Source: Candidatus Binatia bacterium (GTDB lineage: Bacteria > Desulfobacterota > Binatia > HRBIN30). Taken from it: 64,000 nt of DNA. Where the stretch lies: positions 8,508 to 72,507 of the forward strand of contig JBEKBJ010000009.1 in assembly GCA_050015455.1 (NCBI GenBank). The letters are read 5' to 3'. The notes under the pieces are model-generated. The model ran no database searches. It was not told the origin of the DNA and worked only from the letters and a program-made list of their open reading frames with translations. Positions 1 to 64,000 of this stretch are shown one piece after another. The position numbers and the translations under genes were made by a program. Position 1 is the first letter of the stretch; every line of letters begins with the position of its first letter.

Positions 1-5
1 GTCTC

Positions 6-2942
6 TTGCGTTTGACGGACGCGAATACGCTCAAAGATGGTGCGCGAAACGGCATTGCGGAACTCCGAACCCATCTTCGAGAACTTCGGGATCTGATGCT
101 TTCGAACTCCTCGCAGGCGCAACGTAATAGTGACCCAACCCCTGTCAGCACCGGGGTGGATCTGGCTGGGTTGGGGAACCGCTTCCTCGGGCTGCTCGGT
201 CGCAAGTGGTCGCGCCGCGCCTTCGCTGCGGAAATGGCCAAACTGCTGGCCGTGGCCGCTGGGGCGAAAGCCGCCGCAGTTTTGGCATACGAGCGGCGAA
301 GCGGGTCTCTGGTGCTCCTCGCTGATCATCGGCTCTCGGACGAGGCGCGGGCTGCGCTCGGCAGCGGCGCCGAGGGGGCCTGGGACATTCCGCTTCGAGG
401 GCTGCAGAACCGGCGCATAAGCGTCATCGAGGCGGCACACCACAATCCCTTTGTCCCTCGAGCGCTGCGCCAGTTATGTCCGACGGGGCTCTGTATCGTT
501 TCCTTGCCGGTCTATTACGATTACGACCCAGTCGGCGTCGTCCTGCTGTTTGCGGCCCGCAGCCGCGCATTTGCCGACGGGCAAGTGCAAACGCTGAGTC
601 AGGCCCTGCGCGTGTGTGGCCGCGGTCTGCGTGAGCGCGAGAGCCCGATCGCCCGAATCTCAACCGCAACCGTTGCACCAGCCGTCAGCCCCGCCGAGGC
701 GGCCGCTGAAGCCGCACACCGGGAGGAGCCGACGCTGAGGCTTCTCGGTGGCGGGCAGGTCGAACCGATTCAAGAGAGCCAGCCGGAAGCCGCCGTCACC
801 GAAGCCCAACGTGTGCAGCAGGAACTCGGCCGGGCACAAGCTGAGATGCAGCGCCGCAGCGAAGCGGTGCGCAGCGTCGCAACGGCTACGCGCCTCCTCA
901 GGACCGAGCGTGACCGTCTGGCTCAGCAACTGACGGAGTTGGAGTACCTGCGCAAGAGCGAAAGCGACGAGCTGCGCGCTCAAATAGGCGCCTTGGAAGA
1001 GCGGCTGCTCGCGGCGGAATCGGAGCGGCTGCGCTATCAGCGCGCCGCCGAGGCGAAGCACCAGCGCACCGAAGAGTCCATCCAGGCGCTGCAGGCAGAG
1101 CGTGACGCCTTGTTGGAACGGCTGCGCGCGGCCGAATCGAGTGGTTCCGAGGTGCAGACGGTACTCAATGCGGCACGCCAAGAGCGCGACCAGCTGGCGG
1201 CGCAGATGCAAGCGGAGCTGCAGGAGGCCGCCGCCACGGCCGCGCAGCTCCGTCAACAGCTGCAGGATAGGGCCGCGGCACTCACAACGAGTGATGAACA
1301 GCTGGCCGCTCTCAGGGCTCAGCTGGAGCGAGCGGGCATCGAACGCCAGCAAGCCGAGCGCGTCTTCGAGGATGGGCTCGCGTCGGCGCGCGCGGACCTC
1401 GAGCGGCTGACGGAGGATACCTCGGGGCTCCGAGCCCAGCTCACGCAACGCGACGCTGATTTGGCGCGCCTGCGCGACGATAGTGAACGGGCACAGCAGG
1501 CGCAGAGCGCCCTACACCAAAGTACCGGCGCGTTGCGGGCAGACGTGGTCAAGCTGACGGCTCAGCTCGAGCAGGCGGCGACCGCAGCCGCCATGCGAGA
1601 GTCGGAGCTGGGCGCCGCGCTGGCCCAGGCGCGAGCCGAAGCCGAGACCTTGCGCCGGGCGAGCGCCGATCGGGAAATCCTCGCACGCACAGCGACCGAC
1701 CTCGGCGACAAAGCGGCAAGCCTGGAGCAGATGGTCGCCAGCCTGCGCGAGCAGGTCGCCCTCGCGCACGCCGAAGGCGCACGTGGCGACCAGCAAGCGG
1801 CGGACCTGCGTGCGCAGCTCGCAGCCGCGCAGCACACCTACGAGCAGGCTCGTGCCGATGCCGAACGTGAACGAACGGAACTCCAAGCCGCAGCCCAGGC
1901 AGCGGAAGCCGCGGGGCGAACCGCAACGGCCGAGACCGATGAGCTTCGCCACACCGTGCATGATGCCCTGCAGCGCCTTGAAGAGGAACGGCTGAAGCAC
2001 GCCGCCGAAATCGAAGCTCTGCTCGAAGAGTCGGCGCTGCCGCTCTCTGGCGCAACCACCGAGGCCCCAACGGCAACGCCAGAGGAGGTGCAGGGTGGCG
2101 ATGGGATTGAGATGCCGGAGGGACCGTTGGTCATCGAGCGCTCGGCGCCGCTCGCGGCTGCGGCCGATACACTAGCCGAGGCTGCCGAGAGTCCAGAGCC
2201 GCTCATGGAATACCAGCCAAGAGCCGCATCCGTCGACGAGTTGGTCCTGCTCGACCAAGGGGCGACCGCCGAGCAGGCGTGCGCGGCGCTTGCGGACGCT
2301 GGTTTCCAAGTGACACTATTCCCGTTCGGAGAGACTACGGTAGACGAGCTGGCGCGACGGAAGCTGAAATGCATCATGCTGAACTTGGCTGCCGGCGCAG
2401 CCGCGTGGCGGACGCTGAAGCTGCTGCGCGAGCGCGTCGGCACGCGTAACGTGCCGGTCTTGGTATACGTCATGGCGCCCGATGTCCCGACCGGCTTCTG
2501 CTTCGGGCGGACGGATTTTGCGCTGTGGCCGCTCGAACCCGGTCGCATGATCGAGCACCTCGGCCGGTTGCGTCCGAAATTGCACCGTTTGCTCGCTGTC
2601 ACCTCGGACGTCGACGGCATGAGCCAACTGCGAGAAGCGCTGGCGCGGGCCAAGATCTCGACATCGATCGTGCTCGACGCCAAGCAAGTCATGGATTTCG
2701 CGACGATGATAGACCCGGAAGCGGCTATCCTGCACATCTCCCCGAGCTGTCCGTCCGCCGCTCGCGCCCTGCAGGCTTTGCGTGCCAGTGATTCGACGCG
2801 CGAGCTGCCGTTACTCGTCCTGCTCGACAAGTTCGCGGGGGATGACGAGGCGTTCTTCTCCCAGGCGAGCCAACAGCTGCTGAGCAAGGCGAGGTTTCAG
2901 TTCTCACGGCTGCCGGAAGAGATCGGTCGGTTGATCGGCTGA
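6..2942 (+). CDS. Large coiled-coil protein with an N-terminal GAF-like domain, a ~400-aa coiled-coil core and C-terminal tandem pseudo-receiver (REC-like) domains (FrzS/AglZ-like architecture). The 5' end may extend beyond the window.
   Basis: 978-aa ORF with no stop upstream to position 1. Residues ~90-200 (VLAYERR...LLFAARSRAF) look like a GAF domain. The central ~400 aa are rich in the E/R/A/L/Q heptad pattern typical of coiled coils. The C-terminus has two REC-like folds (LVLLDQG...CIMLNLAAG...PVLVYV and LLAVTSDVDG...PLLVLLDKF) that lack the phospho-accepting Asp. Confidence 0.6.
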   Translation: MRLTDANTLKDGARNGIAELRTHLRELRDLMLSNSSQAQRNSDPTPVSTGVDLAGLGNRFLGLLGRKWSRRAFAAEMAKLLAVAAGAKAAAVLAYERRSGSLVLLADHRLSDEARAALGSGAEGAWDIPLRGLQNRRISVIEAAHHNPFVPRALRQLCPTGLCIVSLPVYYDYDPVGVVLLFAARSRAFADGQVQTLSQALRVCGRGLRERESPIARISTATVAPAVSPAEAAAEAAHREEPTLRLLGGGQVEPIQESQPEAAVTEAQRVQQELGRAQAEMQRRSEAVRSVATATRLLRTERDRLAQQLTELEYLRKSESDELRAQIGALEERLLAAESERLRYQRAAEAKHQRTEESIQALQAERDALLERLRAAESSGSEVQTVLNAARQERDQLAAQMQAELQEAAATAAQLRQQLQDRAAALTTSDEQLAALRAQLERAGIERQQAERVFEDGLASARADLERLTEDTSGLRAQLTQRDADLARLRDDSERAQQAQSALHQSTGALRADVVKLTAQLEQAATAAAMRESELGAALAQARAEAETLRRASADREILARTATDLGDKAASLEQMVASLREQVALAHAEGARGDQQAADLRAQLAAAQHTYEQARADAERERTELQAAAQAAEAAGRTATAETDELRHTVHDALQRLEEERLKHAAEIEALLEESALPLSGATTEAPTATPEEVQGGDGIEMPEGPLVIERSAPLAAAADTLAEAAESPEPLMEYQPRAASVDELVLLDQGATAEQACAALADAGFQVTLFPFGETTVDELARRKLKCIMLNLAAGAAAWRTLKLLRERVGTRNVPVLVYVMAPDVPTGFCFGRTDFALWPLEPGRMIEHLGRLRPKLHRLLAVTSDVDGMSQLREALARAKISTSIVLDAKQVMDFATMIDPEAAILHISPSCPSAARALQALRASDSTRELPLLVLLDKFAGDDEAFFSQASQQLLSKARFQFSRLPEEIGRLIG

Positions 2943-3360
2943 ATCATGGACGACCTCACGCTAGACCTTGCGCCGCCACGCATCGTCCCTGTCGCGAGGT
3001 CACCGGCGGCACCTTGAGTCACCGCCCCTTTGGGACGTTCGGGACTGTTTGGCCGTGAATGCTTGCTGTTGTGATTGCTGGCTCTCTCAAACATTCATAG
3101 GATTGGATACACGTTGACTTTTTCCCTTGTCGATGGCAATTTAACACGCTAGTGTCTCTGCTTTTGGAGGTGAGGTGCAAGGGCAAGGCGGCAGAGGGTG
3201 AATGAAGTCCACTTGCAGTCTGGCGCGGGCGGTACGCGAAGGCGGCGACATGGGGCACGAGGTGGTGCGGATGGTGGGGTATTTTCGGTGGTTGAGGGCT
3301 AGCGAATTGCGTGCGCTGCATCACACGAGGCCGAATCGAGCGTGGACAGAGGAGAAATGT

Positions 3361-6312
3361 ATGGAGTCGCGTGACGCAGAGAACTCTACCAATACGAAAC
3401 AGCAGCTGCTCAGGCGCGCGGGGCGGGGCGAACCCACTCGCGGCCTTGTGCGGGCGGGGCTGATTGCGGCCGGTTGCTTGTATTTTGCATTCCTGGCTGC
3501 ACCGGCGGTGGCAACCGAGCTCGTCAGCGTCAACATCCACGGAGTTTCCGGGGACGGCTCCAGCAGCGGCGTGGCGATGAGCACGAATGGAAACATCGCC
3601 GCGTTTTACTCCGACGCCGACGATCTGGTGCTCGGCGATACGAACCAAGCCCGTGACGTGTTCGTGCGGGACAGCAACGCCGGGACGACCGAACGGGTCA
3701 GCGTCAGTAACTCCGGCGCCCAAGCCAACGGACCAAGCCAGACCCGCGGGCTGGCCCCGGCCATCAGCGGCAACGGCGAGATCGTGGCGTTCTATTCTGA
3801 TGCCAGCAACCTCGTCCCTAACGACAACAACGGCACCACCGACGTGTTCGTTCGCGACCGGCAGGCGGGCACAACCACACTCGTCAGCGTCAATCTGAGC
3901 GGCAAATCCGGAAATCGGCCGAGTCTCTTTCCCAGCATCAGTGCCGACGGCAGCCTTGTCGCCTTTCAATCCGCCGCCTCCGATCTGGTCCCGGGAGACA
4001 CCAATGGAGCAAGCGACATTTTCGTGCGGGACTTACAGGCCGGCAGCACCGTACGGGTCTGCGGGGTCCAGCCAAACTCCTCCAGTCTCAATCCGCAGAT
4101 CAGCGGCAATGGCCGCTTCGTCACCTTCGTCTCTGCGGCCACCAACCTTGACCCCAACGTCACGCCCGGGATCCTCAACATCTTCGTGTGTGATCTGACC
4201 ACGGGTATGGTCAAGTCGGTCAGTGTCAGCAGCGCGGGTGTCCCGGGCAATGGCGACAGCATGACACCCGCCATCAGCTTCGACGGCCGCTTCGTTGCGT
4301 TCAAGTCCGAGTCCAACAACCTGGTGCCGAACGATAACAACGATCTCTTGGATGTGTTCGTGCGCGATACGGTCGCGGGCACGACCGAGCGCGTCAGCGT
4401 GAGTTTAACCGGCGGCGACTCCAACGACGTCTCGTTCCCGCCGGCCATCAGTGATGATGGGCGTTTCGTCGCCTTCGGATCGGCGGCCAGCAACTTGGTG
4501 CGTAACGACGCCAACGGAGCTGCCGACGTGTTTGTCCGCGACCGGCTGGGTGGTGTGACTTTGCTGGTGGACCTCGGTGCCGACGGCCAGCAGGCCAACG
4601 GCGGTATTCCGGACATGCCGCCCGCCATCAGCGGCGACGGGACGCGGATCGGTTTCGCGTCATTCGCAACGAACCTCGTGCCGAATGACCAGAACCAGAT
4701 GTCCGATGTGTTTGCGAATGAGAACCCGTTCTTGTGCGGGACCTGTCCGGAGGGGTTCATGTGCGTCAACGGCTTTTGCTTGCAGCCCACCCCTACGCCG
4801 ACGATGACGTCAAAGACCCCGAGCCAGACCCCGACTCCGACCCCAACGGGCCCGACGTCAACGCCAACCGTAACCGTGACGCCGACCATGACCCCGACCC
4901 CGATTCACTGCATTGGAAACGAGGACTGTTCGTTTGGGCAAGTCTGCGTCGGGGGATTGTGTGTGTTCCCGACGCCGACGCCGACGCCGATCGCCTGCAC
5001 TGACTCGATCACATGTCCGCAAGGTTTGATCTGCCTGAACGGAATCTGTCAGCCGGCGCAATCGCCAACTCCAACCATGACCCCAACGCCCATCCCGACG
5101 TGTTCGACCGATGCCGATTGCGCCAGGACGTGTGACAACTGCCGCGCCACTCAGGACTGCGTCGGCGGCCAGTGCAGCCCGGCCGACCGCTGCGTTGACG
5201 GCGTCTGCGCCCCGACGCGGCTGTGCTCACCGGACAACACGACTGCCTGCATTATCGACCGCGAGACCTGCCTCAACGACACGTGTGTGTGCGGCGGCGA
5301 CTGCAACCAGGATGGGTTTGTCTTCGCCAACGAGATCGCGGAGATGATCTGTATTATGTCGGGTAGCTGTCCGCTGAGCGGCTGTGAAGCGGGAGACCTC
5401 AACCAGGATAATGAGATCGAGGGCAATGAGATCTGCGATGCAGTGACCAATCTCGGCGTTGGTTGTCCGTTGGGCATCCAAAACGGCGCCGCTGTCATGC
5501 CCGCTACAGCCCAGGCGACCCGGACGTTGACGCTGATGGGTCCCCCCAACTCGGTCTTACGTGGTCAGACGATTCCGATCGACGTCAGCCTCAGCGGTGG
5601 CCCGGAGGGGGTCACGGACGTGGCGACGGCACAGTTGGACGTGCTGTTCGACACGACCGTACTCAGCTTCAACGAGTGCACGGTCAATCCGCTGCTGAGT
5701 ACGACCGACGTCTCGTTCACCTTCATGCCGCGCCGGCCAGACACGGCGCCCAACGTGGAGCGCTTGCGGGTGTTCGTCGCGGACTTGGATGTGTGCAATC
5801 CGAACTTCACGCCCAGCAGCCCGGCGATCGGCAACGGGGGACTAGTGACCTGCACGTTCACAGTCAACCCGACGGCGCCGTTTGGACAGTCAGAGGTGGA
5901 GGGCGACCGCACGAACCTCGGCGGTTTTCTCGGAAACGTGATCCCGTCGACCCCAACCACCACGGACATCACTGTCGCCCAGCAGACGTGCACGGCCGAT
6001 ACCGACTGCAATCCGGGCCTCCATTGCCGCGCCGGTGTTTGCACGGGGATCCGTCCCTGCGTCGGTTCTGCCCAGTGTGTGGTCGGCCGGGAGGCATGCG
6101 TGCTAGAAAACGGCACTGGTGTCTGCGAGTGCGGCGGTGACTGCAACCTGGATGGGTTTGTGGAGGGAAACGAGATCCTTACTATGGTCAGTATCTTCGG
6201 TGGAGCTACGCCGCTAGCGAGTTGTCCTGCTGGCGACATCAATGGAGACCTGTATATTGAGGGCAATGAAATTTTGACCGGCGTGTATAATTTCGGCGCG
6301 GGGTGCCCGTAG
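3361..6312 (+). CDS. Secreted multidomain surface 'adaptor' protein: ~10 PD40/TolB-like beta-propeller repeats, Pro/Thr linkers, Cys-rich modules, dockerin-like module 1, cohesin-like domain, Cys-rich module, dockerin-like module 2
   Basis: The track ORF is 3202..6312; I take ATG 3361 as the start because it is preceded by GAGGAG and followed by a signal-peptide-like stretch (LIAAGCLYFAFLAAPAVA). Repeats of the form ISGNGxxVAFxSxASNLVPNDxNGxxDVFVRDxxAGTTxRVSV recur about 10 times and fit the PD40 pattern. PTPTPT linkers are present. There are two Ca-loop pairs of EF-hand/dockerin type (DCNQDGFVFANE and DLNQDNEIEGNE; DCNLDGFVEGNE and DINGDLYIEGNE). A beta-sandwich segment (QTIPIDVSLSGGPEGVTDVATAQLDVLFDTTVLSF) fits a cohesin-like pattern. 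Confidence 0.7.
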   Translation: MESRDAENSTNTKQQLLRRAGRGEPTRGLVRAGLIAAGCLYFAFLAAPAVATELVSVNIHGVSGDGSSSGVAMSTNGNIAAFYSDADDLVLGDTNQARDVFVRDSNAGTTERVSVSNSGAQANGPSQTRGLAPAISGNGEIVAFYSDASNLVPNDNNGTTDVFVRDRQAGTTTLVSVNLSGKSGNRPSLFPSISADGSLVAFQSAASDLVPGDTNGASDIFVRDLQAGSTVRVCGVQPNSSSLNPQISGNGRFVTFVSAATNLDPNVTPGILNIFVCDLTTGMVKSVSVSSAGVPGNGDSMTPAISFDGRFVAFKSESNNLVPNDNNDLLDVFVRDTVAGTTERVSVSLTGGDSNDVSFPPAISDDGRFVAFGSAASNLVRNDANGAADVFVRDRLGGVTLLVDLGADGQQANGGIPDMPPAISGDGTRIGFASFATNLVPNDQNQMSDVFANENPFLCGTCPEGFMCVNGFCLQPTPTPTMTSKTPSQTPTPTPTGPTSTPTVTVTPTMTPTPIHCIGNEDCSFGQVCVGGLCVFPTPTPTPIACTDSITCPQGLICLNGICQPAQSPTPTMTPTPIPTCSTDADCARTCDNCRATQDCVGGQCSPADRCVDGVCAPTRLCSPDNTTACIIDRETCLNDTCVCGGDCNQDGFVFANEIAEMICIMSGSCPLSGCEAGDLNQDNEIEGNEICDAVTNLGVGCPLGIQNGAAVMPATAQATRTLTLMGPPNSVLRGQTIPIDVSLSGGPEGVTDVATAQLDVLFDTTVLSFNECTVNPLLSTTDVSFTFMPRRPDTAPNVERLRVFVADLDVCNPNFTPSSPAIGNGGLVTCTFTVNPTAPFGQSEVEGDRTNLGGFLGNVIPSTPTTTDITVAQQTCTADTDCNPGLHCRAGVCTGIRPCVGSAQCVVGREACVLENGTGVCECGGDCNLDGFVEGNEILTMVSIFGGATPLASCPAGDINGDLYIEGNEILTGVYNFGAGCP
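5284..5469 (+). other. Dockerin-like module 1 of the adaptor protein (two 12-residue Ca-binding loops bracketed by Cys)
   Basis: CVCGGDCNQDGFVFANEIAEMICIMSGSCPLSGCEAGDLNQDNEIEGNEICDAVTNLGVGCP. Both loops have Asp/Asn at positions 1, 3 and 5 and Glu at position 12. Confidence 0.55.
5510..5985 (+). other. Cohesin-like beta-sandwich domain inside the adaptor protein
   Basis: ...LRGQTIPIDVSLSGGPEGVTDVATAQLDVLFDTTVLSFNECTV...LVTCTFTVNP... matches the cohesin pattern (V-P-V-x-L-S-G, then F-x-L-x-F-D-x-x-VL). Assignment is by eye only. Confidence 0.4.
6124..6309 (+). other. Dockerin-like module 2 (C-terminus of the adaptor protein)
   Basis: CECGGDCNLDGFVEGNEILTMVSIFGGATPLASCPAGDINGDLYIEGNEILTGVYNFGAGCP, followed directly by the stop codon. 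Confidence 0.55.
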
Positions 6313-6368
6313 AACGGATGCGTCGGCAAGATGATCAGACGAATTACCACCCCGCTACAGGAGGGAAT

Positions 6369-7595
6369 ATGAGCATGGATAGGGTAGCATTCGCACCAGG
6401 ACCGCACGCGTACGTCTCGATTAGGCCATTCCTTGTCGCGGTGCTCGCACTGGTGATAGGTTCGGTTGCCGGCGAAGCTCAGCAGGTTCCCACTCTGTCG
6501 GTGGGGAATGGAACCGGGGGCTCGGGCGGCAGCGTGCCGATCGTAATCGGCATCAGTGACGTAACCGGACAGAACGTCGGATCCGCCACCGTTGACGTCC
6601 TCTTCGATAATACGAATCTCATCCTCGCGAACCCGGCGCAGGACTGCGTTCCGAGCGTGGGTAGCGATTTCAGCGCGTCGGCAAGCATTGCAACGACCCC
6701 GGCGCCACCGGCGGGAGAAAGTCGGCTGCGCCTTGGCGTATTCAATATCAAATTCGGTTCCACCCAGACGGTTGAGGACGGGCCGCTGTTCACATGCACC
6801 TTTCAGATTTCGCCCGGAGTGACTCCTCCTGCGAGCTTCACGCTGACCCCAGATCCGGATTCGCCCGAGACTCAAGTTGCGCAAATCGGAGGCGCCGTTC
6901 TTTGCAGCGGCCCGCAGACGCCTTGTGATACCACGCCTGGCCAGATCACGGTGGCTGAGGCCACGGTGACGCCAACGCCCGTGACAACGTGCGTCTACCA
7001 GAGTGACTGTCCGGGGCTGATCTGCCAAAGCGGGGTATGCACCGTGGTCCCATGTACCACGACCGCGGACTGCCCGATCGGCATATGCTCCAACAATAAT
7101 GTGTGCACGGGCCAGCCTTGCAACACCAGCGGTGATTGCCCGCCGAGTCAGGTCTGCCTCAACCAGGTGTGTTCGCAGGTGCAGTGCACCAATGGTACCG
7201 GGTGTCCCTCCGACGCGATCTGCCTCGATGGGACTTGTGTTGCAGCCCCCGCACCAACAGCGACCGAGACGCCGACCTTGATACCGACGAGCACTTCGCT
7301 GCCGACGGGCACGCCGACTCCGCTGCCGACGGGCACGCCGACTCCGCTGCCGACGAATACGCCGACTCCGCTGCCGACGAATACGCCGACTCCCACCGCG
7401 TCACAGACCGCGACGGCCACGCCGAGAGCCACCGACACGGCCTCGCCGGTGCCGAGCGCGACGAACACGGGCGTAGTGCCGGCGCCAAGCTCCGCCGATA
7501 ATGATGGGTGCAACATGTCGCAGTCGGGCTCAGGGGGCGCGCTGCTGTGGTTGCTGGTCCCTGCCGCTCTCATGGTGTACCGCCGGCGAAGGTAG
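6369..7595 (+). CDS. Cell-surface 'anchor' protein: signal peptide, cohesin-like domain, Cys-rich mini-modules, Pro/Thr linker and a C-terminal MYXO-CTERM-like sorting signal
   Basis: The track ORF 6303..7595 overlaps the upstream gene by 10 nt. I take ATG 6369 as the start, preceded by CAGGAGGGAAT. The N-terminal region (VPTLSVGNGTGGSGGSVPIVIGISDVTGQNVGSATVDVLFDNTNLIL) fits a cohesin-like pattern. Repeated CxxxxxCPxGxCxxxxC modules follow, then the PTGTPTPL linker. The protein ends DGCNMSQSGSGGALLWLLVPAALMVYRRRR*. Confidence 0.7.
   Translation: MSMDRVAFAPGPHAYVSIRPFLVAVLALVIGSVAGEAQQVPTLSVGNGTGGSGGSVPIVIGISDVTGQNVGSATVDVLFDNTNLILANPAQDCVPSVGSDFSASASIATTPAPPAGESRLRLGVFNIKFGSTQTVEDGPLFTCTFQISPGVTPPASFTLTPDPDSPETQVAQIGGAVLCSGPQTPCDTTPGQITVAEATVTPTPVTTCVYQSDCPGLICQSGVCTVVPCTTTADCPIGICSNNNVCTGQPCNTSGDCPPSQVCLNQVCSQVQCTNGTGCPSDAICLDGTCVAAPAPTATETPTLIPTSTSLPTGTPTPLPTGTPTPLPTNTPTPLPTNTPTPTASQTATATPRATDTASPVPSATNTGVVPAPSSADNDGCNMSQSGSGGALLWLLVPAALMVYRRRR
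6486..6960 (+). other. Cohesin-like domain of the anchor protein
   Basis: Motifs as described for the anchor protein; assigned by eye. Confidence 0.4.
7303..7398 (+). repeat. Four 24-bp tandem repeats encoding the P-T-G/N-T-P-T-P-L linker
   Basis: Four units of gccgacg(g/a)(g/a)(c/t)acgccgactccgct are visible in the sequence. Confidence 0.8.
7488..7595 (+). other. MYXO-CTERM-like C-terminal sorting/anchor signal (GC motif, hydrophobic helix, RRRR, stop)
   Basis: The tail has a conserved Gly-Cys, an ~18-residue hydrophobic stretch (ALLWLLVPAALMVY) and four terminal Arg. From memory this matches the MYXO-CTERM (TIGR03901-type) architecture. Confidence 0.55.
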
Positions 7596-7627
7596 CCCTT
7601 CGGGGAGCAAACAGCGGCTCTGCACAC

Positions 7628-7660
7628 GAGAGGAGGCCTCCGCGCCTCCTCTCGCTTTTG
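7628..7660 (+). terminator. Rho-independent terminator candidate after the surface-protein operon
   Basis: The stem GAGAGGAGG ... CCTCCTCTC has a 7-nt loop and is followed by GCTTTTGGGG. Confidence 0.5.
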
Positions 7661-7798
7661 GGGCACAGCAATGGCGGGGCAGGTTTCTGTGCTCGCCCGG
7701 TGGCGCCGGCAGCAACGCCTGCTGACGCGGTTTTCTTCGGGGCGGCCCTGCGCAGCCCGCTAGCTTGGCGGCGGATTAGTGGGTATGGTGTCGGCGCC

Positions 7799-9151
7799 AT
7801 GCAGGACGATCCGTTCACCACCCTGATCAAGCGACTCCAGTCACGCCAAGCCGTCGTCGGCATCATGGGCCTCGGCTACGTGGGCCTGCCGTTGGCGGCG
7901 ACCTTCGCGGAGGGCGGCTTCACGGTGGTTGGCTTCGATATTGCGGCCCACAAGATCGAGGAGCTACGCGCCGGCGGCAGCTATATCCGGCACGTCTCGG
8001 CGGAGCGCCTGCGCAACATTGTCCGCTCGGAGCCATTTCGGCGCGGCGGCCCAACCGGTTTCTACCCCAGCACGGAACACGCCCTCTTGCCCGAATGCGA
8101 TGCCATCCTAATCTGCGTGCCGACCCCGCTCACCGAGCACCGCGAGCCCGACCTGTCCTACGTCACCGGAACTACCGAGGCGATCGCCGCTCACCTGCGG
8201 CGCAACCAACTCGTCGTGCTTGAGAGCACGACCTATCCCGGTACCACGGACGAGGTCTTGCGCGAGATCCTCGAGGCGGGCGGCCTACGGGCGGGCGAGG
8301 ATTTCTACTTGGCGTTCTCGCCCGAGCGCGAAGACCCAAACAACGCGCAGTACAACACCAAGACCATCCCGAAGCTGATCGGCGGCTACACGCCGCGCTG
8401 CGGCGAGGTGGCGGTCGCCCTGTACGGAGCGGTGCTGGAGAAAATCGTCCCCGTGTCTTCGGCGCGGGTGGCCGAAGCTGCCAAGTTGCTGGAGAATATC
8501 TACCGCAGCGTCAACATCGCTCTGGTCAACGAACTGAAGCTGCTCTTCGAGCGCATGGGTATCGACGTGTGGGAAGTGATCGACGCTGCGGCAACTAAAC
8601 CGTTCGGTTTCACCCCGTTCTACCCTGGGCCGGGCCTGGGCGGTCATTGCATTCCGATCGATCCCTTTTACCTGACGTGGAAGGCGCGGCAGTACGATCT
8701 GACCACCCGCTTCATCGAGCTGGCCGGCGAGATCAACCACGCCATGCCGGCGTTTGTCATCGAGAAGCTCACTGACGCGCTCAACGAACGCCGGCGCAGC
8801 CTTGGGGGAGCGCGGGTGTTGGTGCTGGGGGTGGCCTACAAGCGCGATTTGGATGACACGCGCGAGTCGCCGGCACTCAAACTGCTCGATCTGCTGGTCA
8901 AGAAAGGGGCGGAGGTCGGCTACCATGATCCGTACGTGCCGGCGTTGGGACGCTCGCGGCACTACGATTTCCATCTCCAATCGCTGCCCCTGACCCCAGA
9001 GGAGCTACGACGCTGGGACGCCGTGATCATTGCCACTGACCATACGGTTTTCGACTATTCGATGATCGTCAGGGCCAGCGCGCTGGTCATCGACACACGC
9101 AACGCGACGCGCTCGGTCACGAAAGACCGAGGGAAAATCGTTCGGGCCTGA
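7799..9151 (+). CDS. NAD-dependent nucleotide-sugar dehydrogenase (UDP-N-acetyl-D-mannosamine / UDP-GlcNAc 6-dehydrogenase family, WecC/TviB-like)
   Basis: The Rossmann motif VVGIMGLGYVGLPLA sits near the N-terminus and the catalytic region GGHCIPIDP is present. Overall collinearity fits the UDP-glucose/GDP-mannose dehydrogenase family. The track ORF starts at 7508; the real start is probably ATG 7799 (MQDDPF...). Confidence 0.85.
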   Translation: MQDDPFTTLIKRLQSRQAVVGIMGLGYVGLPLAATFAEGGFTVVGFDIAAHKIEELRAGGSYIRHVSAERLRNIVRSEPFRRGGPTGFYPSTEHALLPECDAILICVPTPLTEHREPDLSYVTGTTEAIAAHLRRNQLVVLESTTYPGTTDEVLREILEAGGLRAGEDFYLAFSPEREDPNNAQYNTKTIPKLIGGYTPRCGEVAVALYGAVLEKIVPVSSARVAEAAKLLENIYRSVNIALVNELKLLFERMGIDVWEVIDAAATKPFGFTPFYPGPGLGGHCIPIDPFYLTWKARQYDLTTRFIELAGEINHAMPAFVIEKLTDALNERRRSLGGARVLVLGVAYKRDLDDTRESPALKLLDLLVKKGAEVGYHDPYVPALGRSRHYDFHLQSLPLTPEELRRWDAVIIATDHTVFDYSMIVRASALVIDTRNATRSVTKDRGKIVRA

Positions 9152-9332
9152 GCCGGAAAGGGCGTCGGCGGCGACGGAGATCGGCCCTCCAGAGCACTGC
9201 GCAACCCCTCCAGCCCTGCTCCGGAGGCAAGTGAAACGGCAAAAATGGCCCTCTTGACCCATCGCGGCCCGGTTTTTGCGTTGGCGGGGAATCAGTTTTC
9301 GGCCCGGAAGCAACTTTTCCATGACGTTATTC

Positions 9333-9362
9333 TTGACAATACGCCGGATTTTTGAGTATGTA
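9333..9362 (+). promoter_or_regulatory. Sigma-70-like promoter candidate (TTGACA, 17-18 nt spacer, TATGTA) upstream of the tandem secreted-protein genes
   Basis: TTGACA at 9333-9338 and GTATGT/TATGTA at 9356-9362 lie ~100 nt upstream of ATG 9467. Confidence 0.35.
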
Positions 9363-9466
9363 TGCGCGCACTTAGGTGGTGCGGAGAGCAGCCCGGCCCC
9401 TGAGTGTTGGGACGAAGGCACTAGGAGCCAGTGAGCAGGGAAGGTCGACTGGAAAGGAGGAGGGCA

Positions 9467-10612
9467 ATGCGAACGGTGAAGTGGAACGCTTTACTCTCAT
9501 GCCTCTGCGGACTCGCGGTGGTGTTGGGAGGCGTGGCGGTTAGCGCTCGAGCTGACGTCACGACGGAAAAGGGGGCATCGATCCTCATCTTTCCCAAGGT
9601 GCGCGCCGACGGCACGTTCGATACCATCATTCAAATTGCGAACACCAGTAACAGCATGAGGTATCTACAGTGCTTCTACGTGAACGCGTCCTTGCTGGAC
9701 TCGCTCACGCATTTGCCGTGCACGGTCCCCAGCGCCACCTGCGTACCGCAGTGCCAGGAGACGGATTTCACCATTTGGCTCACTAAGCAGCAGCCAACAC
9801 ATTGGAGCGTGAGCGAAGGCCGCTATTTCAATCCCAATGCGGGATTCGGCACTTATGATTCGGGCTTCGTGCCTGGTCACATCCCGCCGGTGACCGACTT
9901 CGTCGGCGAGCTGAAGTGCATCGAGGTGGATGCTTCCGGCAATCCGTCCATCTCCAACAGTCTAAAGGGTGAGGCCACCCTCGTCTCGCTTGTGACCGGG
10001 GGGGGCAGTACCTTGAGCTCTAATCTCACCGCTGAAGGCGATGTCGCCAAGTATAACGCGATCGGCATCCAAGGTAACCCGGACGTCGCGCCGGTGAATC
10101 CGCTCTTGCTCGACGGGGGCGCGACGTACAATGCCTGTCCAGCCAAGCTGATCTTGAACCACTTCACCAGTGGCGCGCCCGACATTGTCGTGAGCGAGCT
10201 CACTACCGATACGTCGGCAGAGTTCACCGACTTGACGCTGGTGCCGTGCAACGAAGACTTCGAGAATCAAATCCCGAAATCGGTGACCGTGCAGTTCCTC
10301 GTTTACAATGAGTTCGAAGAGAGATACTCGACGAGCATCACAGTCTCTTGCTTTTTGGAGACCGAACTTGCCAACATCGGCCAGGTGTTCACATACGGGT
10401 TTCTCGGCACGGAGGTGGCGCAGGCCATCATCACTCCGGTCGTGCAGGCCGATGGCTCTTCCGGCGGCCTGGTAGGCATCGCGGAACGGATCACCACTGT
10501 TGAGGTAGCGTCGCCGGCGACGGCGGCACGTGCGGCGTACAACCTGCACAGCGAAGGCAGCTTCATTCCTCCGATTGGGCCGGACCAGATCACGCTGCCG
10601 GCAGAGCAGTGA
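9467..10612 (+). CDS. Secreted Cys-containing protein of an unrecognised family (paralog A of a tandem pair)
   Basis: The start MRTVKWN follows GAAAGGAGGAGGGCA. A signal peptide ends ...AVSARA. Blocks shared with paralog B include FPK, CFYV, ETDF..LT..QP..W.VS.G, GELKC.EV, LKGEAT, YNA.GIQ, YN.CP..LIL.HF, LTLVPC.EDF and VQ(F/Y)LVYNEFE.R(Y/F)STS....CF.E. Confidence 0.7.
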   Translation: MRTVKWNALLSCLCGLAVVLGGVAVSARADVTTEKGASILIFPKVRADGTFDTIIQIANTSNSMRYLQCFYVNASLLDSLTHLPCTVPSATCVPQCQETDFTIWLTKQQPTHWSVSEGRYFNPNAGFGTYDSGFVPGHIPPVTDFVGELKCIEVDASGNPSISNSLKGEATLVSLVTGGGSTLSSNLTAEGDVAKYNAIGIQGNPDVAPVNPLLLDGGATYNACPAKLILNHFTSGAPDIVVSELTTDTSAEFTDLTLVPCNEDFENQIPKSVTVQFLVYNEFEERYSTSITVSCFLETELANIGQVFTYGFLGTEVAQAIITPVVQADGSSGGLVGIAERITTVEVASPATAARAAYNLHSEGSFIPPIGPDQITLPAEQ

Positions 10613-10684
10613 TCGCTGGCACAGAGGCAAAGAGGGGAAAAGGCAGTGGCTGGTTTCTCCCTGATAGGTGAAAGGAGAAGGGCA

Positions 10685-11971
10685 ATGCGTACGGTGAAGT
10701 GGAATCCTTTTCTCTCGGGTGTAGCGATGCTCCTGGGAGGGGTGCTCCTATGGGCGGGTGCTGCGCACGCCGATATCTCGTCGACTAACCCGGCGGCGAT
10801 CGTGGTGTTCCCGAAAATAGTGGTCGATACGGGCGCTGTGATATCGGACGCGAAAATCGACACCGTCATTCAACTGACCAATACCGCCCCCCAGGCGGTG
10901 AACGTGCGGTGCTTCTACGTCGACGCCAACGGGCACTGCTCGAACGCCCCGACTGCATTCTGCGATCCGGGCCAGCCGGCGAGCGACTACTGTAGCAGCC
11001 CCGGCTATTGCATACCGGGCTGGGTGGAGACTGATTTCTCTTTCCAGCTGACGGCCAATCAGCCGCTCGTGTGGACAGTGTCTGCAGGCTTGGCCGGCGG
11101 AGACTTTCCACTCGCCTCGTTGCCAGGTATAGGCGGTGAGCTCAACACCGGCAGCATCCCGCAGGCGGCTGAGGATCCGATGCTCGGCGAGCTGAAATGC
11201 GTCGAGGTCGGCGATGACGAGATGCCGGTCGATACGAACGACCTCAAGGGCGAAGCGACAATAGAGCTCCTGACCGGGGTAAATATCGACATCGAGGGCT
11301 ACAACGCCGTCGGCATCCAGGCGATCCCAGGGAGCTGCAGCGGCGACTCCTCGATATCGTGCACCGCCGATACGGACTGCCAGCCGCCGGCAACGAGTGC
11401 TGATGACACGCCGTGCATACACGTGAACAATTTTGACAACACTCTGGTGATCGGCGGGCCGAACGCGGAGTACAACGGTTGCCCGAACACCCTCATCCTT
11501 GACCACTTCTTCGATGACGCGCCGGTGCTTGGGAGCAACGTCGATACGTGGCTCACGTTGGTGCCGTGCTCGGAGGACTTCTTCACACAGACCTGCGTCA
11601 CAACCACCGTGCAGTATCTGGTGTACAATGAATTCGAGCAGCGCTTCTCGACCAGCCGGCCGCTGACGTGCTTTAGCGAGTTGCAGCTTTCGGACATCGA
11701 TACGCGTCTTGGCAACGACCCGCCGAACAACTACACCTCGATCTTCAATGTCAATGTTGAGGGGACGCTGACGGGGCAGACGGTTATCCGTGGTGTCGCC
11801 GATTCCGACCCTACCATAACGCCTGGACACGGTCTGCTCGGGGTCGTACATGAGTTCCACCAGCTGAACGGCGGATCGGCCCCCGTCTTCTCCGCTGCGT
11901 ATATGCTGGATCTGAGTGGCTCACGGACGCAGGCCGACATCGTGCTGATGCCGCCGCCTTCGCCACAGTAA
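10685..11971 (+). CDS. Secreted Cys-rich protein of an unrecognised family (paralog B, with inserted Cys-rich loops)
   Basis: The start context (GAAAGGAGAAGGGCAATGCGTACGGTGAAGTGGAA) is nearly identical to paralog A at the nucleotide level. A signal peptide is present, and the conserved blocks are the same as in paralog A. Confidence 0.7.
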   Translation: MRTVKWNPFLSGVAMLLGGVLLWAGAAHADISSTNPAAIVVFPKIVVDTGAVISDAKIDTVIQLTNTAPQAVNVRCFYVDANGHCSNAPTAFCDPGQPASDYCSSPGYCIPGWVETDFSFQLTANQPLVWTVSAGLAGGDFPLASLPGIGGELNTGSIPQAAEDPMLGELKCVEVGDDEMPVDTNDLKGEATIELLTGVNIDIEGYNAVGIQAIPGSCSGDSSISCTADTDCQPPATSADDTPCIHVNNFDNTLVIGGPNAEYNGCPNTLILDHFFDDAPVLGSNVDTWLTLVPCSEDFFTQTCVTTTVQYLVYNEFEQRFSTSRPLTCFSELQLSDIDTRLGNDPPNNYTSIFNVNVEGTLTGQTVIRGVADSDPTITPGHGLLGVVHEFHQLNGGSAPVFSAAYMLDLSGSRTQADIVLMPPPSPQ

Positions 11972-11999
11972 TTGCATCGAGTAGCTTTGGTGAGCGCAA

Positions 12000-12036
12000 G
12001 GGCCGGGCGGTCATCTCGCCCGGCCCTTCGCTTTTC
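12000..12036. terminator. Bidirectional rho-independent terminator between convergent genes
   Basis: The stem GGGCCGGGCGG ... GCCCGGCCC has a tcatctc loop and is followed by TTCGCTTTTCTGG. Confidence 0.5.
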
Positions 12037-12069
12037 TGGCCCGGAAGACCCCCGGCGCTTTCGCCACCG

Positions 12070-13419
12070 CTACGCGTTCCCGGCGAAGGGGACGTTGACG
12101 CGGTAGACGTAGGCGCCGCGGCGAATGGAGACCAGAGCGCCGCGCGCCGAGCGCACCTCGATCATTGTGCGGCGGAAATCCTCCAAACTCCGCACTGACG
12201 TGCCCGCGAGCGCAACGATAGCATCGCCACTCTCAACCCCGATCCGCGCCGCCGGGCTTTGTGGCCGCACCGCATCGACGCGTAGGCCGTTCCGCGCGTC
12301 CGTCAGCCGCACCCCGATCAGTTGCCAAGCCAGAGCGTCAGCCCTTTCCGGCGGGAAGCGGCGTGCATGCAGGGTCAACCGGCGTGCTCCGCTGTCTCCC
12401 ATGACGGTGAGTTCAATTGCACTGCTCTCGGCGTGGTCGCGAATGCGTTGGTCATACTCTTCCGCCGAGTGCACATCGCGGTTGTCGACGGCGGTGATCA
12501 CCTCTCCCGGAGTGATGCGGGCGTCCGCCGCCGGACTGCCGGATTCGATGCTCCGCACCACGACGCCGTACCGGCGCTGCGTCTGCATTTCTAATTGCGC
12601 GGCAAGCTCGGGAGTCAGATCCTGTACGATGGCGCCGACCCAAGGGACGTGCACTTCGCCGTAGCTGATCAGATCGGTGACGATGCGGCGGGCCCGGTTG
12701 ATGGGGATGGCGAAGCCGATGCCCTGCGCCTTCTGATAGATCGCGGTGTTGATGCCGATGAGATCGCCGCTGAGATTCAGTAGTGGCCCGCCGGAGTTGC
12801 CGGGATTGATCGACGCGTCGGTCTGGATGAAGTCGTAATAGGTTTGCTCGCCGGTCTTCAGTGAACGGCCGAGCGCGCTGACCACCCCTGTCGTTACCGT
12901 GTGTGAGAGTCCGAAGGGATTGCCGATGGCGATCACGGTTTCGCCGATCATGAGGTCGTCGGAGTCGCCCATGTTGATGTACGGTAGCGAGGTGTCGGTC
13001 TTGACCTTGAGCACGGCCAGGTCGGAGTCCGAATCCGCACCAACCAATTGCGCTTCGAAGTCTCGATCGTCCGCCAGCGTCACCTTGATCTCGCTGCCGT
13101 GCAGGACGACGTGCTGGTTGGTCAGTATGTAGCCGTCGGGCCGGATGACAACGCCGGAACCGAGGCTGGTTTGCTTGTAGCGCTCCACCCGTGGCTCGGA
13201 GAAATCGTGGAAGAACTCGTCGAACAGCGGATCCCGAAAGGCAGGGAACGGGCTGGTCTGGCGTGCCACGATGGTTTCCGTGGAGATGTTAACCACGGCC
13301 GAACTGACCTTGTGGACCGCTTCGACAACCGGCGTGCGCCGGATCGGAGAGACGTCGGCGTGCGCTGCCAGCGGCAACGCGAGCACAGTCACAAAAGCCA
13401 ACAATAATTGTAGCCGCAT
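12070..13419 (-). CDS. HtrA/DegP-family periplasmic serine protease with two PDZ domains
   Basis: The Ser-protease motif GNSGGPLLN is present, a catalytic His lies in the TNQHVV context, and two PDZ-like segments occupy the C-terminus. I take the start as MRLQLLLAFVTVLALPLAAHA (signal peptide, ATG at 13419); the track ORF extends to 13608. Confidence 0.85.
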   Translation of the reverse strand: MRLQLLLAFVTVLALPLAAHADVSPIRRTPVVEAVHKVSSAVVNISTETIVARQTSPFPAFRDPLFDEFFHDFSEPRVERYKQTSLGSGVVIRPDGYILTNQHVVLHGSEIKVTLADDRDFEAQLVGADSDSDLAVLKVKTDTSLPYINMGDSDDLMIGETVIAIGNPFGLSHTVTTGVVSALGRSLKTGEQTYYDFIQTDASINPGNSGGPLLNLSGDLIGINTAIYQKAQGIGFAIPINRARRIVTDLISYGEVHVPWVGAIVQDLTPELAAQLEMQTQRRYGVVVRSIESGSPAADARITPGEVITAVDNRDVHSAEEYDQRIRDHAESSAIELTVMGDSGARRLTLHARRFPPERADALAWQLIGVRLTDARNGLRVDAVRPQSPAARIGVESGDAIVALAGTSVRSLEDFRRTMIEVRSARGALVSIRRGAYVYRVNVPFAGNA

Positions 13420-13568
13420 GGCCAGTGAGTGCAGCACGGATGCCCGCAAGTCAAGGAGGAGAGACCGACGTCCGCAAAAGCAGGTTCCTCCCCTTACCAA
13501 GGGGAGGTCAGGAGGGGTTGCAAGCAGCGCCGCTGTTATGAGCTGAGCGCCGATTGGATTGTTACCGC

Positions 13569-14117
13569 CTATTCCGCGAACACCGCGGCGGCCACCACGG
13601 ACGTCCACAGCCCGTCCTTATCACCGATGGCGGACTGCGTGACATTGCGCGTGACAACAATCTCGGTCGACAAACGCCACACGTCCTTGCGCTCGTCGTA
13701 GCTCTTGTTGGCGTCGAACTCGACACCCAGGAGCGTCGCCAGCATGGAGGCGGCGAGGTCTTCGGCGTAATCGCCCGCCTTGTCGTCGGTCTGCCCGAAG
13801 CTGTGGTGCTCGGCCAGATAACCGTACTGCGTGCGGTCCTTGGGGATGGCGACGCCGACCGAGGCAGCAATCAAACGGTGCGGTTCGTTGGTGGCGTTAT
13901 CGCTCATGACGACGTAAAGAATCTGGCCGGGTTTGAGCAGCGTCAGGCCTTCCTGCGCGGTGATCAACTTGGCGTGAGGCGGGAAAATGCTCGAGACGCG
14001 AACGACGTTGAACTGTGCGATCTTGGCGCTGCGCAGGGCCATTTCGAAGCTGGTCAGCTTCTCGCGATGCTTCCCCACTCCTCGGGTGAGAAAGATCTTC
14101 TTGGCCACCATCGACAT
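13569..14117 (-). CDS. pdaD: Pyruvoyl-dependent arginine decarboxylase
   Basis: Collinear match to the PdaD family: FLTRGVGKH...LTSFEMAL...NVVRVSSIFPP, with the Ser-Ser site of self-cleavage. The start ATG (MSMVAKK) is preceded by GGAGGAG. Confidence 0.8.
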   Translation of the reverse strand: MSMVAKKIFLTRGVGKHREKLTSFEMALRSAKIAQFNVVRVSSIFPPHAKLITAQEGLTLLKPGQILYVVMSDNATNEPHRLIAASVGVAIPKDRTQYGYLAEHHSFGQTDDKAGDYAEDLAASMLATLLGVEFDANKSYDERKDVWRLSTEIVVTRNVTQSAIGDKDGLWTSVVAAAVFAE

Positions 14118-14147
14118 CGCTACTCCTCCTTCCCCAAGAGCCACCGA

Positions 14148-14179
14148 GATTGCGGCGCGTTTAACACGATTGCGGCGCG
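14148..14179. promoter_or_regulatory. 12-bp direct repeat (GATTGCGGCGCG, two copies 20 bp apart) upstream of pdaD; candidate operator
   Basis: Exact repeats at 14148-14159 and 14168-14179 lie in the 115-bp gap between the mutase gene and pdaD. Confidence 0.25.
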
Positions 14180-14231
14180 GCTACAACCGCAGCCTCGGTA
14201 CAGTGGAACTGCCGACACGGGGCGCAGCCCG

Positions 14232-15898
<1,667 letters not shown>

Positions 15899-15902
<4 letters not shown>

Positions 15903-16398
15903 TCGATCACCGCCAGCGCCTGGCCTGCCTCCACCGCTTGCCCCGGCTCGACCAGCACCTCTTTTACTTCGCCGGTGGCAGGTGACTTCACCTCGTTCTC
16001 CATCTTCATCGCTTCGATGACCAGTAGTCCCTGGTCGCGCACGACCACATCGCCGACCTGGATCAGCACTTCGACGACTTTACCGGGCATCAAGGCGCGC
16101 ACCTCGTGCCTGCCTTTCTCCTCTTCGGGCTCGCCCAACATGACTAGCCGCCGGCGCTCATCGACGATGCGTAACCGGAAGACCTCGCCGGCGATCGACA
16201 CGGTGTAGTGATCGCCATCGATCCCAACGTCGGCCACTACCGAATGCCCGTCGATGAGCAGCGAGTACGTGTTGGGTCCGATGCGCCGGCTGTCGACGGT
16301 GCGCGGCACGCCGTCGATTTCCACCGTGAAGGCGGAATCGCCTGCCGCGTGCACCTCGATGCGGTGCGTCTGCTGCTCGAGTTCCGCCAGGTACGCCA

Positions 16399-16399
<1 letters not shown>
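15899..16399 (-). CDS. Biotin carboxyl carrier / biotinyl-domain protein
   Basis: The C-terminal motif EAMKMENEV places the biotinyl-Lys in AMKM. The start shares an ATGA overlap with the upstream gene, and the gene overlaps the mutase start (ATGA). Confidence 0.8.
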
Positions 16400-17910
<1,511 letters not shown>

Positions 17911-18020
17911 TATCGTGATTCGTGCTCGTGAATCGTGCTCGGAGAGTCCAGCGGTGCTGCGCACCGCTGCGGCTGCTCGCTCTGTTCCACGAGCACCACT
18001 CACGAACACGACTCACGATC

Positions 18021-19589
18021 TTACAAGGGAATGTTGCCATGCTTCTTGGGCGGGTTCTTGTCGCGCTTGCTTTCGAGGATCTCGAGGGCGCGAATCAGCT
18101 TCGGACGCGTGTCCTCTGGCATGATGATCTCGTCGACGTAGCCCAGCTCGGCGGCCTTGAACGGGTTGGCAAAGGTGCGGCGATACTCGTCCACCAAGCG
18201 TTCTTTTTCGCCCACCGGATCGCCAGCGCGATCGAGCTCGTTGCGGAACACGATGTTGACGGCGCCGTCGGGCCCCATGACCGCGATCTCGGCGGTCGGA
18301 TACGCGAAGTTGATGTCGCCGCGGATGTGCTTCGAGGACATGACGTCGTAGGCGCCGCCGTAAGCTTTGCGCGCGATCACCGTGACCTTGGGGACAGTGG
18401 CCTCGCAGTACGCATACAGCAACTTGGCGCCGTGCGTGATGATACCGCCGTACTCCTGTGCCGTTCCCGGGAGAAAGCCCGGCACGTCGACGAAGGTGAC
18501 GATCGGGATGTTGAAGCAGTCACAGAAGCGCACGAAGCGCGCCGCCTTCTTGGAGGCATTGATGTCGAGGCAGCCGGCGAGGAAGGCGGGCTGGTTCGCC
18601 ACGATCCCGACCGAACGCCCGCCCAAACGTCCGAAACCGATCACGATGTTCTTGCCGTACTCACGTTGCACCTCGAAAAAGTGGCGATCGTCGACGACCG
18701 CGGTGATGATGTCGCGAATGTCGTAGGGCTTGTTCGGGGTGTCCGGCACTATCGAACGCAGTTTCTCATCGCGGCGCAACGGATCGTCGTCGGTCGGCAC
18801 AAACGGTGGATCCTCGAGGTTGTTGCTTGGGATGTAGGAGAACAGTTCGCGCACCATGGCGAGGCATTCGCGATCGTCACGGCCGGAGAAGTGCGCCACG
18901 CCGCTGCGAGTGTTGTGCGTGACCGCGCCACCGAGATCCTCCTTCGTCACCTCCTCGTGAGTCACTGCCTTGATGACGTCGGGGCCGGTGATAAACATGT
19001 AGCCGATCTTCTCGACCATGAAAATGAAGTCGGTCATGGCCGGCGAGTACACCGCGCCGCCGGCGCACGGCCCCATGACGACGGAGATCTGCGGGACGAC
19101 TCCGGATGCCAGCACGTTGCGCAAGAAGATGTCGGCGTAGCCGCCCAGGCTGACGACGCCTTCCTGAATGCGCGCGCCGCCGGAGTCGTTCAGGCCGATC
19201 ACCGGCGCGCCCGTCTTCATCGCCAGCTCCATGATCTTACAGACCTTCTCCGCGAAGGCGCCGCTCAAACTGCCGCCGAACACGGTGAAGTCCTGCGAGA
19301 AGACGTACACCAAGCGGCCATCAATGGTGCCGGAGCCGGTGACCACGCCGTCGCCCGGTATCTTCTTCTTGTCCATGTCGAAATCGGTGCAACGGTGGGT
19401 TTTGAACTTGTCGGTCTCCACGAAGGAGCCGGGATCGAGCAGCACATCGATGCGTTCGCGGGCGCTGAGCTTGCCTGAAGCGTGCTGCCGCTCGATGCGA
19501 TCGTCACCACCGCCCAGTTCGGCTTCCCGGTGCAGGCGCTCGAGTTGTTCCAGGTTCTCTTTTAGGCCCATAAGAAAGCTTGTCCCCAC
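18021..19589 (-). CDS. Acyl-CoA carboxyltransferase subunit (propionyl-CoA carboxylase beta / methylmalonyl-CoA carboxyltransferase 12S family)
   Basis: The carboxyltransferase regions are present (...[18 protein letters not shown]...GGARIQEG...), with N- and C-halves. The start is GTG 19589 or ATG 19571. Confidence 0.85.
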
Positions 19590-19787
19590 CTGCGGGCCGG
19601 GACGCAGCCGTCTTCATATGCGTCCCGCGAAGGGAATTCAAGGATGCGGCTCAGCGCAGTTTGCCAACTTCGGCTATAGTGGGGCTGCGCATGCTCGGCC
19701 CGTTCGCCGCGTAAAATGCGACCGAGGCGCTGGAGGCACCGGCCAGGAATAGTGTATACTACGCCCCGAGTCCGACGGAGGTGACGG

Positions 19788-20996
19788 TTGTTGGAGGTCG
19801 AAAAAAGGCAATACCGCTTCCCTGCGATTTACTTTGAAGCCACGCGGTTGTGCAACCTGCAGTGTTCCGTGTGCATGTCCGCGAGCAACGACGCGGAGCG
19901 CGTGCGCGCCAGTCGCAGGCAGGAATTGAGCTTCGAAGAGATCCGCGATCTGGTGCTCATACCCGCCAAGCGCCTCGGCGTGCTGGCCATCGGCTGGAGC
20001 GGCGGCGAGTTCCTGCTGCGCAAGGATGCCTTCGACCTCTTTCGGCTGACCATCGACCTGGGCTACCAGTGCAAGCTGTGCAGCAACGGTGAGCTGCTGA
20101 CGCGCGATGTCTTGCTGCAGATCAAAGAGGCCACTGGCGGGCGGGTGACCATCGCCCTTGGCCTGAATTCCATCGATGAACACAACGTCTGGAGCCGCGA
20201 CGCGGCGCCGGACCGCACGCTGGAAGTGTTGGATCTCTGTGACGAGCTGAAGATCGACCGCCACGTCATCATCACCATCGGTAAACACAACGCCGAGAGC
20301 TTCGAACGCACGGTGAAATACCTGGTGGATCGCCACATCTCCTACAACCGCTCGCCGCTGGTGGCCCGCGGGTCGGGCTGCGATGCCTTCATGGAGAAGG
20401 CCTTCGATCGAAAGGATCTGGAGGCAAAATTTCACCCGGCGCTGCGCCGGCATGTCAACGGCTACGTGAGCTACACGCCGTTCTTTCTCTCGCCGGAGCT
20501 GCACACCGAGGTCTCGGGCGGCGTGCGCAACGGTGCCGTGCCGCACAACCCGCCGATAGGCTGCTGGGTGGGCACGTGGCTGACGTTGAACGCCGAGGGT
20601 GACGTCTCGGTGTGCCCGGTGCTGCTCGACGTGCTCTCAGCCGGCAACGTGCGCGAGAAGCCGCTCGATCGCCTGGTCAACGAAAGCGAGCTTTTCGCCA
20701 CCATTCTCGACCGCAGCCAGCTCAAGGGGCGCTGCGGCCGCTGCCGCTACCAATACACCTGCGGCGGATGCCGGGCCATGGCCTACTTCCACACCGGCGA
20801 TTACATGGCCGACGACCCAACCTGCTTCTTCGACCCGGTCGACAAGACCACGGTCAGCGAGCACGAGGAAGAGACCAACCGCTTCTTCAAGAAATACCTG
20901 ATGATCGCCCGTTACGTCGGGCTGTATCAGCGGCCCGAGCGGAAACCGGCCCACCTATCCGAGCGTGCGGAGGAGCGCCCCGGCCTCAACTCGTAG
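19788..20996 (+). CDS. Radical SAM enzyme with a C-terminal SPASM (auxiliary Fe-S) domain; peptide-maturase-like
   Basis: The CNLQCSVC motif (CX3CX2C) lies near the N-terminus, and a C-terminal Cys cluster CPVL...CGRCRYQYTCGGCRAMAY...DPTCFFDP is typical of SPASM. Confidence 0.8.
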   Translation: MLEVEKRQYRFPAIYFEATRLCNLQCSVCMSASNDAERVRASRRQELSFEEIRDLVLIPAKRLGVLAIGWSGGEFLLRKDAFDLFRLTIDLGYQCKLCSNGELLTRDVLLQIKEATGGRVTIALGLNSIDEHNVWSRDAAPDRTLEVLDLCDELKIDRHVIITIGKHNAESFERTVKYLVDRHISYNRSPLVARGSGCDAFMEKAFDRKDLEAKFHPALRRHVNGYVSYTPFFLSPELHTEVSGGVRNGAVPHNPPIGCWVGTWLTLNAEGDVSVCPVLLDVLSAGNVREKPLDRLVNESELFATILDRSQLKGRCGRCRYQYTCGGCRAMAYFHTGDYMADDPTCFFDPVDKTTVSEHEEETNRFFKKYLMIARYVGLYQRPERKPAHLSERAEERPGLNS

Positions 20997-21250
20997 CGGC
21001 GCAGCATGCTGCGCCGCTGGCGTTTGGACGTTATCAGGCTATATTCTGCTGAAGTGCCCAGAATATGGCGACGGAGCCCAATCGTGCGGCGCGACCAAAT
21101 CGCCCAGGGCAGCGCCCTGGGCTGATGGCTGGCGCCCCTTTGCGGCTTGCTTTTCTGGAGCCCTGAAAGGGCGGAGAGTCATGAGCCCCGGGCAACGCCC
21201 GGGGTGGCCCGGAAATCATTCCCGGCTCTGCCGGAGAAAGGGACATAACC

Positions 21251-21967
21251 ATGAGTGACACCATCCTAATTACGTGGCTCGGGCACGCGACCTTCCGCAT
21301 CCAGAGTGCGAACGGCAAGATGCTGCTGATCGATCCATGGATCCGCGGCAATCCGGCCTGTCCGGACGCCGAGAAACAGACTGGGCCGCTCGACGCCATG
21401 CTCATCACGCACGGCCATTTCGATCACATCAGCGATGCCGTCGAAACCGCACGCGAAGCGAAGCCACACGCAGTTGTGGCGATTTACGAGACCACGGCCT
21501 GGCTCGAGCGCAAAGGCGTCGAGAACTGCGTCGGAATGAACAAGGGCGGCACGGTCGAGGTGGCGCCCGGCATTTCCGCCACCATGGTCTATGCCGATCA
21601 TTCGTGCGGCATCTTGGACGACGGCCAGATCATCTACGGCGGCGACCCGTGCGGCTACGTCATCGAGTTCGAAAACGGGAAACGCGTCTACCACGCCGGC
21701 GATACCAACGTCTTCGGCGACATGAAGCTCATCCGCGAGCTCTATCGGCCCGACATTGCCCTGCTGCCGATCGGCGGGCTCTACACCATGTCGCCACGCG
21801 AGGCGGCGCTGGCGGTCAAGCTGCTCGGCGTCAAGCGCGTCATCCCCATGCACCACGGCACCTTCCCAGCGCTCACCGGCACGCCGGAAGGGCTGCGTGC
21901 GGCAACCAAGGGGATTCACGGGTTGAAAATCGTCGACTTGAAACCCGGCGAGTCGACCGAGTTGTGA
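21251..21967 (+). CDS. MBL-fold metal-dependent hydrolase (UPF0173 family)
   Basis: The motifs ITWLGHATFRIQ...LLIDPW...HGHFDHISD match the beta-lactamase-fold HxHxDH pattern. Confidence 0.8.
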   Translation: MSDTILITWLGHATFRIQSANGKMLLIDPWIRGNPACPDAEKQTGPLDAMLITHGHFDHISDAVETAREAKPHAVVAIYETTAWLERKGVENCVGMNKGGTVEVAPGISATMVYADHSCGILDDGQIIYGGDPCGYVIEFENGKRVYHAGDTNVFGDMKLIRELYRPDIALLPIGGLYTMSPREAALAVKLLGVKRVIPMHHGTFPALTGTPEGLRAATKGIHGLKIVDLKPGESTEL

Positions 21968-22082
21968 AGACTCTCTCCGCAACGCCGTCCGCTGCTGCTC
22001 CCTCCAGATCGAGCGTAAGCATCAAGGCCTTCTCGAAGCTCATCGAACTTCTCCCGGACGGGCAAGGGACAGGCCTGTCGCG

Positions 22083-22490
22083 CTAGCGGGTATGGTCGGT
22101 CAATCGAGCAGTGACCCTCTCCACCCAGTGCCGCAGCAGTGCGGCGTGCTGGGGTAAGCGCCCCGCGATTTCCTCCGCCAAGTCTTCGTTATAGGTGTGC
22201 ACGGTCAGGTTGCGATCGTCGGCCATGGCCAGTGCGAGGCGCGTCTCGTCTTCGTCGAGAATCCCGACCTCCAGCGACGCCCGAGCTACGCCCTTGGGTG
22301 AACCGAGATCGAGGCCTTCCACTTCCCGGAGGTAAAGCTGAACCGCCTTCCAGACAGCCTCGAAAGTGTACTCGAAACGTTGGATCGCTGCATCCCGCTC
22401 GACCTTTGACCGCTCCCGTTTGTGCGCCAGCTCATCGAGCGTGGAGAGGACCTCGCGGGCCGTGGCGACGCGTTGGGTCAATCGTTCCAC
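22083..22490 (-). CDS. hepT: HepT-like HEPN toxin (nucleotidyltransferase substrate-binding protein, HI0074 family)
   Basis: At 135 aa with QRFEYTFEAVWKAVQLYL and a C-terminal RNLTVHTYNE R-x4-HxY motif, it matches HEPN/HepT toxins. It overlaps the upstream MNT gene by 13 nt. Confidence 0.75.
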   Translation of the reverse strand: MERLTQRVATAREVLSTLDELAHKRERSKVERDAAIQRFEYTFEAVWKAVQLYLREVEGLDLGSPKGVARASLEVGILDEDETRLALAMADDRNLTVHTYNEDLAEEIAGRLPQHAALLRHWVERVTARLTDHTR

Positions 22491-22756
22491 GGAATGCCCT
22501 CAGCCAGAATTCTACGGCGAAACGCCTCACTGACGGTTGAAAGGTCGATGACCTCGACCCGGTACGGGATGTCACTCTCTTCCAGCGCCTCACGCAGACG
22601 GGCCAGCGTCCCCGGAATCAGCGGGGCCTCCGGTAACACCGCCACGTCGATGTCTGAAGTGCGGCGCGCGTCGCCGCGCGCGCGTGATCCGAACAGAAAC
22701 AGCCGGGCGCGTTGCGGCGCAAGAAACTTCACGACGATCCGCCGCGCCGCCTCCAC
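22478..22756 (-). CDS. mntA: MNT (minimal nucleotidyltransferase) antitoxin partner of HepT
   Basis: The GS-x9-DxD motif LFLFGSRARGDARRTSDIDVAV is present. Only the C-terminal ~92 codons of the 407-aa track ORF are plausible, starting at GTG 22756. Confidence 0.6.
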   Translation of the reverse strand: MEAARRIVVKFLAPQRARLFLFGSRARGDARRTSDIDVAVLPEAPLIPGTLARLREALEESDIPYRVEVIDLSTVSEAFRRRILAEGIPWND

Positions 22757-22821
22757 ATCGTCGCGTTCGCCGCCCGTGTGTGCGTAGGCCACAGCGGCAG
22801 TATTAGTCCTGACCACACAGC

Positions 22822-23100
22822 CGGTCAACGGCTGCCGCGCGCCCCGTGCCGCGGCGCTAGAGTTCCTGGCTTTTACCTTGTCAATGGCATAGAAGGGTGT
22901 CCTCGTTTCCAACGGCCCGAACGGCCATGACCTGCGAACCACGGTGGAGACGCCGCCATTCGACCACACGGAAGAGTCGACGGTCCCGGCGTCGCTTCCC
23001 AGGGTCGCGCTGTTGCGATGGGAGGAGGAACGATGACGCACACGCGTAGGTGTCTGACGGGCGAAGAGAGTAACCCCGGAAGGTGGCGGGTGGCACTCGC
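22822..23100 (+). repeat. Copy 1 of a duplicated ~270-bp leader (promoter/5'UTR plus first ~25 codons) preceding a dockerin-cargo gene
   Basis: About 90% identical to 29305..29567. Contains CTGGCTTTTACCTTGTCAA, a GGAGG RBS and the conserved N-terminus [13 protein letters not shown](N/K)PGRWRVALA. Confidence 0.8.
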
Positions 23101-26065
23101 AGCGCTGGTTGCATTGCCGATTTGCACGGCGGCCATGGGCGTTGCTGACACCGCAAGCCTCAACATCAGCCCGTGCGTCGTGGGCACCGGCACGGGGGCG
23201 AGCTGCACCGAGACCGCGCTGAATGCCTGCCTCCCAGGCGGCGGGAGTTTCGACGGCACCGTGACCTTCAACTGCGGTGGCGCCGCCACGATTACTGTCA
23301 CCAGCACCAAGAACATTAGCGCCGATACCACCATTGATGGCGGGAGTCTGATCACGATCAGCGGCGACAGCGGCGGCGGCATCTACAACTCCTCGGGCAC
23401 GGTCACCGTCACCAACACTATCGTTGCCAATAGCACCTCGGGCGGCAATTGCGGCGGCAGCGTTCCTGTCACTGATGGCGGCCACAACATCGACGACGGC
23501 CCGACGTGCGGTTTCACGGGCACAGGCTGTACCGCCACGACCGGCACCTCGTTCTGTAACACCAACCCTGTTCTCGACCCCACCGGGTTCCAGAACAACG
23601 GCGGGCCGACGCAAACCATCGCGCTCCAGGCGGGCAGCCCGGCGTTCAACGCTGGCAATGAGTCCGTGTGCGCGGCACCGCCCGTGAACAGCCTCGACCA
23701 ACGCGGCTACGTCCGGCCCGGTACGGGCGCAACAAGCTGCTCCATCGGCGCGTACGAGTACAACTCTGGAATCTCATGCGGCTCGGGCGCGTGTGTATTT
23801 CCCCAGGTGTGTGTTGTTGGTCAGTGCGCCACCCCGGCACCGACTCAGACGCCGACGAGTATGCCGACGCAAACGGCAACCAATACCCCGGTGGTGACCA
23901 ACACTCCGGTGGTGCCGACTGCCACCCCGGTAGCCACCAACACCCCGCAGACCGGCTCGACCAACACGCCGACCACGTGCGGCAGTGCCACCAACTACAC
24001 CGTTGGAACCAATCCGCATGGCGTGGCCGTGGGCGACTTCAACGGCGACAAAAAACTCGACCTCGCCGTGACAAACGAGGGCTCCAACAACGTCTCCATC
24101 CTGCTCGGCAACGGCGACGGCACCTTCGGGACGGCCACCAACTACAACGTTGGAACCGATCCGCATGGCGTGGCCGTGCGCGACTTCAACGGCGACGGGA
24201 AACTCGACCTCGCCGCGGCCAACAACGGCTCCAACAACGTCTCCATCCTGCTCGGCAACGGCGACGGCACCTTCGGGACGGCCACCAACTACAGCGTTGG
24301 AACCAATCCGAATGGCGTGGCCGTGCGCGACTTCAACGGCGACGGGAAGCTCGACCTCGCCGTGACAAACAACGGCTCCAACAACGTCTCCATCCTGCTC
24401 GGCAACGGCGATGGCACCTTCGGGACGGCCACCAACTACAACGTTGGAACCAATCCGCATGGCGTGGCCGTGGGCGACTTCAACGGCGACGGGAAGCTCG
24501 ACCTCGCCGCGGTAAACAACGGCTCCAACAACGTCTCCATCCTGCTCGGCAACGGCGACGGCACCTTCGGGACAGCCACCAACTACAACGTTGGAACCAA
24601 TCCGCATGGCGTGGCCGTGGGCGACTTCAACGGCGACGGGAAGCTCGACCTCGCCACGGCAAACAACGGCTCCAACAACGTCTCCATCCTGCTCGGCAAC
24701 GGCGACGGCACCTTCGGGACGGCCACCAACTACAACGTTGGAACCAGTCCGTTCAGCGTGGCCGTGGGCGACTTCAACGGCGACGGGAAGCTCGACCTCG
24801 CCGCGGCAAACAACGGCTCCAACAACATCTCCATCCTGCTCGGCAACGGCGACGGCACCTTCGGGACGGCCACCAACTACAACGTTGGAACCAATCCGCG
24901 TGGCGTGGCCGTGGGCGACTTCAACGGCGACGGGAGGCCCGACATCGCCGTGGCAAACAACGGCTCCAACAACGTCTCCGTGGGGCTCAATTTGGTCTGT
25001 ACTACGGCAACCCCGACGTTTCCCACCAGCTCGCCGACCAACACGCCTACCAACACCACGGCGCCCACGGTTACGCCGACGTTGGCAAGTACGCCCACTC
25101 AGACTCCGACGCCAACGAACACGCCGAGCGCGACGCCGACACAGACGCTAAGCGCCACCAGCCCCCCTACGTCGACGCCGGCGGTAACGGCCACCAGCGC
25201 GACCGCCACGCCAACTCAGACGCCGACGAGCATGCCGACGTCAACCGCGACCAATACCACGACGACCACACCCACCAACACGGGAACGGCTACACCGACT
25301 GGCACTCCCACAGCGACCCCCTTGCCCCTTGTCGTCAGAGGGACCTGCATGGAACCTAGCTCACAGGGCCTCGCCCCCTGCACTGCCGGCACGGTGGTTA
25401 CTGCCTACCTGTGCACGGACCCAAGCTGCGCGGCGTCGACGCTGATCACACTCGAAGTGACTCAAACGGATGCGAATGGACAGTTCGTCTTCGTTCTCAG
25501 CCGCGGGCAGGTCGCGGGCAAGCGGCTGGTCTTTGACGCCACCATCGTACAGGCCGGAGGTGCCCTGACAACCAGGGGCCGCGCGGCCAGCGACACCACC
25601 GTCGATCTACAAACCATCGATTTCGGTCCCATTGGAGCGGCGACGAATTTGAGTGAGCTGATCGATCTGACATCGGAGGCCGCGGTGCAGCTGGTGGACG
25701 ACAACGGGGGGGCGCAGCACTACAGCGATCAGGGCATCAAGGATATCATCCAAGCCGTGCGAACAGCCGACAGCGGCATCAACTTCGCTGGCTTGACCGC
25801 GGCCGCCGCGGTTACCCTGGCGACCGAGACGGCAGGCAACGATCCCGCGGTACAAGCCGCGCTGCAGATGAAGTTGTGCACCGGCGATTGCAACGGCGAC
25901 GGCACGGTGACGGTTGATGAGATTCTCACCATGGTGAACATCGCCCTCGGCATTGAGGATGTCTCCACCTGCCTCCCCGGGGATGCGAACAATGACAAGA
26001 TGATTACCGTCGATGAGATCCTCACGGCCGTGAACGACGCGCTGAACGGGTGCGCGCCCTCCTGA
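23033..26065 (+). CDS. Secreted cargo protein: parallel beta-helix (choice-of-anchor-Q-like) domain, P/T linker, seven-bladed FG-GAP beta-propeller, P/T linker, unknown domain and a C-terminal dockerin
   Basis: A Tat-like/signal N-terminus (TRRCL..., [17 protein letters not shown]) is present. The beta-helix domain ends with [10 protein letters not shown]...CSIGAYEY. Seven 49-aa repeats of the form [47 protein letters not shown] show the FG-GAP Ca-binding motif. The C-terminal dockerin is [25 protein letters not shown]...[28 protein letters not shown]. The track ORF starts at 23018. Confidence 0.75.
23988..25016 (+). repeat. Seven near-identical 147-bp tandem repeats encoding the FG-GAP propeller blades
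   Basis: The 147-bp period is directly visible; it reads caccaactaca(a/c)cgttggaacc...ggcaccttcgggacggc, with only a few substitutions per unit. Confidence 0.9.
25877..26062 (+). other. Dockerin module (two Ca-binding loops) at the C-terminus of the beta-helix/FG-GAP protein
   Basis: [12 protein letters not shown] and [12 protein letters not shown] loops are each followed by a hydrophobic helix ([10 protein letters not shown] / [11 protein letters not shown]). Cys residues bracket the module. Confidence 0.6.
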
Positions 26066-26208
26066 TTATTTTCGGTCGTCGCCTTTCACCCACAATCCCG
26101 ACCACCACCCCAGGGCCCTCGGCGACAATTACACCAGCGGCGAGCAGGTTGCATCGTACCGGCAACCTGCGCCACAATCGCCGGCCGCAAGATTGAGACG
26201 AGTGCGCA

Positions 26209-27921
26209 GTGCCTGCTGACCAGCATACCATCAACGATAGCGATCGGGTTCCCGCCGGCATTCTCTTCGGCGACATGAAGGGTTCGACCGAGGAGGCCGA
26301 GCTCGACGAGAAGTCCACAATCGTCAAGCTGCGCGAGTACGAACGCATCATCAACGAGATCGCCAATCGCTTCGGGCCGAACTTCTACAAGGTCAAGACC
26401 GAGGGCGACGGCTTCATGGCGACCTTTGCCAGCGCGCACATCATGGTGGCGTGCGGCCTCGCCGTACAGCAGGAGTTTTGCCGCCGCGGCTGGCAGGTCC
26501 GCCTGGGAGGACACTACGGCGAAGTGTTTCGCAACAAACAGGGCGACGCCTTCGGAGCCGACGTCAATCGCGCCGCCCGCATCATGTCCGCCGCGGACGC
26601 GACCTCGGGCGAGTTCCTGGTGTCGGACGCCGTGCAAGTGATCGTGCGCGACCGACTACCGGACGCGCATTTCGAGCCGCACGAACCGATCCTCGCCAAG
26701 GGCGTCGGCAGCCTGGTCGTCTTCGCGGCCGTCGCCACCGGCCAACCCTCGCGGCCACCGGTGAGCCCGCACGTGGGAGCGGCAAGCGCGAAACCCGGCA
26801 GGCTTCCGCCGCCTCCGCCGCGGCGCAATCGGCCCCGAATCGGCCCGGCCGCTGCCTTCACCGTCCTGCTGATGCTCGCCGGACTGGCTGGGGGCGTGTG
26901 GTATTGGCGCGGCATGGCACGGAAGACGCTGCCGCAGAACATCGGCGATCGCAGCGGCAAACCAACGGATGTGATGAGGCCGATCGCGGTCATGGAATTC
27001 GAGAATCAGCGTGCGGACGATTCGAAGGACGACTGGTACGCCAAGGCGCTGCAAGCCGCGTTCAACACCGAGCTGAGTAAGATCCCGACGCTGCCGGTGG
27101 TCGCTCCCGAGCTGATTCAGCAAGTCGCGAAGGAAACCAGCCTCGATCGCATGGCAGCGGCCAAGAAACTGGGGGTCACCCGGTTCGTGACCGGTTCGTT
27201 TGCGGTGGTCGGCGACTCCATCCGCATCGACGCGCGCATCGTCCAAACGACCACCGGCATCCAGGAGGCGGCGGAAAACATCGAAGGGCGTCAAGACGAG
27301 TTCTTCGCCCTGCAGAAAAGCCTTACCCTGGCCACGCTCGAACACTTTCGGGTCCGACTCACCAAGAGCGAAGCCGAGTCGTTCAAGCAAACGACCAACT
27401 CGCGTCTCGACAAGTACAAGATGCTGCTGGACGCCGAAGGCGTGACGAAGGGCAAGAGCGGCGGTGAACCGGAAACCAAGGCGTCCGATGCCCAGGCCTT
27501 TGGCAGTGCCGGGAGAGAAGTCATCGGAACCTTCGCCGCCGCGCGCGTGTGGTCGTGGGTGCTCCCAGCGCCGGCGGTCGCATTGGCGCAGGCGCCGCTG
27601 GAAGCCGCCGCGCGCGAGGTCCTTGAGGAGTATCGCCGTGCGCACGAGCGCGGCGACCTCGATCAGCTCGCGAGCCTGTATGTCAACTTCCCGGCTGCTC
27701 AGCGACAGAAAATCGATGCGTATTTGAAGGGGATCACTGACCTGCACGTGGAGCTGGCCGACGTGAAGATCCAGCCGCGGGAGCACGACATCGCCGTTTC
27801 CTATATCCGGCGCGACAAATTCGTCGACAAAGAAACGGGCGAACCCGTCACCCTCGAAGTGCGCCTCACCAAGTTCCTGGTGCAGGATGGCGCCAAGTGG
27901 AAGTTCGCCGAGGGATCGTGA
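26209..27921 (+). CDS. Class III adenylate/guanylate cyclase with one TM helix, a periplasmic-type domain and a C-terminal NTF2/SnoaL-like domain
   Basis: The cyclase motifs FGDMKGST, KTEGDGFMATF and VNRAARI are present. The TM helix is AAAFTVLLMLAGLAGGVWYW. The C-terminal ~120 aa show an NTF2-like pattern (LEEYRRAHERGDLDQLASLY...). Confidence 0.75.
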   Translation: MPADQHTINDSDRVPAGILFGDMKGSTEEAELDEKSTIVKLREYERIINEIANRFGPNFYKVKTEGDGFMATFASAHIMVACGLAVQQEFCRRGWQVRLGGHYGEVFRNKQGDAFGADVNRAARIMSAADATSGEFLVSDAVQVIVRDRLPDAHFEPHEPILAKGVGSLVVFAAVATGQPSRPPVSPHVGAASAKPGRLPPPPPRRNRPRIGPAAAFTVLLMLAGLAGGVWYWRGMARKTLPQNIGDRSGKPTDVMRPIAVMEFENQRADDSKDDWYAKALQAAFNTELSKIPTLPVVAPELIQQVAKETSLDRMAAAKKLGVTRFVTGSFAVVGDSIRIDARIVQTTTGIQEAAENIEGRQDEFFALQKSLTLATLEHFRVRLTKSEAESFKQTTNSRLDKYKMLLDAEGVTKGKSGGEPETKASDAQAFGSAGREVIGTFAAARVWSWVLPAPAVALAQAPLEAAAREVLEEYRRAHERGDLDQLASLYVNFPAAQRQKIDAYLKGITDLHVELADVKIQPREHDIAVSYIRRDKFVDKETGEPVTLEVRLTKFLVQDGAKWKFAEGS

Positions 27922-28017
27922 GATGTCGCGTGCGTGGCGTTTGCTGAACCGACCCTTGTCATGAGCAAGGTGGCCGGCGGTCATCGGCGCGCGATAGAAG
28001 TAAGGGGGCGGGAGAAC

Positions 28018-29304
28018 ATGCCGAACCGGTGTCGAGGATACTGGCTTGTGGTATCCATGGCGGCTCTTGTCTTGTTCGGGTTGCCGCTCAGTGTAGTGCC
28101 GCGAGCCAACGCCGCCGGGAATTCCAACCAGTTCGGTGGCCAAGATCGCGCCGCGGCCGCGGCGCAGATGATCGTGCTCGGCGTCCAGCAGGGCATTTCG
28201 TCCCTGCCGCCGACCTCGGGCCAGTCGTTTGCGTACCAATTCGATCCGGCGTCGGACACCTACGTCCGCAGTGAGCAGTTGGGACCGACCTCGTTCCGCT
28301 CGCCGCAGACCGTCGGGCCCGGGAAGTTCAGCTTCCGCTTGGCGACGTCCTACTTCGAGCTCGCGGACACCAAGGCGCCGATCCCTTACCTCGTGAGTTC
28401 GCCGCCCGGCACCGCGCTCGGGGTCGGCGCTTTGGGCCTGCAGGCGGATGCGAAAGTGGCGCTCGTCAACCTCTCCGCCAACTACGGCTTTACCAACCGC
28501 GTCGAAGTGACGATGAACCTGCCGGTCGTCGTCGTCGATGCAAGCGCCAAGCAGATCTTCAGCACCAGCCAGCCCACCGGGCCGCCGCAGCAGGCGCCGT
28601 TCAGTGGAACTCCCATCGTGACGGATTCTACGGGCAAGCCAGATCTGGCGGCGAGCGTCGGGTTGCTGAACCAAGCCATTCAGGCCGGTGCCCTCCATCT
28701 GCGCAAAGAATCATTGAGTGCTCTGGGCTTCAGCTTCAACGATGGCACCCACGTCGGCGTCGGGCGCATTAGCCTAGGTGTGAAGGGTGTGCTCTACGCT
28801 GACAAGATCGTCCAGCTCGCCGCCGCTCCCGAGTTCTACTTCCCCAGTCCCAACCAGGGCGAGTTTGCGGGCTCGGACAGTGCGGCGATCCTGCCGCGCC
28901 TGGTGGCGGCGTTCAGGTTGGCCGATGCCGTCAGGTTGCACATCGACGCCGGGTACGACTACGACTTCGACAAGGACGAGCTGCGGCGGTTCGTGTGGAA
29001 TCTCGGGCCGTCGCTGGCACTGGGCCGGGCGACCGTGGATGCCGGGGTGGGGGGCTCGAAGTTCAATACCGGGATCAAATGGACCCCGACCACCGCGCCC
29101 TTTGTCGACAACTCAGGCAACCCCGGCTCGATTCGGGCGTTGGGCGACAACCGGCTGGGCAGCAACTTCATCGACGCGCTGGGCGCGGTGAAGGTGCGGC
29201 TGGGGACCAAGTCGGTGCTCAGCGGAGCCGTCAACGTCCCGTTGAACAACGAAGGCTTCCGCGCCGCCGCCGTCGGCACGCTGGCGGTCGAGCTGCATTT
29301 GTAG
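28018..29304 (+). CDS. Secreted protein of unknown function, possibly an outer-membrane beta-barrel
   Basis: ATG 28018 follows TAAGGGGGCGGGAG. The signal peptide is LVVSMAALVLFGLPLSVVPRANA. Alternating hydrophobic beta-strand-like segments run to the C-terminus (...AVGTLAVELHL). Confidence 0.5.
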   Translation: MPNRCRGYWLVVSMAALVLFGLPLSVVPRANAAGNSNQFGGQDRAAAAAQMIVLGVQQGISSLPPTSGQSFAYQFDPASDTYVRSEQLGPTSFRSPQTVGPGKFSFRLATSYFELADTKAPIPYLVSSPPGTALGVGALGLQADAKVALVNLSANYGFTNRVEVTMNLPVVVVDASAKQIFSTSQPTGPPQQAPFSGTPIVTDSTGKPDLAASVGLLNQAIQAGALHLRKESLSALGFSFNDGTHVGVGRISLGVKGVLYADKIVQLAAAPEFYFPSPNQGEFAGSDSAAILPRLVAAFRLADAVRLHIDAGYDYDFDKDELRRFVWNLGPSLALGRATVDAGVGGSKFNTGIKWTPTTAPFVDNSGNPGSIRALGDNRLGSNFIDALGAVKVRLGTKSVLSGAVNVPLNNEGFRAAAVGTLAVELHL

Positions 29305-29567
29305 ACCACGGCCGACGCGCGCCCCGTGCCGCGGCGGTAGAGTTCCTGGCTTTTACCTTGTCAACGGCATAGAAGCGTCCTGGTTTCCGACGGCCCAAAC
29401 GGCCATGACCTGCGAACCACGGTGGAGACGCCCACACGAAAGAGTCGACGATCCCGGCGTCGCTTCCCAGGGTCGCACTGTTGCGATGGGAGGGCGAACG
29501 ATGACGCACACGCGCAGGTGTCTCACGGGTGAAGAGAGCAAACCCGGAAGGTGGCGGGTGGCGCTCG
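29305..29567 (+). repeat. Copy 2 of the duplicated ~270-bp leader preceding the second dockerin-cargo gene
   Basis: Aligns with 22822..23100 with a few substitutions and one ~12-bp indel. Confidence 0.8.
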
Positions 29568-30927
29568 CCGGTCTCGGTATGACGGGGGACGGGTTTGCTC
29601 AAGCCGACGTCAGTCTCGTCTTTGGAGACCCAACTGCTTTCCCCGTCGCCGCCACCGCGGCGCCCGAGGCAAGCGGCAGCGCGGCTTTCGATGGAACGAA
29701 CTTTCTCGTCGGCATTCAGACGCAAACTACAGTTGGCGCGCAGCTCGTGTCGCCAGCGGGTGTGACGCTCGGTCCTCTGATCACAACCAATCGCAGCGGT
29801 AATGAGCCGGTGCTCGCTTTCAATGGGACCAATTACCTGTTGGCATGGGCGACGCTCGATGCAAGTCCCTTTGCCTACGGGCAGTTGGTGAGTCCGTCGG
29901 GAACTACCGTCGGCTCCCCGTTTCAAATCAGCCAATCCAACACCGTCATCCTTACCGGAGTGCAATGGTCGTTGGGCGGCATTGCCTCGGACGGGACGAA
30001 CTACCTGGTGGTGTGGACCGATTCACGGCTTTCCCCGGACAAATATATCTACGGGCGCGTGGTTGCGGACTCCGGGAGCCCCGTCGGAAGCGACATCATG
30101 ATCAGCGAGAGCCCCGGCGCGGAAGCCCAAGTCGCCTTCGACGGCAACAACTACCTCGTCGTCTGGCACGGCGAAGACTCCAACAGCTCCTTGGTGATGG
30201 GAAGATTCATGGACCGAGCGGGGGCACTGGTTAGCGCCGAATTCGTTGTGAAAAATGGCCCGGCTCCGAGCGACAATCCCAACGCCGTCGCGTTCGGCCG
30301 AACCAACTACCTTGTGGTGTGGCCGGACGAGGTGGACTCGAGCAGCCACCAGTGGAACATTTTCGGGCAATTGGTGACGCCTTCCGGCGCCCTCACCGGA
30401 GAGGTGCTCCAGATCACCAGCGAGCCCGGGGAGCAGTTTTACCCAACCCTCGCCTTCGACGGTCGCAACTACCTGGCGACCTGGACGAACTTTACGTGCA
30501 ACGTGTCTGCGGGCGAGACGTGCGGAGATGTGCACGGCCAATACCTGAGTCAGTGCGGCACGCCGATAGGCGCTGCATTCCCATAGGCGCGGGAGCTGGC
30601 ACCCAAATGATCTCGCCGGTGGCGTTCGGTGCCGGTCAGTACCTGGTGGTGTGGAATAGTGATGCCACCATCAGCCACAGCGGGATCACCGGCGGCGATG
30701 TGTACGGGACGTTCCTCGCGCCGGTGCCACTGGCCTGCGCCGGTGACTGCGGCGGCGACGGCCAAGTCACCATCGATGACATCCTCACCATAGTGAACAT
30801 CGCGCTGGGCAACACCACCCTTTGCGCGTGCGAAGCGGGCGACGTCAATGGCGACGGCCAAATCACCGTCGATGAGATCCTGACGGCGGTGAACAACGCG
30901 CTCAACGGGTGCGTGCAAGGGCCGTGA
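29501..30927 (+). pseudogene. Dockerin-tagged repeat (propeller-like) protein interrupted by an apparent +1/-1 frameshift near 30,590. It is either a real pseudogene, a slippage site or a sequencing error.
   Basis: Frame 2 (29405..30586) carries ~50-aa repeats (VAFDG.NYLVVW ... GQLVSPSG..G). The same repeat and the dockerin continue in frame 1 (30598..30927: ISPVAFGAGQYLVVW ... DCGGDGQVTIDD ... DVNGDGQITVDE). At the junction there is an imperfect duplication CGATAGGCGCTGCATTC / CCATAGGCGCGGGAGCT. Confidence 0.5.
30736..30924 (+). other. Dockerin module at the C-terminus of the frameshifted repeat protein
   Basis: [59 protein letters not shown]. Confidence 0.6.
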
Positions 30928-31001
30928 GGAGTGAGGGCCTGAACACCTCACGCTGCGTGGCGGCGGCGCTCGAGCTTGCGCAGCCGTTTCTCGTGGTCCG
31001 C

Positions 31002-31544
31002 TCAGTCGCGGTCGGCGCGGGCGTAGTAGCGGCTGAACTCGGTCAAGAACGACAGCGATTCCATCGACCGCATGCGGTCAAGGAAGACCTTGCCGATCAG
31101 ATGATCGCATTCGTGCTGCACCACCCGGGCGTAGAAATCCTTGGCGACGTAATTGAGCTTGTTGCCGGCACGATCGTAAGCCTCGACGCGCACGAGCGTA
31201 TAGCGCGGCACTTTGCCGCGCAGGTCCGGAAGGCTCAGGCAACCCTCCCAGTCCTCGTCCGTGTGCTGTGACAGCGGCGTGATCTTCGGATTGATGAGCA
31301 CCGTCAGTGGAATGGTTTCCGCGTCCGGATAGCGTGGATTGCCGTCGACTTGAAAGGTCAGAATCTGCTGCGAGACATGCACCTGAGGCGCCGCCAATCC
31401 GGCACCGTCGTACTCGATCATGGTCTCGATCAAATCGTCGATGAAGCGCTGGACCTGTGGGGAGCCGATTGCTTCCGGCGGCACCGGTTCCGCCACCTTT
31501 CGCAATACGGGATTGCCCAAACGCGCAACCTTGAGAATGGCCAT
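31002..31544 (-). CDS. def: Peptide deformylase
   Basis: The motifs GAGLAAPQV, EGCLSLP and QHECDHL (metal-binding HExxH) are present. Confidence 0.9.
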   Translation of the reverse strand: MAILKVARLGNPVLRKVAEPVPPEAIGSPQVQRFIDDLIETMIEYDGAGLAAPQVHVSQQILTFQVDGNPRYPDAETIPLTVLINPKITPLSQHTDEDWEGCLSLPDLRGKVPRYTLVRVEAYDRAGNKLNYVAKDFYARVVQHECDHLIGKVFLDRMRSMESLSFLTEFSRYYARADRD

Positions 31545-31688
31545 CGGATAATCCCGTAGCGGAGCAGCAGGCAGTTTTCCAGGGTTTAGAGGGCAGCTTT
31601 CAGCTGTCAGCGTTCAGCTTTCAGCCAAGAGCATGGCTTACTCACCAGCTGGAGTAGGTTGCTGACAGCTGATCGCTGACGGCTGCCC

Positions 31689-33062
31689 CTACGCGTCTTC
31701 GGTCTCGCCGAAGCTGACGTCGTCCGGGGCAGCACGGCTCTCGAAGCGAGTATACTCCGAGATGAACGTCAGGGGTATCACGCCGGTCGGGCCGTTGCGT
31801 TGCTTCGCCAGGATCAGCTCCGCCTCACCTTCGTCGGCATTCTTGTCGTACACGATCGGGCGGTAGAGGAACCCGATCACGTCGGCGTCCTGCTCGATGG
31901 CGCCCGATTCGCGCAGGTCGGCCATGATCGGCCGCTTGTCGGCCCGCGTCTCGACCTGCCGGTTCAGCTGCGAGAGGGCGACGATGGGGACGTTGAGTTC
32001 CTTGGCCAGCGCCTTGAGCGAACGCGAGATGTTCGAAATCTCCTGCTCGCGGTTGTCCGCGCGCTCATGGCCGCGCATCAGCTGCAGATAGTCGACAATC
32101 ACCAGCCCGAGGTTCGCTTCACGTTCACGTTTCAAGCGCCGCGCCTTGGCGCGCAACTCGAGCGCGCTCAACCCCGGTGTGTCGTCGATGAAGATGTGCG
32201 ATTCGGAGAGCCGGCTGGCGGCCTTCGCCAGCTCCGGAAAAGCAGTGGCCGGGACGTAGCCTGTGCGCACCTTGGACTGGTCGACCCGGGCTTCGGAGCA
32301 CAGCATGCGCAACCCGAGCTGCTCCTTCGACATTTCGAGCGAGAAGAGGGCGACCCCTTGCTTGCCGGTGATGCCGACGTGCTGCGCGATGTTCAGCGCG
32401 AAGGCCGTCTTGCCCATGCTCGGCCGGCCCGCCACGATGATCAGGTCGGAGGGCTGCAGCCCGGCCGTCAACCGGTCGAGATCTTTGAAGCCGGTGGACA
32501 CACCGGTGACCAACTCCTTGCGTTCGTACATCTGCTCGATGGAACCCATGGTGCTAAGCATGATGTCGCGCAGATGAAAGAAGGCCGGCCGGATCCTGCG
32601 TTCGGAAATGGCGAAGATCTGCTGTTCCGCTTGGTCGAGGAACCCGTCGACGTCGGCGCCGGACTCGAACGCCCCGCGGGCGATCTCGGTGGCGGTATCG
32701 ATGAGGCTGCGCAGCACCGATTTCTGATGCACGATGCGGGAGTAGTAGGCGACGTTGGCAGACGTCGGTACCTTGTCTGCCAGCTCGGCGAGGTAGGCTG
32801 CGCCGCCGATCTCCTGCAACTCGCCGCGCCCCTTCAGTGCCTCGGCCAACGTGATCAGGTCTACCGGCTCGTTGCGCTGGTTGAGGTCGATCATGGCGCG
32901 CATGATCTTGCGGTGCGCTTCACGGTAGAAGTCTTCCGGCGAGAGAATCTCCAGCGCCCGGTCGAGCGAGTTGTTGTCGAGCAGCACCCCGCCCAAGACC
33001 GACTCCTCCGCTTCAATGCTCTGCGGCGGCAGTTTGCGCAAGGTTTCTTCGATGGCGTCCAT
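31689..33062 (-). CDS. dnaB: Replicative DNA helicase DnaB
   Basis: SIEAEESVLGGVLLDN is near the N-terminus, followed by the Walker A motif GRPSMGKTAFAL and the RecA-like C-terminal domain. I take ATG 33062 as the start; the track ORF starts at TTG 33083. Confidence 0.9.
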   Translation of the reverse strand: MDAIEETLRKLPPQSIEAEESVLGGVLLDNNSLDRALEILSPEDFYREAHRKIMRAMIDLNQRNEPVDLITLAEALKGRGELQEIGGAAYLAELADKVPTSANVAYYSRIVHQKSVLRSLIDTATEIARGAFESGADVDGFLDQAEQQIFAISERRIRPAFFHLRDIMLSTMGSIEQMYERKELVTGVSTGFKDLDRLTAGLQPSDLIIVAGRPSMGKTAFALNIAQHVGITGKQGVALFSLEMSKEQLGLRMLCSEARVDQSKVRTGYVPATAFPELAKAASRLSESHIFIDDTPGLSALELRAKARRLKREREANLGLVIVDYLQLMRGHERADNREQEISNISRSLKALAKELNVPIVALSQLNRQVETRADKRPIMADLRESGAIEQDADVIGFLYRPIVYDKNADEGEAELILAKQRNGPTGVIPLTFISEYTRFESRAAPDDVSFGETEDA

Positions 33063-33184
33063 GTGGGAGCGCAAAGATATCAAAAGCGGCGGTCACGGAG
33101 CAAATAAGTTTCTGCGATGGGCACCCAAGTTCCAACGTAGCGCAGTTGCGCAGGCACTAGAACCTCTCCTCCGGCCCCTCTCCG

Positions 33185-33255
33185 ACACGGGAAGGGGAGC
33201 GAAAAGCCGAGCCTTTCCCCCCCTTCCCTCGCAGGGAAGGGGGGCAGGGGGTTAG
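33185..33255. repeat. G/C-rich palindromic hairpin element (GGGAAGGGG ... CCCCTTCCC, then GGGAAGGGGGGCAGGGGG) in the divergent dnaB-sucA intergenic region
   Basis: The inverted repeat spans 33189-33197 and 33220-33228. It is REP-like; function unknown. Confidence 0.3.
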
Positions 33256-33416
33256 GTTTCAATGCGAGCGGCGTCAAACTAGGACTGCGATGGGCAGGCG
33301 CCGCTTGTAAGCCTCTGTCATTTTATGTCCTCGCCCGGTATCGTGGGTCAGTGAGGAGAACACGGCCCCTACATCGGAGACGCTTTGCTGCTATGGTGTA
33401 CCTGCGGTGATCGCAG

Positions 33417-36213
33417 ATGGACCTGGACTTCATCACTCGAGCCAATCCGGACTACGTGGACGGCTTGTACCGGCAGTTCCTGCGTGATCCGAGCTCGGTG
33501 GACGAGCAGTGGGCTATGTTCTTCGCCGGTTTCGAAGCCGCTGAGGGCGATGGCGCCCGCGCCGCCAAGCTCGAGATCGAGATCGCCCCAGCGGGGATTG
33601 CCCGGCTGGAGCCTGCCCCGAGCGAGCCCCCCGCGACGGGGATTGTTCCCGCTGCCCAGTGGGGTCTCGGTGTGTTTGAGTTGGTCCACCATTACCGCGA
33701 GTTCGGGCACTTGATTGCCAACCTCGATCCGCTCGGCCACAACCAGTCCAGCCATCCGCTGCTGGAGCCGAAGGAGTTCGGCTTCACCGCAGCCGATCTC
33801 GACCGCGCGGTGGAATGCACCAGTTTCTTGGGTTGCCGGCGAGCAACCATCCGCGAACTGGTGACGCTCTTGCGCGCCACCTATTGCGGCACCTTCGCCG
33901 TCGAGTACATGGACATCGCCGACAAGGCACAACTCGATTGGCTCCAGGAGCATATGGAGCCTGCGCTCAACAAGCCGGAGCTGACCGCGGAGGCGCGCAA
34001 GCATATCCTCTCGCGCCTCATCGCCGCCGAGGGCTTCGAGCACTTCCTGCACACCAAATATGTCGGCCAGAAGCGCTTCTCCTTGGAAGGAGCCGAGTCG
34101 CTCATCCCCCTGCTCGACACGCTGATCGAAGAAGCCGGCAAGACCGGCGTGGAACAGATCATCATGGGCATGGCGCACCGCGGCCGCCTGAATGTTCTCG
34201 CCAACATTCTGCACAAGCCGTATGCGCTGATCTTCGCGGAGTTCGAGGGCACCTTCCTGCCACCCAACGTCCAGGGCGACGGCGACGTGAAATACCATCT
34301 CGGCTACGCCTACGACCACACCACCGAGAGCGGCCAGACGATCCACTTGTCGCTGTGCTCGAACCCGAGTCACCTCGAGGCCATCGATCCGGTGGTCGAA
34401 GGCATCGTGCGCGCCAAGCAGTACTATCTCAAAGATTACGAACGCAGTCGGGTGGTGCCGGTGCTGATCCACGGTGACGCCGCCTTCACCGGGCAGGGGA
34501 TCGTTTCCGAGACGCTCGCCCTCTCCGAGCTGGAGGCCTACCGCACCGGCGGCACGATCCACATCATCGTGAACAACCAGATCGGCTTCACCGAATCGCC
34601 CCCGGAATATCGCTTTACGAGATATCCGAGTGACATCACCAAGATCATCCAGGCGCCGGTGTTCCACATCAACGGCGACGATCCCGAGGCGGCCATCCAG
34701 GCGGCGCGCCTGGCGGTGGCTTTTCGCCAGAGGTTCAAGAAGGATGTGGTCATCGATCTGGTGTGCTACCGGCGTCACGGCCACAACGAAGGTGACGACC
34801 CGACCTTCACTCAGCCGCTGATGTACAAGGAGATCGCTGCGCACCGCAGCGTACGCGACCTGTATGCCGAGCGCTTGCAGTCCGAGGGCGTGATCGGAGC
34901 CGAGGAAGTCGCGGCAGCGGGTACAGCACTCCGCGAGGTCTTCGATGATGCTCTAAATTATGCTCGCGACTTCATGCCGCGCATGCAAGTGTTCGCGCTG
35001 GACGGCGCCTGGAAGGGCCTGCAGTGGGCCGGCGACGACTGGAGCGCGCACACAGCCGTCCCGCGGGAGATGCTTGAGCGCGTGATGCAAGGCCTCGAGC
35101 GCGTGCCCCAGGGCTTCACCGTGCACCCCAAGGTCAAGCGCCTGCTGGCGCAGCGCGCCGAGATGCTGGGCCGCGAAGGCGAGATCGACTGGGCCGGCGC
35201 CGAAATGCTCGCCTTCGGTACGCTGCTCCTCGAAGGCACCAAGATCCGGCTGAGCGGACAGGACTCGGGCCGCGGCACGTTCAGCCAGCGACATGCGGAG
35301 TTGTTCGACATCAACACCAACGAGCGCTACGTGCCGCTCGACCACCTCAGCCCGGAACAGGGCCGCTTCGTTGTTATCGGCGGCATGCTCTCCGAAGAGG
35401 CCGTGCTCGGCTTCGAATGGGGCTTCAGCTCCGCCGACCCACGCAATCTGGTGGTTTGGGAGGCGCAGTTCGGCGACTTCGCCAACAATGCGCAGGTTAT
35501 CATCGACCAGTTCATTGCTTCTTCGGAATCGAAGTGGCAGCGCATGAGCGGTATCGTGCTGTTGCTGCCGCACGCATACGAGGGGCAGGGGCCGGAACAC
35601 TCCGGCGCCCGCTTGGAGCGATTCATGCAACTCTGCGCCGAGGACAACATGCAAATCTGCAACTTGACGACGCCGGCGCAGTACTTTCACGCTCTGCGGC
35701 GGCAAATGCATCGCCAATTCCGCAAGCCGCTCATTGTCATGTCCCCGAAAAGTCTGCTGCGCCACAAGCTGGCGGTGTCCTCGCCGCATGACCTTAGCGA
35801 CGGCAGCTTCCAGATGGTGCTCGGCGAGGGCGACCCGATGGATGCGGCGAAGGTGCGCCGTGTGCTGCTCTGCAGCGGCAGAGTGTACTACGAGCTGCTG
35901 GTGGCGCGCCGCGAGCGTGACATCGACGATATCGCCATCGTTCGAGTCGAGCAGCTCTATCCCTTCCCGGGACGGGAAATCACCGCCGCGCTGCAGCCGT
36001 ACGTTTCGGCGCGCGAGGTGCTCTGGGTGCAAGAGGAGCCGTGGAACATGGGCGCCTGGCACGATATGCGTCGTCGCTTACGCCGCATCCTTCCACCAGG
36101 CCGCTTCATCGGATACGCCGGCCGCCCCGCCGCGGCCAGTCCGGCGACAGGCTTGTACAAGGTGCACCAGACTGAAGAAACGGATCTCATCAACAACGCC
36201 CTGAGGAAGTCCT

Positions 36214-36224
<11 letters not shown>
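33417..36224 (+). CDS. sucA: 2-oxoglutarate dehydrogenase E1 component
   Basis: At 935 aa, it is collinear with SucA/KGD from the N-terminus ([25 protein letters not shown]...) through the ThDP-binding and transketolase-like domains. Confidence 0.9.
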
Positions 36225-37488
<1,264 letters not shown>

Positions 37489-37553
37489 ACCGAGAGCACG
37501 AGCGCAAACAGGTTCCTTCTCCCTCCGGGAGAGTGTCAGGGTGAGGGGGTAAA

Positions 37554-39017
37554 ATGACTCCGCGACCGCCAGTACTTAGCAATCAGAACCCTTCAACAGA
37601 GATCAGGACAGGCCCAGGAGCCAGCACGGATTTCGACCTCATCGTCATCGGCGCCGGACCGGGCGGCTACGTTGCCGCCATCCGTGCCGCGCAACTCGGG
37701 ATGCGGGTTGGCTGCGTTGAAAGAGCAGCCACGCTCGGCGGCACCTGCCTCAACGTCGGCTGCATCCCCAGCAAGGCACTGCTCGACTCCAGCGAGCAGT
37801 ACCACACCGTTCGCCATGGCTTGGCCGCGCACGGCATCAAGGTCGGCAGCGTGGAGATCGACCTGGCAGCCATGATGGCGCGGAAGGAACGCGTGGTGAA
37901 GGTGCTGACGCAGGGCGTGGCTGGGCTGTTTCGCAAGAACAAGGTCGAACGGTTCACCGGCACCGCTCGCATCACTGCCGCCGATGCTGTCGAGGTTGCA
38001 AATGGCGCCGGGCGCCAGACTCTTCGTGGCCGCCGCATTCTCATTGCCACCGGCAGCGCTCCAATGGAGTTGCCGGGGCTCCCGTTCGATGGGAGGTCTA
38101 TCGTTTCGTCGACTGAGGCGCTGAGCTTTTCGCAGGTGCCGCCGCGGCTCTTGATCGTTGGCGCCGGTGCCATCGGTTTGGAGCTCGGTTCGGTGTGGAA
38201 CCGGCTCGGATCGCAGGTACTGTTTGTGGAATTCATGGATCGCATCGTGCCCGGCATGGATCGTGGGATGGGCGAGCAACTGAGGAAGTCCTTGGAGAAA
38301 CAAGGCATGACCTTCCGCTTGCGCACCACGGCGCGGCAGGCGGCCGTGAGTGACGGCAAAGTGCGTGTGACGTTGGAATCGGAGGGCAAGACGAGCGAGG
38401 AGGAGTGCGACGTGGTGCTGGTTGCCGTCGGGCGGCGGCCGTTTAGCGAGGCGCTAGCGGCGCGCGACGTTGGAGTCCAGTTTGACGACCACGGGCGGAT
38501 CACCGTTGACGCGCACTACCAGACAAGCGTTCCCGGCGTGTACGCCATCGGCGACGTGATCACCGGCCCGATGCTGGCGCACAAGGCTTCGGAGGAAGGC
38601 ATTGCGGCGGTGGAAAGCATGGCCGGGCAATCCGGGCACGTGAATTACGACGCCATCCCCAATGTGGTTTACACCTGGCCCGAGCTGGCCAGCGTCGGCA
38701 TGACCGAGGAGCAGGCACGCAGTCAGGAGATGCAGTTTCGCGTCGGCACGTTCCCGTTCATGGCCAACGGCCGCGCCCGCTGCATGAACGAAACCGAAGG
38801 GGGGGTGAAAATCCTCGCGGACGCCAAGACCGACCGCATCCTGGGCATCCACATCCTAGGCGCGCGTGCTTCCGACATTATCGCCGAAGCGGCTGTGGCG
38901 ATGGAGTTCGGGGCCAGTGCCGAGGACATCGCGCGCTCGGCGCACGCGCACCCAACGCTCCCCGAGGCGGTGAAGGAAGCGGCGCTCGCCGTAAACGGGC
39001 GCGCGTTGCACATCTGA
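37554..39017 (+). CDS. lpdA: Dihydrolipoyl dehydrogenase (E3)
   Basis: The FAD motif GAGPGGY and redox disulfide GGTCLNVGCIPSK are present. Catalytic His-Pro-Thr appears near the C-terminus (HAHPTLPEA). Confidence 0.9.
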   Translation: MTPRPPVLSNQNPSTEIRTGPGASTDFDLIVIGAGPGGYVAAIRAAQLGMRVGCVERAATLGGTCLNVGCIPSKALLDSSEQYHTVRHGLAAHGIKVGSVEIDLAAMMARKERVVKVLTQGVAGLFRKNKVERFTGTARITAADAVEVANGAGRQTLRGRRILIATGSAPMELPGLPFDGRSIVSSTEALSFSQVPPRLLIVGAGAIGLELGSVWNRLGSQVLFVEFMDRIVPGMDRGMGEQLRKSLEKQGMTFRLRTTARQAAVSDGKVRVTLESEGKTSEEECDVVLVAVGRRPFSEALAARDVGVQFDDHGRITVDAHYQTSVPGVYAIGDVITGPMLAHKASEEGIAAVESMAGQSGHVNYDAIPNVVYTWPELASVGMTEEQARSQEMQFRVGTFPFMANGRARCMNETEGGVKILADAKTDRILGIHILGARASDIIAEAAVAMEFGASAEDIARSAHAHPTLPEAVKEAALAVNGRALHI

Positions 39018-39106
39018 TTCGCCCAGGGGACCTCCCGTAGGCTTCGGCGGCAGAGAGTCGCCGCTCCCGAACGCCGCAGACCGGCGCTTTCCAACCGCCC
39101 GTTAGG

Positions 39107-39904
39107 CTAGAGCCCGTGCTCGAGCGAGCGCTGGGTGAACGTGTCGTCTCCGAAACCGGGGTCGTACGTGATCTCGCTGAAGTCGGCCACGGTATGACTC
39201 CCACCCTGTTCGTTCATCATTTCCATGCGAAAGGCCGTCGGAATCGCCCCGACAGTGCGGATATCACGAAGGGTGAGCGATTTTTCCAGCCGGCCGCCCT
39301 TATCGTACATCTGGAACTTCACCATCACGAGATCGTCGGCCGTTAGCCAGGTGAGGATCTTGCTGTACGTGAGGTCCTTCCCGGTCGGGGTGAACTCGAT
39401 GACATGGCTGGGGCGGCCATCCAGTACCTCGTCGCGCAGCAAGACGGCACGGGCATCCGCGTCAGTCCAATCGGTGATGTCCCCGATTATGGCCAGATCG
39501 TCGTAACTGAAATCCGTCCCCATGAAGCTCTCGTGCTTGGCGCCCGCGCTGATTTGTCGGACGCGCTTCAGCTCGGGAAGATACAACCATTGCTCATCTT
39601 TCCCGTGTGGGTCGGCCCACTGCAGGAAGCCAACGCCTTTGACCTCCGGCGGCGATTCGAAGAACAGGATCGTGCGGCTGCGGTCCTCAGGATACTTCTT
39701 GGACTTGATGACGAGCTCGCGATTCCGCTCGCCGCCCCGACGGTCGACGATGCGCAGCTTCAAACGCTGCAGCCGATCGTTCCACTTGCGTGTGGTCTCG
39801 GCCAACAGTCGCGTCTGGTCGAGCAGCTCGCGCGCGGTTGTCGCCGCTGCGGCAGGCGCGGCGACGCACGCGAGGAGCATCAGGAAACCAAAGGTTCTGC
39901 GCAT
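39107..39904 (-). CDS. LolA-like outer-membrane lipoprotein-sorting family protein (the type commonly paired with MMPL/RND exporters)
   Basis: A signal peptide is present. At 265 aa it has the LolA-like half-barrel pattern (...RTILFFESPPEVKGVGFLQWADP...LYLPELKRVRQIS...). Confidence 0.55.
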   Translation of the reverse strand: MRRTFGFLMLLACVAAPAAAATTARELLDQTRLLAETTRKWNDRLQRLKLRIVDRRGGERNRELVIKSKKYPEDRSRTILFFESPPEVKGVGFLQWADPHGKDEQWLYLPELKRVRQISAGAKHESFMGTDFSYDDLAIIGDITDWTDADARAVLLRDEVLDGRPSHVIEFTPTGKDLTYSKILTWLTADDLVMVKFQMYDKGGRLEKSLTLRDIRTVGAIPTAFRMEMMNEQGGSHTVADFSEITYDPGFGDDTFTQRSLEHGL

Positions 39905-40025
39905 GTGACGTTCCTCCTATGTCATGATGTCGGCGAGGCCGGCCTCGTGACCGCCGGCGGTCAACCCACCGCCGCATTCCCACAGGCTGCGAGCTTATTC
40001 GCACCTCCCGACTTCTTGCCGAATT

Positions 40026-41627
40026 TCACAGCTTGTACTCGAGCCGGACGAAGCCTTCGTCGTTGCGCCGATATTGACCGATTAACGAACCGGCGCGTCC
40101 CGCAATGAACAAGTAACCGACCTGGGCATTCAAGTTGTCTGTAAGGCGGTACAGAAGCGTGGGGCGGATGAGCGTGTAATCGCTTTCAATTGCATGCATG
40201 CCGATCAGCTGCGTTTGCAATCGGTCCGCCAGAAAGCTCTTGCGCAAGTTGGCAAGCAGCCGCGTCTCGACGTTTTTGATCAATAGGTCCACGTCGTTGT
40301 GCAATACATCGGTTTGGTTCACCTGCAGGAGCAGGAGGTAGCCTTCGTAGACGTAATCGACCCCGAGGCCCCACTCGGCGGCGGAATGGATGACGGTGGC
40401 GGGAGGCAGCAGCACTGTTGCCTGGCCGGCGCCCTGGGTGAGTGCCGTCAAGGCATTCTTGATTTCGCCGGCGAGGGCTTGCGGATTCGTCACCAAGTCC
40501 CGCAGGTCGCGGGGGAAGGGGCGCCCGCTGACAAAAGCCCCCTCCCCGCGCACGGTGAAGCGATCAAACGCGTATGCGAAGTCCGCCCCCCATGAGTCGA
40601 TCCGGTGGAATTCGGGCGACAGGGTCGTGGCGCCGGACAAATCCTTCACGTGAAACGGATTGGCAAGGCTCGGATCGGGCTGGCCGAAAACCTGCGCCGT
40701 CAAATTGAACCCCGGCTCGATGTCGAAGCCGTGAAAGTAATACAGCGCCAGATCGACGTCGCGGATGAGCGCCGAGTAACGCACACCGACCGTGCTGTCA
40801 TTCAGACGCGTCGCCGGCGGCGCCACGTTGCGCACGCGGAAAGCGAGCGGCACATTGAACCCCGGACTGGGGCTCCCGTCGGGCAGAGTGATGAGGCCCG
40901 GCGGCACGAAGAAGTTGGGCGTCGGCACACCCGCCGGGGGAAACCAGCGTTCCGCATCGCAATGCGAGGCGTTGCCCTGGACATCACACGTCGCCAAAGG
41001 GAACCGAGGCGGCACATACTTCGGCACCCAAACGACGGTCAGACGGCTCTCCGGCGGGATGGCGGCGGTCTCCGGCAGATAATACGACGCCTGCAGGGCG
41101 GGCACACCGATCCGTTCTTCGGCTTCCTCTGCTAGGAACGGATCGAAGTAGGCGATGGGGTTGATCAAATTGTTCGGCTGCGTGCGGTCGAGCTTCCCCC
41201 AAGCCACCTTCTGGATGCCGAGGCGGAGATCGACGGAAGGGAGGACCATGCTGAGGTACGCTTCGTCGAACTCCACCGCGGGTGATATGTCCTGAAAGAC
41301 GCCATTCCACGAGTAGACACCGGCGCGGTCGGCTTTCAGCGTCGGGCCGCCATTCGTCCCGACCGTCGTCGCATCGAATCGGACCCACTTGGCCAGCTCC
41401 ACACCGACGTGCAGGCGTAACTCCTCCAGAGTCCGTTCGTGCTTGGTAGCCCCGTTCTCCTCGACGACTTCCCGGACGCGCAGGGTTCCGTCAAGATCAA
41501 GCGGCCGGCCGCCGACGGTCGTTTGCATCGGCCAGACGGCCGGGGCCGCTAACATCCAAACAACCACGACCAGCACCAACCAGATTCCTATCTTCGCCGG
41601 CATCCACCCTCTGGCCATCGTGTCCAC
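40026..41627 (-). CDS. Putative outer-membrane beta-barrel protein (DUF1302-like partner of the LolA-like protein)
   Basis: A signal peptide/TM is present at the N-terminus. The 533-aa protein has alternating beta-strand-like segments and ends ...VRLEYKL. The family is a guess from gene context. Confidence 0.4.
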   Translation of the reverse strand: MDTMARGWMPAKIGIWLVLVVVVWMLAAPAVWPMQTTVGGRPLDLDGTLRVREVVEENGATKHERTLEELRLHVGVELAKWVRFDATTVGTNGGPTLKADRAGVYSWNGVFQDISPAVEFDEAYLSMVLPSVDLRLGIQKVAWGKLDRTQPNNLINPIAYFDPFLAEEAEERIGVPALQASYYLPETAAIPPESRLTVVWVPKYVPPRFPLATCDVQGNASHCDAERWFPPAGVPTPNFFVPPGLITLPDGSPSPGFNVPLAFRVRNVAPPATRLNDSTVGVRYSALIRDVDLALYYFHGFDIEPGFNLTAQVFGQPDPSLANPFHVKDLSGATTLSPEFHRIDSWGADFAYAFDRFTVRGEGAFVSGRPFPRDLRDLVTNPQALAGEIKNALTALTQGAGQATVLLPPATVIHSAAEWGLGVDYVYEGYLLLLQVNQTDVLHNDVDLLIKNVETRLLANLRKSFLADRLQTQLIGMHAIESDYTLIRPTLLYRLTDNLNAQVGYLFIAGRAGSLIGQYRRNDEGFVRLEYKL

Positions 41628-41931
41628 GGTTCTGTCATTTCCTCCTGGTCAAGGCCTACGCGCCAGGTGCGAAGTCGCCCCACCCCGTGGCGCGGGCCGC
41701 AAACGCTTTTGGGCTTGAAACGTCGGACACGCTTTGCATAACTCAGCTGTCACTGTCAAGCGGAGAAAACCGTCCGTGAGAGACGACCAGCTGTCGCCGG
41801 CTCGCGCGGAGTCCTGCGGCCACCAAGCCAGTGACAGGCAGGATGGCAGATCGCGCTACTGTACCGAGGGGAATTTCGCGCCCACGGCCTTGATCATGGA
41901 GGGCGACGCCGTCAGCGTCGATGTGACGGCG

Positions 41932-43482
41932 TCATCGTGCGAGCGATTGGAAATCGGGCGCCTCGAGCTCGGCGAGCGTCGGATTCCACAATCCCTGCTT
42001 CCGCAGGATCCGGACATTGTGGACGTGAATTATGAGGGACAGCCCCAGGACATGCCCATCCTTGCCGTGGAAGAGCTTCACCGCTTCGCGCGGCACAGAG
42101 CGGAACTCTGCCCCCAGATCTGCGTACGCTTGGAGAAGATTCTTCCAGATTAACGCAAACCGCTGTGGGTTCCAGCTGACTGCCGCCGAGGGCTCTGGGG
42201 AGTGCTTCGCCAGCACTGCCACACGCTGCAAGAAGGCATCGGGAGTATAGAGCTTATTCAGTAGCCACTGTGTTCCATATTGCAGCTCATGAACTGTCAT
42301 TTGCTTGGGAATGATATTGGTACCCGTGTATCCGTCTTCCTCATTGAGCGTCCGTAACCGGTGCTCAGCACGGAGGCGCCGTTCGAGGGGCGTGCCCTCC
42401 GGCGCCACCAACATGTTGACCAGTACCGCAGGAATGCCCGCCTGTTGAAGGAACTCCAGCTGCACGCGAAAGGAGTCCTTGGTGTCCGCATCGAAGCCGG
42501 TAATGATGCCAGCTTCAACCGAGATACCTCGTCGCTGGAAGGCGCGGATGTCAGCGATCAGATCGGGTCGCAGGTTCTGCTGCTTTCTTACCTGGCGCAG
42601 CGCTTCGTGGTTGGGCGTCTCGATCCCAATGAAAGCCTGCCTGATACCCGCTTCGGCAGCGAGGTCCAGCAGCCCGGGATCACGCGCAGCGTCGATCGAC
42701 ACCTGGGCTGCAAAGGTGACGCGTTCGGGCTTACCGCGGTTCCACTGGCGAATGGCTTCCAAGATGCCCTTGGCGTGCTTGCGGTGGGCGGTCAGGTTGT
42801 CATCCGCCAGAAAGCCCTCGCGGTAGCCGAGCTGATAGAGTTGCTCGATCTCGGCGACTACGCGCTCGGGTCTCTTGTATCGCTGCCGGCGGCCGAGGTA
42901 GACGATCACATCGCAGAACTCGCATTCGAAGGGGCAGCCGCGACTCGTCTGGACGATCCCCACCCAGTACGCTCCACGCTTGACCTTGCCCATTGCCGGG
43001 AGCGGCGAGTGGTTGAGGTCGACCGGATTCCGCTCCCGGTACTCCGACTTCCAGGAGCCGGCACGGAGATCCGATAGAAACTGAGGCCAGGTCCGTTCGG
43101 CCTCGCCGATGAAGAGAATGTCGGCATGGGGACGCACGGTACTGGATGACAGGGTGGCGTACGGGCCGCCGATGGCCACTAGGTTCCCATGCTGGCGGAA
43201 CACGTCCGCCAGCTTGAGCATACGATCCCTGTGCGTGATGTAGCCGGTGATGCCGACCACGCCCCAGCGTTCGCTCAAATACGGCTCAATGCTTTCGAGC
43301 TGCTCGTCTACGATAGTGACGTTGACATCACTGGGGGCCAAGGCCGCCAATGTAGGCAGCGCGATGTTGGGCGTGTACGCCGCACAACCGGTGATGTCGG
43401 CGGTCTCATTCATGGAGTACAGCGACGGCTTCTGGCCCGGGCTCACCAACAAAACTCGCACCGCGTACTCCTGAGTTGACAC
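41932..43482 (-). CDS. B12-binding-domain radical SAM protein (class B)
   Basis: The N-terminal cobalamin-binding Rossmann-like region (RVLLVSP...IGGPYATL) is followed by the radical-SAM motif SRGCPFECEFC. Confidence 0.8.
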   Translation of the reverse strand: MSTQEYAVRVLLVSPGQKPSLYSMNETADITGCAAYTPNIALPTLAALAPSDVNVTIVDEQLESIEPYLSERWGVVGITGYITHRDRMLKLADVFRQHGNLVAIGGPYATLSSSTVRPHADILFIGEAERTWPQFLSDLRAGSWKSEYRERNPVDLNHSPLPAMGKVKRGAYWVGIVQTSRGCPFECEFCDVIVYLGRRQRYKRPERVVAEIEQLYQLGYREGFLADDNLTAHRKHAKGILEAIRQWNRGKPERVTFAAQVSIDAARDPGLLDLAAEAGIRQAFIGIETPNHEALRQVRKQQNLRPDLIADIRAFQRRGISVEAGIITGFDADTKDSFRVQLEFLQQAGIPAVLVNMLVAPEGTPLERRLRAEHRLRTLNEEDGYTGTNIIPKQMTVHELQYGTQWLLNKLYTPDAFLQRVAVLAKHSPEPSAAVSWNPQRFALIWKNLLQAYADLGAEFRSVPREAVKLFHGKDGHVLGLSLIIHVHNVRILRKQGLWNPTLAELEAPDFQSLAR

Positions 43483-43603
43483 TGCACCTAGTGCCCCTCT
43501 GAGCCAAGATCAACGAAATCGGCGCGAGACCTCACGCTGCCGTAGCCGATTTGCCAGGCGGAACGAAGCTCAAGGGCCCGAAGATCGAGTCGCGGGAATA
43601 CCA

Positions 43604-45778
43604 TCAAGACGATGCGACCTTGCGAGCACGTGCGTAGCGGAGCGGGCGCGACTCCATCTCCGTATGTGCTTCAGGTGGAGTGGATCGACCGCCCGCGTCG
43701 CACGGCGGCAGATTGACGCAAAAGCTGCTTCCGTGGCCCTCGCGGCTGTCAACAGTGATAGAGCCACCGTGCTCGCTAACGATTTGATGAGCGATGGCCA
43801 AACCCAGACCCGTCCCCTTGCCCTTCGTGGTGAAAAAGGGGTCGAAGATGTGTTCGAGCTGGTCTGGTGGGATACCGACGCCCGTGTCTTGGATCTCAAT
43901 TTGACCGAAGGCGCCATTTTGATGATCGACGCAGCGAGTGGAGATTGCGACGACGCCGCCGGGTCGGGTCGCCTGAATCGCGTTCAGGACCAAATTGATC
44001 AACACCTGCTTGATTTGGTCGCCGTCGGCATTGACGAGCGGAACATTTGCCGAAAGCGCGCGCGTCAGGGTCAGATTGTGTTTTCGCGCTTCCGGTTCGA
44101 GCAGCGTCGCCACGCGCTCCACCAGCTCGTTGAGATTCACGGCGGCCAAGGAAGGAGTGCTGGAGCGAGCGAAGGACAGCAATTCCGTGATCAGGTCGGA
44201 GATACGTTTGACCTCATTAGCGGTCATGCCGAGGAAAGTGGTGAAGAACTCCTGGTCATGCAGTCGCTGCGGGGCCAGTTGGAAAAACGTCTGGATCGAT
44301 ACCAGCGGATTCCGCACCTCGTGCGCGATGCCGGCTGCCAGCGTGCCTAGTGCGGACAAGCGGTCCGCGCGGCGGATGATGTCTTGTGACTTCTTCAGCT
44401 CCTCGTACAGCCGTGCGTTTTCGAGCGCGACCGAAGCTTCAGCGGCGAGGGTCTCGAGCAAATCGAGGTCCTCCGCAGAGAAGGCTTCGAGGTTTCGCTT
44501 ACCGCCCAGGCCGATGAACCCAAGAAGCTTCTCACCGAGGATCAGCGGGATGCAAACCTCCCAGCCGTTACGGCGGCAGAGCTCGCTTACGGCTGTGCGC
44601 GCCGCCACGTCGGTGCCGGCCACCAGTTCCTCACGCAGCACGACTTCCCGGCTGTGTGCCAGGGAGCGCACGAACTCATCGCTTTCGGCAAACTCGGCCT
44701 GCGCCGAATTCTCACCGAGCTGGTAGCGCACCGAATATGTTTGCCTCATGTCGTCCCGCAGCCAAACGCCGACCCGGCTCACGTGCAGTGTGTAACTCAG
44801 GGTCGAGGCGATCTCGCGGATGAGCTTCTCGTGTTCCAAGATCCGAACGATGGAGCGAGCGAAACTACCGAGTGCGGTACGGTATTCGCTCTTCTCGCGG
44901 AAGAAGGTCTGCTGAATCCGGGACTGCGCTTGAATCCGAAGGACAGGGAACAGCACTGCGATGGCCACGAACATCAACAGCACGGCAAACGAGAAATCCG
45001 GTTGCACGTGGCCGAAGGCGAGCCGTTGTAACCACACCATGAGCGCGAAGGCTGGCCCGATGAGAATGCAAGCCACTGCGGCGTAGGCTACCCCTTTGCT
45101 CACGACGACATCGATGTCCATCAACCGGTGGCGCGCGATTGCGTAGGCGATGATCGCCGCGTACAGCGCGCTGCCAAAATGACCGAGTGGGTAGATCGGA
45201 ACGCCGAAGATCGGCAGGAAGTTGGTCAACCCCGTGGGAAGGACGGCGGCAGCCAACAACCAAAACCGTACTTGCAGCTTGCGCCGCGGGGAGGTCGTGG
45301 TGTGGTAGTGATGGATGAGCACGCCTAGCGCCAAGGTGCATTGGATGACCGCTGCGGCGATGAAGACGCCGTAGAGACGTGTGCCAACGGGGTAGAGGCC
45401 CCACGCGTAGTGCCGTGCGCCAGAAACGAGGAGCCCGAGCGCGTTGGCTACGATCAGCCCAGCGGAAACGGAATAGCTGCATCCGAGCAGCCAACGGGAC
45501 AGCGATTTTGGGGTACCCGCAAGCGTGAGCGCGAGGTGCAGAACGGTAGCTGGCACGAGTATCGTGCCGGGCCTGAGGATACTGCCCCACCACAACGCGC
45601 GGCTGGGGTCGGGTATGGCGTAGAATACGAAGTTGTTCAGGTTCCAGAGTGCCAGCGCCACGCCCATCAGCACGAAAACCTGATTGAGGCGTGCGCGCCG
45701 GTCACGCGCGAGCACCAGGACGCCCAGCAACAGATTGAGCACGGCGGAGATCAGCGGGACGAGCCAGTGATACTTCAT
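43604..45778 (-). CDS. Sensor histidine kinase, PrsK-like architecture (multi-TM N-terminal domain, GAF, HisKA, HATPase), paralog 1
   Basis: There are ~8 predicted TM helices in the first ~300 aa, then a GAF-like region. The H-box is AAGIAHEVRNPL, followed by the N/G1/G2 boxes (DTGVGIP...GTGLGLAI). The start ATG overlaps the stop of the upstream acyltransferase gene (ATGA). Confidence 0.75.
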   Translation of the reverse strand: MKYHWLVPLISAVLNLLLGVLVLARDRRARLNQVFVLMGVALALWNLNNFVFYAIPDPSRALWWGSILRPGTILVPATVLHLALTLAGTPKSLSRWLLGCSYSVSAGLIVANALGLLVSGARHYAWGLYPVGTRLYGVFIAAAVIQCTLALGVLIHHYHTTTSPRRKLQVRFWLLAAAVLPTGLTNFLPIFGVPIYPLGHFGSALYAAIIAYAIARHRLMDIDVVVSKGVAYAAVACILIGPAFALMVWLQRLAFGHVQPDFSFAVLLMFVAIAVLFPVLRIQAQSRIQQTFFREKSEYRTALGSFARSIVRILEHEKLIREIASTLSYTLHVSRVGVWLRDDMRQTYSVRYQLGENSAQAEFAESDEFVRSLAHSREVVLREELVAGTDVAARTAVSELCRRNGWEVCIPLILGEKLLGFIGLGGKRNLEAFSAEDLDLLETLAAEASVALENARLYEELKKSQDIIRRADRLSALGTLAAGIAHEVRNPLVSIQTFFQLAPQRLHDQEFFTTFLGMTANEVKRISDLITELLSFARSSTPSLAAVNLNELVERVATLLEPEARKHNLTLTRALSANVPLVNADGDQIKQVLINLVLNAIQATRPGGVVAISTRCVDHQNGAFGQIEIQDTGVGIPPDQLEHIFDPFFTTKGKGTGLGLAIAHQIVSEHGGSITVDSREGHGSSFCVNLPPCDAGGRSTPPEAHTEMESRPLRYARARKVASS

Positions 45779-46422
45779 CGCGCGCTCGTGTCCTCACCAG
45801 CCGGCGCAGCGAAGGCCGCGTTCAGCAGATGGTTGGCGGCGGCGTAGCGCGCCGGCAGGTCGACCATGTGCAGCCGCATCAACAAGTGCGGTACCCCACC
45901 GAAGGGCAGGTAGGGAATATTCGGCGGGGTCAGCGCCTCGAACAGAATGGACTCGTACATCTTTTGTACGGTTGGCACCGCGCAGATGAAGATATCGTCA
46001 ATGTTCTGCATCTGGCAGACATCGTAGAGGAGCCGAATCAGGCCCAGGTAAACCTGCATCGCCCGCGTGATGCGCCGAAACGGCGCAGCGATGCAAAGGC
46101 GCGTGGTTTCCCCCGGGGGGTGTCCCGGGCGGAGGAACGGCGTGAGATCGAGGCTGGTTTCCATTTCGAACGGCCGCCCCGTAGGGCCCAGCAGGCGGAT
46201 CATTCCCACCGCCTCACCGGCTTCCGACATGGCGAGCAGATGAATCGCGCGCTCGTCTATGGGCCCCCACTCTACCGCCCGTGGTCCGTAGCCGAGCTCG
46301 TCGCCGTAAACCGCTTGCCGGAGCTGCAAGATTGCCTCGCGTCGGTGTGGCCCCGCAACCTCGAAGCACAAACGCCAGGATTCCACGGGGCAAATCGTAT
46401 TATGCTCTGCTGTTGACTTCAA
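45775..46422 (-). CDS. GNAT-fold N-acyltransferase resembling N-acyl-amino-acid / autoinducer (LuxI-like) synthases ('exosortase-system-associated acyltransferase'-like)
   Basis: At 215 aa, weak LuxI/NAS-like features are visible (W..CFEV, DE.A.HLLA, IRLL). The gene is divergent from an ACP-KAS pair. It begins with TTG and the RBS is weak. Confidence 0.45.
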   Translation of the reverse strand: MKSTAEHNTICPVESWRLCFEVAGPHRREAILQLRQAVYGDELGYGPRAVEWGPIDERAIHLLAMSEAGEAVGMIRLLGPTGRPFEMETSLDLTPFLRPGHPPGETTRLCIAAPFRRITRAMQVYLGLIRLLYDVCQMQNIDDIFICAVPTVQKMYESILFEALTPPNIPYLPFGGVPHLLMRLHMVDLPARYAAANHLLNAAFAAPAGEDTSAR

Positions 46423-46466
46423 GGAGCACGTTGGACGATATTGTCACTCTCTCTTCGTCGAGAGTT

Positions 46467-46742
46467 ATGATCCAAGAACCGGCTCAACAAGCGCCCTCGA
46501 TAGAAGAAGTCAAAGCAACCCTGCGACGGCTCATCGGGGAGATCGGGGATTTGGACGCCGATTCGATCACCGATTCCTCCACGCTGGATGAAGATATTCC
46601 GCTGCCGTCGATCCAGTTCATCGAACTGCAAGTCGCCGTTGAAGACATTTTCGATATCCAGCTCGACCCGGTAGAGATCGTTGAGCGAAATACATTTGGG
46701 GCGATTGCTGCCCTAATCTGCGATAAGGTCCGTGCAAGTTGA
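46467..46742 (+). CDS. Acyl-carrier-protein-like small protein
   Basis: The 91-aa acidic protein has an ACP-like helix II region (LDEDIPLPSIQFIELQVAVEDIFDIQL) with a Ser for phosphopantetheinylation. ATG 46467 lies within the larger track ORF 46281..46742. Confidence 0.5.
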   Translation: MIQEPAQQAPSIEEVKATLRRLIGEIGDLDADSITDSSTLDEDIPLPSIQFIELQVAVEDIFDIQLDPVEIVERNTFGAIAALICDKVRAS

Positions 46743-46751
46743 CTACCGTGA

Positions 46752-48026
46752 GTGCCGTGTGATTTTGCGATGAGAGAAGGCGTACGGGCCGTGCGGCGCG
46801 TGGTGATCACTGGGATAGGCCTCATTGGACCGACCGGAGTTGGGCTTCGGGCCTTCTGGGAGTCCCTGCTGGAAGGCCATTCAGGCATTGGCCGCATCTC
46901 CCGCTTCGACCCGAGCCCGTACCAGTGTCAGATTGGCGGCGAGGTACGTGACCGGAGTTACGAAGAGCTGCTGGATCCGCGCCAGCTCCGCACCACGACG
47001 CACGCCACACAGCTGGCCCTTGGGGCGGCCGAGCTGGGGCTTCGGGACGCGCGCCTCTCACCAACTTACTACGACCCGGCCCTCATCGGGGTCAGCATCG
47101 GCACCGCAATAGGTGGTTGGCGAGATCTCGCACAGCAACACGCTATCCTGCTTGAGCGCGGCGCCCGCCGCGTCAACCCTTTCATCGCCAACGGCACCCC
47201 GAATCATACCAGCGGCGTCGAACTTGCCGGCGCGTTCGGTGCGTGCGGAGGCCACTTCACCTTTTCGTGCGGCTGTCCGTCTAGTCTCCAGGCCATCGGC
47301 CACGCGGCAACCCTCGTTGCCACAGAAGAGTTGGACGTCTGCTTGGCGGGCGGTACGGAGAGCCCACTCACCCCAATGATCTTCGCCGGCATGGGCCGCA
47401 CCCAGGAGCTGTGCACAATCAACGACGATCCGCAGCACGCCAGCCGGCCCTTCGACCGTGCCCACGCCGGCATCGTTCTCAGTGAAGGCGCCTGTATCTT
47501 GGTACTGGAGTCGGCCGAGCATGCCGCTCGACGAGGCGTGGCACCGTACGCGGAAGTCGTCGGTCACAGCTCATCCTGCGACGCCAAGGGTTTGTACAAT
47601 TTCGACCCGAGCGGCGAAACCGGCGCACGGGCGATTCACCGACTCCTCCAGCGGACCGGTGTGCCTGCAACGGAGATTCACTACGTTTGCTCACACGCGA
47701 ACTCATCCCCGGCATTCGACCGCAAAGAAACGGTCGTCATCAAGAAAGCCTTCGGCGAGTGCGCCGCGCGCCTGCCGGTCAGCTCGATCAAGGCCGTGCT
47801 AGGACACCTGTTCGGTGCCTCCGGCGCGTTCCAAGTGGCTGCGGCGGCCTTGGCCATCCGCAACCAAACTGTACCGCCGACCCACAACCTCGAAGTTCCG
47901 GACCCGAAATGCGATCTGGACTATGTGCCCCGACAGGCACGCCCGGCACACATTCGCAACGCGCTGGTCACCAGCTATGGGTACGGGGGCGTGAACTCGT
48001 ACCTGCTGGTAACAGAGACTCACTGA
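46752..48026 (+). CDS. Beta-ketoacyl-ACP synthase (KAS I/II family), paralog 1
   Basis: The N-terminal VVITGIGLIGPTG region and active-site Cys/His/His regions are collinear with FabF/FabB. The C-terminus ends GYGGVNSYLLV. Confidence 0.85.
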   Translation: MPCDFAMREGVRAVRRVVITGIGLIGPTGVGLRAFWESLLEGHSGIGRISRFDPSPYQCQIGGEVRDRSYEELLDPRQLRTTTHATQLALGAAELGLRDARLSPTYYDPALIGVSIGTAIGGWRDLAQQHAILLERGARRVNPFIANGTPNHTSGVELAGAFGACGGHFTFSCGCPSSLQAIGHAATLVATEELDVCLAGGTESPLTPMIFAGMGRTQELCTINDDPQHASRPFDRAHAGIVLSEGACILVLESAEHAARRGVAPYAEVVGHSSSCDAKGLYNFDPSGETGARAIHRLLQRTGVPATEIHYVCSHANSSPAFDRKETVVIKKAFGECAARLPVSSIKAVLGHLFGASGAFQVAAAALAIRNQTVPPTHNLEVPDPKCDLDYVPRQARPAHIRNALVTSYGYGGVNSYLLVTETH

Positions 48027-48210
48027 AGCCGGGGAAGTGGCTGCTCACAGCAGCCGCGCCGTAGCAACGTGGTGAATCTGGTTCGTGCCCTCGAAGATCT
48101 GCATCAGCTCGGCATCGCACACAAGCTTCCGCCCGCCCTTCGAACATGCTCAAGGTGAGCGGACAGCGTTGTCGTAGGGACGTGCCGGTTAGCTCCGGTG
48201 GCGCAGGATA

Positions 48211-50400
48211 CTACGAGGCGGCCTGACGGCGAAGCGCGTAGCCGAGGGGAGCCGATTCGGCGGCTGCAACTGACTGGCCTGCCAGGGCGGACACGACTTC
48301 CTCGACGTACGCCGGGAGATTGACGAAGACGGTTGTCCCCCAACCCTCGCGGCTCTCCACGGTAATGGAGCCGGCGTGTTCAGTGACGATCTGATGCGCG
48401 ATGGGCAACCCCAACCCCGTTCCCTTGGCCTTCGTAGTGAAGAAAGGGTTGAAGATCTCTTCCAAGTGCTCCGGCGCGATGCCGGCCCCGGTATCGCGGA
48501 CCTCCAACTGCACCAAATCCGCGTTGCCATTTCGCACCGTCCGGCTGCTGATCGATACCGCGCCTCCTGGCTCCGTGGCCTGAATGGCGTTGAGAATCAG
48601 GTTGATCAGCACCTGCTTGATCTGATCGCCGTCGGCGCACACGAGTGGGAGGGCCGGCGCCAACCCGCGGGTCAGCGTCAGCTTCCGGTTCTTGGCTTCC
48701 GGCTCTAGCAGCGTGACGACGCGCTCGACGGCTGCGTTGAGATCCAGCGGCCCGAACGCCGCTGTCGGCGAACGGGCAAACGACAAGAGTTCCGTGATCA
48801 GATTCGCAATCCGATTCACCTCACCGGCTGTAGTGTTCAGAAAGGTGGTGGAGAATTCGTGGTCATGCAGACGTTCCGGCGCCAACTGAAAGAAGGTCTG
48901 GATCGACACCAACGGGTTGCGGATTTCGTGGGCGATGCCGGCAGCCAAGGTGCCCAGGGCGGAGAGGCGGTCCGCGCGGCGGATTATATCCTGTGACTTC
49001 TTGAGTTCGTCATACAGACGGGCGTTTTCTAGAGCGATGGCTGCTTCCGCGGCTAGGGTGTTGAGCAACTCAAGATCACCGCTGGAGAAGAGCTCGAGGT
49101 TGCGCTTGCGTCCCAAGTTGACGAAGCCGACGAGCCTGCCGCTGATCGTCAACGGCATCGACACTTCCCAGGCGTTGACTCGGTAAGAATCGCGAATTGC
49201 GGCGAGCTCCGACGAAGCTGCTGCCGCCTCCAACTCCTCGCGGAGGACCGTCTCGGCCCGCTGCGCTAGCAAGCGCACGAGGACATCGCCCCTCGCAAAC
49301 TCTTCGGTTGTCGGGGCAATTCCCGCGCTATGCTGCAGGTGGTACGCTTGATCCGGTGCTTGCAGGAATATCGCCACCCGGTCCAACTGCAGCACCCGTA
49401 TGAGTGTATCGGCCAGCTCACGTAGCAGCTTCTCGCGGTCCAAAATGCGGACGATGGTGCTGGTGAAGCCCGCCAGGGCCGCGCGGTACTCGTGTTTTTC
49501 GCGAAAGAGAGACTGCCCAACGCGTCGCTCGGTGCGGCCGCGTAACAAAGGAAACAGGGCGGCGACCAAGAAGTACGAAACCAAGAGAGCTGTGGAAAAG
49601 TTGGCGTCAAGGTGGCCGAAGCTCTGCTTCTGGATCCAAACAATCAACGTGAAGACCGGGGCGATCAGCGCGAGGGTGCCCAGGGTGTAGCCCACACCCT
49701 TTGTTATAACGATGTCGATGTCCATGAGGCGGTGCTGAACCATGGCGTAGGCCATAAGGCCCGTAAAAGCGGCGCTGGCGAGACTTCCGAGCGGGTAGAT
49801 GGGCACGCCGTACACGGCCAGCAGGTTCGTGGCACCGAGCGGTGCCGCAATCGCCAACGCAAGAAGTAAGAAGCGGGCTTGCAGACGTACGCGGGCTGAG
49901 CCGCTATGCTGATATGCGTACGTGAGCACGCCCAGAGAGAGTATGGCGTTGCCAGCGAAAGACGCTGTGTGCAGGGAGTACAAAGGTTGCGGGCGCGGGT
50001 AATAGCCCCACTGCACCCACTCCACGCGCGAGACCAACATGTCCAATGAATTCGCGGCAACCAGCACGATCCCGATTGCGTAGCTGACCAAGAGTACCGG
50101 GCGCACCCACCGCGCCTTTGTGTCGGTAAAGACCACCGCACAGTGCAGGAACGTCGGCGGCATGAGCACCATCCCGACGCGAAACAGTCGAGACCAGAAG
50201 AACGCCTCCTCCGCCGTAGAGGCGTAGTCCAGAGAGAAGATGTCCATATTCCAGAGCACAATCGTGAGGGACATCAAGGCGAAGGTTTGGTTAACCTGGC
50301 GCTTTTTGTCGTGCTGGTAGACAAAGAGGCACAGCCACAAGTTGGCCAGTGCCGCCACGAGCGGGGCGACCCAGTGGAATTGGGGAGCCCCGTCCGTCAC
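48211..50400 (-). CDS. Sensor histidine kinase, PrsK-like, paralog 2
   Basis: Same architecture as paralog 1; the kinase core is nearly identical (KKSQDIIRRADRLSALGTLAAGIAHEIRNPLVSIQTFFQLAPERLHD). I take the start as GTG 50400, which overlaps the TGA of the upstream KAS gene (GTGA) and gives 729 aa, versus 724 aa for paralog 1. The track ORF extends to 50520. Confidence 0.75.
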   Translation of the reverse strand: MTDGAPQFHWVAPLVAALANLWLCLFVYQHDKKRQVNQTFALMSLTIVLWNMDIFSLDYASTAEEAFFWSRLFRVGMVLMPPTFLHCAVVFTDTKARWVRPVLLVSYAIGIVLVAANSLDMLVSRVEWVQWGYYPRPQPLYSLHTASFAGNAILSLGVLTYAYQHSGSARVRLQARFLLLALAIAAPLGATNLLAVYGVPIYPLGSLASAAFTGLMAYAMVQHRLMDIDIVITKGVGYTLGTLALIAPVFTLIVWIQKQSFGHLDANFSTALLVSYFLVAALFPLLRGRTERRVGQSLFREKHEYRAALAGFTSTIVRILDREKLLRELADTLIRVLQLDRVAIFLQAPDQAYHLQHSAGIAPTTEEFARGDVLVRLLAQRAETVLREELEAAAASSELAAIRDSYRVNAWEVSMPLTISGRLVGFVNLGRKRNLELFSSGDLELLNTLAAEAAIALENARLYDELKKSQDIIRRADRLSALGTLAAGIAHEIRNPLVSIQTFFQLAPERLHDHEFSTTFLNTTAGEVNRIANLITELLSFARSPTAAFGPLDLNAAVERVVTLLEPEAKNRKLTLTRGLAPALPLVCADGDQIKQVLINLILNAIQATEPGGAVSISSRTVRNGNADLVQLEVRDTGAGIAPEHLEEIFNPFFTTKAKGTGLGLPIAHQIVTEHAGSITVESREGWGTTVFVNLPAYVEEVVSALAGQSVAAAESAPLGYALRRQAAS

Positions 50401-51641
50401 AGCAAGTCCTGTGCGCCAAGCAGTAAGAAAGCATTGACGCCACCGTAGCCAAAATTCGATATCAGAGAGCGCCGAGGCCGCAACGATCGCGGGACGTTGG
50501 GGACGTAGTCCAAATCGCACTCCGGATCGGGTTCGATGAAGTTGATAGTTGCCGGAAGGATGCCGCGGGTCATCGCGAGCGCCGTTGCGCCCACCTGGAA
50601 CGCACCTGCCGCGCCGAAAGAATGGCCGAGCATCGACTTGATCGAGCTAATCGGGATCTGGTGGGCGCTCTCGCCAAAAGCGCGCTTTAGGACTCGCGTC
50701 TCCTTGCGATCCCAGTTCGGACACGAGCTGCCGTGGGCGCTGACGTACTCCACCTCGCCTGGAGAAACCTGGCTGCGCCGCAGCGAAGCCAGCAGTGTGG
50801 CGATGGCGATTTCACCCGTCGGCTCCAAAGCGTAGGCGTCCTGGGCCTCCGATCCAATGGCGTGCCCGAGCACCTCAGCGTAAAGGGGCGCGTCGCGCAG
50901 CTTAGCATGGGCCAACTCTTCGATGACCAGCACGGCGCTGCCCTCGCCGACGACAAGCCCCTCGTGGTCCTTATCGAAGGGGCGCGATGCCTCCTCGGGC
51001 GCGCCGTTCTTCTTGGCCAAGTCGCCTGCTCGGCACATTGCGGCAAAGACCAGCGGTGTTACAGGGCTCTCAGCGCCGCCGACAATGCACACGTCAAGAA
51101 CGCCCGACCGGATCAGGTCAGCACCCGCCGCGATGGCACAAAGGCCAGAGGCACACGCTGCTGACTGCGTGAAGTTTGCTCCCGCCGCCCTGGCTTCGCT
51201 CGCAACCTCGCTTACGGTCGAGTGATAATACGTTGCCAAAGTCAGAAACGGGTTGATCCGATTCGCCCCGCGCTCGAGCAGTATGGTGTGTTGCTTCTCC
51301 GCGTCGCTCAAGCTGCCAAGCGACGTTCCCAACACCACCCCGGCCCGCATCGGGTCATATCGCGGGCGCTCGAGGCCGGCGTCATTGAGCGCCAGGCGCG
51401 CTGCGCCCACTGCCATACGCGTCACGTGTGGCATGCGCCGGGCGCGTTTCGGCTCCAGAAGATCCACATAGCTTTCGTCGATGACCTCTGCTGCAATCCG
51501 CGAGGGGTAGCCCGAGGCGTCAAAGCGGGTCACCGGACCGACGCCGGAACGCCCTTCCATCAACCCCGACCAGAAGGCTTCCTTCCCGATACCGGTGGGG
51601 CCAACAACGCCGATGCCCGTAATGACGATGCGTCGCTGCAC
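50397..51641 (-). CDS. Beta-ketoacyl-ACP synthase (KAS family), paralog 2
   Basis: The region MQRRIVITGIGVVGPTGIG... is collinear with KAS enzymes and with the paralog at 46752. Confidence 0.85.
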   Translation of the reverse strand: MQRRIVITGIGVVGPTGIGKEAFWSGLMEGRSGVGPVTRFDASGYPSRIAAEVIDESYVDLLEPKRARRMPHVTRMAVGAARLALNDAGLERPRYDPMRAGVVLGTSLGSLSDAEKQHTILLERGANRINPFLTLATYYHSTVSEVASEARAAGANFTQSAACASGLCAIAAGADLIRSGVLDVCIVGGAESPVTPLVFAAMCRAGDLAKKNGAPEEASRPFDKDHEGLVVGEGSAVLVIEELAHAKLRDAPLYAEVLGHAIGSEAQDAYALEPTGEIAIATLLASLRRSQVSPGEVEYVSAHGSSCPNWDRKETRVLKRAFGESAHQIPISSIKSMLGHSFGAAGAFQVGATALAMTRGILPATINFIEPDPECDLDYVPNVPRSLRPRRSLISNFGYGGVNAFLLLGAQDLL

Positions 51642-51850
51642 GCTAGACTACCAGGGAGCGAGGCCACTGCACTTGGCGGCTGCGCTCGTCGACTCGCACA
51701 ATAGTGGGCATGCGGAGACGCTTGACCTGCATGCTTCGCCCTCAGCTCACTCCGGACCAAAGTGTACGGCGACACGGTTTGCACTGTCAAGCGAAACCGT
51801 ACTTGCGAAGCCACGGCAGCCCCGGCTTGGGGCTGTGAGAAACGGGAAGG

Positions 51851-54202
51851 TTAGTTCCCGGCGGTGGCTCGTATGCGGGCGGTGACAGGCCAGGCGTAGC
51901 CCATCGGTACCGCACCTAACATCTTCGGCCGCGTCGTGATGAACAACGCCGGGATGATCGTGAGCGTGGCCAACGCGCTAACGCCCATCATCAACGCCGT
52001 GAGCACGCCGAGATGAATCCAGGCGCCGAATCCCGAAAGCGGCAAAACCAAGTAGCCCAAGGCGACCGCTGACGAGACGAAAAAAATTGCCTTTCCCGAG
52101 GTGAGCAGGCTGGCACGCAGCGCCGCCGCCAGATCGCCATCGTGCTGCTGCAGCTCTTCCCGAACCCGGAAGATCAGGTAGATGGCGAAGTCGGCGCCGA
52201 TGCTGATCGCCGTCGAGGTGATGGCCGCCGTCGCCAGACTCAGCCAGGTGTGCGACCAGCCCATGATCCCGAGATTGACCACCACCGAAACCGCCAGTGG
52301 CGTTAGCACAATCAGACCACCGACGAACGACCGCAGGACCAGCGACGAAAGCAGAAAGATGATCACCGTCACTTGTATAACGTTCAGGATCTTCTCGCGC
52401 ACGATGACCTCGTTCATCGCCGTCTGTACGCCCAACGCGCCGCCGGCGAGATGCACCTCCGCCGGCAGTCCCTGAAAACGCTGCGTCACATAGGCGCCGA
52501 GATCGTTGAACAGCTCACGTCCAAACTCGGCACCGTCGGTCTTGGCGTAGGCGCGGATGACGGAGAGGCGGTGGGACGAATCGATGACCGAGGTGAAGTC
52601 GTTCGGTCCGGAGAGCGAATACAGAAAGAGGTATTGCGCGATCAGCCGCTTCGTATCGGGAATGGCGTAGTAGGCCGCGTCGTCATTGTTCATGGCCCGA
52701 TGCATGCGTTTGACGTAATCCGCCATCGAGGTGGCGGCACCGATTCCCTGCCGCTTTTCGAGAAAGTCCTCCACGTCGCTCATCGCCCGCAACACGCCGG
52801 GATCCTCGATGTCCCCTTCCTCTTGTCCCTCGACCAAGAGGGTCAAGGTCGACGTGCCGGCCAGGTGCTGGTTCAGCAACGCGTCCGCCTGGCGCACGGG
52901 TGAACTTGCGGGGAACCAGCCCTTGAAACTGTTATCGACCTTCAGTGACAGTGCCCCGATGAAGAACAGGACCACAACTGCCATGGAGACGAGCAGCACG
53001 GCCTGGGGCCGTCGCACCACCAGTGCGGCGATCCATTCCAATCCCGTCTTGAGAATCCACCCTTCTTTTTCGCGTGCGACCTCACGCCCGCGAGGGGCCG
53101 GCAGCATCGCCCGGCAGGCCGGCGTAAAGGTCATCTCGATTATCAACGCACTGACGATGCCGCAGGCCAGCAGCAAGCCGAAGACGCGCACGCTGGTCAC
53201 GCCGAAAGCCACCAGCGACCCGAATCCCGCCGACGCAATCAGTCCCGCGGTCAGCATCACCGGCCCGACCGCAGTGACCGAGCGGATGACGGCGAGCTTG
53301 CTGTCGCCTACCTGCGCGAACTCTTCATAGTAGCGCTTCAGGATCTGTACGGCATGGCCCGCGGCGATGGCGAGTATCACCACGGGGGTGACGGCGCTCC
53401 AGGTGTCCATTGGCTGACGCAGCCAACCCATGATGCCCAACGACCAGATGACGCTGAGCAAGGCCGTGGCCAAGGGCAAAAACACCGCCTGCAGGGTGCG
53501 GAAGGCTTCGTAGTGCACCAATCCGATGACCATGACGGCGATCGGAAACAGAATGGCCATCATCGCCGTGTAGCGTGCGGCTGAGGCGCGAATCATCGGC
53601 GCGCCACCCAACACCACGTCCGCATCCGCGTCCCGTTCGCCCGCGACCACCGATTCCACTTCGTCAACGATGGCCTCACCCGTGAGCTCGCCGTTGAAAT
53701 CGACGACGATCAGTGCCGCGCTGCCGTCGGCGGCGACCAAGGTCCCCTTGTAGAGTTTGTCGCTGAAGACTTCCTCTTTCAGCTGCGCGATGGCGGCGTC
53801 GTCGTGCGGCGCTTCGGCCATCAGCGGGCGCACCTCCATGCCGTCAGCGGTACCCTTGATGAATTTCACTCGCTCCGCTGCGATGCTCAGGACATTGTTG
53901 GCCACCGCACCCGGCAGTTGCCCGACGAGGCGCGTAATGCGCACAATCTTCTCGAGGATGGGCGGGGTGAAAATGTCCCCGTGGCGGGCGATGACACCGA
54001 TGATGAGTGTGGTCTCTCCGCCGAAAATGTCCGCGATGCGATTGTGGACTTGAACGTACGGATGACTCTGCGGCGTCAGCGCCCGCTGGCGGATCTCCAG
54101 GCGCACGTGGGGGAGCTGCGTCGCGAGCAGCGCCGTAGCCGTCAGAACCGCCATCAGCACCGCGAGGCGATGCCGCACGATGAACGTGACATACCGCTCC
54201 AT
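51851..54202 (-). CDS. MMPL/RND-superfamily exporter (lipid-exporter type, HpnN-like topology)
   Basis: There are two blocks of ~6 TM helices, each followed by a large periplasmic loop (12 TM in total). Size and pattern match MMPL proteins. I take the start at ATG 54202 (MERYVTF...). Confidence 0.75.
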   Translation of the reverse strand: MERYVTFIVRHRLAVLMAVLTATALLATQLPHVRLEIRQRALTPQSHPYVQVHNRIADIFGGETTLIIGVIARHGDIFTPPILEKIVRITRLVGQLPGAVANNVLSIAAERVKFIKGTADGMEVRPLMAEAPHDDAAIAQLKEEVFSDKLYKGTLVAADGSAALIVVDFNGELTGEAIVDEVESVVAGERDADADVVLGGAPMIRASAARYTAMMAILFPIAVMVIGLVHYEAFRTLQAVFLPLATALLSVIWSLGIMGWLRQPMDTWSAVTPVVILAIAAGHAVQILKRYYEEFAQVGDSKLAVIRSVTAVGPVMLTAGLIASAGFGSLVAFGVTSVRVFGLLLACGIVSALIIEMTFTPACRAMLPAPRGREVAREKEGWILKTGLEWIAALVVRRPQAVLLVSMAVVVLFFIGALSLKVDNSFKGWFPASSPVRQADALLNQHLAGTSTLTLLVEGQEEGDIEDPGVLRAMSDVEDFLEKRQGIGAATSMADYVKRMHRAMNNDDAAYYAIPDTKRLIAQYLFLYSLSGPNDFTSVIDSSHRLSVIRAYAKTDGAEFGRELFNDLGAYVTQRFQGLPAEVHLAGGALGVQTAMNEVIVREKILNVIQVTVIIFLLSSLVLRSFVGGLIVLTPLAVSVVVNLGIMGWSHTWLSLATAAITSTAISIGADFAIYLIFRVREELQQHDGDLAAALRASLLTSGKAIFFVSSAVALGYLVLPLSGFGAWIHLGVLTALMMGVSALATLTIIPALFITTRPKMLGAVPMGYAWPVTARIRATAGN

Positions 54203-54292
54203 CACGCGCTCCGAGCTTTTAAACTGAGCGCACATACTACTTTTTGGCTCCGTCAACAAGGATAACTTGTACTCGCTGCCTGCGTGGGGCCG

Positions 54293-55306
54293 TCACAGCC
54301 TTTCGATCGCGGCGGCGATTTCGCGCGTGACGCCGTCGCGCACGGCCTTGGCTGCCACCTTGATAGCGTTCTTGATGGCGCCGGCGTTTGAGCGGCCGTG
54401 CGATTTGATCATGAGGTGCTCGAAGCCGAGGATCGGCGCCCCGCCGTACGCGGCGTAGTCAGTGAGATCCCGCAAGCGGCCGAAACTGTTCGCCAACATG
54501 AAGAAGCCCAGCTTCCAGCGCCAATTGTCGCGGCGCGCCGTTCCCGCTAGGTCAACGACCACTTCGGCTAAGCCCTCCAGCAACTTTAGCACAACATTGC
54601 CGAGCAGCCCCTCGCAGACGATAACGTCCGCCTTGCCTTTGGCGAGGTCGTTGCCTTCGATGTTGCCGACGAAGTTGAGGTCTGGAATGCGCTTGAGGTA
54701 ACGGTGCGCGTTGACAAGGGCGTCGCCTCCTTTGGTCTCCTCGGCGCCCATGTTGAGCAGAGCCACCCGTGGGCTCGGTACCTTGGAGACGTGGCGCGCA
54801 TAGGCACTGCCCATCAAGGCGAACTGCACGAGTTCCGTGGTATCACAACGGATGGTTGCGCCGACATCGAGCAACAGCGCCAGTTGATCCTGGCCGGGGT
54901 ACTCGGTCTGGCGCGGATACACGCTGGCCAGCGCTGCCTTGCGTACGCCGCGGACTATCTTGAAGTGTTGTCCGCAAGCCAGCACGGCGGCGCCCGTGTT
55001 GCCGGCGGTCACTACAGCGTCGGCCTCCCCTTCGGACACCAATCGCGCTGCCACCAGCACGGAGGCGTTGCGCTTCTGCCGCAGCGTGCGCTTCGGGTCC
55101 TCCGCCATGGAAATGAAATCGCGGGTGTGGTGGACACCGATGTGCGCCGGGTTGTAGGGAACGCGATCGAGAGCGGCCTGGATCTGCGCCTCGTCGCCCA
55201 CTAGCGTGCAGTGGATGTCAGTCTCAAGCGAAGCCTGCGCCACACCTTTGACTACCTCTTCGGGAGCGAGATCCCCGCCCATGGCATCAACAGCAATGGT
55301 CGGCAT
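54293..55306 (-). CDS. plsX: Phosphate acyltransferase PlsX
   Basis: The motifs IAVDAMGGD ... GNTGA ... GFEHLMIKSHG match the PlsX family. The start is ATG 55306 (MPTIAVDAMGGD). Confidence 0.85.
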   Translation of the reverse strand: MPTIAVDAMGGDLAPEEVVKGVAQASLETDIHCTLVGDEAQIQAALDRVPYNPAHIGVHHTRDFISMAEDPKRTLRQKRNASVLVAARLVSEGEADAVVTAGNTGAAVLACGQHFKIVRGVRKAALASVYPRQTEYPGQDQLALLLDVGATIRCDTTELVQFALMGSAYARHVSKVPSPRVALLNMGAEETKGGDALVNAHRYLKRIPDLNFVGNIEGNDLAKGKADVIVCEGLLGNVVLKLLEGLAEVVVDLAGTARRDNWRWKLGFFMLANSFGRLRDLTDYAAYGGAPILGFEHLMIKSHGRSNAGAIKNAIKVAAKAVRDGVTREIAAAIERL

Positions 55307-55411
55307 AGCTGGGAATGACTCCTCAACGGCTGTTTGCATACCGTCAGCCGGCGGAGTTGACAATATTGCGTCCTTTCTCTAACCAAGTAGTTCGTTCGGC
55401 TGGAGACCAGC

Positions 55412-55747
55412 ATGAGCTATGCAGTGATTCGTACCGGCGGGAAGCAGTACCGCGTGGCCCTCGGAGACGTCATCCGAGTGGAGAAGCTAGGCGGCGATCC
55501 AGGGGCGGAAGTCGAGTTCCGGGAAGTGCTGATGACCGCAGATGGCGATGCGGTGCGGCTAGGCACGCCGCTGGTGGCGGGCGCGCGGGTCGCCGGACAG
55601 GTGCTCGAGCACGGCAAGGCCAAGAAGATCATGGTCTTCAAGAAGAAGCGGCGCAAGAACTACCGTCGGCATCAAGGGCACCGGCAGGAGTTCACTGCGG
55701 TACGGGTGACCAACATCGAAACGGGGGCAGAGAGTCATGGCCCATAA
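55412..55747 (+). CDS. rplU: 50S ribosomal protein L21
   Basis: [15 protein letters not shown]... matches the canonical L21 N-terminus. Confidence 0.9.
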
Positions 55748-55991
55748 GAAAGGGCAAGGCAGTACTCGCAACGGACGCGACAGCCACGGCCAACGCCGCG
55801 GCGTGAAGGTCTTTGCGGGACAGTTTGCGAAAGCCGGCAACATCCTCGTGCGCCAGGTCGGGACGCGGGTGCACCCGGGCAAGAACGTCGGTATGGGCCG
55901 CGATTTCACGCTGTTTGCCAAGATCGACGGCATCGTTAGCTACGAGCGCGTTGGCAAGGACCGCCGTCAGGCCCACATCTTTCCAGCATAG
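55737..55991 (+). CDS. rpmA: 50S ribosomal protein L27
   Basis: [23 protein letters not shown]... matches the canonical L27. Confidence 0.9.
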
Positions 55992-56111
55992 CTGCATTTG
56001 TCATGCCCGCGAAAGCGGGCGTCCAAGCGCAGGCGGCGCCCTCCAGGTCGAAGCGCGGGCTCGCCGCTTTCCTTTTCGGGGTGTCGTCGCTAACCTCCGC
56101 TAGCAGGCGAG

Positions 56112-56201
56112 ATGAAATTCATCGATGAAGCCGAAGTCGACGTGCGAGCCGGCGACGGCGGGCGCGGGTCTCCTCTTGGACAGGGGACAGGGCGAAGGTG
56201 A
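56112..56201 (+). pseudogene. obg: Remnant of the Obg GTPase gene (first ~19 codons recognisable, then stop after 29 codons)
   Basis: MKFIDEAEVDVRAGDGGRGS matches the invariant Obg N-terminus (MKFVDE..I.V.AGDGG.G), then diverges to PLGQGTGRR*. It sits at the canonical rplU-rpmA-obg-proB position, immediately before proB. Confidence 0.45.
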
Positions 56202-56210
56202 GGGCCTGCG

Positions 56211-57389
56211 GTGAGTAGCCAAGCGTCCTCCAGCTTGCACCTCACGCACAAGCAGCGCCTGCTCAAGCGCGTCCGCCGCGCTGTCATCAAGATCGGCAGC
56301 AGCATCCTCTCCGGCCAGACCGGCATCAATCGCCTGCGGCTGCGCTCGCTGGCAGAAGAGATCTGCGCCCTGCACCAACGCGGCGTAGAGTTGGTGGTGG
56401 TGAGTTCGGGCGCGGTCGCGGCCGGGATGGCCCGCCTCGGTGTGACGGAACGCCCGAAGAGCATGCCGCAACGACAAGCCGCGGCGGCCGTCGGGCAGAT
56501 CGATCTGATGGCGCTGTACAAAGAGTACTTCGCGCTGCACGCGACGCAGGTGGCGCAGATACTCCTGACCCACGACGACCTGGCGGACCGCAGTCGCTAT
56601 CTCAACGCGCGGCACACCATCGAGACCCTAATCGCGGCTGGCGTAGTGCCCGTAGCCAACGAAAACGACACGGTCGTGATCGACGAACTGATGAGGAATT
56701 TTGGCGATAACGACAACCTCTCTGCGCTGATTGCTGGCCTGGTAGAAGGGGACCTTTTGGTGCTGCTGAGTGATGTTGCTGGACTGTATACGGAAGATCC
56801 GCACGCACATCCCGACGCCCAACTGGTGGCGGTGGTCGAGGATGCCAGCCGGGCCGCTGCCTCCTGTGCCATGGACGGGCGCGGCGCGCTCGGCACCGGC
56901 GGGATGGCATCGAAGTTCGCGGCCGCCAGAAAGGCGGCGGCGGCCGGCATCCCGACCGTCATTGCCGACGGACTGCACGCCGGAGTGCTGCCGGCGGTGT
57001 TCGACCCTCGCCAGGCAGTGGGTACACTCATCCTGCCCAGAGGCGACCGGCTGGCTCGGCGCAAGCACTGGATCGCGTACACGCTGAAGCCCGCCGGCAC
57101 GCTCATCGTCGATCAAGGCGCGTTCGAGGCGATCGTGCAGAAGGGGCGCAGTCTGTTGCCGAAGGGCCTGAAGGAAGTGCAGGGGAAGTTCGGCAGCGGC
57201 GAGTGCGTCCGCTGCGTCGATCTATCCGGCCGTGAGTTCGCGCGTGGCCTGGTGAACTACAGTGCCGGCGATCTGGAGAAGATCAAGGGCGCCCATTCGG
57301 CGCGCATCGAGAGCATCCTCGGTTACCAGCTCACCGACGAAGTCATCCACCGCAATGATCTCGTCCTGACCGGCAGTCCGGAGTCCTGA
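56211..57389 (+). CDS. proB: Glutamate 5-kinase with a C-terminal PUA domain
   Basis: The amino-acid-kinase fold motifs VIKIGSS ... VVVSSGAVAAG are present, and a PUA-like domain lies at the C-terminus. Confidence 0.9.
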   Translation: MSSQASSSLHLTHKQRLLKRVRRAVIKIGSSILSGQTGINRLRLRSLAEEICALHQRGVELVVVSSGAVAAGMARLGVTERPKSMPQRQAAAAVGQIDLMALYKEYFALHATQVAQILLTHDDLADRSRYLNARHTIETLIAAGVVPVANENDTVVIDELMRNFGDNDNLSALIAGLVEGDLLVLLSDVAGLYTEDPHAHPDAQLVAVVEDASRAAASCAMDGRGALGTGGMASKFAAARKAAAAGIPTVIADGLHAGVLPAVFDPRQAVGTLILPRGDRLARRKHWIAYTLKPAGTLIVDQGAFEAIVQKGRSLLPKGLKEVQGKFGSGECVRCVDLSGREFARGLVNYSAGDLEKIKGAHSARIESILGYQLTDEVIHRNDLVLTGSPES

Positions 57390-57446
57390 GCGCCGTGTCC
57401 TGAAGGGGAATCACCGGTCAGGCCGTGAACCGTGTGGGGGGGGGCG

Positions 57447-58100
57447 TTACATGACCCGCAGACCGGCAATCTTCACCGCTCCACGATGGTAGCCCGAAGG
57501 GAACAGCTTTTCGAGCTCGTCGATCTCCATCCCGCACTTGGTACAGGTTTCAAGTACCGTGGGCACAATACCGGTGCGGGCGTGCTCGTCCCGTAAGAAA
57601 TGAATGACCTGCCGGTGTGCCTCCGTAAGCTGGCCGGCGATGCCCAACTCGGCGGCTTTGCCGGCGGCGAACCTCTCGTCCCACTCGGACGGGTCCCGCA
57701 GAAAACCCATGGCGTTCACCCGGTAAGTCTTCTCCTGGATGCCTCCGGCGCGGGCTGGCTCAGCCGTTGTGACCCGTGGTTCGGTCGTCACTCCCTCCAG
57801 ATAGGTCAGACCGGCCAGCTTGCAGGCTCCCCGCAGGTAGCCGGTCGGAAAGAGACGTCCCAGATCGGCGAGCTTCAAGTTGTTCTGCCGGCAGGTCTGG
57901 TAAACCAGGGGGCAGCGACCGGTCTCTTTTGCGGCGGCGCGCAGAAAGCGAATCACCTTCCAGTGCTCTTCCGTCAAACCCTCCGACATCCCGAGTTTGA
58001 GGGCCATTCCCCGGGCAAAGTTTTCGTCCCATTGTTCGGGAGCGACGAGAAAGCCCAAAATATCCGTCTCATAAGTTTTGCCGCCGTACTGAAATTCCAT
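57447..58100 (-). CDS. Tandem-duplicated DsrC/TusE-family protein lacking the C-terminal sulfur-accepting cysteines
   Basis: Two ~105-aa repeats are each collinear with TusE/DsrC (GKxYETD.LGFL..P.QWDE.FA...A...G..LTE.HW.VI.FLR .... LFP.GY.RGA.K.AGL). They end ...LEG and ...LRVM, with no penultimate Cys. Confidence 0.7.
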   Translation of the reverse strand: MEFQYGGKTYETDILGFLVAPEQWDENFARGMALKLGMSEGLTEEHWKVIRFLRAAAKETGRCPLVYQTCRQNNLKLADLGRLFPTGYLRGACKLAGLTYLEGVTTEPRVTTAEPARAGGIQEKTYRVNAMGFLRDPSEWDERFAAGKAAELGIAGQLTEAHRQVIHFLRDEHARTGIVPTVLETCTKCGMEIDELEKLFPSGYHRGAVKIAGLRVM

Positions 58101-58151
58101 GTCAGCCTCCTGGGGGAAGTGTTCTTGTTTCGTTCATCGGGTCCCAAGCCG

Positions 58152-59327
58152 TCAGGCGCGTTCACGGATCCGAGCCACCGCCTCCAGGGCCGCATCCACT
58201 TCAGCCTCGGTGGTCGAGTATCCCAGGGAAAAACGCACGGTCCCGAAAGGCATGGTCCCGATGGTCCGGTGAGCCCCCGGTGCGCAATGGAGGCCGGTGC
58301 GGGTCAGAACCCCGAAACGCACATCCAGGAGGAAACCGACGTCAGTCGGCTCCATGCCATCCACGGTGATCGAGACGATGCTCACGGCTCGGTCGGCCTC
58401 CTCAGGACCGTAGACCCGCACGTAGGGGATCGCGCGCAAGCCGTCGCGGAAACGCCGCCACAAAGCCATCTCGTGGGCACGCACTGACTCTACGCCCCGC
58501 GCGAGGAGGAACTCCACACCCGCCTTGAGGCCGGCCAGACCATGGCCGTTGAGGGTACCGGCCTCGAATCTGTCGGGGAGGAATCCAGGTTGTCTGTCCG
58601 ATTCGGACACCGTGCCGGTGCCGCCTCGTTTGAACGGTTGAATGCGGGGGGCAACGTCGGGATGGACCACCAACCCTCCGGTCCCCTGCGGCCCGAGCAG
58701 AGACTTGTGGCCGGTGAAGGCCAAAACGCTCAAACCCAACTCCTGAAAGTTGACGGGATAGGCCCCGCATATCTGGGCCGCATCAACAATGAAGGGGATT
58801 TTGCGGCTGCGGCAAGCCCGCGCCACCGGTTCGATCTCCTGAAGGCTCCCCATGACGTTGCTGGCCCAGACCATGACCACGAACTGGGTGTCGTCCCTAA
58901 GGGCCTGGATGATCTCGTGGCTATCGCACAACCCCCGTTCATCAGCGGGCACGGTAATGATCCTGCACCCGTACCGCTCGCGTAGGTCCGCCAACGGGCG
59001 ACGCACGGAGTTGTGCTCGAGCATTGTGGTAACGATGCTCCCCCCGGGCTCGGCCAGGCCATAGATGGCCAGGTTGAGCGCCTCGGTCGCGTTGAGCCCG
59101 AAACAGACCCATTCGGGGGCACCGGCCCCCAGCAGCCTGGCGAGAGCCTCCCTGACCCCGTCAAGGAGTTCCGCAGATTCGATGCTCTTGCGGTGGGAGC
59201 TGCGCCCTCCTGAGCCGCCGATCTCCCGGGCAAAGGAGTCCATGGCGGCGTAGACCGACTCTGGCTTGGGAAAACTGGTGGCGGCGTTGTCCAGGTAAAT
59301 GACCTGGTCGTTTCCCTCGTGACTCAT
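58152..59327 (-). CDS. Class-V aminotransferase / cysteine desulfurase-like (SufS/CsdA-type)
   Basis: The PLP-Lys context TGHKSLLGPQGTGGL and the active-site-like RTGLHCAPG near the C-terminus are present. The start is ATG 59327, or alternatively GTG 59360. Confidence 0.7.
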   Translation of the reverse strand: MSHEGNDQVIYLDNAATSFPKPESVYAAMDSFAREIGGSGGRSSHRKSIESAELLDGVREALARLLGAGAPEWVCFGLNATEALNLAIYGLAEPGGSIVTTMLEHNSVRRPLADLRERYGCRIITVPADERGLCDSHEIIQALRDDTQFVVMVWASNVMGSLQEIEPVARACRSRKIPFIVDAAQICGAYPVNFQELGLSVLAFTGHKSLLGPQGTGGLVVHPDVAPRIQPFKRGGTGTVSESDRQPGFLPDRFEAGTLNGHGLAGLKAGVEFLLARGVESVRAHEMALWRRFRDGLRAIPYVRVYGPEEADRAVSIVSITVDGMEPTDVGFLLDVRFGVLTRTGLHCAPGAHRTIGTMPFGTVRFSLGYSTTEAEVDAALEAVARIRERA

Positions 59328-59364
59328 GGATTTGGCTTCTTCTCCTTTATGAAAGGACACTACT

Positions 59365-59751
59365 CTACGAGCCCAGATGCTGCTTGACCATGGTCAGCAT
59401 CTTCTCCCTATCTACGGGCTTCGACAGGTAGCCCTCGGGCGGCGGCACCTGCCGGCGGGTAGAGATGAACCTCTCGAACTCCGTGGAGATGCCGGTAACG
59501 ATGATAATTGGAATGCTCTTCCACTTCTCGCTCTCTTTCATGTCCCGGTAGAACCTGACGCCGCTCTTGTGGGGCATGGTGATGTCCAGGGTGATGAGGT
59601 CTGGAGGGCTGGCCTTGACCTTTTCGAGTGCCTGATCGCCGTCCTCCGCTGCAACGGTGTCGTACCCGGCGTCCCCGAACAGTGTGCTGAGGTACGTGAC
59701 GGTATCGGGCTCGTCTTCAACGATCAGGATAGTCTTCTTATTTTCGGCCAT
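59365..59751 (-). CDS. Stand-alone response-regulator receiver domain (CheY-like)
   Basis: ILIVEDEPD ... DLITLDITMP ... IIIVTG ... LSKP. Confidence 0.8.
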   Translation of the reverse strand: MAENKKTILIVEDEPDTVTYLSTLFGDAGYDTVAAEDGDQALEKVKASPPDLITLDITMPHKSGVRFYRDMKESEKWKSIPIIIVTGISTEFERFISTRRQVPPPEGYLSKPVDREKMLTMVKQHLGS

Positions 59752-59829
59752 GTTTGTCTCTTCCTTCAGTCTGGGGAGACCCTCACCCGGGGTGCTCCGT
59801 GGGTTTTCGCAAGGCTACCGCATCGATGT

Positions 59830-60234
59830 TCAAGTATCCAGGAGGCGGAGCAACGCCTCCGCGTCCACGGGCTTTCCCAGCACGGCATCGGGTCCCCGAA
59901 TGCCCTTGTGAAAGGAGAGGTAGGATTTGCCGTAGTCTTCCAAGACCCGGTCATTGCCCGTAACCACGATCACCATGAGGTTGCTCCAGCGCGGACTGCT
60001 GCGCAACTTAACCAGCAGGTCCAGCCCCGACCTGCCCGGCATCAACACATCCATGATCACCGTATCGGCCGGGAATTCCTCGAGCTGGGAGAGAGCTTCC
60101 ACCTCGTCTTCCGCGGCGCGCACCTCGTATCCCTTGTCCTCCAGCAGCACCGACAGATAGAACGCCGTGTCCCGGTCGTCGTCCACCACGAGGACTCTCC
60201 CTCTTCCAGTGGATACGCCAGACATGCTGCTCAC
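59830..60234 (-). CDS. Stand-alone response-regulator receiver domain (CheY-like), paralogous to the neighbouring one
   Basis: VLVVDDDRD ... DTVIMDVLMP ... IVVTGN ... LGKP, starting at GTG. Confidence 0.8.
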   Translation of the reverse strand: MSSMSGVSTGRGRVLVVDDDRDTAFYLSVLLEDKGYEVRAAEDEVEALSQLEEFPADTVIMDVLMPGRSGLDLLVKLRSSPRWSNLMVIVVTGNDRVLEDYGKSYLSFHKGIRGPDAVLGKPVDAEALLRLLDT

Positions 60235-60253
60235 CCTGGTTGTCTTCCGTCGC

Positions 60254-61723
60254 CTATTGTTCGCAGGCGCTCGGCTCGTCCACCAACGGGACGCTCGGGC
60301 GCGCTTCGAGAGGAAAGCGTACCAGGAACCGACTGCCGCGCTGCGGCTCCGAACTCACGTCGATGCGGCCGCCGTGTTTGCCAACGATCTTGTTCGCGAT
60401 GAACAGGCCGAGGCCGGTTCCCTTGATTCCCTTGGAGGTGAAGAACAGGGAAAAGATCTTCTCCCGCGTCTCGCGGTCCATGCCTATGCCGTTGTCCTCC
60501 ACGTCGAAGGTCATGAAGGGGGGCTCGCGGCCAACGTTCACTCTCACGAAGTGCTGGTCTTTACGCCGGTCGGCACGGCAGGCGTCCAGAGAGTTCTCGA
60601 CGATGTTCAACAGCACGGCTCGCACCGCCATCGCGTCGCCAGCGAACGTGCCAGCGTCGGGGGCGACGTCGATGGTCAGCTCCGTGTCGATGTCGCTGGC
60701 CTTCTTCTGCAAACCGTTCTCCAGGTCCGCGAACAGCTCGGCAGGGTTGACGTCGACCAGCGAAAGCTCTCGGTCCTTGGCATAGTAGAGGATGTCCATC
60801 ACCATGCTGCGGATACGGTCGACGTTGCGCTGGACCATTTCCCAGCCTCTTTCAATCCGGGCTCGATCGTCACTGGCGAAGCCCGAGTTGACGAGGTAGA
60901 TGCCGCCATCCAAGCCCATGAGCAAGCCCTTGATCCCGTGTGAGATCGAGCCCACGAGCAGGCCGATTGAGGTGAGCTGCGACTGCAACTGCCGGATCTC
61001 CGTGATGTCGGCGGACATCTCGATGACGGCCTCGGGCTTGCCTTCGGAGTTGAAGATCGGCGCGGTCGTGGCCAGCACGTTGATCCTCTCTCCCGCGGCC
61101 GAGGTCACGACCTCCTCGGTGCTCCGGCACTGGCCGTCCTCCAGGGTCAGCCGGGCGGCGCACACCAGGCAAGGCTCCTCGCGGTGCTTGTAAACCTTGT
61201 AGCAGTAGTTCCCCACCGCCGGCCCGAAGGTCTCGCGAAAGCGCCGGTTGGCGTTTCGGATCATCAGGTCCTGGCCCTGCACGGAGATGTAGCACGGGAC
61301 CTCCTCGAAGAGCTGAGCAAAGTGCTCCTGGCTGCGCTGCAGGAGGTTCTGGAGTCTCTTGAACTCGTCGATCACTGTGAGCATCTCCATGACCGACACG
61401 ATGTTGCCACCTTCGTCGCAACAAAAGGGCGTAGTATGCACCAGGACGTGCCTTTGCTTGCCGTGTCGCGTGAGCAGGAGTTGCTCGTTCGAGTGACTCT
61501 TCCCGTCTGTGAAGGTCATCTCGACGGGGCAGTTCTCACACACATCTTCTCGCTGCTTGTACACGCGGTAACAGAAGTCGCCGATGATGCGCTCGCCGAA
61601 GTCCGTGCGAACGCGGCGGTTGGCATCGATGATGCGGAAGTCCCGGCCGTGGACGGACAAGTAGCAAGGCATCTCCTCGAAGTACTGCTCGTAAGTAATG
61701 ATCGTGGGAATTCGATCGTCCAT
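60254..61723 (-). CDS. Cytoplasmic PAS-domain sensor histidine kinase (two PAS/PAC-like repeats, HisKA, HATPase)
   Basis: A duplicated ~120-aa segment contains conserved Cys pairs (CYLSVHGRDF.I.DANRR ... CENCPV / CYISVQGQDLMIRNANRR ... CLVCAA). The H-box is ISHGIKGLL, and the ATPase G-boxes are DNGIGM...GTGLGL. The start is ATG 61723. Confidence 0.8.
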   Translation of the reverse strand: MDDRIPTIITYEQYFEEMPCYLSVHGRDFRIIDANRRVRTDFGERIIGDFCYRVYKQREDVCENCPVEMTFTDGKSHSNEQLLLTRHGKQRHVLVHTTPFCCDEGGNIVSVMEMLTVIDEFKRLQNLLQRSQEHFAQLFEEVPCYISVQGQDLMIRNANRRFRETFGPAVGNYCYKVYKHREEPCLVCAARLTLEDGQCRSTEEVVTSAAGERINVLATTAPIFNSEGKPEAVIEMSADITEIRQLQSQLTSIGLLVGSISHGIKGLLMGLDGGIYLVNSGFASDDRARIERGWEMVQRNVDRIRSMVMDILYYAKDRELSLVDVNPAELFADLENGLQKKASDIDTELTIDVAPDAGTFAGDAMAVRAVLLNIVENSLDACRADRRKDQHFVRVNVGREPPFMTFDVEDNGIGMDRETREKIFSLFFTSKGIKGTGLGLFIANKIVGKHGGRIDVSSEPQRGSRFLVRFPLEARPSVPLVDEPSACEQ

Positions 61724-61912
61724 GCTGTCCTCCCGCGGTGCCAGCATGTGGTGCTGGCCGAGCATGCGCCGGTGTTCCCTCCCCGGCCGGGCAGGCGGAG
61801 CACCCGGCGTCAGGCCATCAGCCTCGGGGGTGTGGCTTCATCATAATCCTCGAAATACTCGAACACCTCGCGAACAGCCGTGCGCCTTCGCTTTGCCCCG
61901 GCGCAGAGCGCC

Positions 61913-63661
61913 CTACTCCTTTTTGTCCCGCAGCTCGAGGATCCGGTGCACCCCAGTGACCAGATCCTCGGGGCTCACCGGCTTGTTCATGTAGCCGTCG
62001 GGCTTCTCGGCGTGAGCGGCGTAGATCACCTCGCGGAACTCCGGGTGCCCGGTGACCACGCAGATCAACATCGCCGTGGTGTCCGGGCTACCGCGAAGCT
62101 CCCGGAAGACCTCGACACCATCCTTGCCCGGCATGGAGATATCCAGAGTGATGAGGTCCGGCTTCTCCTTTCCTGCCAGCTCGATGGCCTGGTCGCCGTC
62201 CGTGGCCTCGATGATCGTGGCGCCGGCATCCGCGAGCACGGTGCTGATGAAGGTGCGGGCATCGTCCTCGTCGTCGACGACCAGGATTTTCCGGCCCTGG
62301 AGGGGCAGCCCGGGTTCCGGCTTCGCGGCGGCTTTTTTCCTGCTCACGGCACACTCCTCCAACACCAGCGCTCCCGCCACAAGGTCTACCAGTTGCACCA
62401 CCTTGCAATCAAGCTTGTAGTGCCTGATGACATCCGTGAGACCGTCGACGCAATTGTGGCACGAGGTGACGACGATCTTGGCGCCGGTGGCCGCGATCTG
62501 GTCTGCCTTAACCCTCGCCGACTTCAGGCGACGAGGCGTGTACTCGGACATCGACATGGCGCCGCCGCCACCCGTGCAGCAGTAGTTTTCGGTGCGGTTG
62601 GGGTGCATCTCGCGGAAATCGCTGACCACCATGTTCAGAAGCTCTCGAGGCTCTTCGTAGAATCCGCAGCTGCGAGCGTTGTTGCACGAGTCGTGGAAGG
62701 TGACCGGGATGGAATTCCTGGTCTTGTCCACCTTGATCCGACCTTCCCTGATGTAGCGGATCATGGTGACCACCGAGCTTTCCATGACGAAGTCCTGATC
62801 TGTTCCCGACCAATTCGGTCCTTCGCAGCGAGTCGATCGGTAGCCATGGCCGCACTCGGAGATCACCAGGCGCTTGCCCCGCAGTTCTTTGAATTTCTCC
62901 TCCAGGTGCTTCCAAGAGGCCGCGCCCATGGCATCATCGCCGGAGAAAAGTCCGAAATTCGTCTGATCCCAGCCCCAGGAGGGCATGGTCCAGTTCTCGT
63001 CCGCGGCGTAGAAGATCAAGGCGGCGTTGTTGATCGTGCGCGGGTCGTACTTCGCCTCACGTGGGTTGATTGTATAGACGACCTCAGCGTCCAGCTTGTC
63101 GACCGGGATCGCCGCCTGCTCGTCGCCTCCCACCTGGTCCACGAGCTCTTCCGAGACCCACTCCAGAGTCTCTATGTAGTCCTCCTCGAGCACCCCCATC
63201 TGGTTGCCGATCTCCCAGGTGTCTTTGCTGACCACTCGGACACCTTCCGGCATCACGCCAACCCGGGTCAGCAGGCCGCGCATGATCCGGTTGAGGGTGG
63301 CGGTGTCCACGCCCATCGGGCAGTTGAACGTGCAGCGCCGACAGTTGGTGCAAGTCCCGAAGGCGATGTCTTTGAGTTTATCCAGATCCTCATCCGTCAC
63401 GGGGGGATAGGCATTGACCCACCGGGGAAACACCCGGCCGGTCCAGTCGAAATGCCGCTTGAAGATTTTGCGCAACTGATCCGCCTTGTACGAGGGCGTC
63501 ATCTTGGGATCGTCGGGATGGGTCAAAACGTAATGACAGGCCTCGTTGCACATGCCGCAATGCACACAACCAACCAACGAACCCACTACCTGGCGCGTTA
63601 GCTTGGGCGCCAGCAGCTCCACCATCTTGTCGACTTTGTACGACCTGTTCTGATCGGCCAT
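61913..63661 (-). CDS. HdrD/DsrK/GlpC-family Fe-S oxidoreductase (two ferredoxin-type 4Fe-4S motifs and two CCG domains) fused to a C-terminal response-regulator receiver domain
   Basis: The ferredoxin motifs are CVHCGMCNEAC and CTNCRRCTFNCP. The CCG-type Cys clusters are ...CCTGGGG... and ...SCHNC... The C-terminal ~125 aa form a canonical REC domain (ILVVDDEDD ... DLITLDISMP ... VVTG ... NKP). ATG 63661 is preceded by AAGGAGG, and the upstream gene's TGA lies inside the RBS. Confidence 0.75.
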   Translation of the reverse strand: MADQNRSYKVDKMVELLAPKLTRQVVGSLVGCVHCGMCNEACHYVLTHPDDPKMTPSYKADQLRKIFKRHFDWTGRVFPRWVNAYPPVTDEDLDKLKDIAFGTCTNCRRCTFNCPMGVDTATLNRIMRGLLTRVGVMPEGVRVVSKDTWEIGNQMGVLEEDYIETLEWVSEELVDQVGGDEQAAIPVDKLDAEVVYTINPREAKYDPRTINNAALIFYAADENWTMPSWGWDQTNFGLFSGDDAMGAASWKHLEEKFKELRGKRLVISECGHGYRSTRCEGPNWSGTDQDFVMESSVVTMIRYIREGRIKVDKTRNSIPVTFHDSCNNARSCGFYEEPRELLNMVVSDFREMHPNRTENYCCTGGGGAMSMSEYTPRRLKSARVKADQIAATGAKIVVTSCHNCVDGLTDVIRHYKLDCKVVQLVDLVAGALVLEECAVSRKKAAAKPEPGLPLQGRKILVVDDEDDARTFISTVLADAGATIIEATDGDQAIELAGKEKPDLITLDISMPGKDGVEVFRELRGSPDTTAMLICVVTGHPEFREVIYAAHAEKPDGYMNKPVSPEDLVTGVHRILELRDKKE

Positions 63662-63672
63662 GGTTTCCTCCT

Positions 63673-64000
63673 TCAACCCCTGGCAACCGCCGGTGGCATG
63701 CTCCCCCGGTGGCCCAAAGTGCGGCCGATCCAGTACCGCGTGAAGGGGTAGTACAGGTAATGAGAGATTTTCGAGAATGGAACGTAGATCAGGAAGAAGC
63801 TGGTGGCAAAAAGATAGGCCACCCAGTAGCCTTCACCCTTCAACAACCCAGCCGTGTGAGCCGCGGCTGCAACGCCCACCCCGAACCAGATCGTCAAGGT
63901 AATCAAAGAAAAGTAATCGTCCGGTGTGCTGATGAGGCGTAGGACCGGCCTGGCGAAACGGCGTATGCCCCGGCCCACCGCCACCACGAAGGCGGCACCT
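63673..64000 (-). CDS. Integral membrane protein, 3' part only. It may be the NarI/HdrE/DsrM-type membrane partner of the HdrD-like protein.
   Basis: The frame is open to the end of the window. It contains hydrophobic helices with His residues (AAAAHTAGLL, SKISHYLYYP). The stop overlaps the RBS of the downstream Fe-S gene. Confidence 0.4.
   Translation of the reverse strand, partial: GAAFVVAVGRGIRRFARPVLRLISTPDDYFSLITLTIWFGVGVAAAAHTAGLLKGEGYWVAYLFATSFFLIYVPFSKISHYLYYPFTRYWIGRTLGHRGSMPPAVARG

Follow-up and report, generated by a model that had tools for sequence, protein, structure and literature searches.

Several transport and signaling systems described in other bacteria resemble parts of the locus analyzed here. 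In Castellaniella defragrans, AmeABCD consists of a DUF1302 outer-membrane protein, a DUF1329 protein of the LolA superfamily, a periplasmic COG4447 protein and an HAE3 RND pump (PMC6394551), and the system handles hydrophobic molecules. In Pseudomonas, the DUF1302/DUF1329 genes PP_0765 and PP_0766 are cofit with the unlinked genes PP_2018 and PP_2019 (encoding BNR and RND proteins), and the four behave as one system in fitness assays; the roles proposed there are export of an envelope component or an esterase activity. HpnN, a member of the HAE3 family, moves endogenous hopanoid from the inner towards the outer membrane and works without co-encoded periplasmic or outer-membrane partners.

FeeM is an N-acyltransferase with the GNAT fold that is encoded next to a dedicated acyl carrier protein (ACP). 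Signal synthases are typically tightly coupled to a sensor kinase, as in CqsA/CqsS and LuxM/LuxN. In these two pairs and in RpfF/RpfC, the synthase of a hydrophobic signal is encoded beside a polytopic sensor kinase. The XrtA/PEP-CTERM exosortase systems combine an acyl-ACP-type N-acyltransferase (TIGR03694) with the kinase PrsK and its adjacent response regulator PrsR. The stimulus of PrsK has been described as unknown (PMC1569441).

Here we analyzed 64 kb of DNA (the window) from a metagenome-assembled genome of an uncultured Candidatus Binatia bacterium. The stretch from 39.1 to 54.2 kb holds two modules and not one fixed pathway. Module A (43.6-48.0 kb) probably makes a fatty-acyl amide and senses it. 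Module B is composed of an MMPL/HAE3 pump, a LolA-like protein and a DUF1302 barrel, and module A sits between its separated parts. The explanation we prefer, with a probability of roughly 55%, is that module A is a lipid-amide synthase with its sensor and that module B is a transport cassette that now flanks it.

Gene content of the region

A preliminary description of this DNA had listed LolA, outer-membrane protein, radical SAM, HK1, GNAT, HK2, KAS and MMPL genes on the minus strand. All of them are real, and each was found where it had been placed or a few codons away (Table 1). An ACP gene and a second KAS gene, absent from that earlier gene order, lie on the plus strand within the same interval. 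Scans of the window for promoters and terminators gave a signal at chance level.

Table 1. Features of the 39-55 kb region of the window
Feature	Position	Strand	Evidence
2.8-kb inserted segment with the barrel and LolA-like genes	39023..41804	.	blastn breakpoints against L005
LolA-like periplasmic lipid carrier	39107..39904	-	PF17131, 178 bits
DUF1302-like outer-membrane beta-barrel	40026..41627	-	PF06980, 32.4 bits (cut-off 23.2)
Radical SAM enzyme (rSAM), B12-binding-like N-terminus, DUF4070 C-terminus	41932..43482	-	Pfam Radical_SAM and DUF4070
HK1, PrsK-like polytopic kinase	43604..45778	-	HisKA_7TM, GAF, HisKA, HATPase (Pfam)
GNAT, FeeM-like N-acyltransferase	45775..46386	-	PF21926, 38.1 bits (cut-off 27)
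Dedicated ACP	46467..46742	+	ORF and sequence; orthologues PF00550
KASp, KAS II-like condensing enzyme	46752..48026	+	Pfam ketoacyl-synt N and C domains
Acyl-CoA dehydrogenase remnant, last 27 codons	48048..48128	-	tblastn, 85% identity to L005 ACAD C-terminus
HK2, HK1 paralogue	48211..50400	-	HisKA_7TM, GAF, HisKA, HATPase (Pfam), NCBIfam, tblastn
KASm, second KAS II-like enzyme	50397..51641	-	Pfam and NCBIfam; Cys-His-His motifs present
MMPL/HAE3-type RND inner-membrane transporter	51851..54202	-	PF03176, 156.7 bits (cut-off 20.5), two stretches
plsX	54293..55363	-	TIGR00182, 330 bits (cut-off 243)

The plsX and MMPL genes share a strand, with plsX upstream and 90 nt between them, and may be co-transcribed. 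This adjacency was seen in no relative examined, and plsX is probably outside the system. At the position of the acyl-CoA dehydrogenase remnant, relatives carry an intact gene.

A transport cassette split in the window

The MMPL protein has two clusters of predicted TM segments in its hydropathy profile. It aligned with positions 1-731 of the 733 in the HAE3 model TIGR00921 and scored 218 bits, under the cut-off of 351.9; it is therefore a divergent HAE3-like member. The preliminary description had held that grouping with siderophore or heavy-metal RND families would speak against an export module. We found no NCBIfam match of the MMPL protein to either kind of family, and since the pump is of HAE3 type this objection falls away. 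Its start at the ATG at 54202 was confirmed by alignment with the N-termini of two homologues and by a GGAG upstream. A longer open reading frame from a TTG at 54259 does not represent the gene.

The LolA-like protein has a signal peptide with a lipobox-like LLAC motif, and its profile matched the PDB entries 9tp6, 3bk5 and 4z48. The AF2 model of the barrel is large and all-beta (pLDDT 87) and was matched by generic porins only.

Elsewhere these three genes form one unit. In the Binatia relative L012, the best homologues of the MMPL, LolA-like and barrel proteins (67%, 77% and 73% identity, respectively) are encoded in a single operon. Across many phyla, an MMPL gene is adjacent to the LolA-like gene on the same strand at 61 of 80 loci, and at three of the loci a third gene was identified, each time one for a Pfam DUF1302 protein. 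The earlier proposal that MMPL, LolA-like and outer-membrane proteins make up a transport set was thus borne out. Module B is a general-purpose cassette of Binatia and many other phyla, and very likely a genuine tripartite transporter of lipids or hydrophobic molecules. As to substrate and direction, we infer a route in which the pump would extract a lipid from the inner membrane, the LolA-like carrier would ferry it over the periplasm and the barrel would insert it in, or release it at, the outer membrane.

In the window, the LolA-like gene is 12 kb from the pump gene. Comparison with L005, the closest relative, placed the breakpoints of an inserted segment at 39022 and 41805-41896 (blastn), between the lpd stop codon and the lpd-proximal spacer. 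The segment is 91.4% identical over 2687 nt to a copy in L096 that is set in an unrelated context; the LolA-like and barrel proteins are 94% and 93% identical to their L096 counterparts. The barrel and LolA-like genes came to lie immediately behind the lpd stop codon by a recent insertion.

Module B and AmeABCD share an HAE3-type pump, a LolA-superfamily periplasmic protein and a DUF1302 barrel, and they differ in several respects. The LolA-like protein of the window is of the short PF17131 type (265 aa), whereas that of AmeABCD is of the 451-aa DUF1329 type, and the window barrel is very divergent, scoring 32 bits to DUF1302. No AmeC-like fourth component (BNR, PSII_BNR or COG4447) was found in 39-55 kb. 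Instead of one contiguous Ame-type operon, the module B genes are about 10 kb apart and split by module A, in a setting that is biosynthetic and not catabolic. As in Pseudomonas, the outer-membrane/periplasmic pair and the RND pump are at separate loci, although the protein subfamilies are different. HpnN is likewise an HAE3/MMPL-type RND protein, but it lacks the co-encoded partners of module B and its similarity to the window pump is very weak (TIGR03480, 61 bits; PDB E-value ~5e-4).

ACP and KAS genes beside a putative N-acyl amino acid synthase gene

The best PDB match of the GNAT model (AF2, pLDDT 84.7) was FeeM (2g0b; Foldseek E 1.7e-8, TMq 0.66), barely ahead of generic GNATs, with LasI and TofI ranking lower. 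In addition to the fold, the window protein shares with FeeM its Pfam family and the adjacent dedicated ACP. On the other hand, the two are 13-15% identical in structural alignment, and the window GNAT, which is coupled to a kinase, belongs to a distinct, small family (414 clusters at 50% identity; at 90% identity there are only 13). It scored 33.3 bits against TIGR03694, under the cut-off of 111.95, and had no Pfam or NCBIfam match to Autoind_synth or AHL-synthase models. Its remote relatives matched TIGR03694, AHL-synthase and OlsB models only, each weakly. From these sequence and fold comparisons, we regard GNAT as a putative acyl-ACP-dependent N-acyl amino acid synthase; what speaks for acyl transfer from acyl-ACP to an amino acid is the presence of the dedicated ACP and KAS genes next to it.

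The ACP gene is divergent from GNAT across an 80-nt intergenic region and is kept in all relatives that have module A. KASp contains the Cys-His-His motifs and is 68-93% identical to its counterparts in relatives, whose KASp orthologues are 46-49% identical to KASm. Against the FabF model TIGR03150 the two KAS proteins scored 389 and 398 bits, under the equivalog cut-off of 493.75, and with the triad motifs present this makes both divergent KAS II-like enzymes. The core of module A (KAS and ACP divergent from GNAT, followed by a histidine kinase) occurs in five Binatia lineages, namely those of the window, L005/6/8, L099, L001-4 and L009, with GNAT identities of 55-100%. In L001, a second acyl-CoA dehydrogenase gene is found within the ACP-KAS operon.

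We suggest that the dedicated ACP and a KAS II-like enzyme would provide a particular acyl-ACP, with acyl-CoA dehydrogenases joining in its construction in the relatives. GNAT would then use it to acylate an amine, most probably that of an amino acid, and so produce an N-acyl amide.

Translational coupling of the putative synthase to a PrsK-like kinase

In the window, the GNAT stop codon and the HK1 start codon are joined in an ATGA overlap. A 4-nt GNAT/HK overlap occurs in four of the five lineages, while L099 has a 2-nt gap instead; the ATGA was read directly in the window and the overlaps of other lineages were taken from coordinates. HK1 orthologues (61-87% identity) follow GNAT in all relatives. 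GNAT and HK1 are thus translationally coupled.

HK1 scored 208.7 bits against the PrsK model TIGR02916, under the cut-off of 300, over positions 7-679 of 679, and PrsK gave the only alignment found for its N-terminal half. HK2 aligned along the full length of the same model at 157.2 bits, again under 300. It is 50-54% identical to the HK1 orthologues and confined to the lineage of the window. Its start, probably a GTG, shares a GTGA with the stop codon of KASm. Around HK1 and HK2, the window showed neither a response regulator nor a sigma-54 activator or sigma-54 promoter. L001 and L005 encode sigma-54 activators that are fused to the same 7TM and GAF sensor module and have no receiver domain.

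The combination of an acyl-ACP-type N-acyltransferase with a kinase of PrsK architecture recalls the exosortase systems, although both GNAT and HK1 fall under the cut-offs of the respective families. No exosortase, PEP-CTERM protein, PrsT or exopolysaccharide gene is present in the 64 kb. Whereas PrsK has PrsR next to it, HK1 and HK2 have no adjacent response regulator, and the sigma-54 activators that follow in relatives carry the 7TM and GAF module in place of the receiver domain, unlike PrsR. Both the conserved GNAT-HK coupling and the likeness to PrsK and to N-acyl amino acid synthases had been missed in the preliminary description.

We lean towards reading GNAT and HK1 as a lipid-amide synthase paired with its sensor. 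HK1 would use its multi-pass membrane and GAF module to detect the lipid, with the module A product as its presumed ligand, and would pass the signal to a response regulator whose gene lies elsewhere. In gene order, the pair resembles an autoinducer synthase and its receptor, as in CqsA/CqsS; the protein families of those pairs are unrelated to GNAT and HK1.

A radical SAM enzyme that accompanies module A

The preliminary description had assigned a class-B radical SAM enzyme to the region. The radical SAM core (motif CPFECEFC, with a CxxxCxxC core) and the DUF4070 domain were confirmed; the B12 part was not, as Pfam gave no match to the B12-binding domain PF02310 and the weak full-length matches to NCBIfam B12-rSAM models were all far under their cut-offs. 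The nearest solved structures include AprD4, CysS and TokK. CysS and TokK are methyltransferases. NCBIfam lists AprD4 not among methyltransferases but as a radical SAM diol dehydratase. AprD4 is not known to depend on cobalamin.

An orthologue 87% identical to the window enzyme follows the kinase gene in L005, and none was found at the L001, L009 and L099 loci. The gene is thus confined to the two closest of the five lineages with module A. It accompanies the GNAT and HK genes and not the exporter, and in these two lineages the enzyme may further tailor the module A product.

Relationship between the two modules

The MMPL gene stands beside the module A core in the window and in L001-4, where its product is 60% identical to the window pump (L001), and L005 retains a 55-residue MMPL remnant at the same place. 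The link of MMPL to KAS, ACP, GNAT and HK is ancestral, as the preliminary description had expected of a real module. There is no barrel or LolA-like gene within 10 kb of module A in L005, and no module A gene near the module B genes of L012 and L096. Going by the relatives, the link between modules A and B is loose and partly recent. Module B plausibly exports the module A product without being dedicated to it; that it does carry this product we propose only tentatively, as a form of cooperation that may well not occur.

The strongest competing explanation, to which we give slightly less than even odds, is that module B is unconnected to module A and adjacent to it only incidentally. It would then be a housekeeping or stress system for another envelope lipid (carotenoid glycoside, hopanoid or phospholipid), or serve the efflux or uptake of exogenous hydrophobic compounds. 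In most Binatia genomes examined, the barrel and LolA-like orthologues stand alone amid housekeeping genes, and in some loci of other phyla a TetR gene precedes the cassette. A Caroten_synth (carotenoid-synthesis) gene adjoins the MMPL position in L001-L006 and the L012 operon includes a glycosyltransferase gene, either of which could point to a different cargo. In L097, a CDP-alcohol phosphatidyltransferase gene overlaps the start of the LolA-like gene, and AmeABCD gives tolerance to monoterpenes (PMC6394551). However, the MMPL gene stayed at the GNAT core over lineages with 57-100% GNAT identity, and in L001 it is co-oriented and contiguous with an acyl-CoA dehydrogenase gene, a second such gene lying in the ACP-KAS operon.

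Alternatively, all genes from 39.1 to 54.2 kb could belong to one pathway dedicated to a single specialized lipid and covering its synthesis, modification, export and sensing, as the preliminary description had it. Nine of the 11 genes are co-oriented with short gaps, and several pairings recur: the core with MMPL (L001, and the L005 remnant), the core with rSAM (L005) and MMPL with barrel and LolA-like genes (L012). B12-rSAM/DUF4070 genes also adjoin the cassette in L096 (36% identity) and L056 (33% identity), but these are paralogues and not orthologues. The whole set was found in no other genome examined, the inserted pair is also present in a different context, and L005 lost its full MMPL gene yet kept GNAT, HK and rSAM. 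Furthermore, the cassette proteins are common in Binatia genomes without GNAT, and with at least 197 and at least 687 clusters, compared to 13 for GNAT, the module B families are 15-50 times more widespread. We consider a single pathway unlikely. Since the MMPL link is ancestral while the barrel and LolA-like genes were recently inserted and module B is far commoner, the earlier proposal is partly supported: it holds for a real cassette and for the ancestral synteny of MMPL with the GNAT/ACP/KAS/HK core, and finds no support for one self-contained, conserved unit.

It is improbable that GNAT carries out an OlsB-like first step towards a structural membrane aminolipid, with the kinases watching envelope or lipid status. 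The weak match of GNAT to PF13444 (OlsB-type), the match of two of 60 remote relatives to the OlsB model, and the presence of plsX and two KAS genes nearby would fit such a role. However, neither OlsA nor a PlsC-like O-acyltransferase was found in the window region or at any relative's locus, GNAT belongs to a very rare family, an unusual property for the enzyme of a bulk lipid, and signal synthases are the enzymes that typically show tight coupling to a sensor kinase. The chance is very slight that GNAT lipidates a protein from acyl-ACP (the kinase itself or a secreted protein) in the manner of toxin-activating acyltransferases: the dedicated ACP and the translational coupling of GNAT to a membrane protein would fit, but the FeeM-family enzymes that have been characterized use free amino acids as acyl acceptors, and no candidate substrate protein other than HK is conserved in the loci.

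Within our preferred two-module explanation, it could be speculated, with little confidence, that PrsK-type sensor modules (7TM and GAF) have as their cognate ligands the N-acyl amides that FeeM-like synthases produce, and that the signal crosses the envelope by the HAE3/LolA-like/DUF1302 route. Binatia would then carry the circuit in minimal form, without the exosortase system: the synthase has an ACP and a KAS to itself and is translationally coupled to the kinase, and relatives add one-component sigma-54 activators equipped with the same membrane sensor. If this is true, the PrsK-ligand circuit would define lipid signals of a new class, acting in an autocrine manner or in quorum sensing.

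Overall organization of the block

The block at 39-55.4 kb of this Candidatus Binatia MAG (G+C of the window ~63%) is a mosaic in which a common and mobile transport cassette accompanies a rare core of synthase and sensor genes. The core, module A, consists of an acyl carrier protein (ACP), a ketosynthase (KASp), a FeeM-like GNAT and the sensor kinase HK1; the cassette, module B, consists of an MMPL pump, a LolA-like protein and a DUF1302-like outer-membrane barrel. A second ketosynthase (KASm) and a paralogous kinase (HK2) lie between KASp and the pump gene. The preliminary description had read the region as one system that makes, modifies, exports and senses a lipid. The export cassette is real and of the HAE3 type, and its pump has an ancestral link to the biosynthetic genes, but the block is not a single conserved pathway. 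Both modules are variants of known, poorly understood kinds.

The block was mapped using a codon-position GC filter together with Pfam and NCBIfam scans. All of the genes named previously were recovered, and the true start of the MMPL gene is the ATG at 54202, as described before; the one caveat to this gene list is that the B12-binding domain of the radical SAM protein was undetected by Pfam. NCBI entry MGD0946658.1 has the same sequence as the GNAT protein. The border opposite the sucA, sucB and lpd genes is formed by rplU, rpmA and proB. No small ORFs of note were found in the 304-nt and 209-nt gaps. Promoter and terminator consensus scans were at chance level and did not establish the operon structure of the block; a search for sigma-54 promoters found none, and an Rfam scan found no RNA or riboswitch.

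Table. Genes of the block and of its lpd-side border.
Feature	Coordinates	Strand	Domains or matches
sucA, sucB, lpd	33417-39017	+	
LolA-like	39107-39904	-	PF17131, 178 bits
DUF1302-like outer-membrane protein	40026-41627	-	
Radical SAM	41932-43482	-	DUF4070
HK1	43604-45778	-	HisKA_7TM, GAF, HisKA, HATPase
FeeM-like GNAT	45775-46386	-	
ACP	46467-46742	+	
KAS (KASp)	46752-48026	+	
HK2	48211-~50400	-	
KAS (KASm)	50397-51641	-	
MMPL	51851-54202	-	
plsX	54293-55363	-	

A rare N-acyltransferase within a conserved core

The GNAT family is tiny, with only 13 clusters at 90% identity among 5.8 billion. An alignment scan of GTDB species representatives found no relative and a scan of metagenomes found only three loci; a profile search through 1.84 billion proteins yielded 414 clusters at 50% identity. 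In every contig that carried a GNAT relative with sufficient flank, KAS and ACP genes lay on one strand, divergent from the GNAT and then the HK gene. This core was present in homologous loci from other genomes at GNAT identities of 88% (L005, L006 and L008), 67% (L099), 57% (L001-L004) and 55% (L009). The GNAT stop and HK start codons overlap by 4 nt (ATGA in the window; in L001, L005 and L009 as judged from coordinates), and in L099 they are separated by a 2-nt gap with no overlap.

The GNAT protein passed the Pfam FeeM model (38.1 bits, threshold 27) and failed TIGR03694 (33 bits, cut-off 112). Searching PDB sequences with the profile of this protein returned nothing meaningful, so we turned to an AF2 structure model (pLDDT 84.7). 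Its top PDB match was FeeM (2g0b), the AHL synthases TofI and LasI ranked lower, and generic GNATs matched nearly as well as FeeM. Weak matches to TIGR03694 were seen for 31 of 60 remote relatives, and a few of the 60 matched AHL-synthase or OlsB models. The protein is therefore a member of the acyl-ACP-dependent N-acyltransferase clade that lies outside any curated family.

KASp and KASm both retain the Cys-His-His motifs and both fall under the FabF cut-off. We rejected a housekeeping FabF role for KASm within a plsX operon, given its score and the absence of fabH, fabD, fabG and acpP.

PrsK-like sensor modules with two outputs

Among the NCBIfam matches listed, PrsK (TIGR02916) alone covered the N-terminal sensor halves of HK1 and HK2. 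The alignments spanned the full model, with scores (208.7 bits for HK1 and 157.2 bits for HK2) below the cut-off of 300. The stimulus of PrsK was described as obscure in the paper that defined it (PMC1569441). Pfam and NCBIfam scans found no exosortase, PEP-CTERM protein, PrsR or PrsT among the called genes of the window, and membership of an XrtA system was therefore rejected.

In L001 and L005 the HK gene is followed by genes for sigma-54 activators (L001:10241-12604 and L005:14564-19398) with AAA+ and HTH_8 domains, in which HisKA_7TM and GAF replace the usual receiver domain. These N-terminal 7TM and GAF modules share 23-27% identity with HK1 and HK2 across ~400-450 residues and are paralogous to the kinases' sensor halves. 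Judging from this domain content, the proteins would be membrane-bound, one-component activators. The attachment of related sensors to two different outputs, with the acyltransferase always adjoining, is the main argument that the 7TM/GAF module may detect the acyltransferase product. That PrsK-like sensors detect N-acyl amides is the hypothesis most worth testing.

A widespread HAE3-type transport cassette

The MMPL protein resembles the HAE3 family and belongs to neither the heavy-metal nor the siderophore RND proteins; its kinship with MmpL3 and HpnN is only distant. The LolA-like profile matched PDB 9tp6, 3bk5 and 4z48. A Foldseek search with the confident AF2 model of the barrel (pLDDT 87) found no close or specific solved homologue. 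The closest homologues of the barrel (73%), MMPL (67%) and LolA-like (77%) proteins share one operon in L012, in the order barrel, MMPL, glycosyltransferase, LolA-like; the third of these genes (L012:14076-15440) is of the GT28/UDPGT type.

An alignment scan of species-representative genomes with the LolA-like protein gave 80 loci from many phyla, including Vibrio and other Gammaproteobacteria, Zetaproteobacteria, Nitrospinota, Planctomycetota, Gemmatimonadota, Spirochaetales, Verrucomicrobiota-type organisms and Desulfobacteraceae. A same-strand MMPL gene adjoined the LolA-like gene in 61 of them. The five loci that we examined closely had the order MMPL, LolA-like and then a gene of 400-446 codons, which encodes a Pfam DUF1302 protein in three; a TetR gene lay upstream of the cassette in two. 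Literature searches on LolA-like proteins with HAE3, on HisKA_7TM and on TP0789 found nothing useful.

The closest characterised systems are AmeABCD of Castellaniella defragrans (PMC6394551) and the DUF1302/DUF1329 genes of Pseudomonas, which show cofitness with BNR and RND genes that lie at another locus. The latter provide a precedent for a split system. In Binatia the three cassette genes are often dispersed: barrel homologues (49-71% identity) occur without partners in four loci (L010, L013, L014 and L015), and LolA-like homologues (76% identity) have housekeeping genes as neighbours in L016 and L017.

Assembly of the two modules

Breakpoints were taken from DNA comparison of the window with L005 and L096. 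The window and L005 are colinear at 88.5% identity from the radical SAM gene to KASp (41939-48016), and the two sigma-54 activator genes of L005 are absent from the window. The lpd-proximal spacer of L005 corresponds to window positions 41805-41896. Between the lpd stop codon and this spacer, the window carries a 2.8-kb segment (~39023-41804) containing the barrel and LolA-like genes, which is 91.4% identical to L096 over 2687 nt. There, the pair has no module A genes beside it; its neighbours are a B12-radical SAM/DUF4070 paralogue (36%), aromatic amino acid genes and toxin-antitoxin genes. The L005 breakpoints and the high identity to a differently placed copy show that the pair came to lie beside module A recently. 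Just downstream of the LolA-like gene in L096, 114 nt (L096:10830-10943) are 82% identical to the interior of the window lpd gene (38555-38668), which suggests that the pair once adjoined lpd and moved as a block.

The MMPL gene, by contrast, has long been linked to module A. An MMPL gene (60% identical) adjoins the core in L001-L004. At the same position in L005, a 55-residue fragment within a called 138-aa ORF (L005:6717-6881) is 74.5% identical to residues 365-419 of the window MMPL and is what remains of an MMPL gene that has decayed in this closest relative. L005 shows that module A can be kept when this MMPL is lost. Between KASp and HK2, the minus strand of the window (48048-48128) still carries the final 27 codons of an acyl-CoA dehydrogenase gene, which in relatives comes after MMPL; this remnant records that KASm and HK2 have taken the place of the dehydrogenase in the window lineage. 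The KASm stop and HK2 start codons overlap (GTGA).

The radical SAM enzyme

A radical SAM gene follows the HK gene only in the window and L005, where the proteins are 87% identical; it is an accessory gene. Its nearest solved relatives include the methyltransferases CysS and TokK, and AprD4, which is a diol dehydratase by NCBIfam annotation and is not known to use cobalamin. With AprD4 among these structures, the class-B C-methylase role proposed in the preliminary description is only one possibility among others. An exact look-up of the protein gave no match, probably because its start codon was called differently.

The L096 radical SAM protein was rejected as an orthologue at its 36% identity. 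A second case of this type beside a transport cassette occurs in L056 (L056:2635-12050, Bacterium BMS3Bbin05), where a B12-binding radical SAM/DUF4070 gene (33% identical to that of the window), a DUF6866 gene and a GAF-HD gene are divergent from a cassette of MMPL, LolA-like and 446-aa protein genes.

Other features of the window

A minus-strand gene (57447-58100) encodes a 217-aa protein with two DsrC-like stretches and adjoins a cysteine desulfurase-like aminotransferase gene (58152-59360). Another (61913-63676, minus strand) encodes heterodisulfide reductase-like Fe-S and CCG domains fused to a C-terminal response-regulator receiver domain; beside it are a PAS kinase gene and two single-domain response regulator genes (59365-61765). 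On the plus strand, 23018-26065 encodes a 1015-aa protein that combines FG-GAP repeats with a choice-of-anchor Q domain; the AT skew of this stretch is unusually high (0.23 at 24-26 kb), and a HepT/NTase-type gene lies just upstream (22083-22490). A 978-aa ORF (6-2942, plus strand) has no Pfam match and only a weak coiled-coil-like SMC match; its GC is 0.75 at both codon positions 1 and 3. The minus-strand methylmalonyl-CoA mutase, biotin carboxyl carrier, biotin carboxylase and carboxyltransferase cluster (14232-19589) belongs to a propionate or methylmalonyl-CoA pathway and might provide branched extender units.

Proposed mechanism and cargo

From the directly observed gene content, family assignments, synteny, translational coupling and rearrangement history, we infer the following steps. 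A specific acyl-ACP would be made by ACP and KAS, joined in relatives by acyl-CoA dehydrogenases. GNAT would then form an N-acyl amide, which may be tailored by the radical SAM enzyme, and this lipid would be detected in the membrane by HK1 and perhaps also by HK2. The module A product is plausibly among the cargo of the transport cassette in this genome.

Other cargoes are suggested by neighbouring genes elsewhere: a glycolipid by the glycosyltransferase of L012, a carotenoid by a Caroten_synth gene adjoining the MMPL position in L001-L006, and a phospholipid by a CDP-alcohol phosphatidyltransferase gene that overlaps the start of a LolA-like gene (82% identical) at L097:3602-4989. L097 also has a wax-ester synthase/DGAT gene and a MAPEG gene as neighbours.

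The locus offers a compact, conserved synthase-sensor pair that is testable via heterologous expression. The MMPL and LolA-like pair, at times with a DUF1302 barrel, occurs in many phyla, including Vibrio, and is almost uncharacterised. A cassette arranged around a biosynthetic core, with parts that work from separate loci, is a guide for experiments on how Gram-negative bacteria transport hydrophobic molecules to the outer membrane. As Binatia are uncultured, such predictions are at present the sole way to approach the biology of their envelope and signalling.

Follow-up and report, generated by a model that had tools for sequence, protein, structure and literature searches.

Histidine kinases of the 7TM-GAF class paired with acyl-lipid genes: a possible module for making, exporting and sensing a lipid

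Why would the gene for a membrane-embedded sensor kinase be translationally coupled to a gene of lipid biosynthesis, and why would this occur twice in one locus? The question arises in a window of 64 kb, i.e., the whole stretch of DNA analyzed, which comes from an uncultured Binatia bacterium. Open reading frames across 43604-51641, confirmed from the sequence, encode two histidine kinases, a GNAT acyltransferase, an acyl carrier protein (ACP) and two β-ketoacyl-ACP synthases (KAS). Kinase 1 (43604..45778, minus strand; 724 aa, NCBI MGD0946657.1) follows a FeeM-type GNAT N-acyltransferase (45775..46386, minus strand; 203 aa, NCBI MGD0946658.1), and its ATG lies inside the GNAT stop codon as ATGA at 45775-45778. 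Kinase 2 (48211..50400, minus strand; 729 aa, NCBI MGD0946661.1) starts with a GTG inside the stop codon of KAS2 (50397..51641, minus strand; 414 aa) as GTGA at 50397-50400. Both overlaps, claimed in a preliminary description of this DNA, are read directly in the sequence. Its divergent gene pair is likewise present: beyond an 80 bp intergenic region read from the sequence (46387..46466) lie the ACP gene (46467..46742, plus strand; 91 aa) and KAS1 (46770..48026, plus strand; 46752-48026 from the earliest start). Also as claimed, a cognate response regulator is absent: 43.6-51.6 kb encodes neither a receiver-domain protein nor a sigma-54 activator. Operons often contain 4-nt start/stop overlaps, and such an overlap alone is unremarkable. 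Judged by sequence comparison, it is the conservation of the enzyme-kinase pairings, not the overlap itself, that exceeds chance.

The GNAT is considered first. Its best-supported start is GTG 46386, which the NCBI annotation pipeline calls and to which the conserved N-termini of homologues also point; TTG starts lie at 46422 and 46329, and the first of these, preferred earlier, is the less well supported. The protein scores 38.1 against a threshold of 27 with the Pfam FeeM model. Its AlphaFold2 (AF2) model has a pLDDT of 88.7, with FeeM (2g0b) as the top PDB match (TM 0.72-0.77). The modeled structure thus supports a real FeeM/LuxI-fold acyltransferase, as had been proposed. Sequence identity to FeeM is about 14-16%, and a PDB sequence search with a profile of close GNAT homologues gave no match. 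The GNAT carries an E93-x-x-R96 motif. Two family members have Leu in place of the FeeM-like Glu, a point against the lipid-sensing module proposed below. The family is small (222 representatives out of 1.84 billion proteins), and its sequences set it apart as a distinct subfamily.

The partner enzymes also retain their key residues. The ACP matches the Pfam PP-binding model (31 against 20.8), and in an alignment with ACP 2cnr its Ser48, within the motif PLPSIQFIEL, occupies the position of the phosphopantetheine Ser. This Ser, on which the ACP assignment was said to depend, recurs within the conserved pattern xS[VI]xFVEL across 19 related loci. Both KAS proteins are FabF-like and contain both ketoacyl-synthase domains. 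The start of KAS1 is ambiguous (GTG 46752, ATG 46770 or GTG 46791); in an alignment with KAS II 1e5m, the catalytic residues are matched by its Cys, His, Lys and His, and its orthologues in related loci are 52-74% identical. KAS2 is 49% identical to KAS1, and its Cys-His-His triad is kept in the alignment to KAS1. Thus, the GNAT, ACP and KAS enzymes look competent. A sigma-70-like match, TTGACT-18-GATATT, lies just 5′ of the ACP gene at 46413-46442 (plus strand), although such matches are no more numerous in the region than expected by chance; another, TTGACA-18-TACACT, lies at 51790-51761 (minus strand) in the 209-nt gap upstream of KAS2.

The island extends beyond these six genes, as follows. 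Upstream of KAS2 is an MMPL/HAE3-type RND transporter (51851..54259, minus strand; 783-802 aa by start chosen; Pfam MMPL, 157 bits; TIGR00921, 218 bits, under that model's cut-off), probably a lipid exporter. The flanking plsX (54293..55363, minus strand; phosphate acyltransferase, Pfam FA_synthesis) is probably a housekeeping gene and is also found upstream of MMPL-KAS2-kinase 2 in loci L094 and L095. On the other side is a B12-type radical-SAM enzyme with DUF4070 (41932..43482, minus strand; Pfam Radical_SAM + DUF4070; 516 aa, or 493-509 aa by gene callers). It matches the BchE, HpnR and ladderane-type lipid radical-SAM models weakly, all far under their cut-offs, and lies downstream of the kinase in L011 and L088 as well; we regard it as a candidate acyl-chain modifier. 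Next come a DUF1302-like putative outer-membrane protein (40026..41627, minus strand; 533 aa; PF06980, 32 bits vs a cut-off of 23.2), found in the same position in L001 and L002, and a LolA_like/TP_0789-like periplasmic lipid- or lipoprotein-carrier-like protein (39107..39904, minus strand; 265 aa; PF17131, 178 bits; DUF1329 weak). The latter probably works with the MMPL exporter at the outer envelope, and the start of its gene is preceded by a good Shine-Dalgarno sequence. The MMPL, LolA-like, DUF1302-like and radical-SAM proteins were absent from the preliminary description.

Is the coupling a peculiarity of this genome? Related loci were collected from GTDB at a sensor identity of at least 35%; 25 were assessable, and the relatives are metagenome-assembled genomes, mostly Binatia. 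A FeeM-like GNAT adjoins the kinase in all 25, co-directionally or divergently. Viewed from the GNAT side, four of four distant GNATs (22-29% identity) are followed by the kinase, three of them with a divergent ACP, and an OlsB-like outgroup GNAT has no kinase downstream. Since the GNAT family is so rare, this adjacency is not chance. MMPL, ACP and KAS accompany the pair in relatives, and MMPL adjoins KAS in L009-L011, L015, L016, L032, L087, L088 and L094-L096. The claimed tie between synthesis genes and sensor kinases is therefore conserved in evolution, which backs a functional link.

What kind of link is it? Of the 22 co-directional loci, 20 have the GNAT and kinase genes separated by -4 to +23 nt, and orthologues of kinase 2, behind MMPL, show KAS-kinase gaps of -4, -4 and +7 nt. 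Such spacing, kept across lineages for two enzyme partners, is typical of proteins needed in fixed ratio and would suit an enzyme-kinase complex, in which the kinase uses its membrane domain to recruit or control either enzyme, or in which the enzyme's substrate state (e.g., acyl-ACP load) gates the kinase, with no free lipid ligand. In nine related loci, however, the GNAT is divergent from the kinase and not co-translated with it, and we consider such a complex improbable. Two-component systems adjoining RND pumps are common, and MMPL is the most constant neighbor here; the kinases might thus be plain regulators of efflux or envelope stress that adjust the MMPL pump to hydrophobic toxins, the KAS and GNAT adjacency being operon packing. 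Kinases of that sort normally sit with a response regulator, yet none adjoins in the co-directional GNAT-kinase and KAS-kinase loci examined, and packing would have to bring a rare, specific GNAT family to the kinase in every assessable locus. We judge this very unlikely.

The kinases themselves share a HisKA_7TM + GAF + HisKA + HATPase_c architecture (Pfam). Kinase 1 has about nine TM helices and an AF2 model with a pLDDT of 78 overall, mostly 75-94 in the sensor part. For kinase 2, the 729-aa start retains the family-invariant Trp of an HW motif that a 715-aa start would drop. The cores had been called almost identical and the duplication recent; neither statement holds. Identity is 52% overall (7TM 40%, GAF 47%, ATPase 65%) and reaches at most 82%, in the DHp. 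The DHp motif does not vary among 27 family members and is thus no marker of recent duplication. Third-codon identity is about 0.5, DHp included, i.e., synonymous sites are saturated, and kinase 2 has orthologues of its own (56-75% sensor identity). The duplication is old.

The kinases were also called PrsK-like and assigned to the class controlling PEP-CTERM/exosortase and EPS regulons. The architectural half of this claim stands, as both can be aligned with the PrsK model TIGR02916 over its full length (kinase 1 over positions 7-679 of 679). The family assignment does not, with 208.7 bits for kinase 1 and 157.2 for kinase 2 against a cut-off of 300. Similarly, the sole NCBIfam match of the GNAT is TIGR03694, the exosortase-associated acyltransferase, at 33 bits against 112; no protein reaches the cut-offs of the PrsK, PrsR or TIGR03694 models. 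PMC11072679 and PMC7293339 cite Craig et al. 2011 for a link between N-acyl amino acid synthases and PEP-CTERM loci, which would fit canonical regulation of EPS and PEP-CTERM proteins by PrsK kinases with that acyltransferase. PrsK and PrsR, however, form tandem pairs in 12 of 13 genomes (Haft 2006, PMC1569441). No tandem PrsR or other sigma-54 activator is encoded in the 64 kb window, no exosortase Pfam match occurs among its ORFs scanned, none of its ORFs has a PEP-CTERM tail, and it provides no EPS-regulon context; related loci sit amid lipid genes, not EPS genes. The low scores and missing partners together indicate a PrsK-like architecture and not a PEP-CTERM system; the PEP-CTERM reading is one that we disfavor as having hardly any probability.

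We propose, as the most likely reading, that the island forms a conserved module for the synthesis, export and sensing of a lipid, uniting synthase, exporter and receptor-kinase; we put its probability at roughly 0.45, somewhat short of even odds. With the dedicated ACP as carrier, KAS1 would build or extend a special acyl chain, which the radical-SAM enzyme may alter and which the GNAT would pass to an amine, with an amino acid the likeliest acceptor, giving an N-acyl amide. MMPL with its LolA-like and DUF1302 partners would take the product out of the inner membrane. The kinases would be receptors for this lipid class, allowing product sensing or autoinduction, kinase 1 being made in fixed ratio with the GNAT and kinase 2, an older paralogue, with KAS2. 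Both would relay the signal to a sigma-54 regulator of the NtrC type whose gene lies elsewhere: AtoS and ZraS, both with sigma-54 regulator partners, are the nearest matches to the kinase core, and NtrC-type regulators are present in some related loci. Many relatives also carry, next to the module, a direct fusion of this 7TM-GAF sensor with a sigma-54 AAA+ activator, which implies that the sensor reads something local to the island. Counting against the proposal, no response regulator or sigma-54 activator adjoins the kinases, and sigma-54 promoter motifs are not enriched across the window.

The kinase-2-type modules of L094-L096 have neither GNAT nor dedicated ACP, and their ligand cannot be an N-acyl amide made next door. 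Thus, of the earlier idea of an acylated product, such as an N-acyl amino acid, made on a dedicated ACP, the enzymology (GNAT fold, ACP Ser, KAS triads) stands, and an adjacent-GNAT N-acyl amino acid cannot be the whole story. This GNAT-free arm also suits membrane-lipid homeostasis, in which the 7TM kinases, DesK-like, would sense a bulk bilayer property (thickness, fluidity, packing) and regulate KAS elongation, chain modification by radical SAM, desaturase or acyl-CoA dehydrogenase, aminolipid synthesis by an OlsB-like GNAT, and MMPL export. Nearly all neighbors are membrane-lipid genes (plsX, MMPL, LolA-like, DUF1302, FabF-like KAS). Relatives add a desaturase, WS/DGAT, P450, acyl-CoA dehydrogenase, an LPG_synthase_TM protein and a PlsC-type acyltransferase. 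The exporter with its envelope partners, plsX and these extra genes fit bulk remodeling as well as a signal, and Acetyltransf_5 (OlsB family) also matches the GNAT. However, the GNAT fits FeeM better, the OlsB model touching 2 of 50 family members, weakly, and the window encodes no OlsA-type O-acyltransferase. Moreover, it is not obvious why a bilayer sensor would need translational coupling to a single enzyme across more than 20 lineages, and homeostasis leaves the second, one-component copy of the sensor unexplained. We hold homeostasis to be somewhat unlikely.

How does the proposed lipid-sensing module compare with known systems? OlsB/GlsB aminolipid synthesis with MmpL/HpnN-type export shares an Acetyltransf_5-clan GNAT using acyl-ACP, a membrane-lipid gene neighborhood, and an RND/MMPL exporter with periplasmic and outer-membrane partners. 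The island GNAT differs in matching OlsB models weakly or not at all and in lacking an OlsA-like second acyltransferase in the window, and no kinase coupling characterizes ols or gls loci (review, PMC11631085). The PrsK/PrsR system with its acyltransferase (TIGR02916, TIGR02915, TIGR03694) shares the multi-TM + GAF + HisKA + HATPase kinase, aligned over the whole model, a FeeM/NAS-like GNAT and, in related loci, sigma-54-type regulators; in both, the kinase is an orphan sensor (for PrsK, Haft 2006, PMC1569441). It differs in that the island kinases score below cut-off and are joined to a GNAT or KAS gene amid lipid genes, with no tandem PrsR, exosortase, PEP-CTERM or EPS genes nearby. FeeM itself belongs to the same Pfam family (PF21926) with the same fold, and in both the donor is presumably acyl-ACP; a dedicated ACP gene adjoins the island GNAT. 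The distinct island subfamily differs in occurring with a 7TM-GAF kinase in every case, a pairing not reported for fee or nas clusters in the literature searched.

A precedent in logic is offered by quorum sensing, where the sigma-54 regulator LuxO receives input from the synthase/receptor-kinase pairs encoded by luxM-luxN, ainS-ainR and cqsA-cqsS. The synthases differ (LuxM/AinS or PLP-dependent CqsA vs a FeeM-type GNAT), as do the sensor domains, to which the island adds a GAF, and neither HPt nor LuxO is identified for the island, whose signaling is putative. In both, a synthase gene adjoins a polytopic histidine kinase, co-directionally or divergently, and an NtrC-family sigma-54 regulator stands, or in the island would stand, downstream. 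The pairing thus looks like a signal-maker joined to a signal-receiver, and it hints at what an orphan class of sensors detects.

The flagged interval (43604-51641) holds six genes, as read from the sequence. On the minus strand, the gene for a FeeM-type GNAT acyltransferase (45775-46386/46422) runs into that for kinase 1 (43604-45778), the ATG of which overlaps the GNAT TGA in the tetranucleotide ATGA at 45778-45775. In the second minus-strand arm, a ketosynthase gene, KAS2 (50397-51641), runs into that for kinase 2 (48211-50400), the GTG of which overlaps the KAS2 TGA (GTGA at 50400-50397). Between the arms, on the plus strand, lie the genes for an acyl carrier protein, ACP (46467-46742, 91 aa), and a second ketosynthase, KAS1 (about 46770-48026). 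This pair diverges from the GNAT gene across a spacer of 80 bp. The preliminary description had reported both overlaps and the divergent pair, and all are borne out. Shine-Dalgarno-like purine-rich motifs precede the two kinase starts, at distances of about 12 nt (GGTGAGGA) and about 8 nt (AGGA). Homologues share the N-terminus 'xxxxL.FE..GP.RRE', which makes GTG 46386 the best-supported GNAT start; no Shine-Dalgarno motif was found ahead of this GTG. The NCBI annotation of the same MAG, under the organism name 'Candidatus Binatia bacterium', gives a GNAT of 203 aa (MGD0946658.1), a kinase 1 of 724 aa (MGD0946657.1) and a kinase 2 of 729 aa (MGD0946661.1), and the same locus is present, identical, on several metagenome contigs. 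The island extends beyond the flagged interval: downstream of kinase 1 are genes for a B12/DUF4070 radical-SAM enzyme, a DUF1302-like protein and a LolA-like protein, and upstream of KAS2 are an MMPL/HAE3 transporter gene and plsX.

The pairing of enzyme and kinase genes was examined in related genomes. A scan of GTDB species genomes with the kinase N-terminal sensor gave 79 loci, of which 28, at ≥35% sensor identity, formed the comparison subset; 25 of these were assessable. In all 25, most of them labelled Binatia, a FeeM-like GNAT gene adjoins the kinase gene. Two gene orders are seen. Form A has a rightward MMPL gene, then leftward KAS1, (acyl-CoA dehydrogenase) and ACP genes, then rightward GNAT and kinase genes. 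Form B, in some loci present twice, has leftward MMPL and GNAT genes followed by a rightward kinase gene. GNAT and kinase genes lie -4 to +23 nt apart in 20 of the 22 co-directional loci. Four distant GNATs (22-29% identity) are each followed by a kinase, with a divergent ACP gene in three of the four, and an OlsB-like outgroup GNAT has no kinase after it. GNAT-first and kinase-first searches thus agree on the adjacency. The enzyme-kinase pairing is a genuine feature, conserved far more widely than chance would allow.

Kinase 2 has orthologues of its own (56-75% sensor identity). These lie in operons of the order plsX, MMPL, KAS and kinase, all in one direction, with the same 4-nt overlap and with neither GNAT nor ACP. 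The island's chromosomal position, beside a 2-oxoglutarate dehydrogenase operon, is shared by two related loci, L087 and L094; it follows that the window joins two module types that are separate in relatives. Compared with these relatives, the window is without an acyl-CoA dehydrogenase gene and without the one-component activator described below. What fills the slot from plsX-MMPL to that operon varies among related Binatia (window 39107-55363 versus L087 and L094/L095): one relative has KAS-kinase 2 only, another has KAS1, acyl-CoA dehydrogenase, ACP, GNAT, kinase 1, a desaturase and the activator, and the window has both arms. The acyl-CoA dehydrogenase-family gene is found inside the module in the ACP/KAS1 interval of L008 (5846-7009, minus strand) and of L087 (7871-9013, minus strand), and in the MMPL/KAS1 interval of L088 (6118-7299, plus strand). 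In the window KAS1 directly follows ACP. The dehydrogenase of the relatives suggests an unsaturated acyl chain.

Genes for more distant 7TM kinases, in Nitrospirota, Desulfarculaceae and other groups, follow a KAS gene, at times together with a B12 radical-SAM enzyme, a membrane methyltransferase and MMPL. Since these kinases of other phyla share operons with KAS, kinase and lipid genes are associated beyond Binatia as well. Such operons in Nitrospirota or unclassified MAGs include L038:3643-10106(+), L043:5382-10100(+) and L085:375-11797(+); L038 and L085 also have the B12 radical-SAM gene, and an ICMT/PEMT-like or SAM-dependent methyltransferase, or MMPL, is present in single loci. The existence of KAS-only modules, along with a purely lipid neighbourhood, favours the main rival to the reading that we prefer, namely that the kinases are bilayer-homeostasis sensors controlling lipid remodelling. 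We regard this as a substantial minority possibility.

The enzymes appear competent. GNAT passes the gathering threshold of the Pfam family FeeM (PF21926; 38.1 bits versus 27, covering profile positions 2-157 of 158). A profile of close GNAT homologues had no match among PDB sequences, so a fold search was needed. The AF2 model (pLDDT 88.7, pTM 0.85) has FeeM 2g0b as its top Foldseek match (TM 0.72/0.77, E 2e-9), followed by AHL synthases at TM about 0.61-0.64, which resolves the earlier doubt as to whether this ORF has an acyltransferase fold. The motif E93-T-T-R96 is invariant among close homologues, its equivalence to the FeeM Glu, the general base, being judged by motif rather than by superposition, and Leu replaces the Glu of E-x-x-R in two distant family members. 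The family is small, with 222 representatives at E <= 1e-3 among 1.84 billion proteins; a scan of GTDB species genomes with the GNAT alignment found no relative. Against TIGR03694, the PEP-CTERM/exosortase system-associated acyltransferase, GNAT scores 33.3-33.6 bits, under the cut-off of 111.95, and across the 98 members of the family that were scanned the best E-value was 9.8e-21, estimated to be still short of it. TIGR03694 membership thus fails on score, and it fails on context as well.

ACP passes PP-binding (PF00550) with 31 bits versus 20.8. Its Ser48, at the start of helix 2, aligns with the modified phosphopantetheine Ser of the solved ACP 2cnr and is kept as xS[VI]xFVEL in 19 related loci, so that the Ser on which the preliminary description had made its model depend is present. 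The residue before it in related loci is usually Q, E, N or K, instead of the usual Asp. On the FabF/KAS II model TIGR03150, KAS1 scores 389 bits and KAS2 398 bits, under the equivalog cut-off of 493.75; by these scores both are FabF-like enzymes outside the housekeeping equivalog. The two are 49% identical. The Cys, His, Lys and His of KAS1 align with those of 1e5m, giving the Cys-His-His catalytic triad and the Lys, and an alignment to KAS1 indicates that KAS2 keeps the same residues.

Both kinases have the Pfam architecture HisKA_7TM, GAF, HisKA and HATPase_c, that is, the full-length PrsK architecture of a polytopic N-terminal sensor followed by GAF, HisKA and HATPase. They align end to end with TIGR02916 (PrsK, the XrtA/PEP-CTERM system histidine kinase), over model positions 7-679 and 5-679 of 679. 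The scores are 208.7 bits for kinase 1 and 157.2 bits for kinase 2, with 132-158 bits for related kinases, and the equivalog cut-off of 300 is not reached. The assignment of the kinases to the PrsK family is therefore not upheld by the curated cut-off, nor is it by context. The kinase cores had also been called almost identical, the result of a recent duplication. The pair is 52% identical overall, with 40% in the 7TM region, 47% in GAF, 82% in DHp and 65% in the ATPase. Third-codon identity is about 0.5 even within DHp, the DHp motif SALGTLAAGIAHE.RNPLVSIQTFFQLAP is invariant across 27 family members, and a rough NJ tree places the kinase 2 clade, which as noted has its own orthologues, within the GNAT-coupled kinases. 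These observations together make the duplication old. Recent duplication or gene conversion of the core was rejected in view of the third-codon identity and the family-wide invariance. The common DHp may point instead to a common partner regulator for the two kinases. The cores are closest to AtoS and ZraS, both partnered by sigma-54 regulators.

The kinase gene of many form-A relatives is followed by one for a protein of about 790 aa, the activator. Its ~450 N-terminal residues are that same 7TM and GAF sensor, with 31% identity to kinase 2, and they are joined directly to a sigma-54 AAA+ domain and HTH_8, with no receiver domain. Such one-component proteins stand beside the GNAT-kinase module at L009:10300-12717(+), L011:12103-14490(+), L087:13485-15845(+) and L045:495-2984(+). 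We considered a derivation of the kinase 2 sensor from that of the activator and rejected it: the kinase 2 sensor is only 31% identical to the activator's versus 40-47% to that of kinase 1, and it nests among the GNAT-coupled kinases. Form-B loci encode NtrC-type regulators with a receiver domain, which score 349-402 bits on the PrsR model and do not reach the cut-off of 502.6.

A tblastn search found no sigma-54 AAA+ protein anywhere in the 64-kb window, and the tandem sigma-54 response regulator PrsR of PrsK systems is absent beside the window kinases. The sole receiver domains of the window are at 59.4-63.8 kb, beside a separate PAS kinase, in agreement with the earlier statement that no cognate response regulator is encoded here. 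One of these receivers is the C-terminal domain of a 4Fe-4S dicluster and CCG (heterodisulfide-reductase-like) protein (61916-63832, minus), an unusual redox enzyme-receiver fusion. Its gene is upstream of those for the PAS histidine kinase (60254-61765) and two single-domain receivers (59833-60354 and 59368-59814), all on the minus strand.

The rest of the window consists of general metabolism and unrelated genes. Scans of the window ORFs found no exosortase or EPS family and no PEP-CTERM tail; with no sigma-54 activator in the window either, the PEP-CTERM/exosortase/EPS setting that had been proposed finds no support here. The cut-offs of TIGR03694 and PrsK were reached by 0 of 98 GNAT relatives and 0 of 18 kinases scanned, respectively. 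A canonical PEP-CTERM system, for which PrsK, PrsR and TIGR03694 memberships all fail on score and context, is thus very improbable. The interpretation in the preliminary description was in all partly right. An Rfam scan of the window gave no match at gathering threshold, a search for sigma-54 -24/-12 promoters gave 21 matches versus 31.7 expected, hence no signal, and sigma-70 and terminator scans were overall not above chance. Two adjacent large ORFs with DUF7107 and PD40 matches (3202-7595, plus) and a 1015-aa FG-GAP repeat protein (23018-26065, plus) are probable secreted or surface proteins, without a PEP-CTERM tail. A 217-aa ORF (57447-58100, minus) apparently holds two tandem copies of a ~100-aa domain, with the repeated motifs W.E.FA...A...G...LTE.HW.VI.FLR spotted by eye in the translation. 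Genes for methylmalonyl-CoA mutase, biotin carboxylase and a propionyl-/methylmalonyl-CoA-type carboxyltransferase cluster at 14232-19589 (minus), about 25 kb from the island, and could be a source of branched extender units.

The enzymes look competent, and a carrier protein, an exporter and a tight, conserved enzyme-to-kinase coupling are established. We tentatively favour, at a rough probability of 0.45, a product-sensing model in which the kinases would sense a lipid made by the enzymes coupled to them. KAS1 and ACP, possibly with the radical-SAM enzyme, would supply a special acyl chain, which GNAT would turn into an N-acyl amide. MMPL would carry the product out, and this product or a related lipid would be sensed by the 7TM-GAF kinases, which in turn would signal to an NtrC-type regulator encoded elsewhere. 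What weight is left after this model and bilayer homeostasis is shared by the canonical PEP-CTERM system, an enzyme-kinase complex, and plain regulation of the pump.

A wider proposal, which we hold to be less likely than not, is that Binatia and their relatives signal through a lipid autoinducer system of a class that has so far gone unrecognised. The N-acyl amide would come from a FeeM-type synthase served by an ACP and a KAS of its own, and its reader would be a GPCR-like 7TM-GAF module with two kinds of output, a synthase-coupled kinase and a one-component sigma-54 activator. A synthase gene adjoining a polytopic sensor kinase across lineages, as LuxM-LuxN-type pairs require, is found in 25/25 kinase-first and 4/4 GNAT-first cases. 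Were the proposal true, the class of ligand long sought for HisKA_7TM/PrsK-type sensors would turn out to be acyl amides or related acyl lipids, and the tracking of PEP-CTERM systems by N-acyl amino acid synthases would thereby be explained. We know of no stimulus identified for PrsK-type and HisKA_7TM kinases since their definition in 2006, and, to our knowledge, only genetic linkage to PEP-CTERM systems bears on the role of FeeM/NAS-type N-acyl amino acid synthases. That linkage is attributed to Craig et al. 2011, as cited in PMC11072679 and PMC7293339. The PrsK stimulus has been called obscure (PMC1569441), and the two papers naming HisKA_7TM list it merely as a sensor domain, with no ligand given (PMC5847659, PMC6944256). 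Full-text literature searches found no paper in which a sensor kinase is tied to a NAS or FeeM enzyme, nor any on lipid clusters of Binatia.

Here, a rare synthase branch is coupled to the PrsK/HisKA_7TM sensor architecture in every relative examined, start-to-stop in most co-directional ones. A dedicated ACP, KAS and exporter accompany the GNAT-kinase pair, often with the one-component version of the sensor alongside. The island could give a widespread orphan sensor a ligand class, and could represent signalling by lipids, or control of lipid homeostasis, in a phylum without cultured members. In known PrsK systems, PrsR is a sigma-54 response regulator in tandem with PrsK in 12 of 13 genomes (Haft 2006, PMC1569441). 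The island kinases share the full PrsK architecture but are without a tandem PrsR, and their scores are under the cut-offs. The description that fits best is that of a PrsK-like, FeeM-like variant set in a lipid island.

Follow-up and report, generated by a model that had tools for sequence, protein, structure and literature searches.

We describe a gene cassette that pairs a predicted membrane-linked redox module with a two-component system, and in which the Fe-S subunit of the redox module is fused to a receiver (REC) domain. The cassette is a widespread, uncharacterised redox-signalling system, and full-text literature searches recovered no account in which a CCG/DsrK-type protein is joined to a receiver, in line with the original prediction for this locus. 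Our preferred but tentative reading, which we judge to fall somewhat short of probable, is that the cassette encodes a thiol/disulfide oxidoreductase linked to quinones, with a catalytic subunit that doubles as a response regulator under a probable Fe-S PAS kinase. The cassette is conserved in hundreds of uncultured bacterial species, and its composition suggests that respiratory electron flow and cell signalling are coupled in a way not described before.

Results

Gene organisation of the Binatia locus

In the window (the whole 64-kb stretch of DNA analysed, from a Candidatus Binatia metagenome-assembled genome (MAG)), an ORF check recovered the seven co-oriented genes of the original prediction, all on the minus strand and at the coordinates given there, and Pfam and NCBIfam searches bore out most of the domain assignments. 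The HmcE/TmcC-like membrane anchor gene, of which the C-terminal part is present (63673 to 64000), runs past the window end. Its TGA stop lies within TGAAGGAGGAAACCATG and, as predicted, overlaps the AGGAGG ribosome-binding site (RBS) of the Fe-S gene, which starts at ATG 63661. The tiny intergenic gaps that had been claimed do not all hold: the Fe-S and kinase genes are 147-190 bp apart. The 4-bp gap reported between the second receiver and the desulfurase is obtained only with a GTG start, and widens to 37 bp with the ATG preferred by gene callers. Towards the distal end of the operon the co-oriented genes are separated by 37-51 bp, and no terminator is predicted there.

The membrane gene is not the first of the operon: a contig that carries the identical protein has an Rrf2 gene and a Macro-domain gene ahead of the anchor gene, placing them just past the window end. 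In the same organism, Rrf2–Macro–anchor lead into the window genes with gaps of 2-52 bp. We infer that the window genes are the distal seven of a nine-gene, co-transcribed operon. Otherwise the window shows heterotrophic genes of aerobic type, and dissimilatory sulfur genes are absent from it, which makes a DsrC-type substrate doubtful in Binatia.

A DsrK-type Fe-S protein fused to a receiver

The fusion protein (61913-63661, minus strand) combines two 4Fe-4S ferredoxin motifs and a CCG domain with a Response_reg domain (Pfam, NCBIfam). Its catalytic domain (aa 1-450; 62311..63661) has two CX2CX2CX3C motifs and a single CCG motif (C326..C361C362..C401xxC404); of the first CCG domain there remain only C270, the invariant SECGH cysteine, and C279. 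One CCG motif and a T/GECGH cysteine characterise the DsrK/HmcF/TmcB class, and by its two ferredoxin motifs, one CCG motif and putative catalytic ECGH cysteine the Fe-S part is of this type. The ferredoxin motifs and DsrK-like character of the original prediction thus stand, but its HdrD-type identity with two CCG domains was rejected on the count of CCG motifs. HmcF, TmcB and DsrK are also the best NCBIfam matches; because their equivalog cut-offs are missed widely (far below 750 bits for HmcF, 296 against 735 for TmcB and 235 against 400 for DsrK), the substrate may differ from theirs. The best fold match in the PDB is M. smegmatis EtfD (9ojn; Foldseek E 1.2e-10 over 406 columns), which phmmer also recovers (1.1e-12); identity to it is 21%.

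A variable linker and the C-terminal REC domain (aa 451-582; 61913..62310) complete the same polypeptide. The predicted receiver is clear (PF00072, 76.6 bits against a cut-off of 30.2) and its phospho-acceptor residues are conserved: D464, the phospho-acceptor D507 and K560 show no variation, nor does the alpha4 motif GHPEF..IY..P.GY..KP, and conservation of D463 and T537 is at least 90%. Across phyla, the ferredoxin motifs, C270, the CCG cysteines and the REC D/D/D/T/K set are invariant or nearly so, which answers favourably the question of Cys-ligand conservation that the original prediction had raised. In an AF2 model the fused REC reaches pLDDT 85-94; the ferredoxin domain is of low confidence and contacts between REC and enzyme are not reliable.

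The fusion had been flagged as a potential assembly chimera. Such an artefact, or a frameshift, can be dismissed with near certainty: 10 contigs of several origins carry the identical sequence, the junction recurs in 80 independent assemblies, and the same architecture is found in 3029 protein clusters at 65-97% identity. In the nearest non-REC relatives (P0437, P0516), a DsrC-like domain occupies the C-terminal position taken by REC.

Membrane anchor, kinase and free receivers

The window holds the C-terminal 108 residues of a 230-aa anchor with roughly 5 transmembrane (TM) segments by hydropathy. This fragment matches the NCBIfam models HmcE (1.2e-9) and TmcC (4.4e-9). A full-length orthologue covers the entire HmcE profile but at 47.7 bits stays far below its cut-off of 275, and we read the protein as a cytochrome-b-like membrane anchor distantly related to HmcE/TmcC. 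The Pfam NarI model does not detect it, and with H89 and H202 as its only invariant histidines it need not bind two haems as NarI does.

The histidine kinase (60254..61765, minus strand) probably starts at ATG 61723, giving a 489-aa protein, the length of the NCBI version. It has a PAS(Cys4)-PAS(Cys4)-DHp(H276)-HATPase architecture and, having no TM segment, is the soluble double-PAS kinase that had been anticipated. Its AF2 model (mean pLDDT 83) has a PAS-PAS-DHp-CA fold resembling NifL and HK853, with the PAS folds confidently modelled and the cysteines placed in the Ealpha/Falpha region. Conservation among 71 orthologues is 100% for C65/C76/C79 and C158/C188/C199/C202 and 77% for C34, and the PAS cysteines are likewise invariant in A2. 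Each set, which includes a CxxC, follows a C-x10-C-x2-C spacing plus a distal cysteine, unlike OrpR and NreB; the PAS domain of OrpR binds a redox-sensing [4Fe-4S] cluster via C-x8-C-x3-C. By analogy with these two proteins the cysteines probably hold Fe-S clusters, although they could instead bind Zn or form disulfides.

Two single-domain receivers, RECa (59830..60234; PF00072, 70.4 bits) and RECb (59365..59751; 81.3 bits), follow on the minus strand. As predicted, they are the nearest paralogues of the fused REC, and the only ones in the window. RECb is the closer (42% identity, against 30% for RECa) and shares with the fused REC the motif EF.R.I..PPPEGY..KP; its nearest family is DVU0259/DivK (NF045717, 112 bits, under the cut-off of 160). 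At 37 of 69 loci the kinase gene is followed by one of RECa type. All of the receivers lack a DNA-binding domain.

Desulfurase and tandem DsrC-like protein

The cysteine-desulfurase family protein (58152..59327 from the ATG, which has an AAGGAG RBS and yields 391 aa, or 58152-59360 with the GTG start; minus strand) was correctly recognised: it exceeds the TIGR01977 cut-off (426.9 bits against 377) and aligns end to end with solved desulfurases, conserving FTGHK (the PLP lysine) and R.G.HCA (the catalytic Cys). The last gene (57447..58100, minus strand) encodes an RspA-like, tandem DsrC/TusE-fold protein (PF04358 twice). The claimed duplication and loss of the C-terminal CysA are real, since the PKPTGC arm that carries it (also given as AGLPKPTGC) is missing from both halves and the alignment to solved DsrC stops at GACKLAGL. 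The protein is not Cys-less, though: five cysteines are present, of which C70 and C186 are invariant in the family and C93, the counterpart of CysB, reaches at least 90% conservation. A helix-turn-helix-like segment gives a weak match to the LexA DNA-binding domain. The family is widespread (about 217 aa), and elsewhere its genes sit in unrelated contexts.

Distribution and conserved unit

The fusion is far from rare: related proteins occur in 465 GTDB species representatives from many phyla, and the best 80 of these 465 matches are all full-length including REC. In hundreds of MAGs, the source of all cassette members, the protein is annotated only as "response regulator". Among loci with enough flanking sequence, the anchor and Macro genes are each present in 66/66, the kinase in 72/75 and at least one free receiver in 63/69. 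An Rrf2 gene, whose product has three invariant cysteines, lies upstream in 34/66 and a canonical DsrC gene in 5/66; in Syntrophales-type loci this two-Cys DsrC heads the cassette, which is also flanked by dsrMK..OP-like genes. The conserved unit comprises (Rrf2 or DsrC)–Macro–cytochrome-b-like anchor–Fe-S::REC–double Cys4-PAS kinase–one or two free receivers.

The seven genes that had been read as a sulfur-themed unit do not form an evolutionary unit. The desulfurase gene is found in none of 81 related loci, L001 is the one locus with a tandem DsrC-like gene beside the cassette, there in convergent orientation, and a 93%-identical, syntenic relative (L084) is without RECb, the desulfurase and the tandem DsrC-like gene. 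Judged by this synteny, the three distal genes are lineage-specific additions and not part of the cassette core. The sulfur link itself is not spurious, since DsrC heads the Syntrophales-type cassettes and a DsrC-like domain replaces REC in the nearest non-REC relatives.

Discussion

From the observed gene content, motifs, conservation and synteny, we propose that the anchor and Fe-S subunit form a two-subunit, HmcEF/TmcBC/DsrMK-like module. It would connect the membrane quinone pool with a thiol/disulfide substrate in the cytoplasm, electrons being exchanged with the latter at a noncubane [4Fe-4S] cluster and the ECGH cysteine; in loci that have DsrC, the substrate would be of DsrC type. The soluble kinase would read the cytoplasmic redox state via cofactors on the four cysteines of each PAS domain and phosphorylate both D507 of the fused receiver and the free receivers. 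The enzyme complex would then be a two-component output, with phosphorylation gating its activity, assembly or partner binding. Because the receivers have no DNA-binding domain, an Fe-S-type Rrf2 protein may act as the transcriptional arm. To this the Binatia lineage would have added, downstream, the second receiver, the desulfurase and the CysA-less tandem DsrC-like protein, the last of which could plausibly dock on the Fe-S subunit or serve as its substrate. The Macro gene, present at every scorable locus, is left unaccounted for by this mechanism.

The module might instead serve as an input, a possibility that we hold to be unlikely but worth serious consideration. The anchor and Fe-S subunit would then sense the quinone pool and pass quinol electrons to the PAS cysteines or clusters of the kinase, which the fused receiver would dock at the membrane complex while providing feedback, with the free receivers relaying the signal, in an enzyme-mediated analogue of ArcB or RegB quinone sensing. 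A soluble kinase encoded beside a membrane-linked redox module would fit such a scheme, as would the thiol/disulfide chemistry of CCG sites and the four conserved cysteines, CxxC included, of each PAS domain; the free receivers, which are nearly always there, are hard to explain if the enzyme is the sole output. However, receivers usually govern the domain fused to them, and the invariant phospho-acceptor set and alpha4 face argue that the enzyme responds to whether REC is phosphorylated. Moreover, the Cys4 pattern resembles a site for a cluster or metal more than it does a substrate disulfide, and canonical DsrC and the DsrC-like fusions indicate DsrC-type partners rather than the kinase.

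Two further explanations seem improbable to us. The distal genes could point to phospho-controlled sulfur trafficking, in which the desulfurase makes a persulfide that the DsrC-like protein carries or senses and the Fe-S::REC protein reduces. The retained PLP lysine and catalytic Cys, the conserved cysteines of the DsrC-like protein, the co-oriented genes with their 37-51 bp gaps and no predicted terminator, and the fusion of related Fe-S proteins to DsrC-like domains all agree with this. Yet the desulfurase is missing from all 81 related loci, the DsrC-like gene recurs only at L001 and in convergent orientation, both are missing from the 93%-identical relative, tandem DsrC-like genes elsewhere keep unrelated company, and the sulfur-carrying CysA is gone; trafficking would be at most a local elaboration and not the function of the cassette. 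A similarly poor prospect is an ordinary quinone-linked respiratory or metabolic enzyme, regulated only transcriptionally via Rrf2, with REC as a phosphate sink or vestige. The frequent Rrf2 with its three invariant cysteines, and the transcriptional control of D. vulgaris Hmc by rrf1 and rrf2, speak for it. A vestige, however, would not retain every catalytic residue across phyla at 65-97% identity, or keep its alpha4 surface invariant, nor does this explanation sit well with a kinase co-conserved in 72 of 75 loci.

HdrED/HdrB share the CCG-domain fold and noncubane-cluster chemistry with the window protein, but HdrD/HdrB have two complete CCG motifs and so two noncubane clusters, whereas the window protein has one and is not a member. 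Mycobacterial EtfD is likewise a membrane-bound, quinone-linked CCG Fe-S protein, although it includes a membrane domain within one polypeptide, receives its electrons from ETF and lacks a receiver; being an ETF:quinone enzyme and not a disulfide reductase, it counts against the disulfide-substrate reading. DsrMK(JOP), the menaquinol:DsrC-trisulfide oxidoreductase, in which electrons pass from menadiol via heme b and the noncubane cluster to DsrC trisulfide, shares two cubane clusters, one CCG motif, the ECGH cysteine and a membrane cytochrome b partner. The window protein differs from DsrK in its fused REC and in its last CCG ligand, a Cys and not an Asp, and canonical DsrC is not nearby in most host loci, Binatia included. 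On the signalling side, the conserved cysteines of OrpR and NreB lie in the PAS core region, as in the cassette kinase. ArcB and RegB are quinone-linked kinases that couple redox or quinone state to phosphotransfer; the cassette kinase, in contrast, is soluble, and any link to the quinone pool would run via a separate enzyme complex.

Further parallels come from Desulfovibrio. For the Fe-S and anchor subunits, TmcB and TmcC rank second among the matches, and the "DVU0259 family response regulator" model NF045717 is the best match of both RECb and the fused REC of relatives; going by locus-tag numbers, DVU_0259 should lie a few genes from tmcA-D (DVU_0263-0266). The cassette is without TmcA cytochrome c3 and TmcD, however, and the Desulfovibrio receiver is unfused. 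In D. vulgaris Hildenborough, hmcE-hmcF (hmcF, DVU_0531) adjoin rrf1 (DVU_0530), encoding a single-domain, CheY-like receiver, and rrf2, encoding the founding Rrf2 regulator, both of which regulate hmc. The cassette, whose hosts are mostly not known sulfate reducers, does without the periplasmic cytochrome c, HmcB, HmcC and HmcD, adds a Macro gene and a Cys4-PAS kinase dedicated to it, and has its receiver covalently attached. The fusion protein resembles hmcF and rrf1 products joined in the Rosetta-stone manner, and an rrf2 gene accompanies it in its operon.

Seven genes and their arrangement

All seven co-oriented genes of the original prediction were found as minus-strand open reading frames (ORFs) running from 57447 to the window end. 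In the order of transcription, they encode the C-terminal 108 amino acids of a membrane anchor (63673->64000), which Pfam and NCBIfam place as a distant relative of HmcE/TmcC; Fe-S::REC (61913-63661), our name for a 582-aa protein in which two ferredoxin-type 4Fe-4S motifs and one CCG domain precede a C-terminal receiver; a soluble PAS-PAS-HATPase histidine kinase (60254-61765); two single-domain receivers, RECa (59830-60234) and RECb (59365-59751), the second nearest to the "DVU0259 family"; a cysteine-desulfurase family protein scoring above the TIGR01977 cut-off (58152-59360); and a tandem DsrC-like protein with two DsrC/TusE domains (57447-58100). The labels carried by the NCBI annotation at this locus are "response regulator", "PAS domain-containing sensor histidine kinase" and "TusE/DsrC/DsvC family sulfur relay protein".

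As had been proposed, the stop codon of the anchor gene lies within the ribosome-binding site of the Fe-S::REC gene, where it overlaps AGGAGG, the true start of Fe-S::REC being the ATG at 63661. The reported 4-bp gap between RECb and the desulfurase holds with a GTG start only, and widens to 37 bp with the RBS-preceded ATG used by gene callers, while the gap between the Fe-S::REC and kinase genes, at 147-190 bp depending on the start codon, is at odds with tiny gaps throughout. No terminator-like sites were detected between the genes, promoter and terminator scans performed no better than shuffled controls, and an Rfam scan of 57000-64000 returned nothing credible. On a contig carrying an identical Fe-S::REC protein (L092), genes for an Rrf2 regulator, a Macro-domain protein and the full anchor lie 5' of the genes seen in the window, and we therefore predict a nine-gene operon here.

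Fe-S::REC belongs with DsrK, HmcF and TmcB in its cysteine pattern

The Fe-S part had been described as HdrD-type, with two CCG domains. Two CX2CX2CX3C [4Fe-4S] motifs (C32/35/38/42 and C104/107/110/114), matched in Pfam by Fer4_8 and Fer4_17, are invariant in 19 sequences. There is, however, a single CCG motif, the invariant C326-x34-C361C362-x38-C401xxC404, in which the tripeptide reads CCT and is followed by GGGG, and PF02754 matches once (325-409). The other, first CCG domain survives as a remnant, ISECGHG, with an invariant C270. One CCG motif together with a T/GECGH cysteine, thought to be catalytic, is the signature of DsrK, HmcF and TmcB, whereas HdrD and HdrB have two CCG motifs (PMC10861901). 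Membership of HdrD/HdrB, which requires two complete motifs, was therefore rejected in favour of the DsrK/HmcF/TmcB pattern. Because the NCBIfam equivalog cut-offs for HmcF (321 vs 750 bits), TmcB (296 vs 735) and DsrK (235 vs 400) were all missed, the protein is not assigned to any of these three equivalogs and is, judged from these scores, a separate clade outside them. Among solved structures, the Fe-S part is matched best by EtfD of mycobacteria, a quinone-linked CCG protein of the membrane. The AlphaFold2 (AF2) model of Fe-S::REC (mean pLDDT 71.6) is good for the CCG half and the receiver and poor for the ferredoxin half, which depends on cofactors.

The closest full-length relatives lacking a receiver are at most 43% identical. 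The nearest two receiver-less sequences, P0437 (549 aa, 43% identical) and P0516 (a 268-aa fragment, 58% identical over the CCG region), carry a CysA-less DsrC-like domain at the position of the receiver; receiver and DsrC-like domain seem to be alternatives to one another as appendages in this Fe-S clade.

The putative cytochrome b partner of Fe-S::REC is an adjacent five-TM protein, present in 66/66 loci, to which the whole HmcE profile aligns at only 47.7 bits. It has about five hydrophobic segments, like NarI, and only two invariant histidines; at most one bis-His haem would be assured. A 670-aa relative, P0447, has the Fe-S protein fused to its anchor, which supports a complex of anchor and Fe-S subunit.

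The fused receiver is genuine and widespread

The fused domain matches PF00072 at 76.6 bits (cut-off 30.2) and retains the receiver phospho-acceptor set, with D464, D507 and K560 invariant and D463 and T537 at least 90% conserved. An alpha4 segment, GHPEF..IY..P.GY..KP, is likewise invariant, and the linker is variable. The fold superposes on PhoP, PhoB and CheY with target-normalised TM-scores of 0.83-0.93. RECa and RECb, predicted to be its closest paralogues, are its sole receiver paralogues within the window (30% and 42% identity, respectively). All three receivers are without an output domain, and none reaches the 160-bit cut-off of the DVU0259 (DivK-like) family NF045717, RECb scoring 112 bits, the fused receiver 72.4 and RECa 57.4.

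A search of 5.8 billion proteins returned 3029 matches to Fe-S::REC. The best 120 of these, named "response regulator" or "Fe-S oxidoreductase/CheY-like", are 69-97% identical and nearly all full-length with the receiver; P0031 is one of the few truncated exceptions. When 15 billion proteins are reduced to 50%-identity representatives, the receiver-fused form makes up essentially a single full-length cluster (P0432, 55% identical). In GTDB, with one genome scanned per species, 465 relatives were found; the best 80 cover query residues ~1-580, except for one fragment (L078), and come from MAGs of Acidobacteriota, Myxococcota, Planctomycetota, Syntrophales, Zixibacteria, Ignavibacteria, Calditrichota and Gammaproteobacteria. 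The identical protein itself occurs on 10 contigs. An assembly chimera was rejected, given these 10 contigs and the presence of the architecture in all 80 best of the 465 GTDB loci.

Fe-S::REC lies in a fixed gene cassette

Synteny was assessed from the neighbourhoods of five relatives and from an ORF/BLAST survey of 81 non-redundant loci, in which Fe-S::REC is present by construction and other genes were counted at loci with enough flank. A Macro-domain gene and the ~230-aa membrane anchor each occur in 66/66 loci and the kinase gene in 72/75. At least one free receiver is found in 63 of 69 (RECa-type only in 28, RECb-type only in 26, two receivers in 9). An Rrf2 regulator with three invariant cysteines lies upstream in 34 of 66 loci and downstream in some others. 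The conserved unit is thus a fixed cassette, with 65-78% identity across phyla, and not the seven genes originally grouped together.

When ORFs from the 81 loci were clustered all against all, a second DsrMK-like pair recurred in 23 loci, an OrpR-like sigma-54 activator in 13 and DsrO/DsrP-like genes in 8-12, and nothing else beyond the core did so. At the locus of an 87%-identical relative (L086:1189-7993), oxidative-stress genes encoding a Fur-family regulator, desulfoferrodoxin, rubrerythrin, ferritin and glutathione peroxidase flank the cassette, and a second Rrf2 gene is found there with a ferredoxin-like gene.

The Macro protein (175 aa, PF01661; L092:3392-3919) is encoded just past the window end and always directly upstream of the anchor. 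It is of the ADP-ribose-binding or O-acetyl-ADP-ribose-deacetylase-like type, and no sirtuin or ADP-ribosyltransferase was found nearby. Every model of the cassette proposed here leaves this universal gene unaccounted for.

The kinase has cysteine-rich PAS domains

The kinase carries a HATPase_c domain (81.9 bits) and an invariant phospho-acceptor, H276, in an S-H-G-I-K-G box; the Pfam HisKA model did not match. Its fold is an ordinary PAS-PAS-DHp-CA arrangement resembling HK853, NifL and WalK, and fold searching returned generic PAS-histidine kinase matches only. Both PAS domains are modelled confidently by AF2 (pLDDT >90). In the first, C34 is 77% conserved and C65, C76 and C79 100% conserved; in the second, C158, C188, C199 and C202 are 100% conserved. 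In the model, the conserved cysteines lie at the first strand and in the Ealpha/Falpha region, the site of cofactor binding in PAS domains. In OrpR of D. vulgaris, which senses redox potential, a [4Fe-4S] cluster is held by a C-x8-C-x3-C motif in the same PAS region. The kinase has a different spacing, with four conserved cysteines per PAS domain. An OrpR-type C-x8-C-x3-C PAS domain also occurs in the sigma-54 activator encoded a few kb from the cassette in 13 loci (e.g. L008:6800-8458, minus strand). Since OrpR has its motif in the same PAS region and OrpR-like activators lie near the cassette, it is reasonable by analogy, though unproven, that the kinase has an Fe-S site or another redox-active metal site.

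The desulfurase and the tandem DsrC-like protein are not core parts

The desulfurase scores 426.9 bits against TIGR01977 (cut-off 377), and its FTGHK (PLP lysine) and RTGLHCA (catalytic cysteine) motifs align with solved desulfurases. Its assignment as SufS-like holds for the cysteine desulfurase family but not for the SufS subfamily, whose model it matches at 245.6 against a cut-off of 475.

The tandem DsrC-like protein has two PF04358 domains (139 bits) and scores 97.1 against TIGR03342 (cut-off 53.5). The CysA arm (AGLPKPTGC) is absent: domain 1 ends GACKLAGLTYLEG and domain 2 ends GAVKIAGLRVM*. Because the arm is missing from both halves, the protein is classed here as RspA-like rather than as DsrC or TusE. 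Its description as Cys-less is right for the PKPTGC arm and its CysA, but five cysteines remain, and across the family C70 and C186 are invariant and C93, at the CysB position, is at least 90% conserved. A marginal match to the LexA winged-helix DNA-binding domain (24.9 vs 23.7 bits) was observed in the second DsrC domain (57526-57630, aa 157-191); such a match agrees with the DsrC fold having a helix-turn-helix-like element, and with a possible regulatory role of the tandem protein.

No desulfurase gene was found in the related loci surveyed, and a tandem DsrC-like gene lies near the cassette only in L001, where it is convergent and part of a dsrC-dsrM-dsrK-like operon. A syntenic relative whose Fe-S::REC is 93% identical (L084) has the same flanking proB-rpmA-rplU-plsX genes without RECb, the desulfurase or the DsrC-like gene, and these three are, to judge from this comparison, a recent lineage-specific addition. 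The desulfurase and DsrC-like genes were rejected as core parts by this synteny. L084 has two small unannotated ORFs where the three genes are missing; it also has obg between rpmA and proB (15895-17235), which is absent from the window (55991-56211) and from L092. The tandem DsrC-like family is itself widespread, elsewhere in contexts unrelated to the cassette, and no typical genomic partner emerged from its mixed contexts (LysR with aprBA-qmo; OsmC with methyltransferases).

Links to sulfur metabolism are found at other loci. Loci of the Syntrophales type begin the cassette with a canonical two-Cys DsrC (…GACKLAGLSKPTGCV) in place of Rrf2 (L033:7989-8327, L054:7697-8035, L064:8006-8326, L072:5686-6021, L077:8061-8399 and L063:2-256), and DsrMK-, DsrO- and DsrP-like genes follow the receiver. 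In a Thermoanaerobaculia MAG (L003/L027:1-8135), the cassette lies immediately 3' of aprBA-like, qmoABC-like and sat genes. The Binatia window encodes aerobic-type heterotrophy (2-oxoglutarate dehydrogenase, methylmalonyl-CoA mutase and propionyl-CoA carboxylase), and no dissimilatory sulfur genes were seen among the 20 large ORFs examined. Five plus-strand ORFs at the window start (6-2942, 3202-6312, 6303-7595, 9431-10612 and 10646-11971) have no Pfam match at E<=1e-5, and may be wrong-strand ORFs of high-GC sequence or unannotated large proteins.

Discussion

The original prediction was right about the genes, the fusion and the receivers, and mistaken about the HdrD type, the Cys-less DsrC and the seven-gene sulfur unit. 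What emerges instead is a cassette that is real, strongly conserved, widespread and uncharacterised. By homology, the anchor and Fe-S subunit would form an HmcEF/TmcBC/DsrMK-like module that links the quinone pool with a thiol/disulfide site in the cytoplasm, consisting of the noncubane cluster and the ECGH cysteine; for DsrMK, such an electron path has been demonstrated.

With a receiver fused to the catalytic subunit, its phospho-acceptor residues and alpha4 segment kept, and no output domain on any receiver, the simplest reading is that the enzyme complex itself would be the two-component output and the cysteine-rich PAS kinase the sensor. The free receivers would then act as branches or sinks and Rrf2 as a transcriptional arm. 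We infer this mechanism, and regard such an output role for the complex as quite possible, if just short of probable. The main rival runs the other way: the module would report the redox state of the quinone pool to the kinase, the receiver serving to dock the kinase at the complex, which we consider unlikely. A persulfide relay, as originally envisaged, would be at most a local elaboration in the Binatia lineage; we think even this improbable.

Taken as a whole, the proposal is that in hundreds of species from at least eight phyla the part of response regulator is played by an enzyme, through the catalytic subunit of an Fe-S thiol/disulfide oxidoreductase that is membrane-anchored and quinone-linked. 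Phosphorylation would directly gate the flow of electrons between the respiratory quinone pool and protein thiols of the cytoplasm or DsrC-type carriers or, conversely, the complex would wire the redox state of the quinone pool to a soluble Fe-S PAS kinase, and the universally co-encoded Macro protein, of ADP-ribose-binding or -hydrolysing type, would be a third regulatory layer. In this full form we advance it tentatively, with more doubt than confidence.

The cytoplasmic partners and regulation of HmcEF/TmcBC/DsrMK-type complexes are questions of anaerobic energy metabolism, the partner in the cytoplasm being given as "not known" for both Hmc and Tmc. A receiver on the catalytic subunit, always beside a cysteine-rich PAS kinase, offers a direct experimental handle on switching, and would add a respiratory-type redox enzyme to two-component outputs such as DNA binding and the enzymes of nucleotide second messengers. 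Among the hosts are many lineages that are abundant in the environment but uncultured, including Acidobacteriota, Myxococcota, Planctomycetota, Binatia, Syntrophales and Zixibacteria. Since the "response regulator" label conceals the cassette in public annotation, its recognition would improve the reading of many MAGs.

We found no description of a receiver-fused CCG/DsrK/Hdr-type protein or of DVU0258-0260 in open-access papers and bioRxiv. Of the arrangements on record, the nearest is found at the end of the hmc operon of D. vulgaris, where hmcE (DVU_0532) and hmcF (DVU_0531) are followed by rrf1 (DVU_0530), encoding a CheY-like receiver, and rrf2, the two rrf genes being regulators of hmc. 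Fe-S::REC resembles hmcF and rrf1 joined in a Rosetta-stone fusion within a minimal cassette, and recognition of that cassette would give concrete form to an early finding from genetics, the control of hmc by rrf1 and rrf2. Unlike hmc, the cassette lacks cytochrome c altogether and has gained a kinase of its own and a Macro gene.
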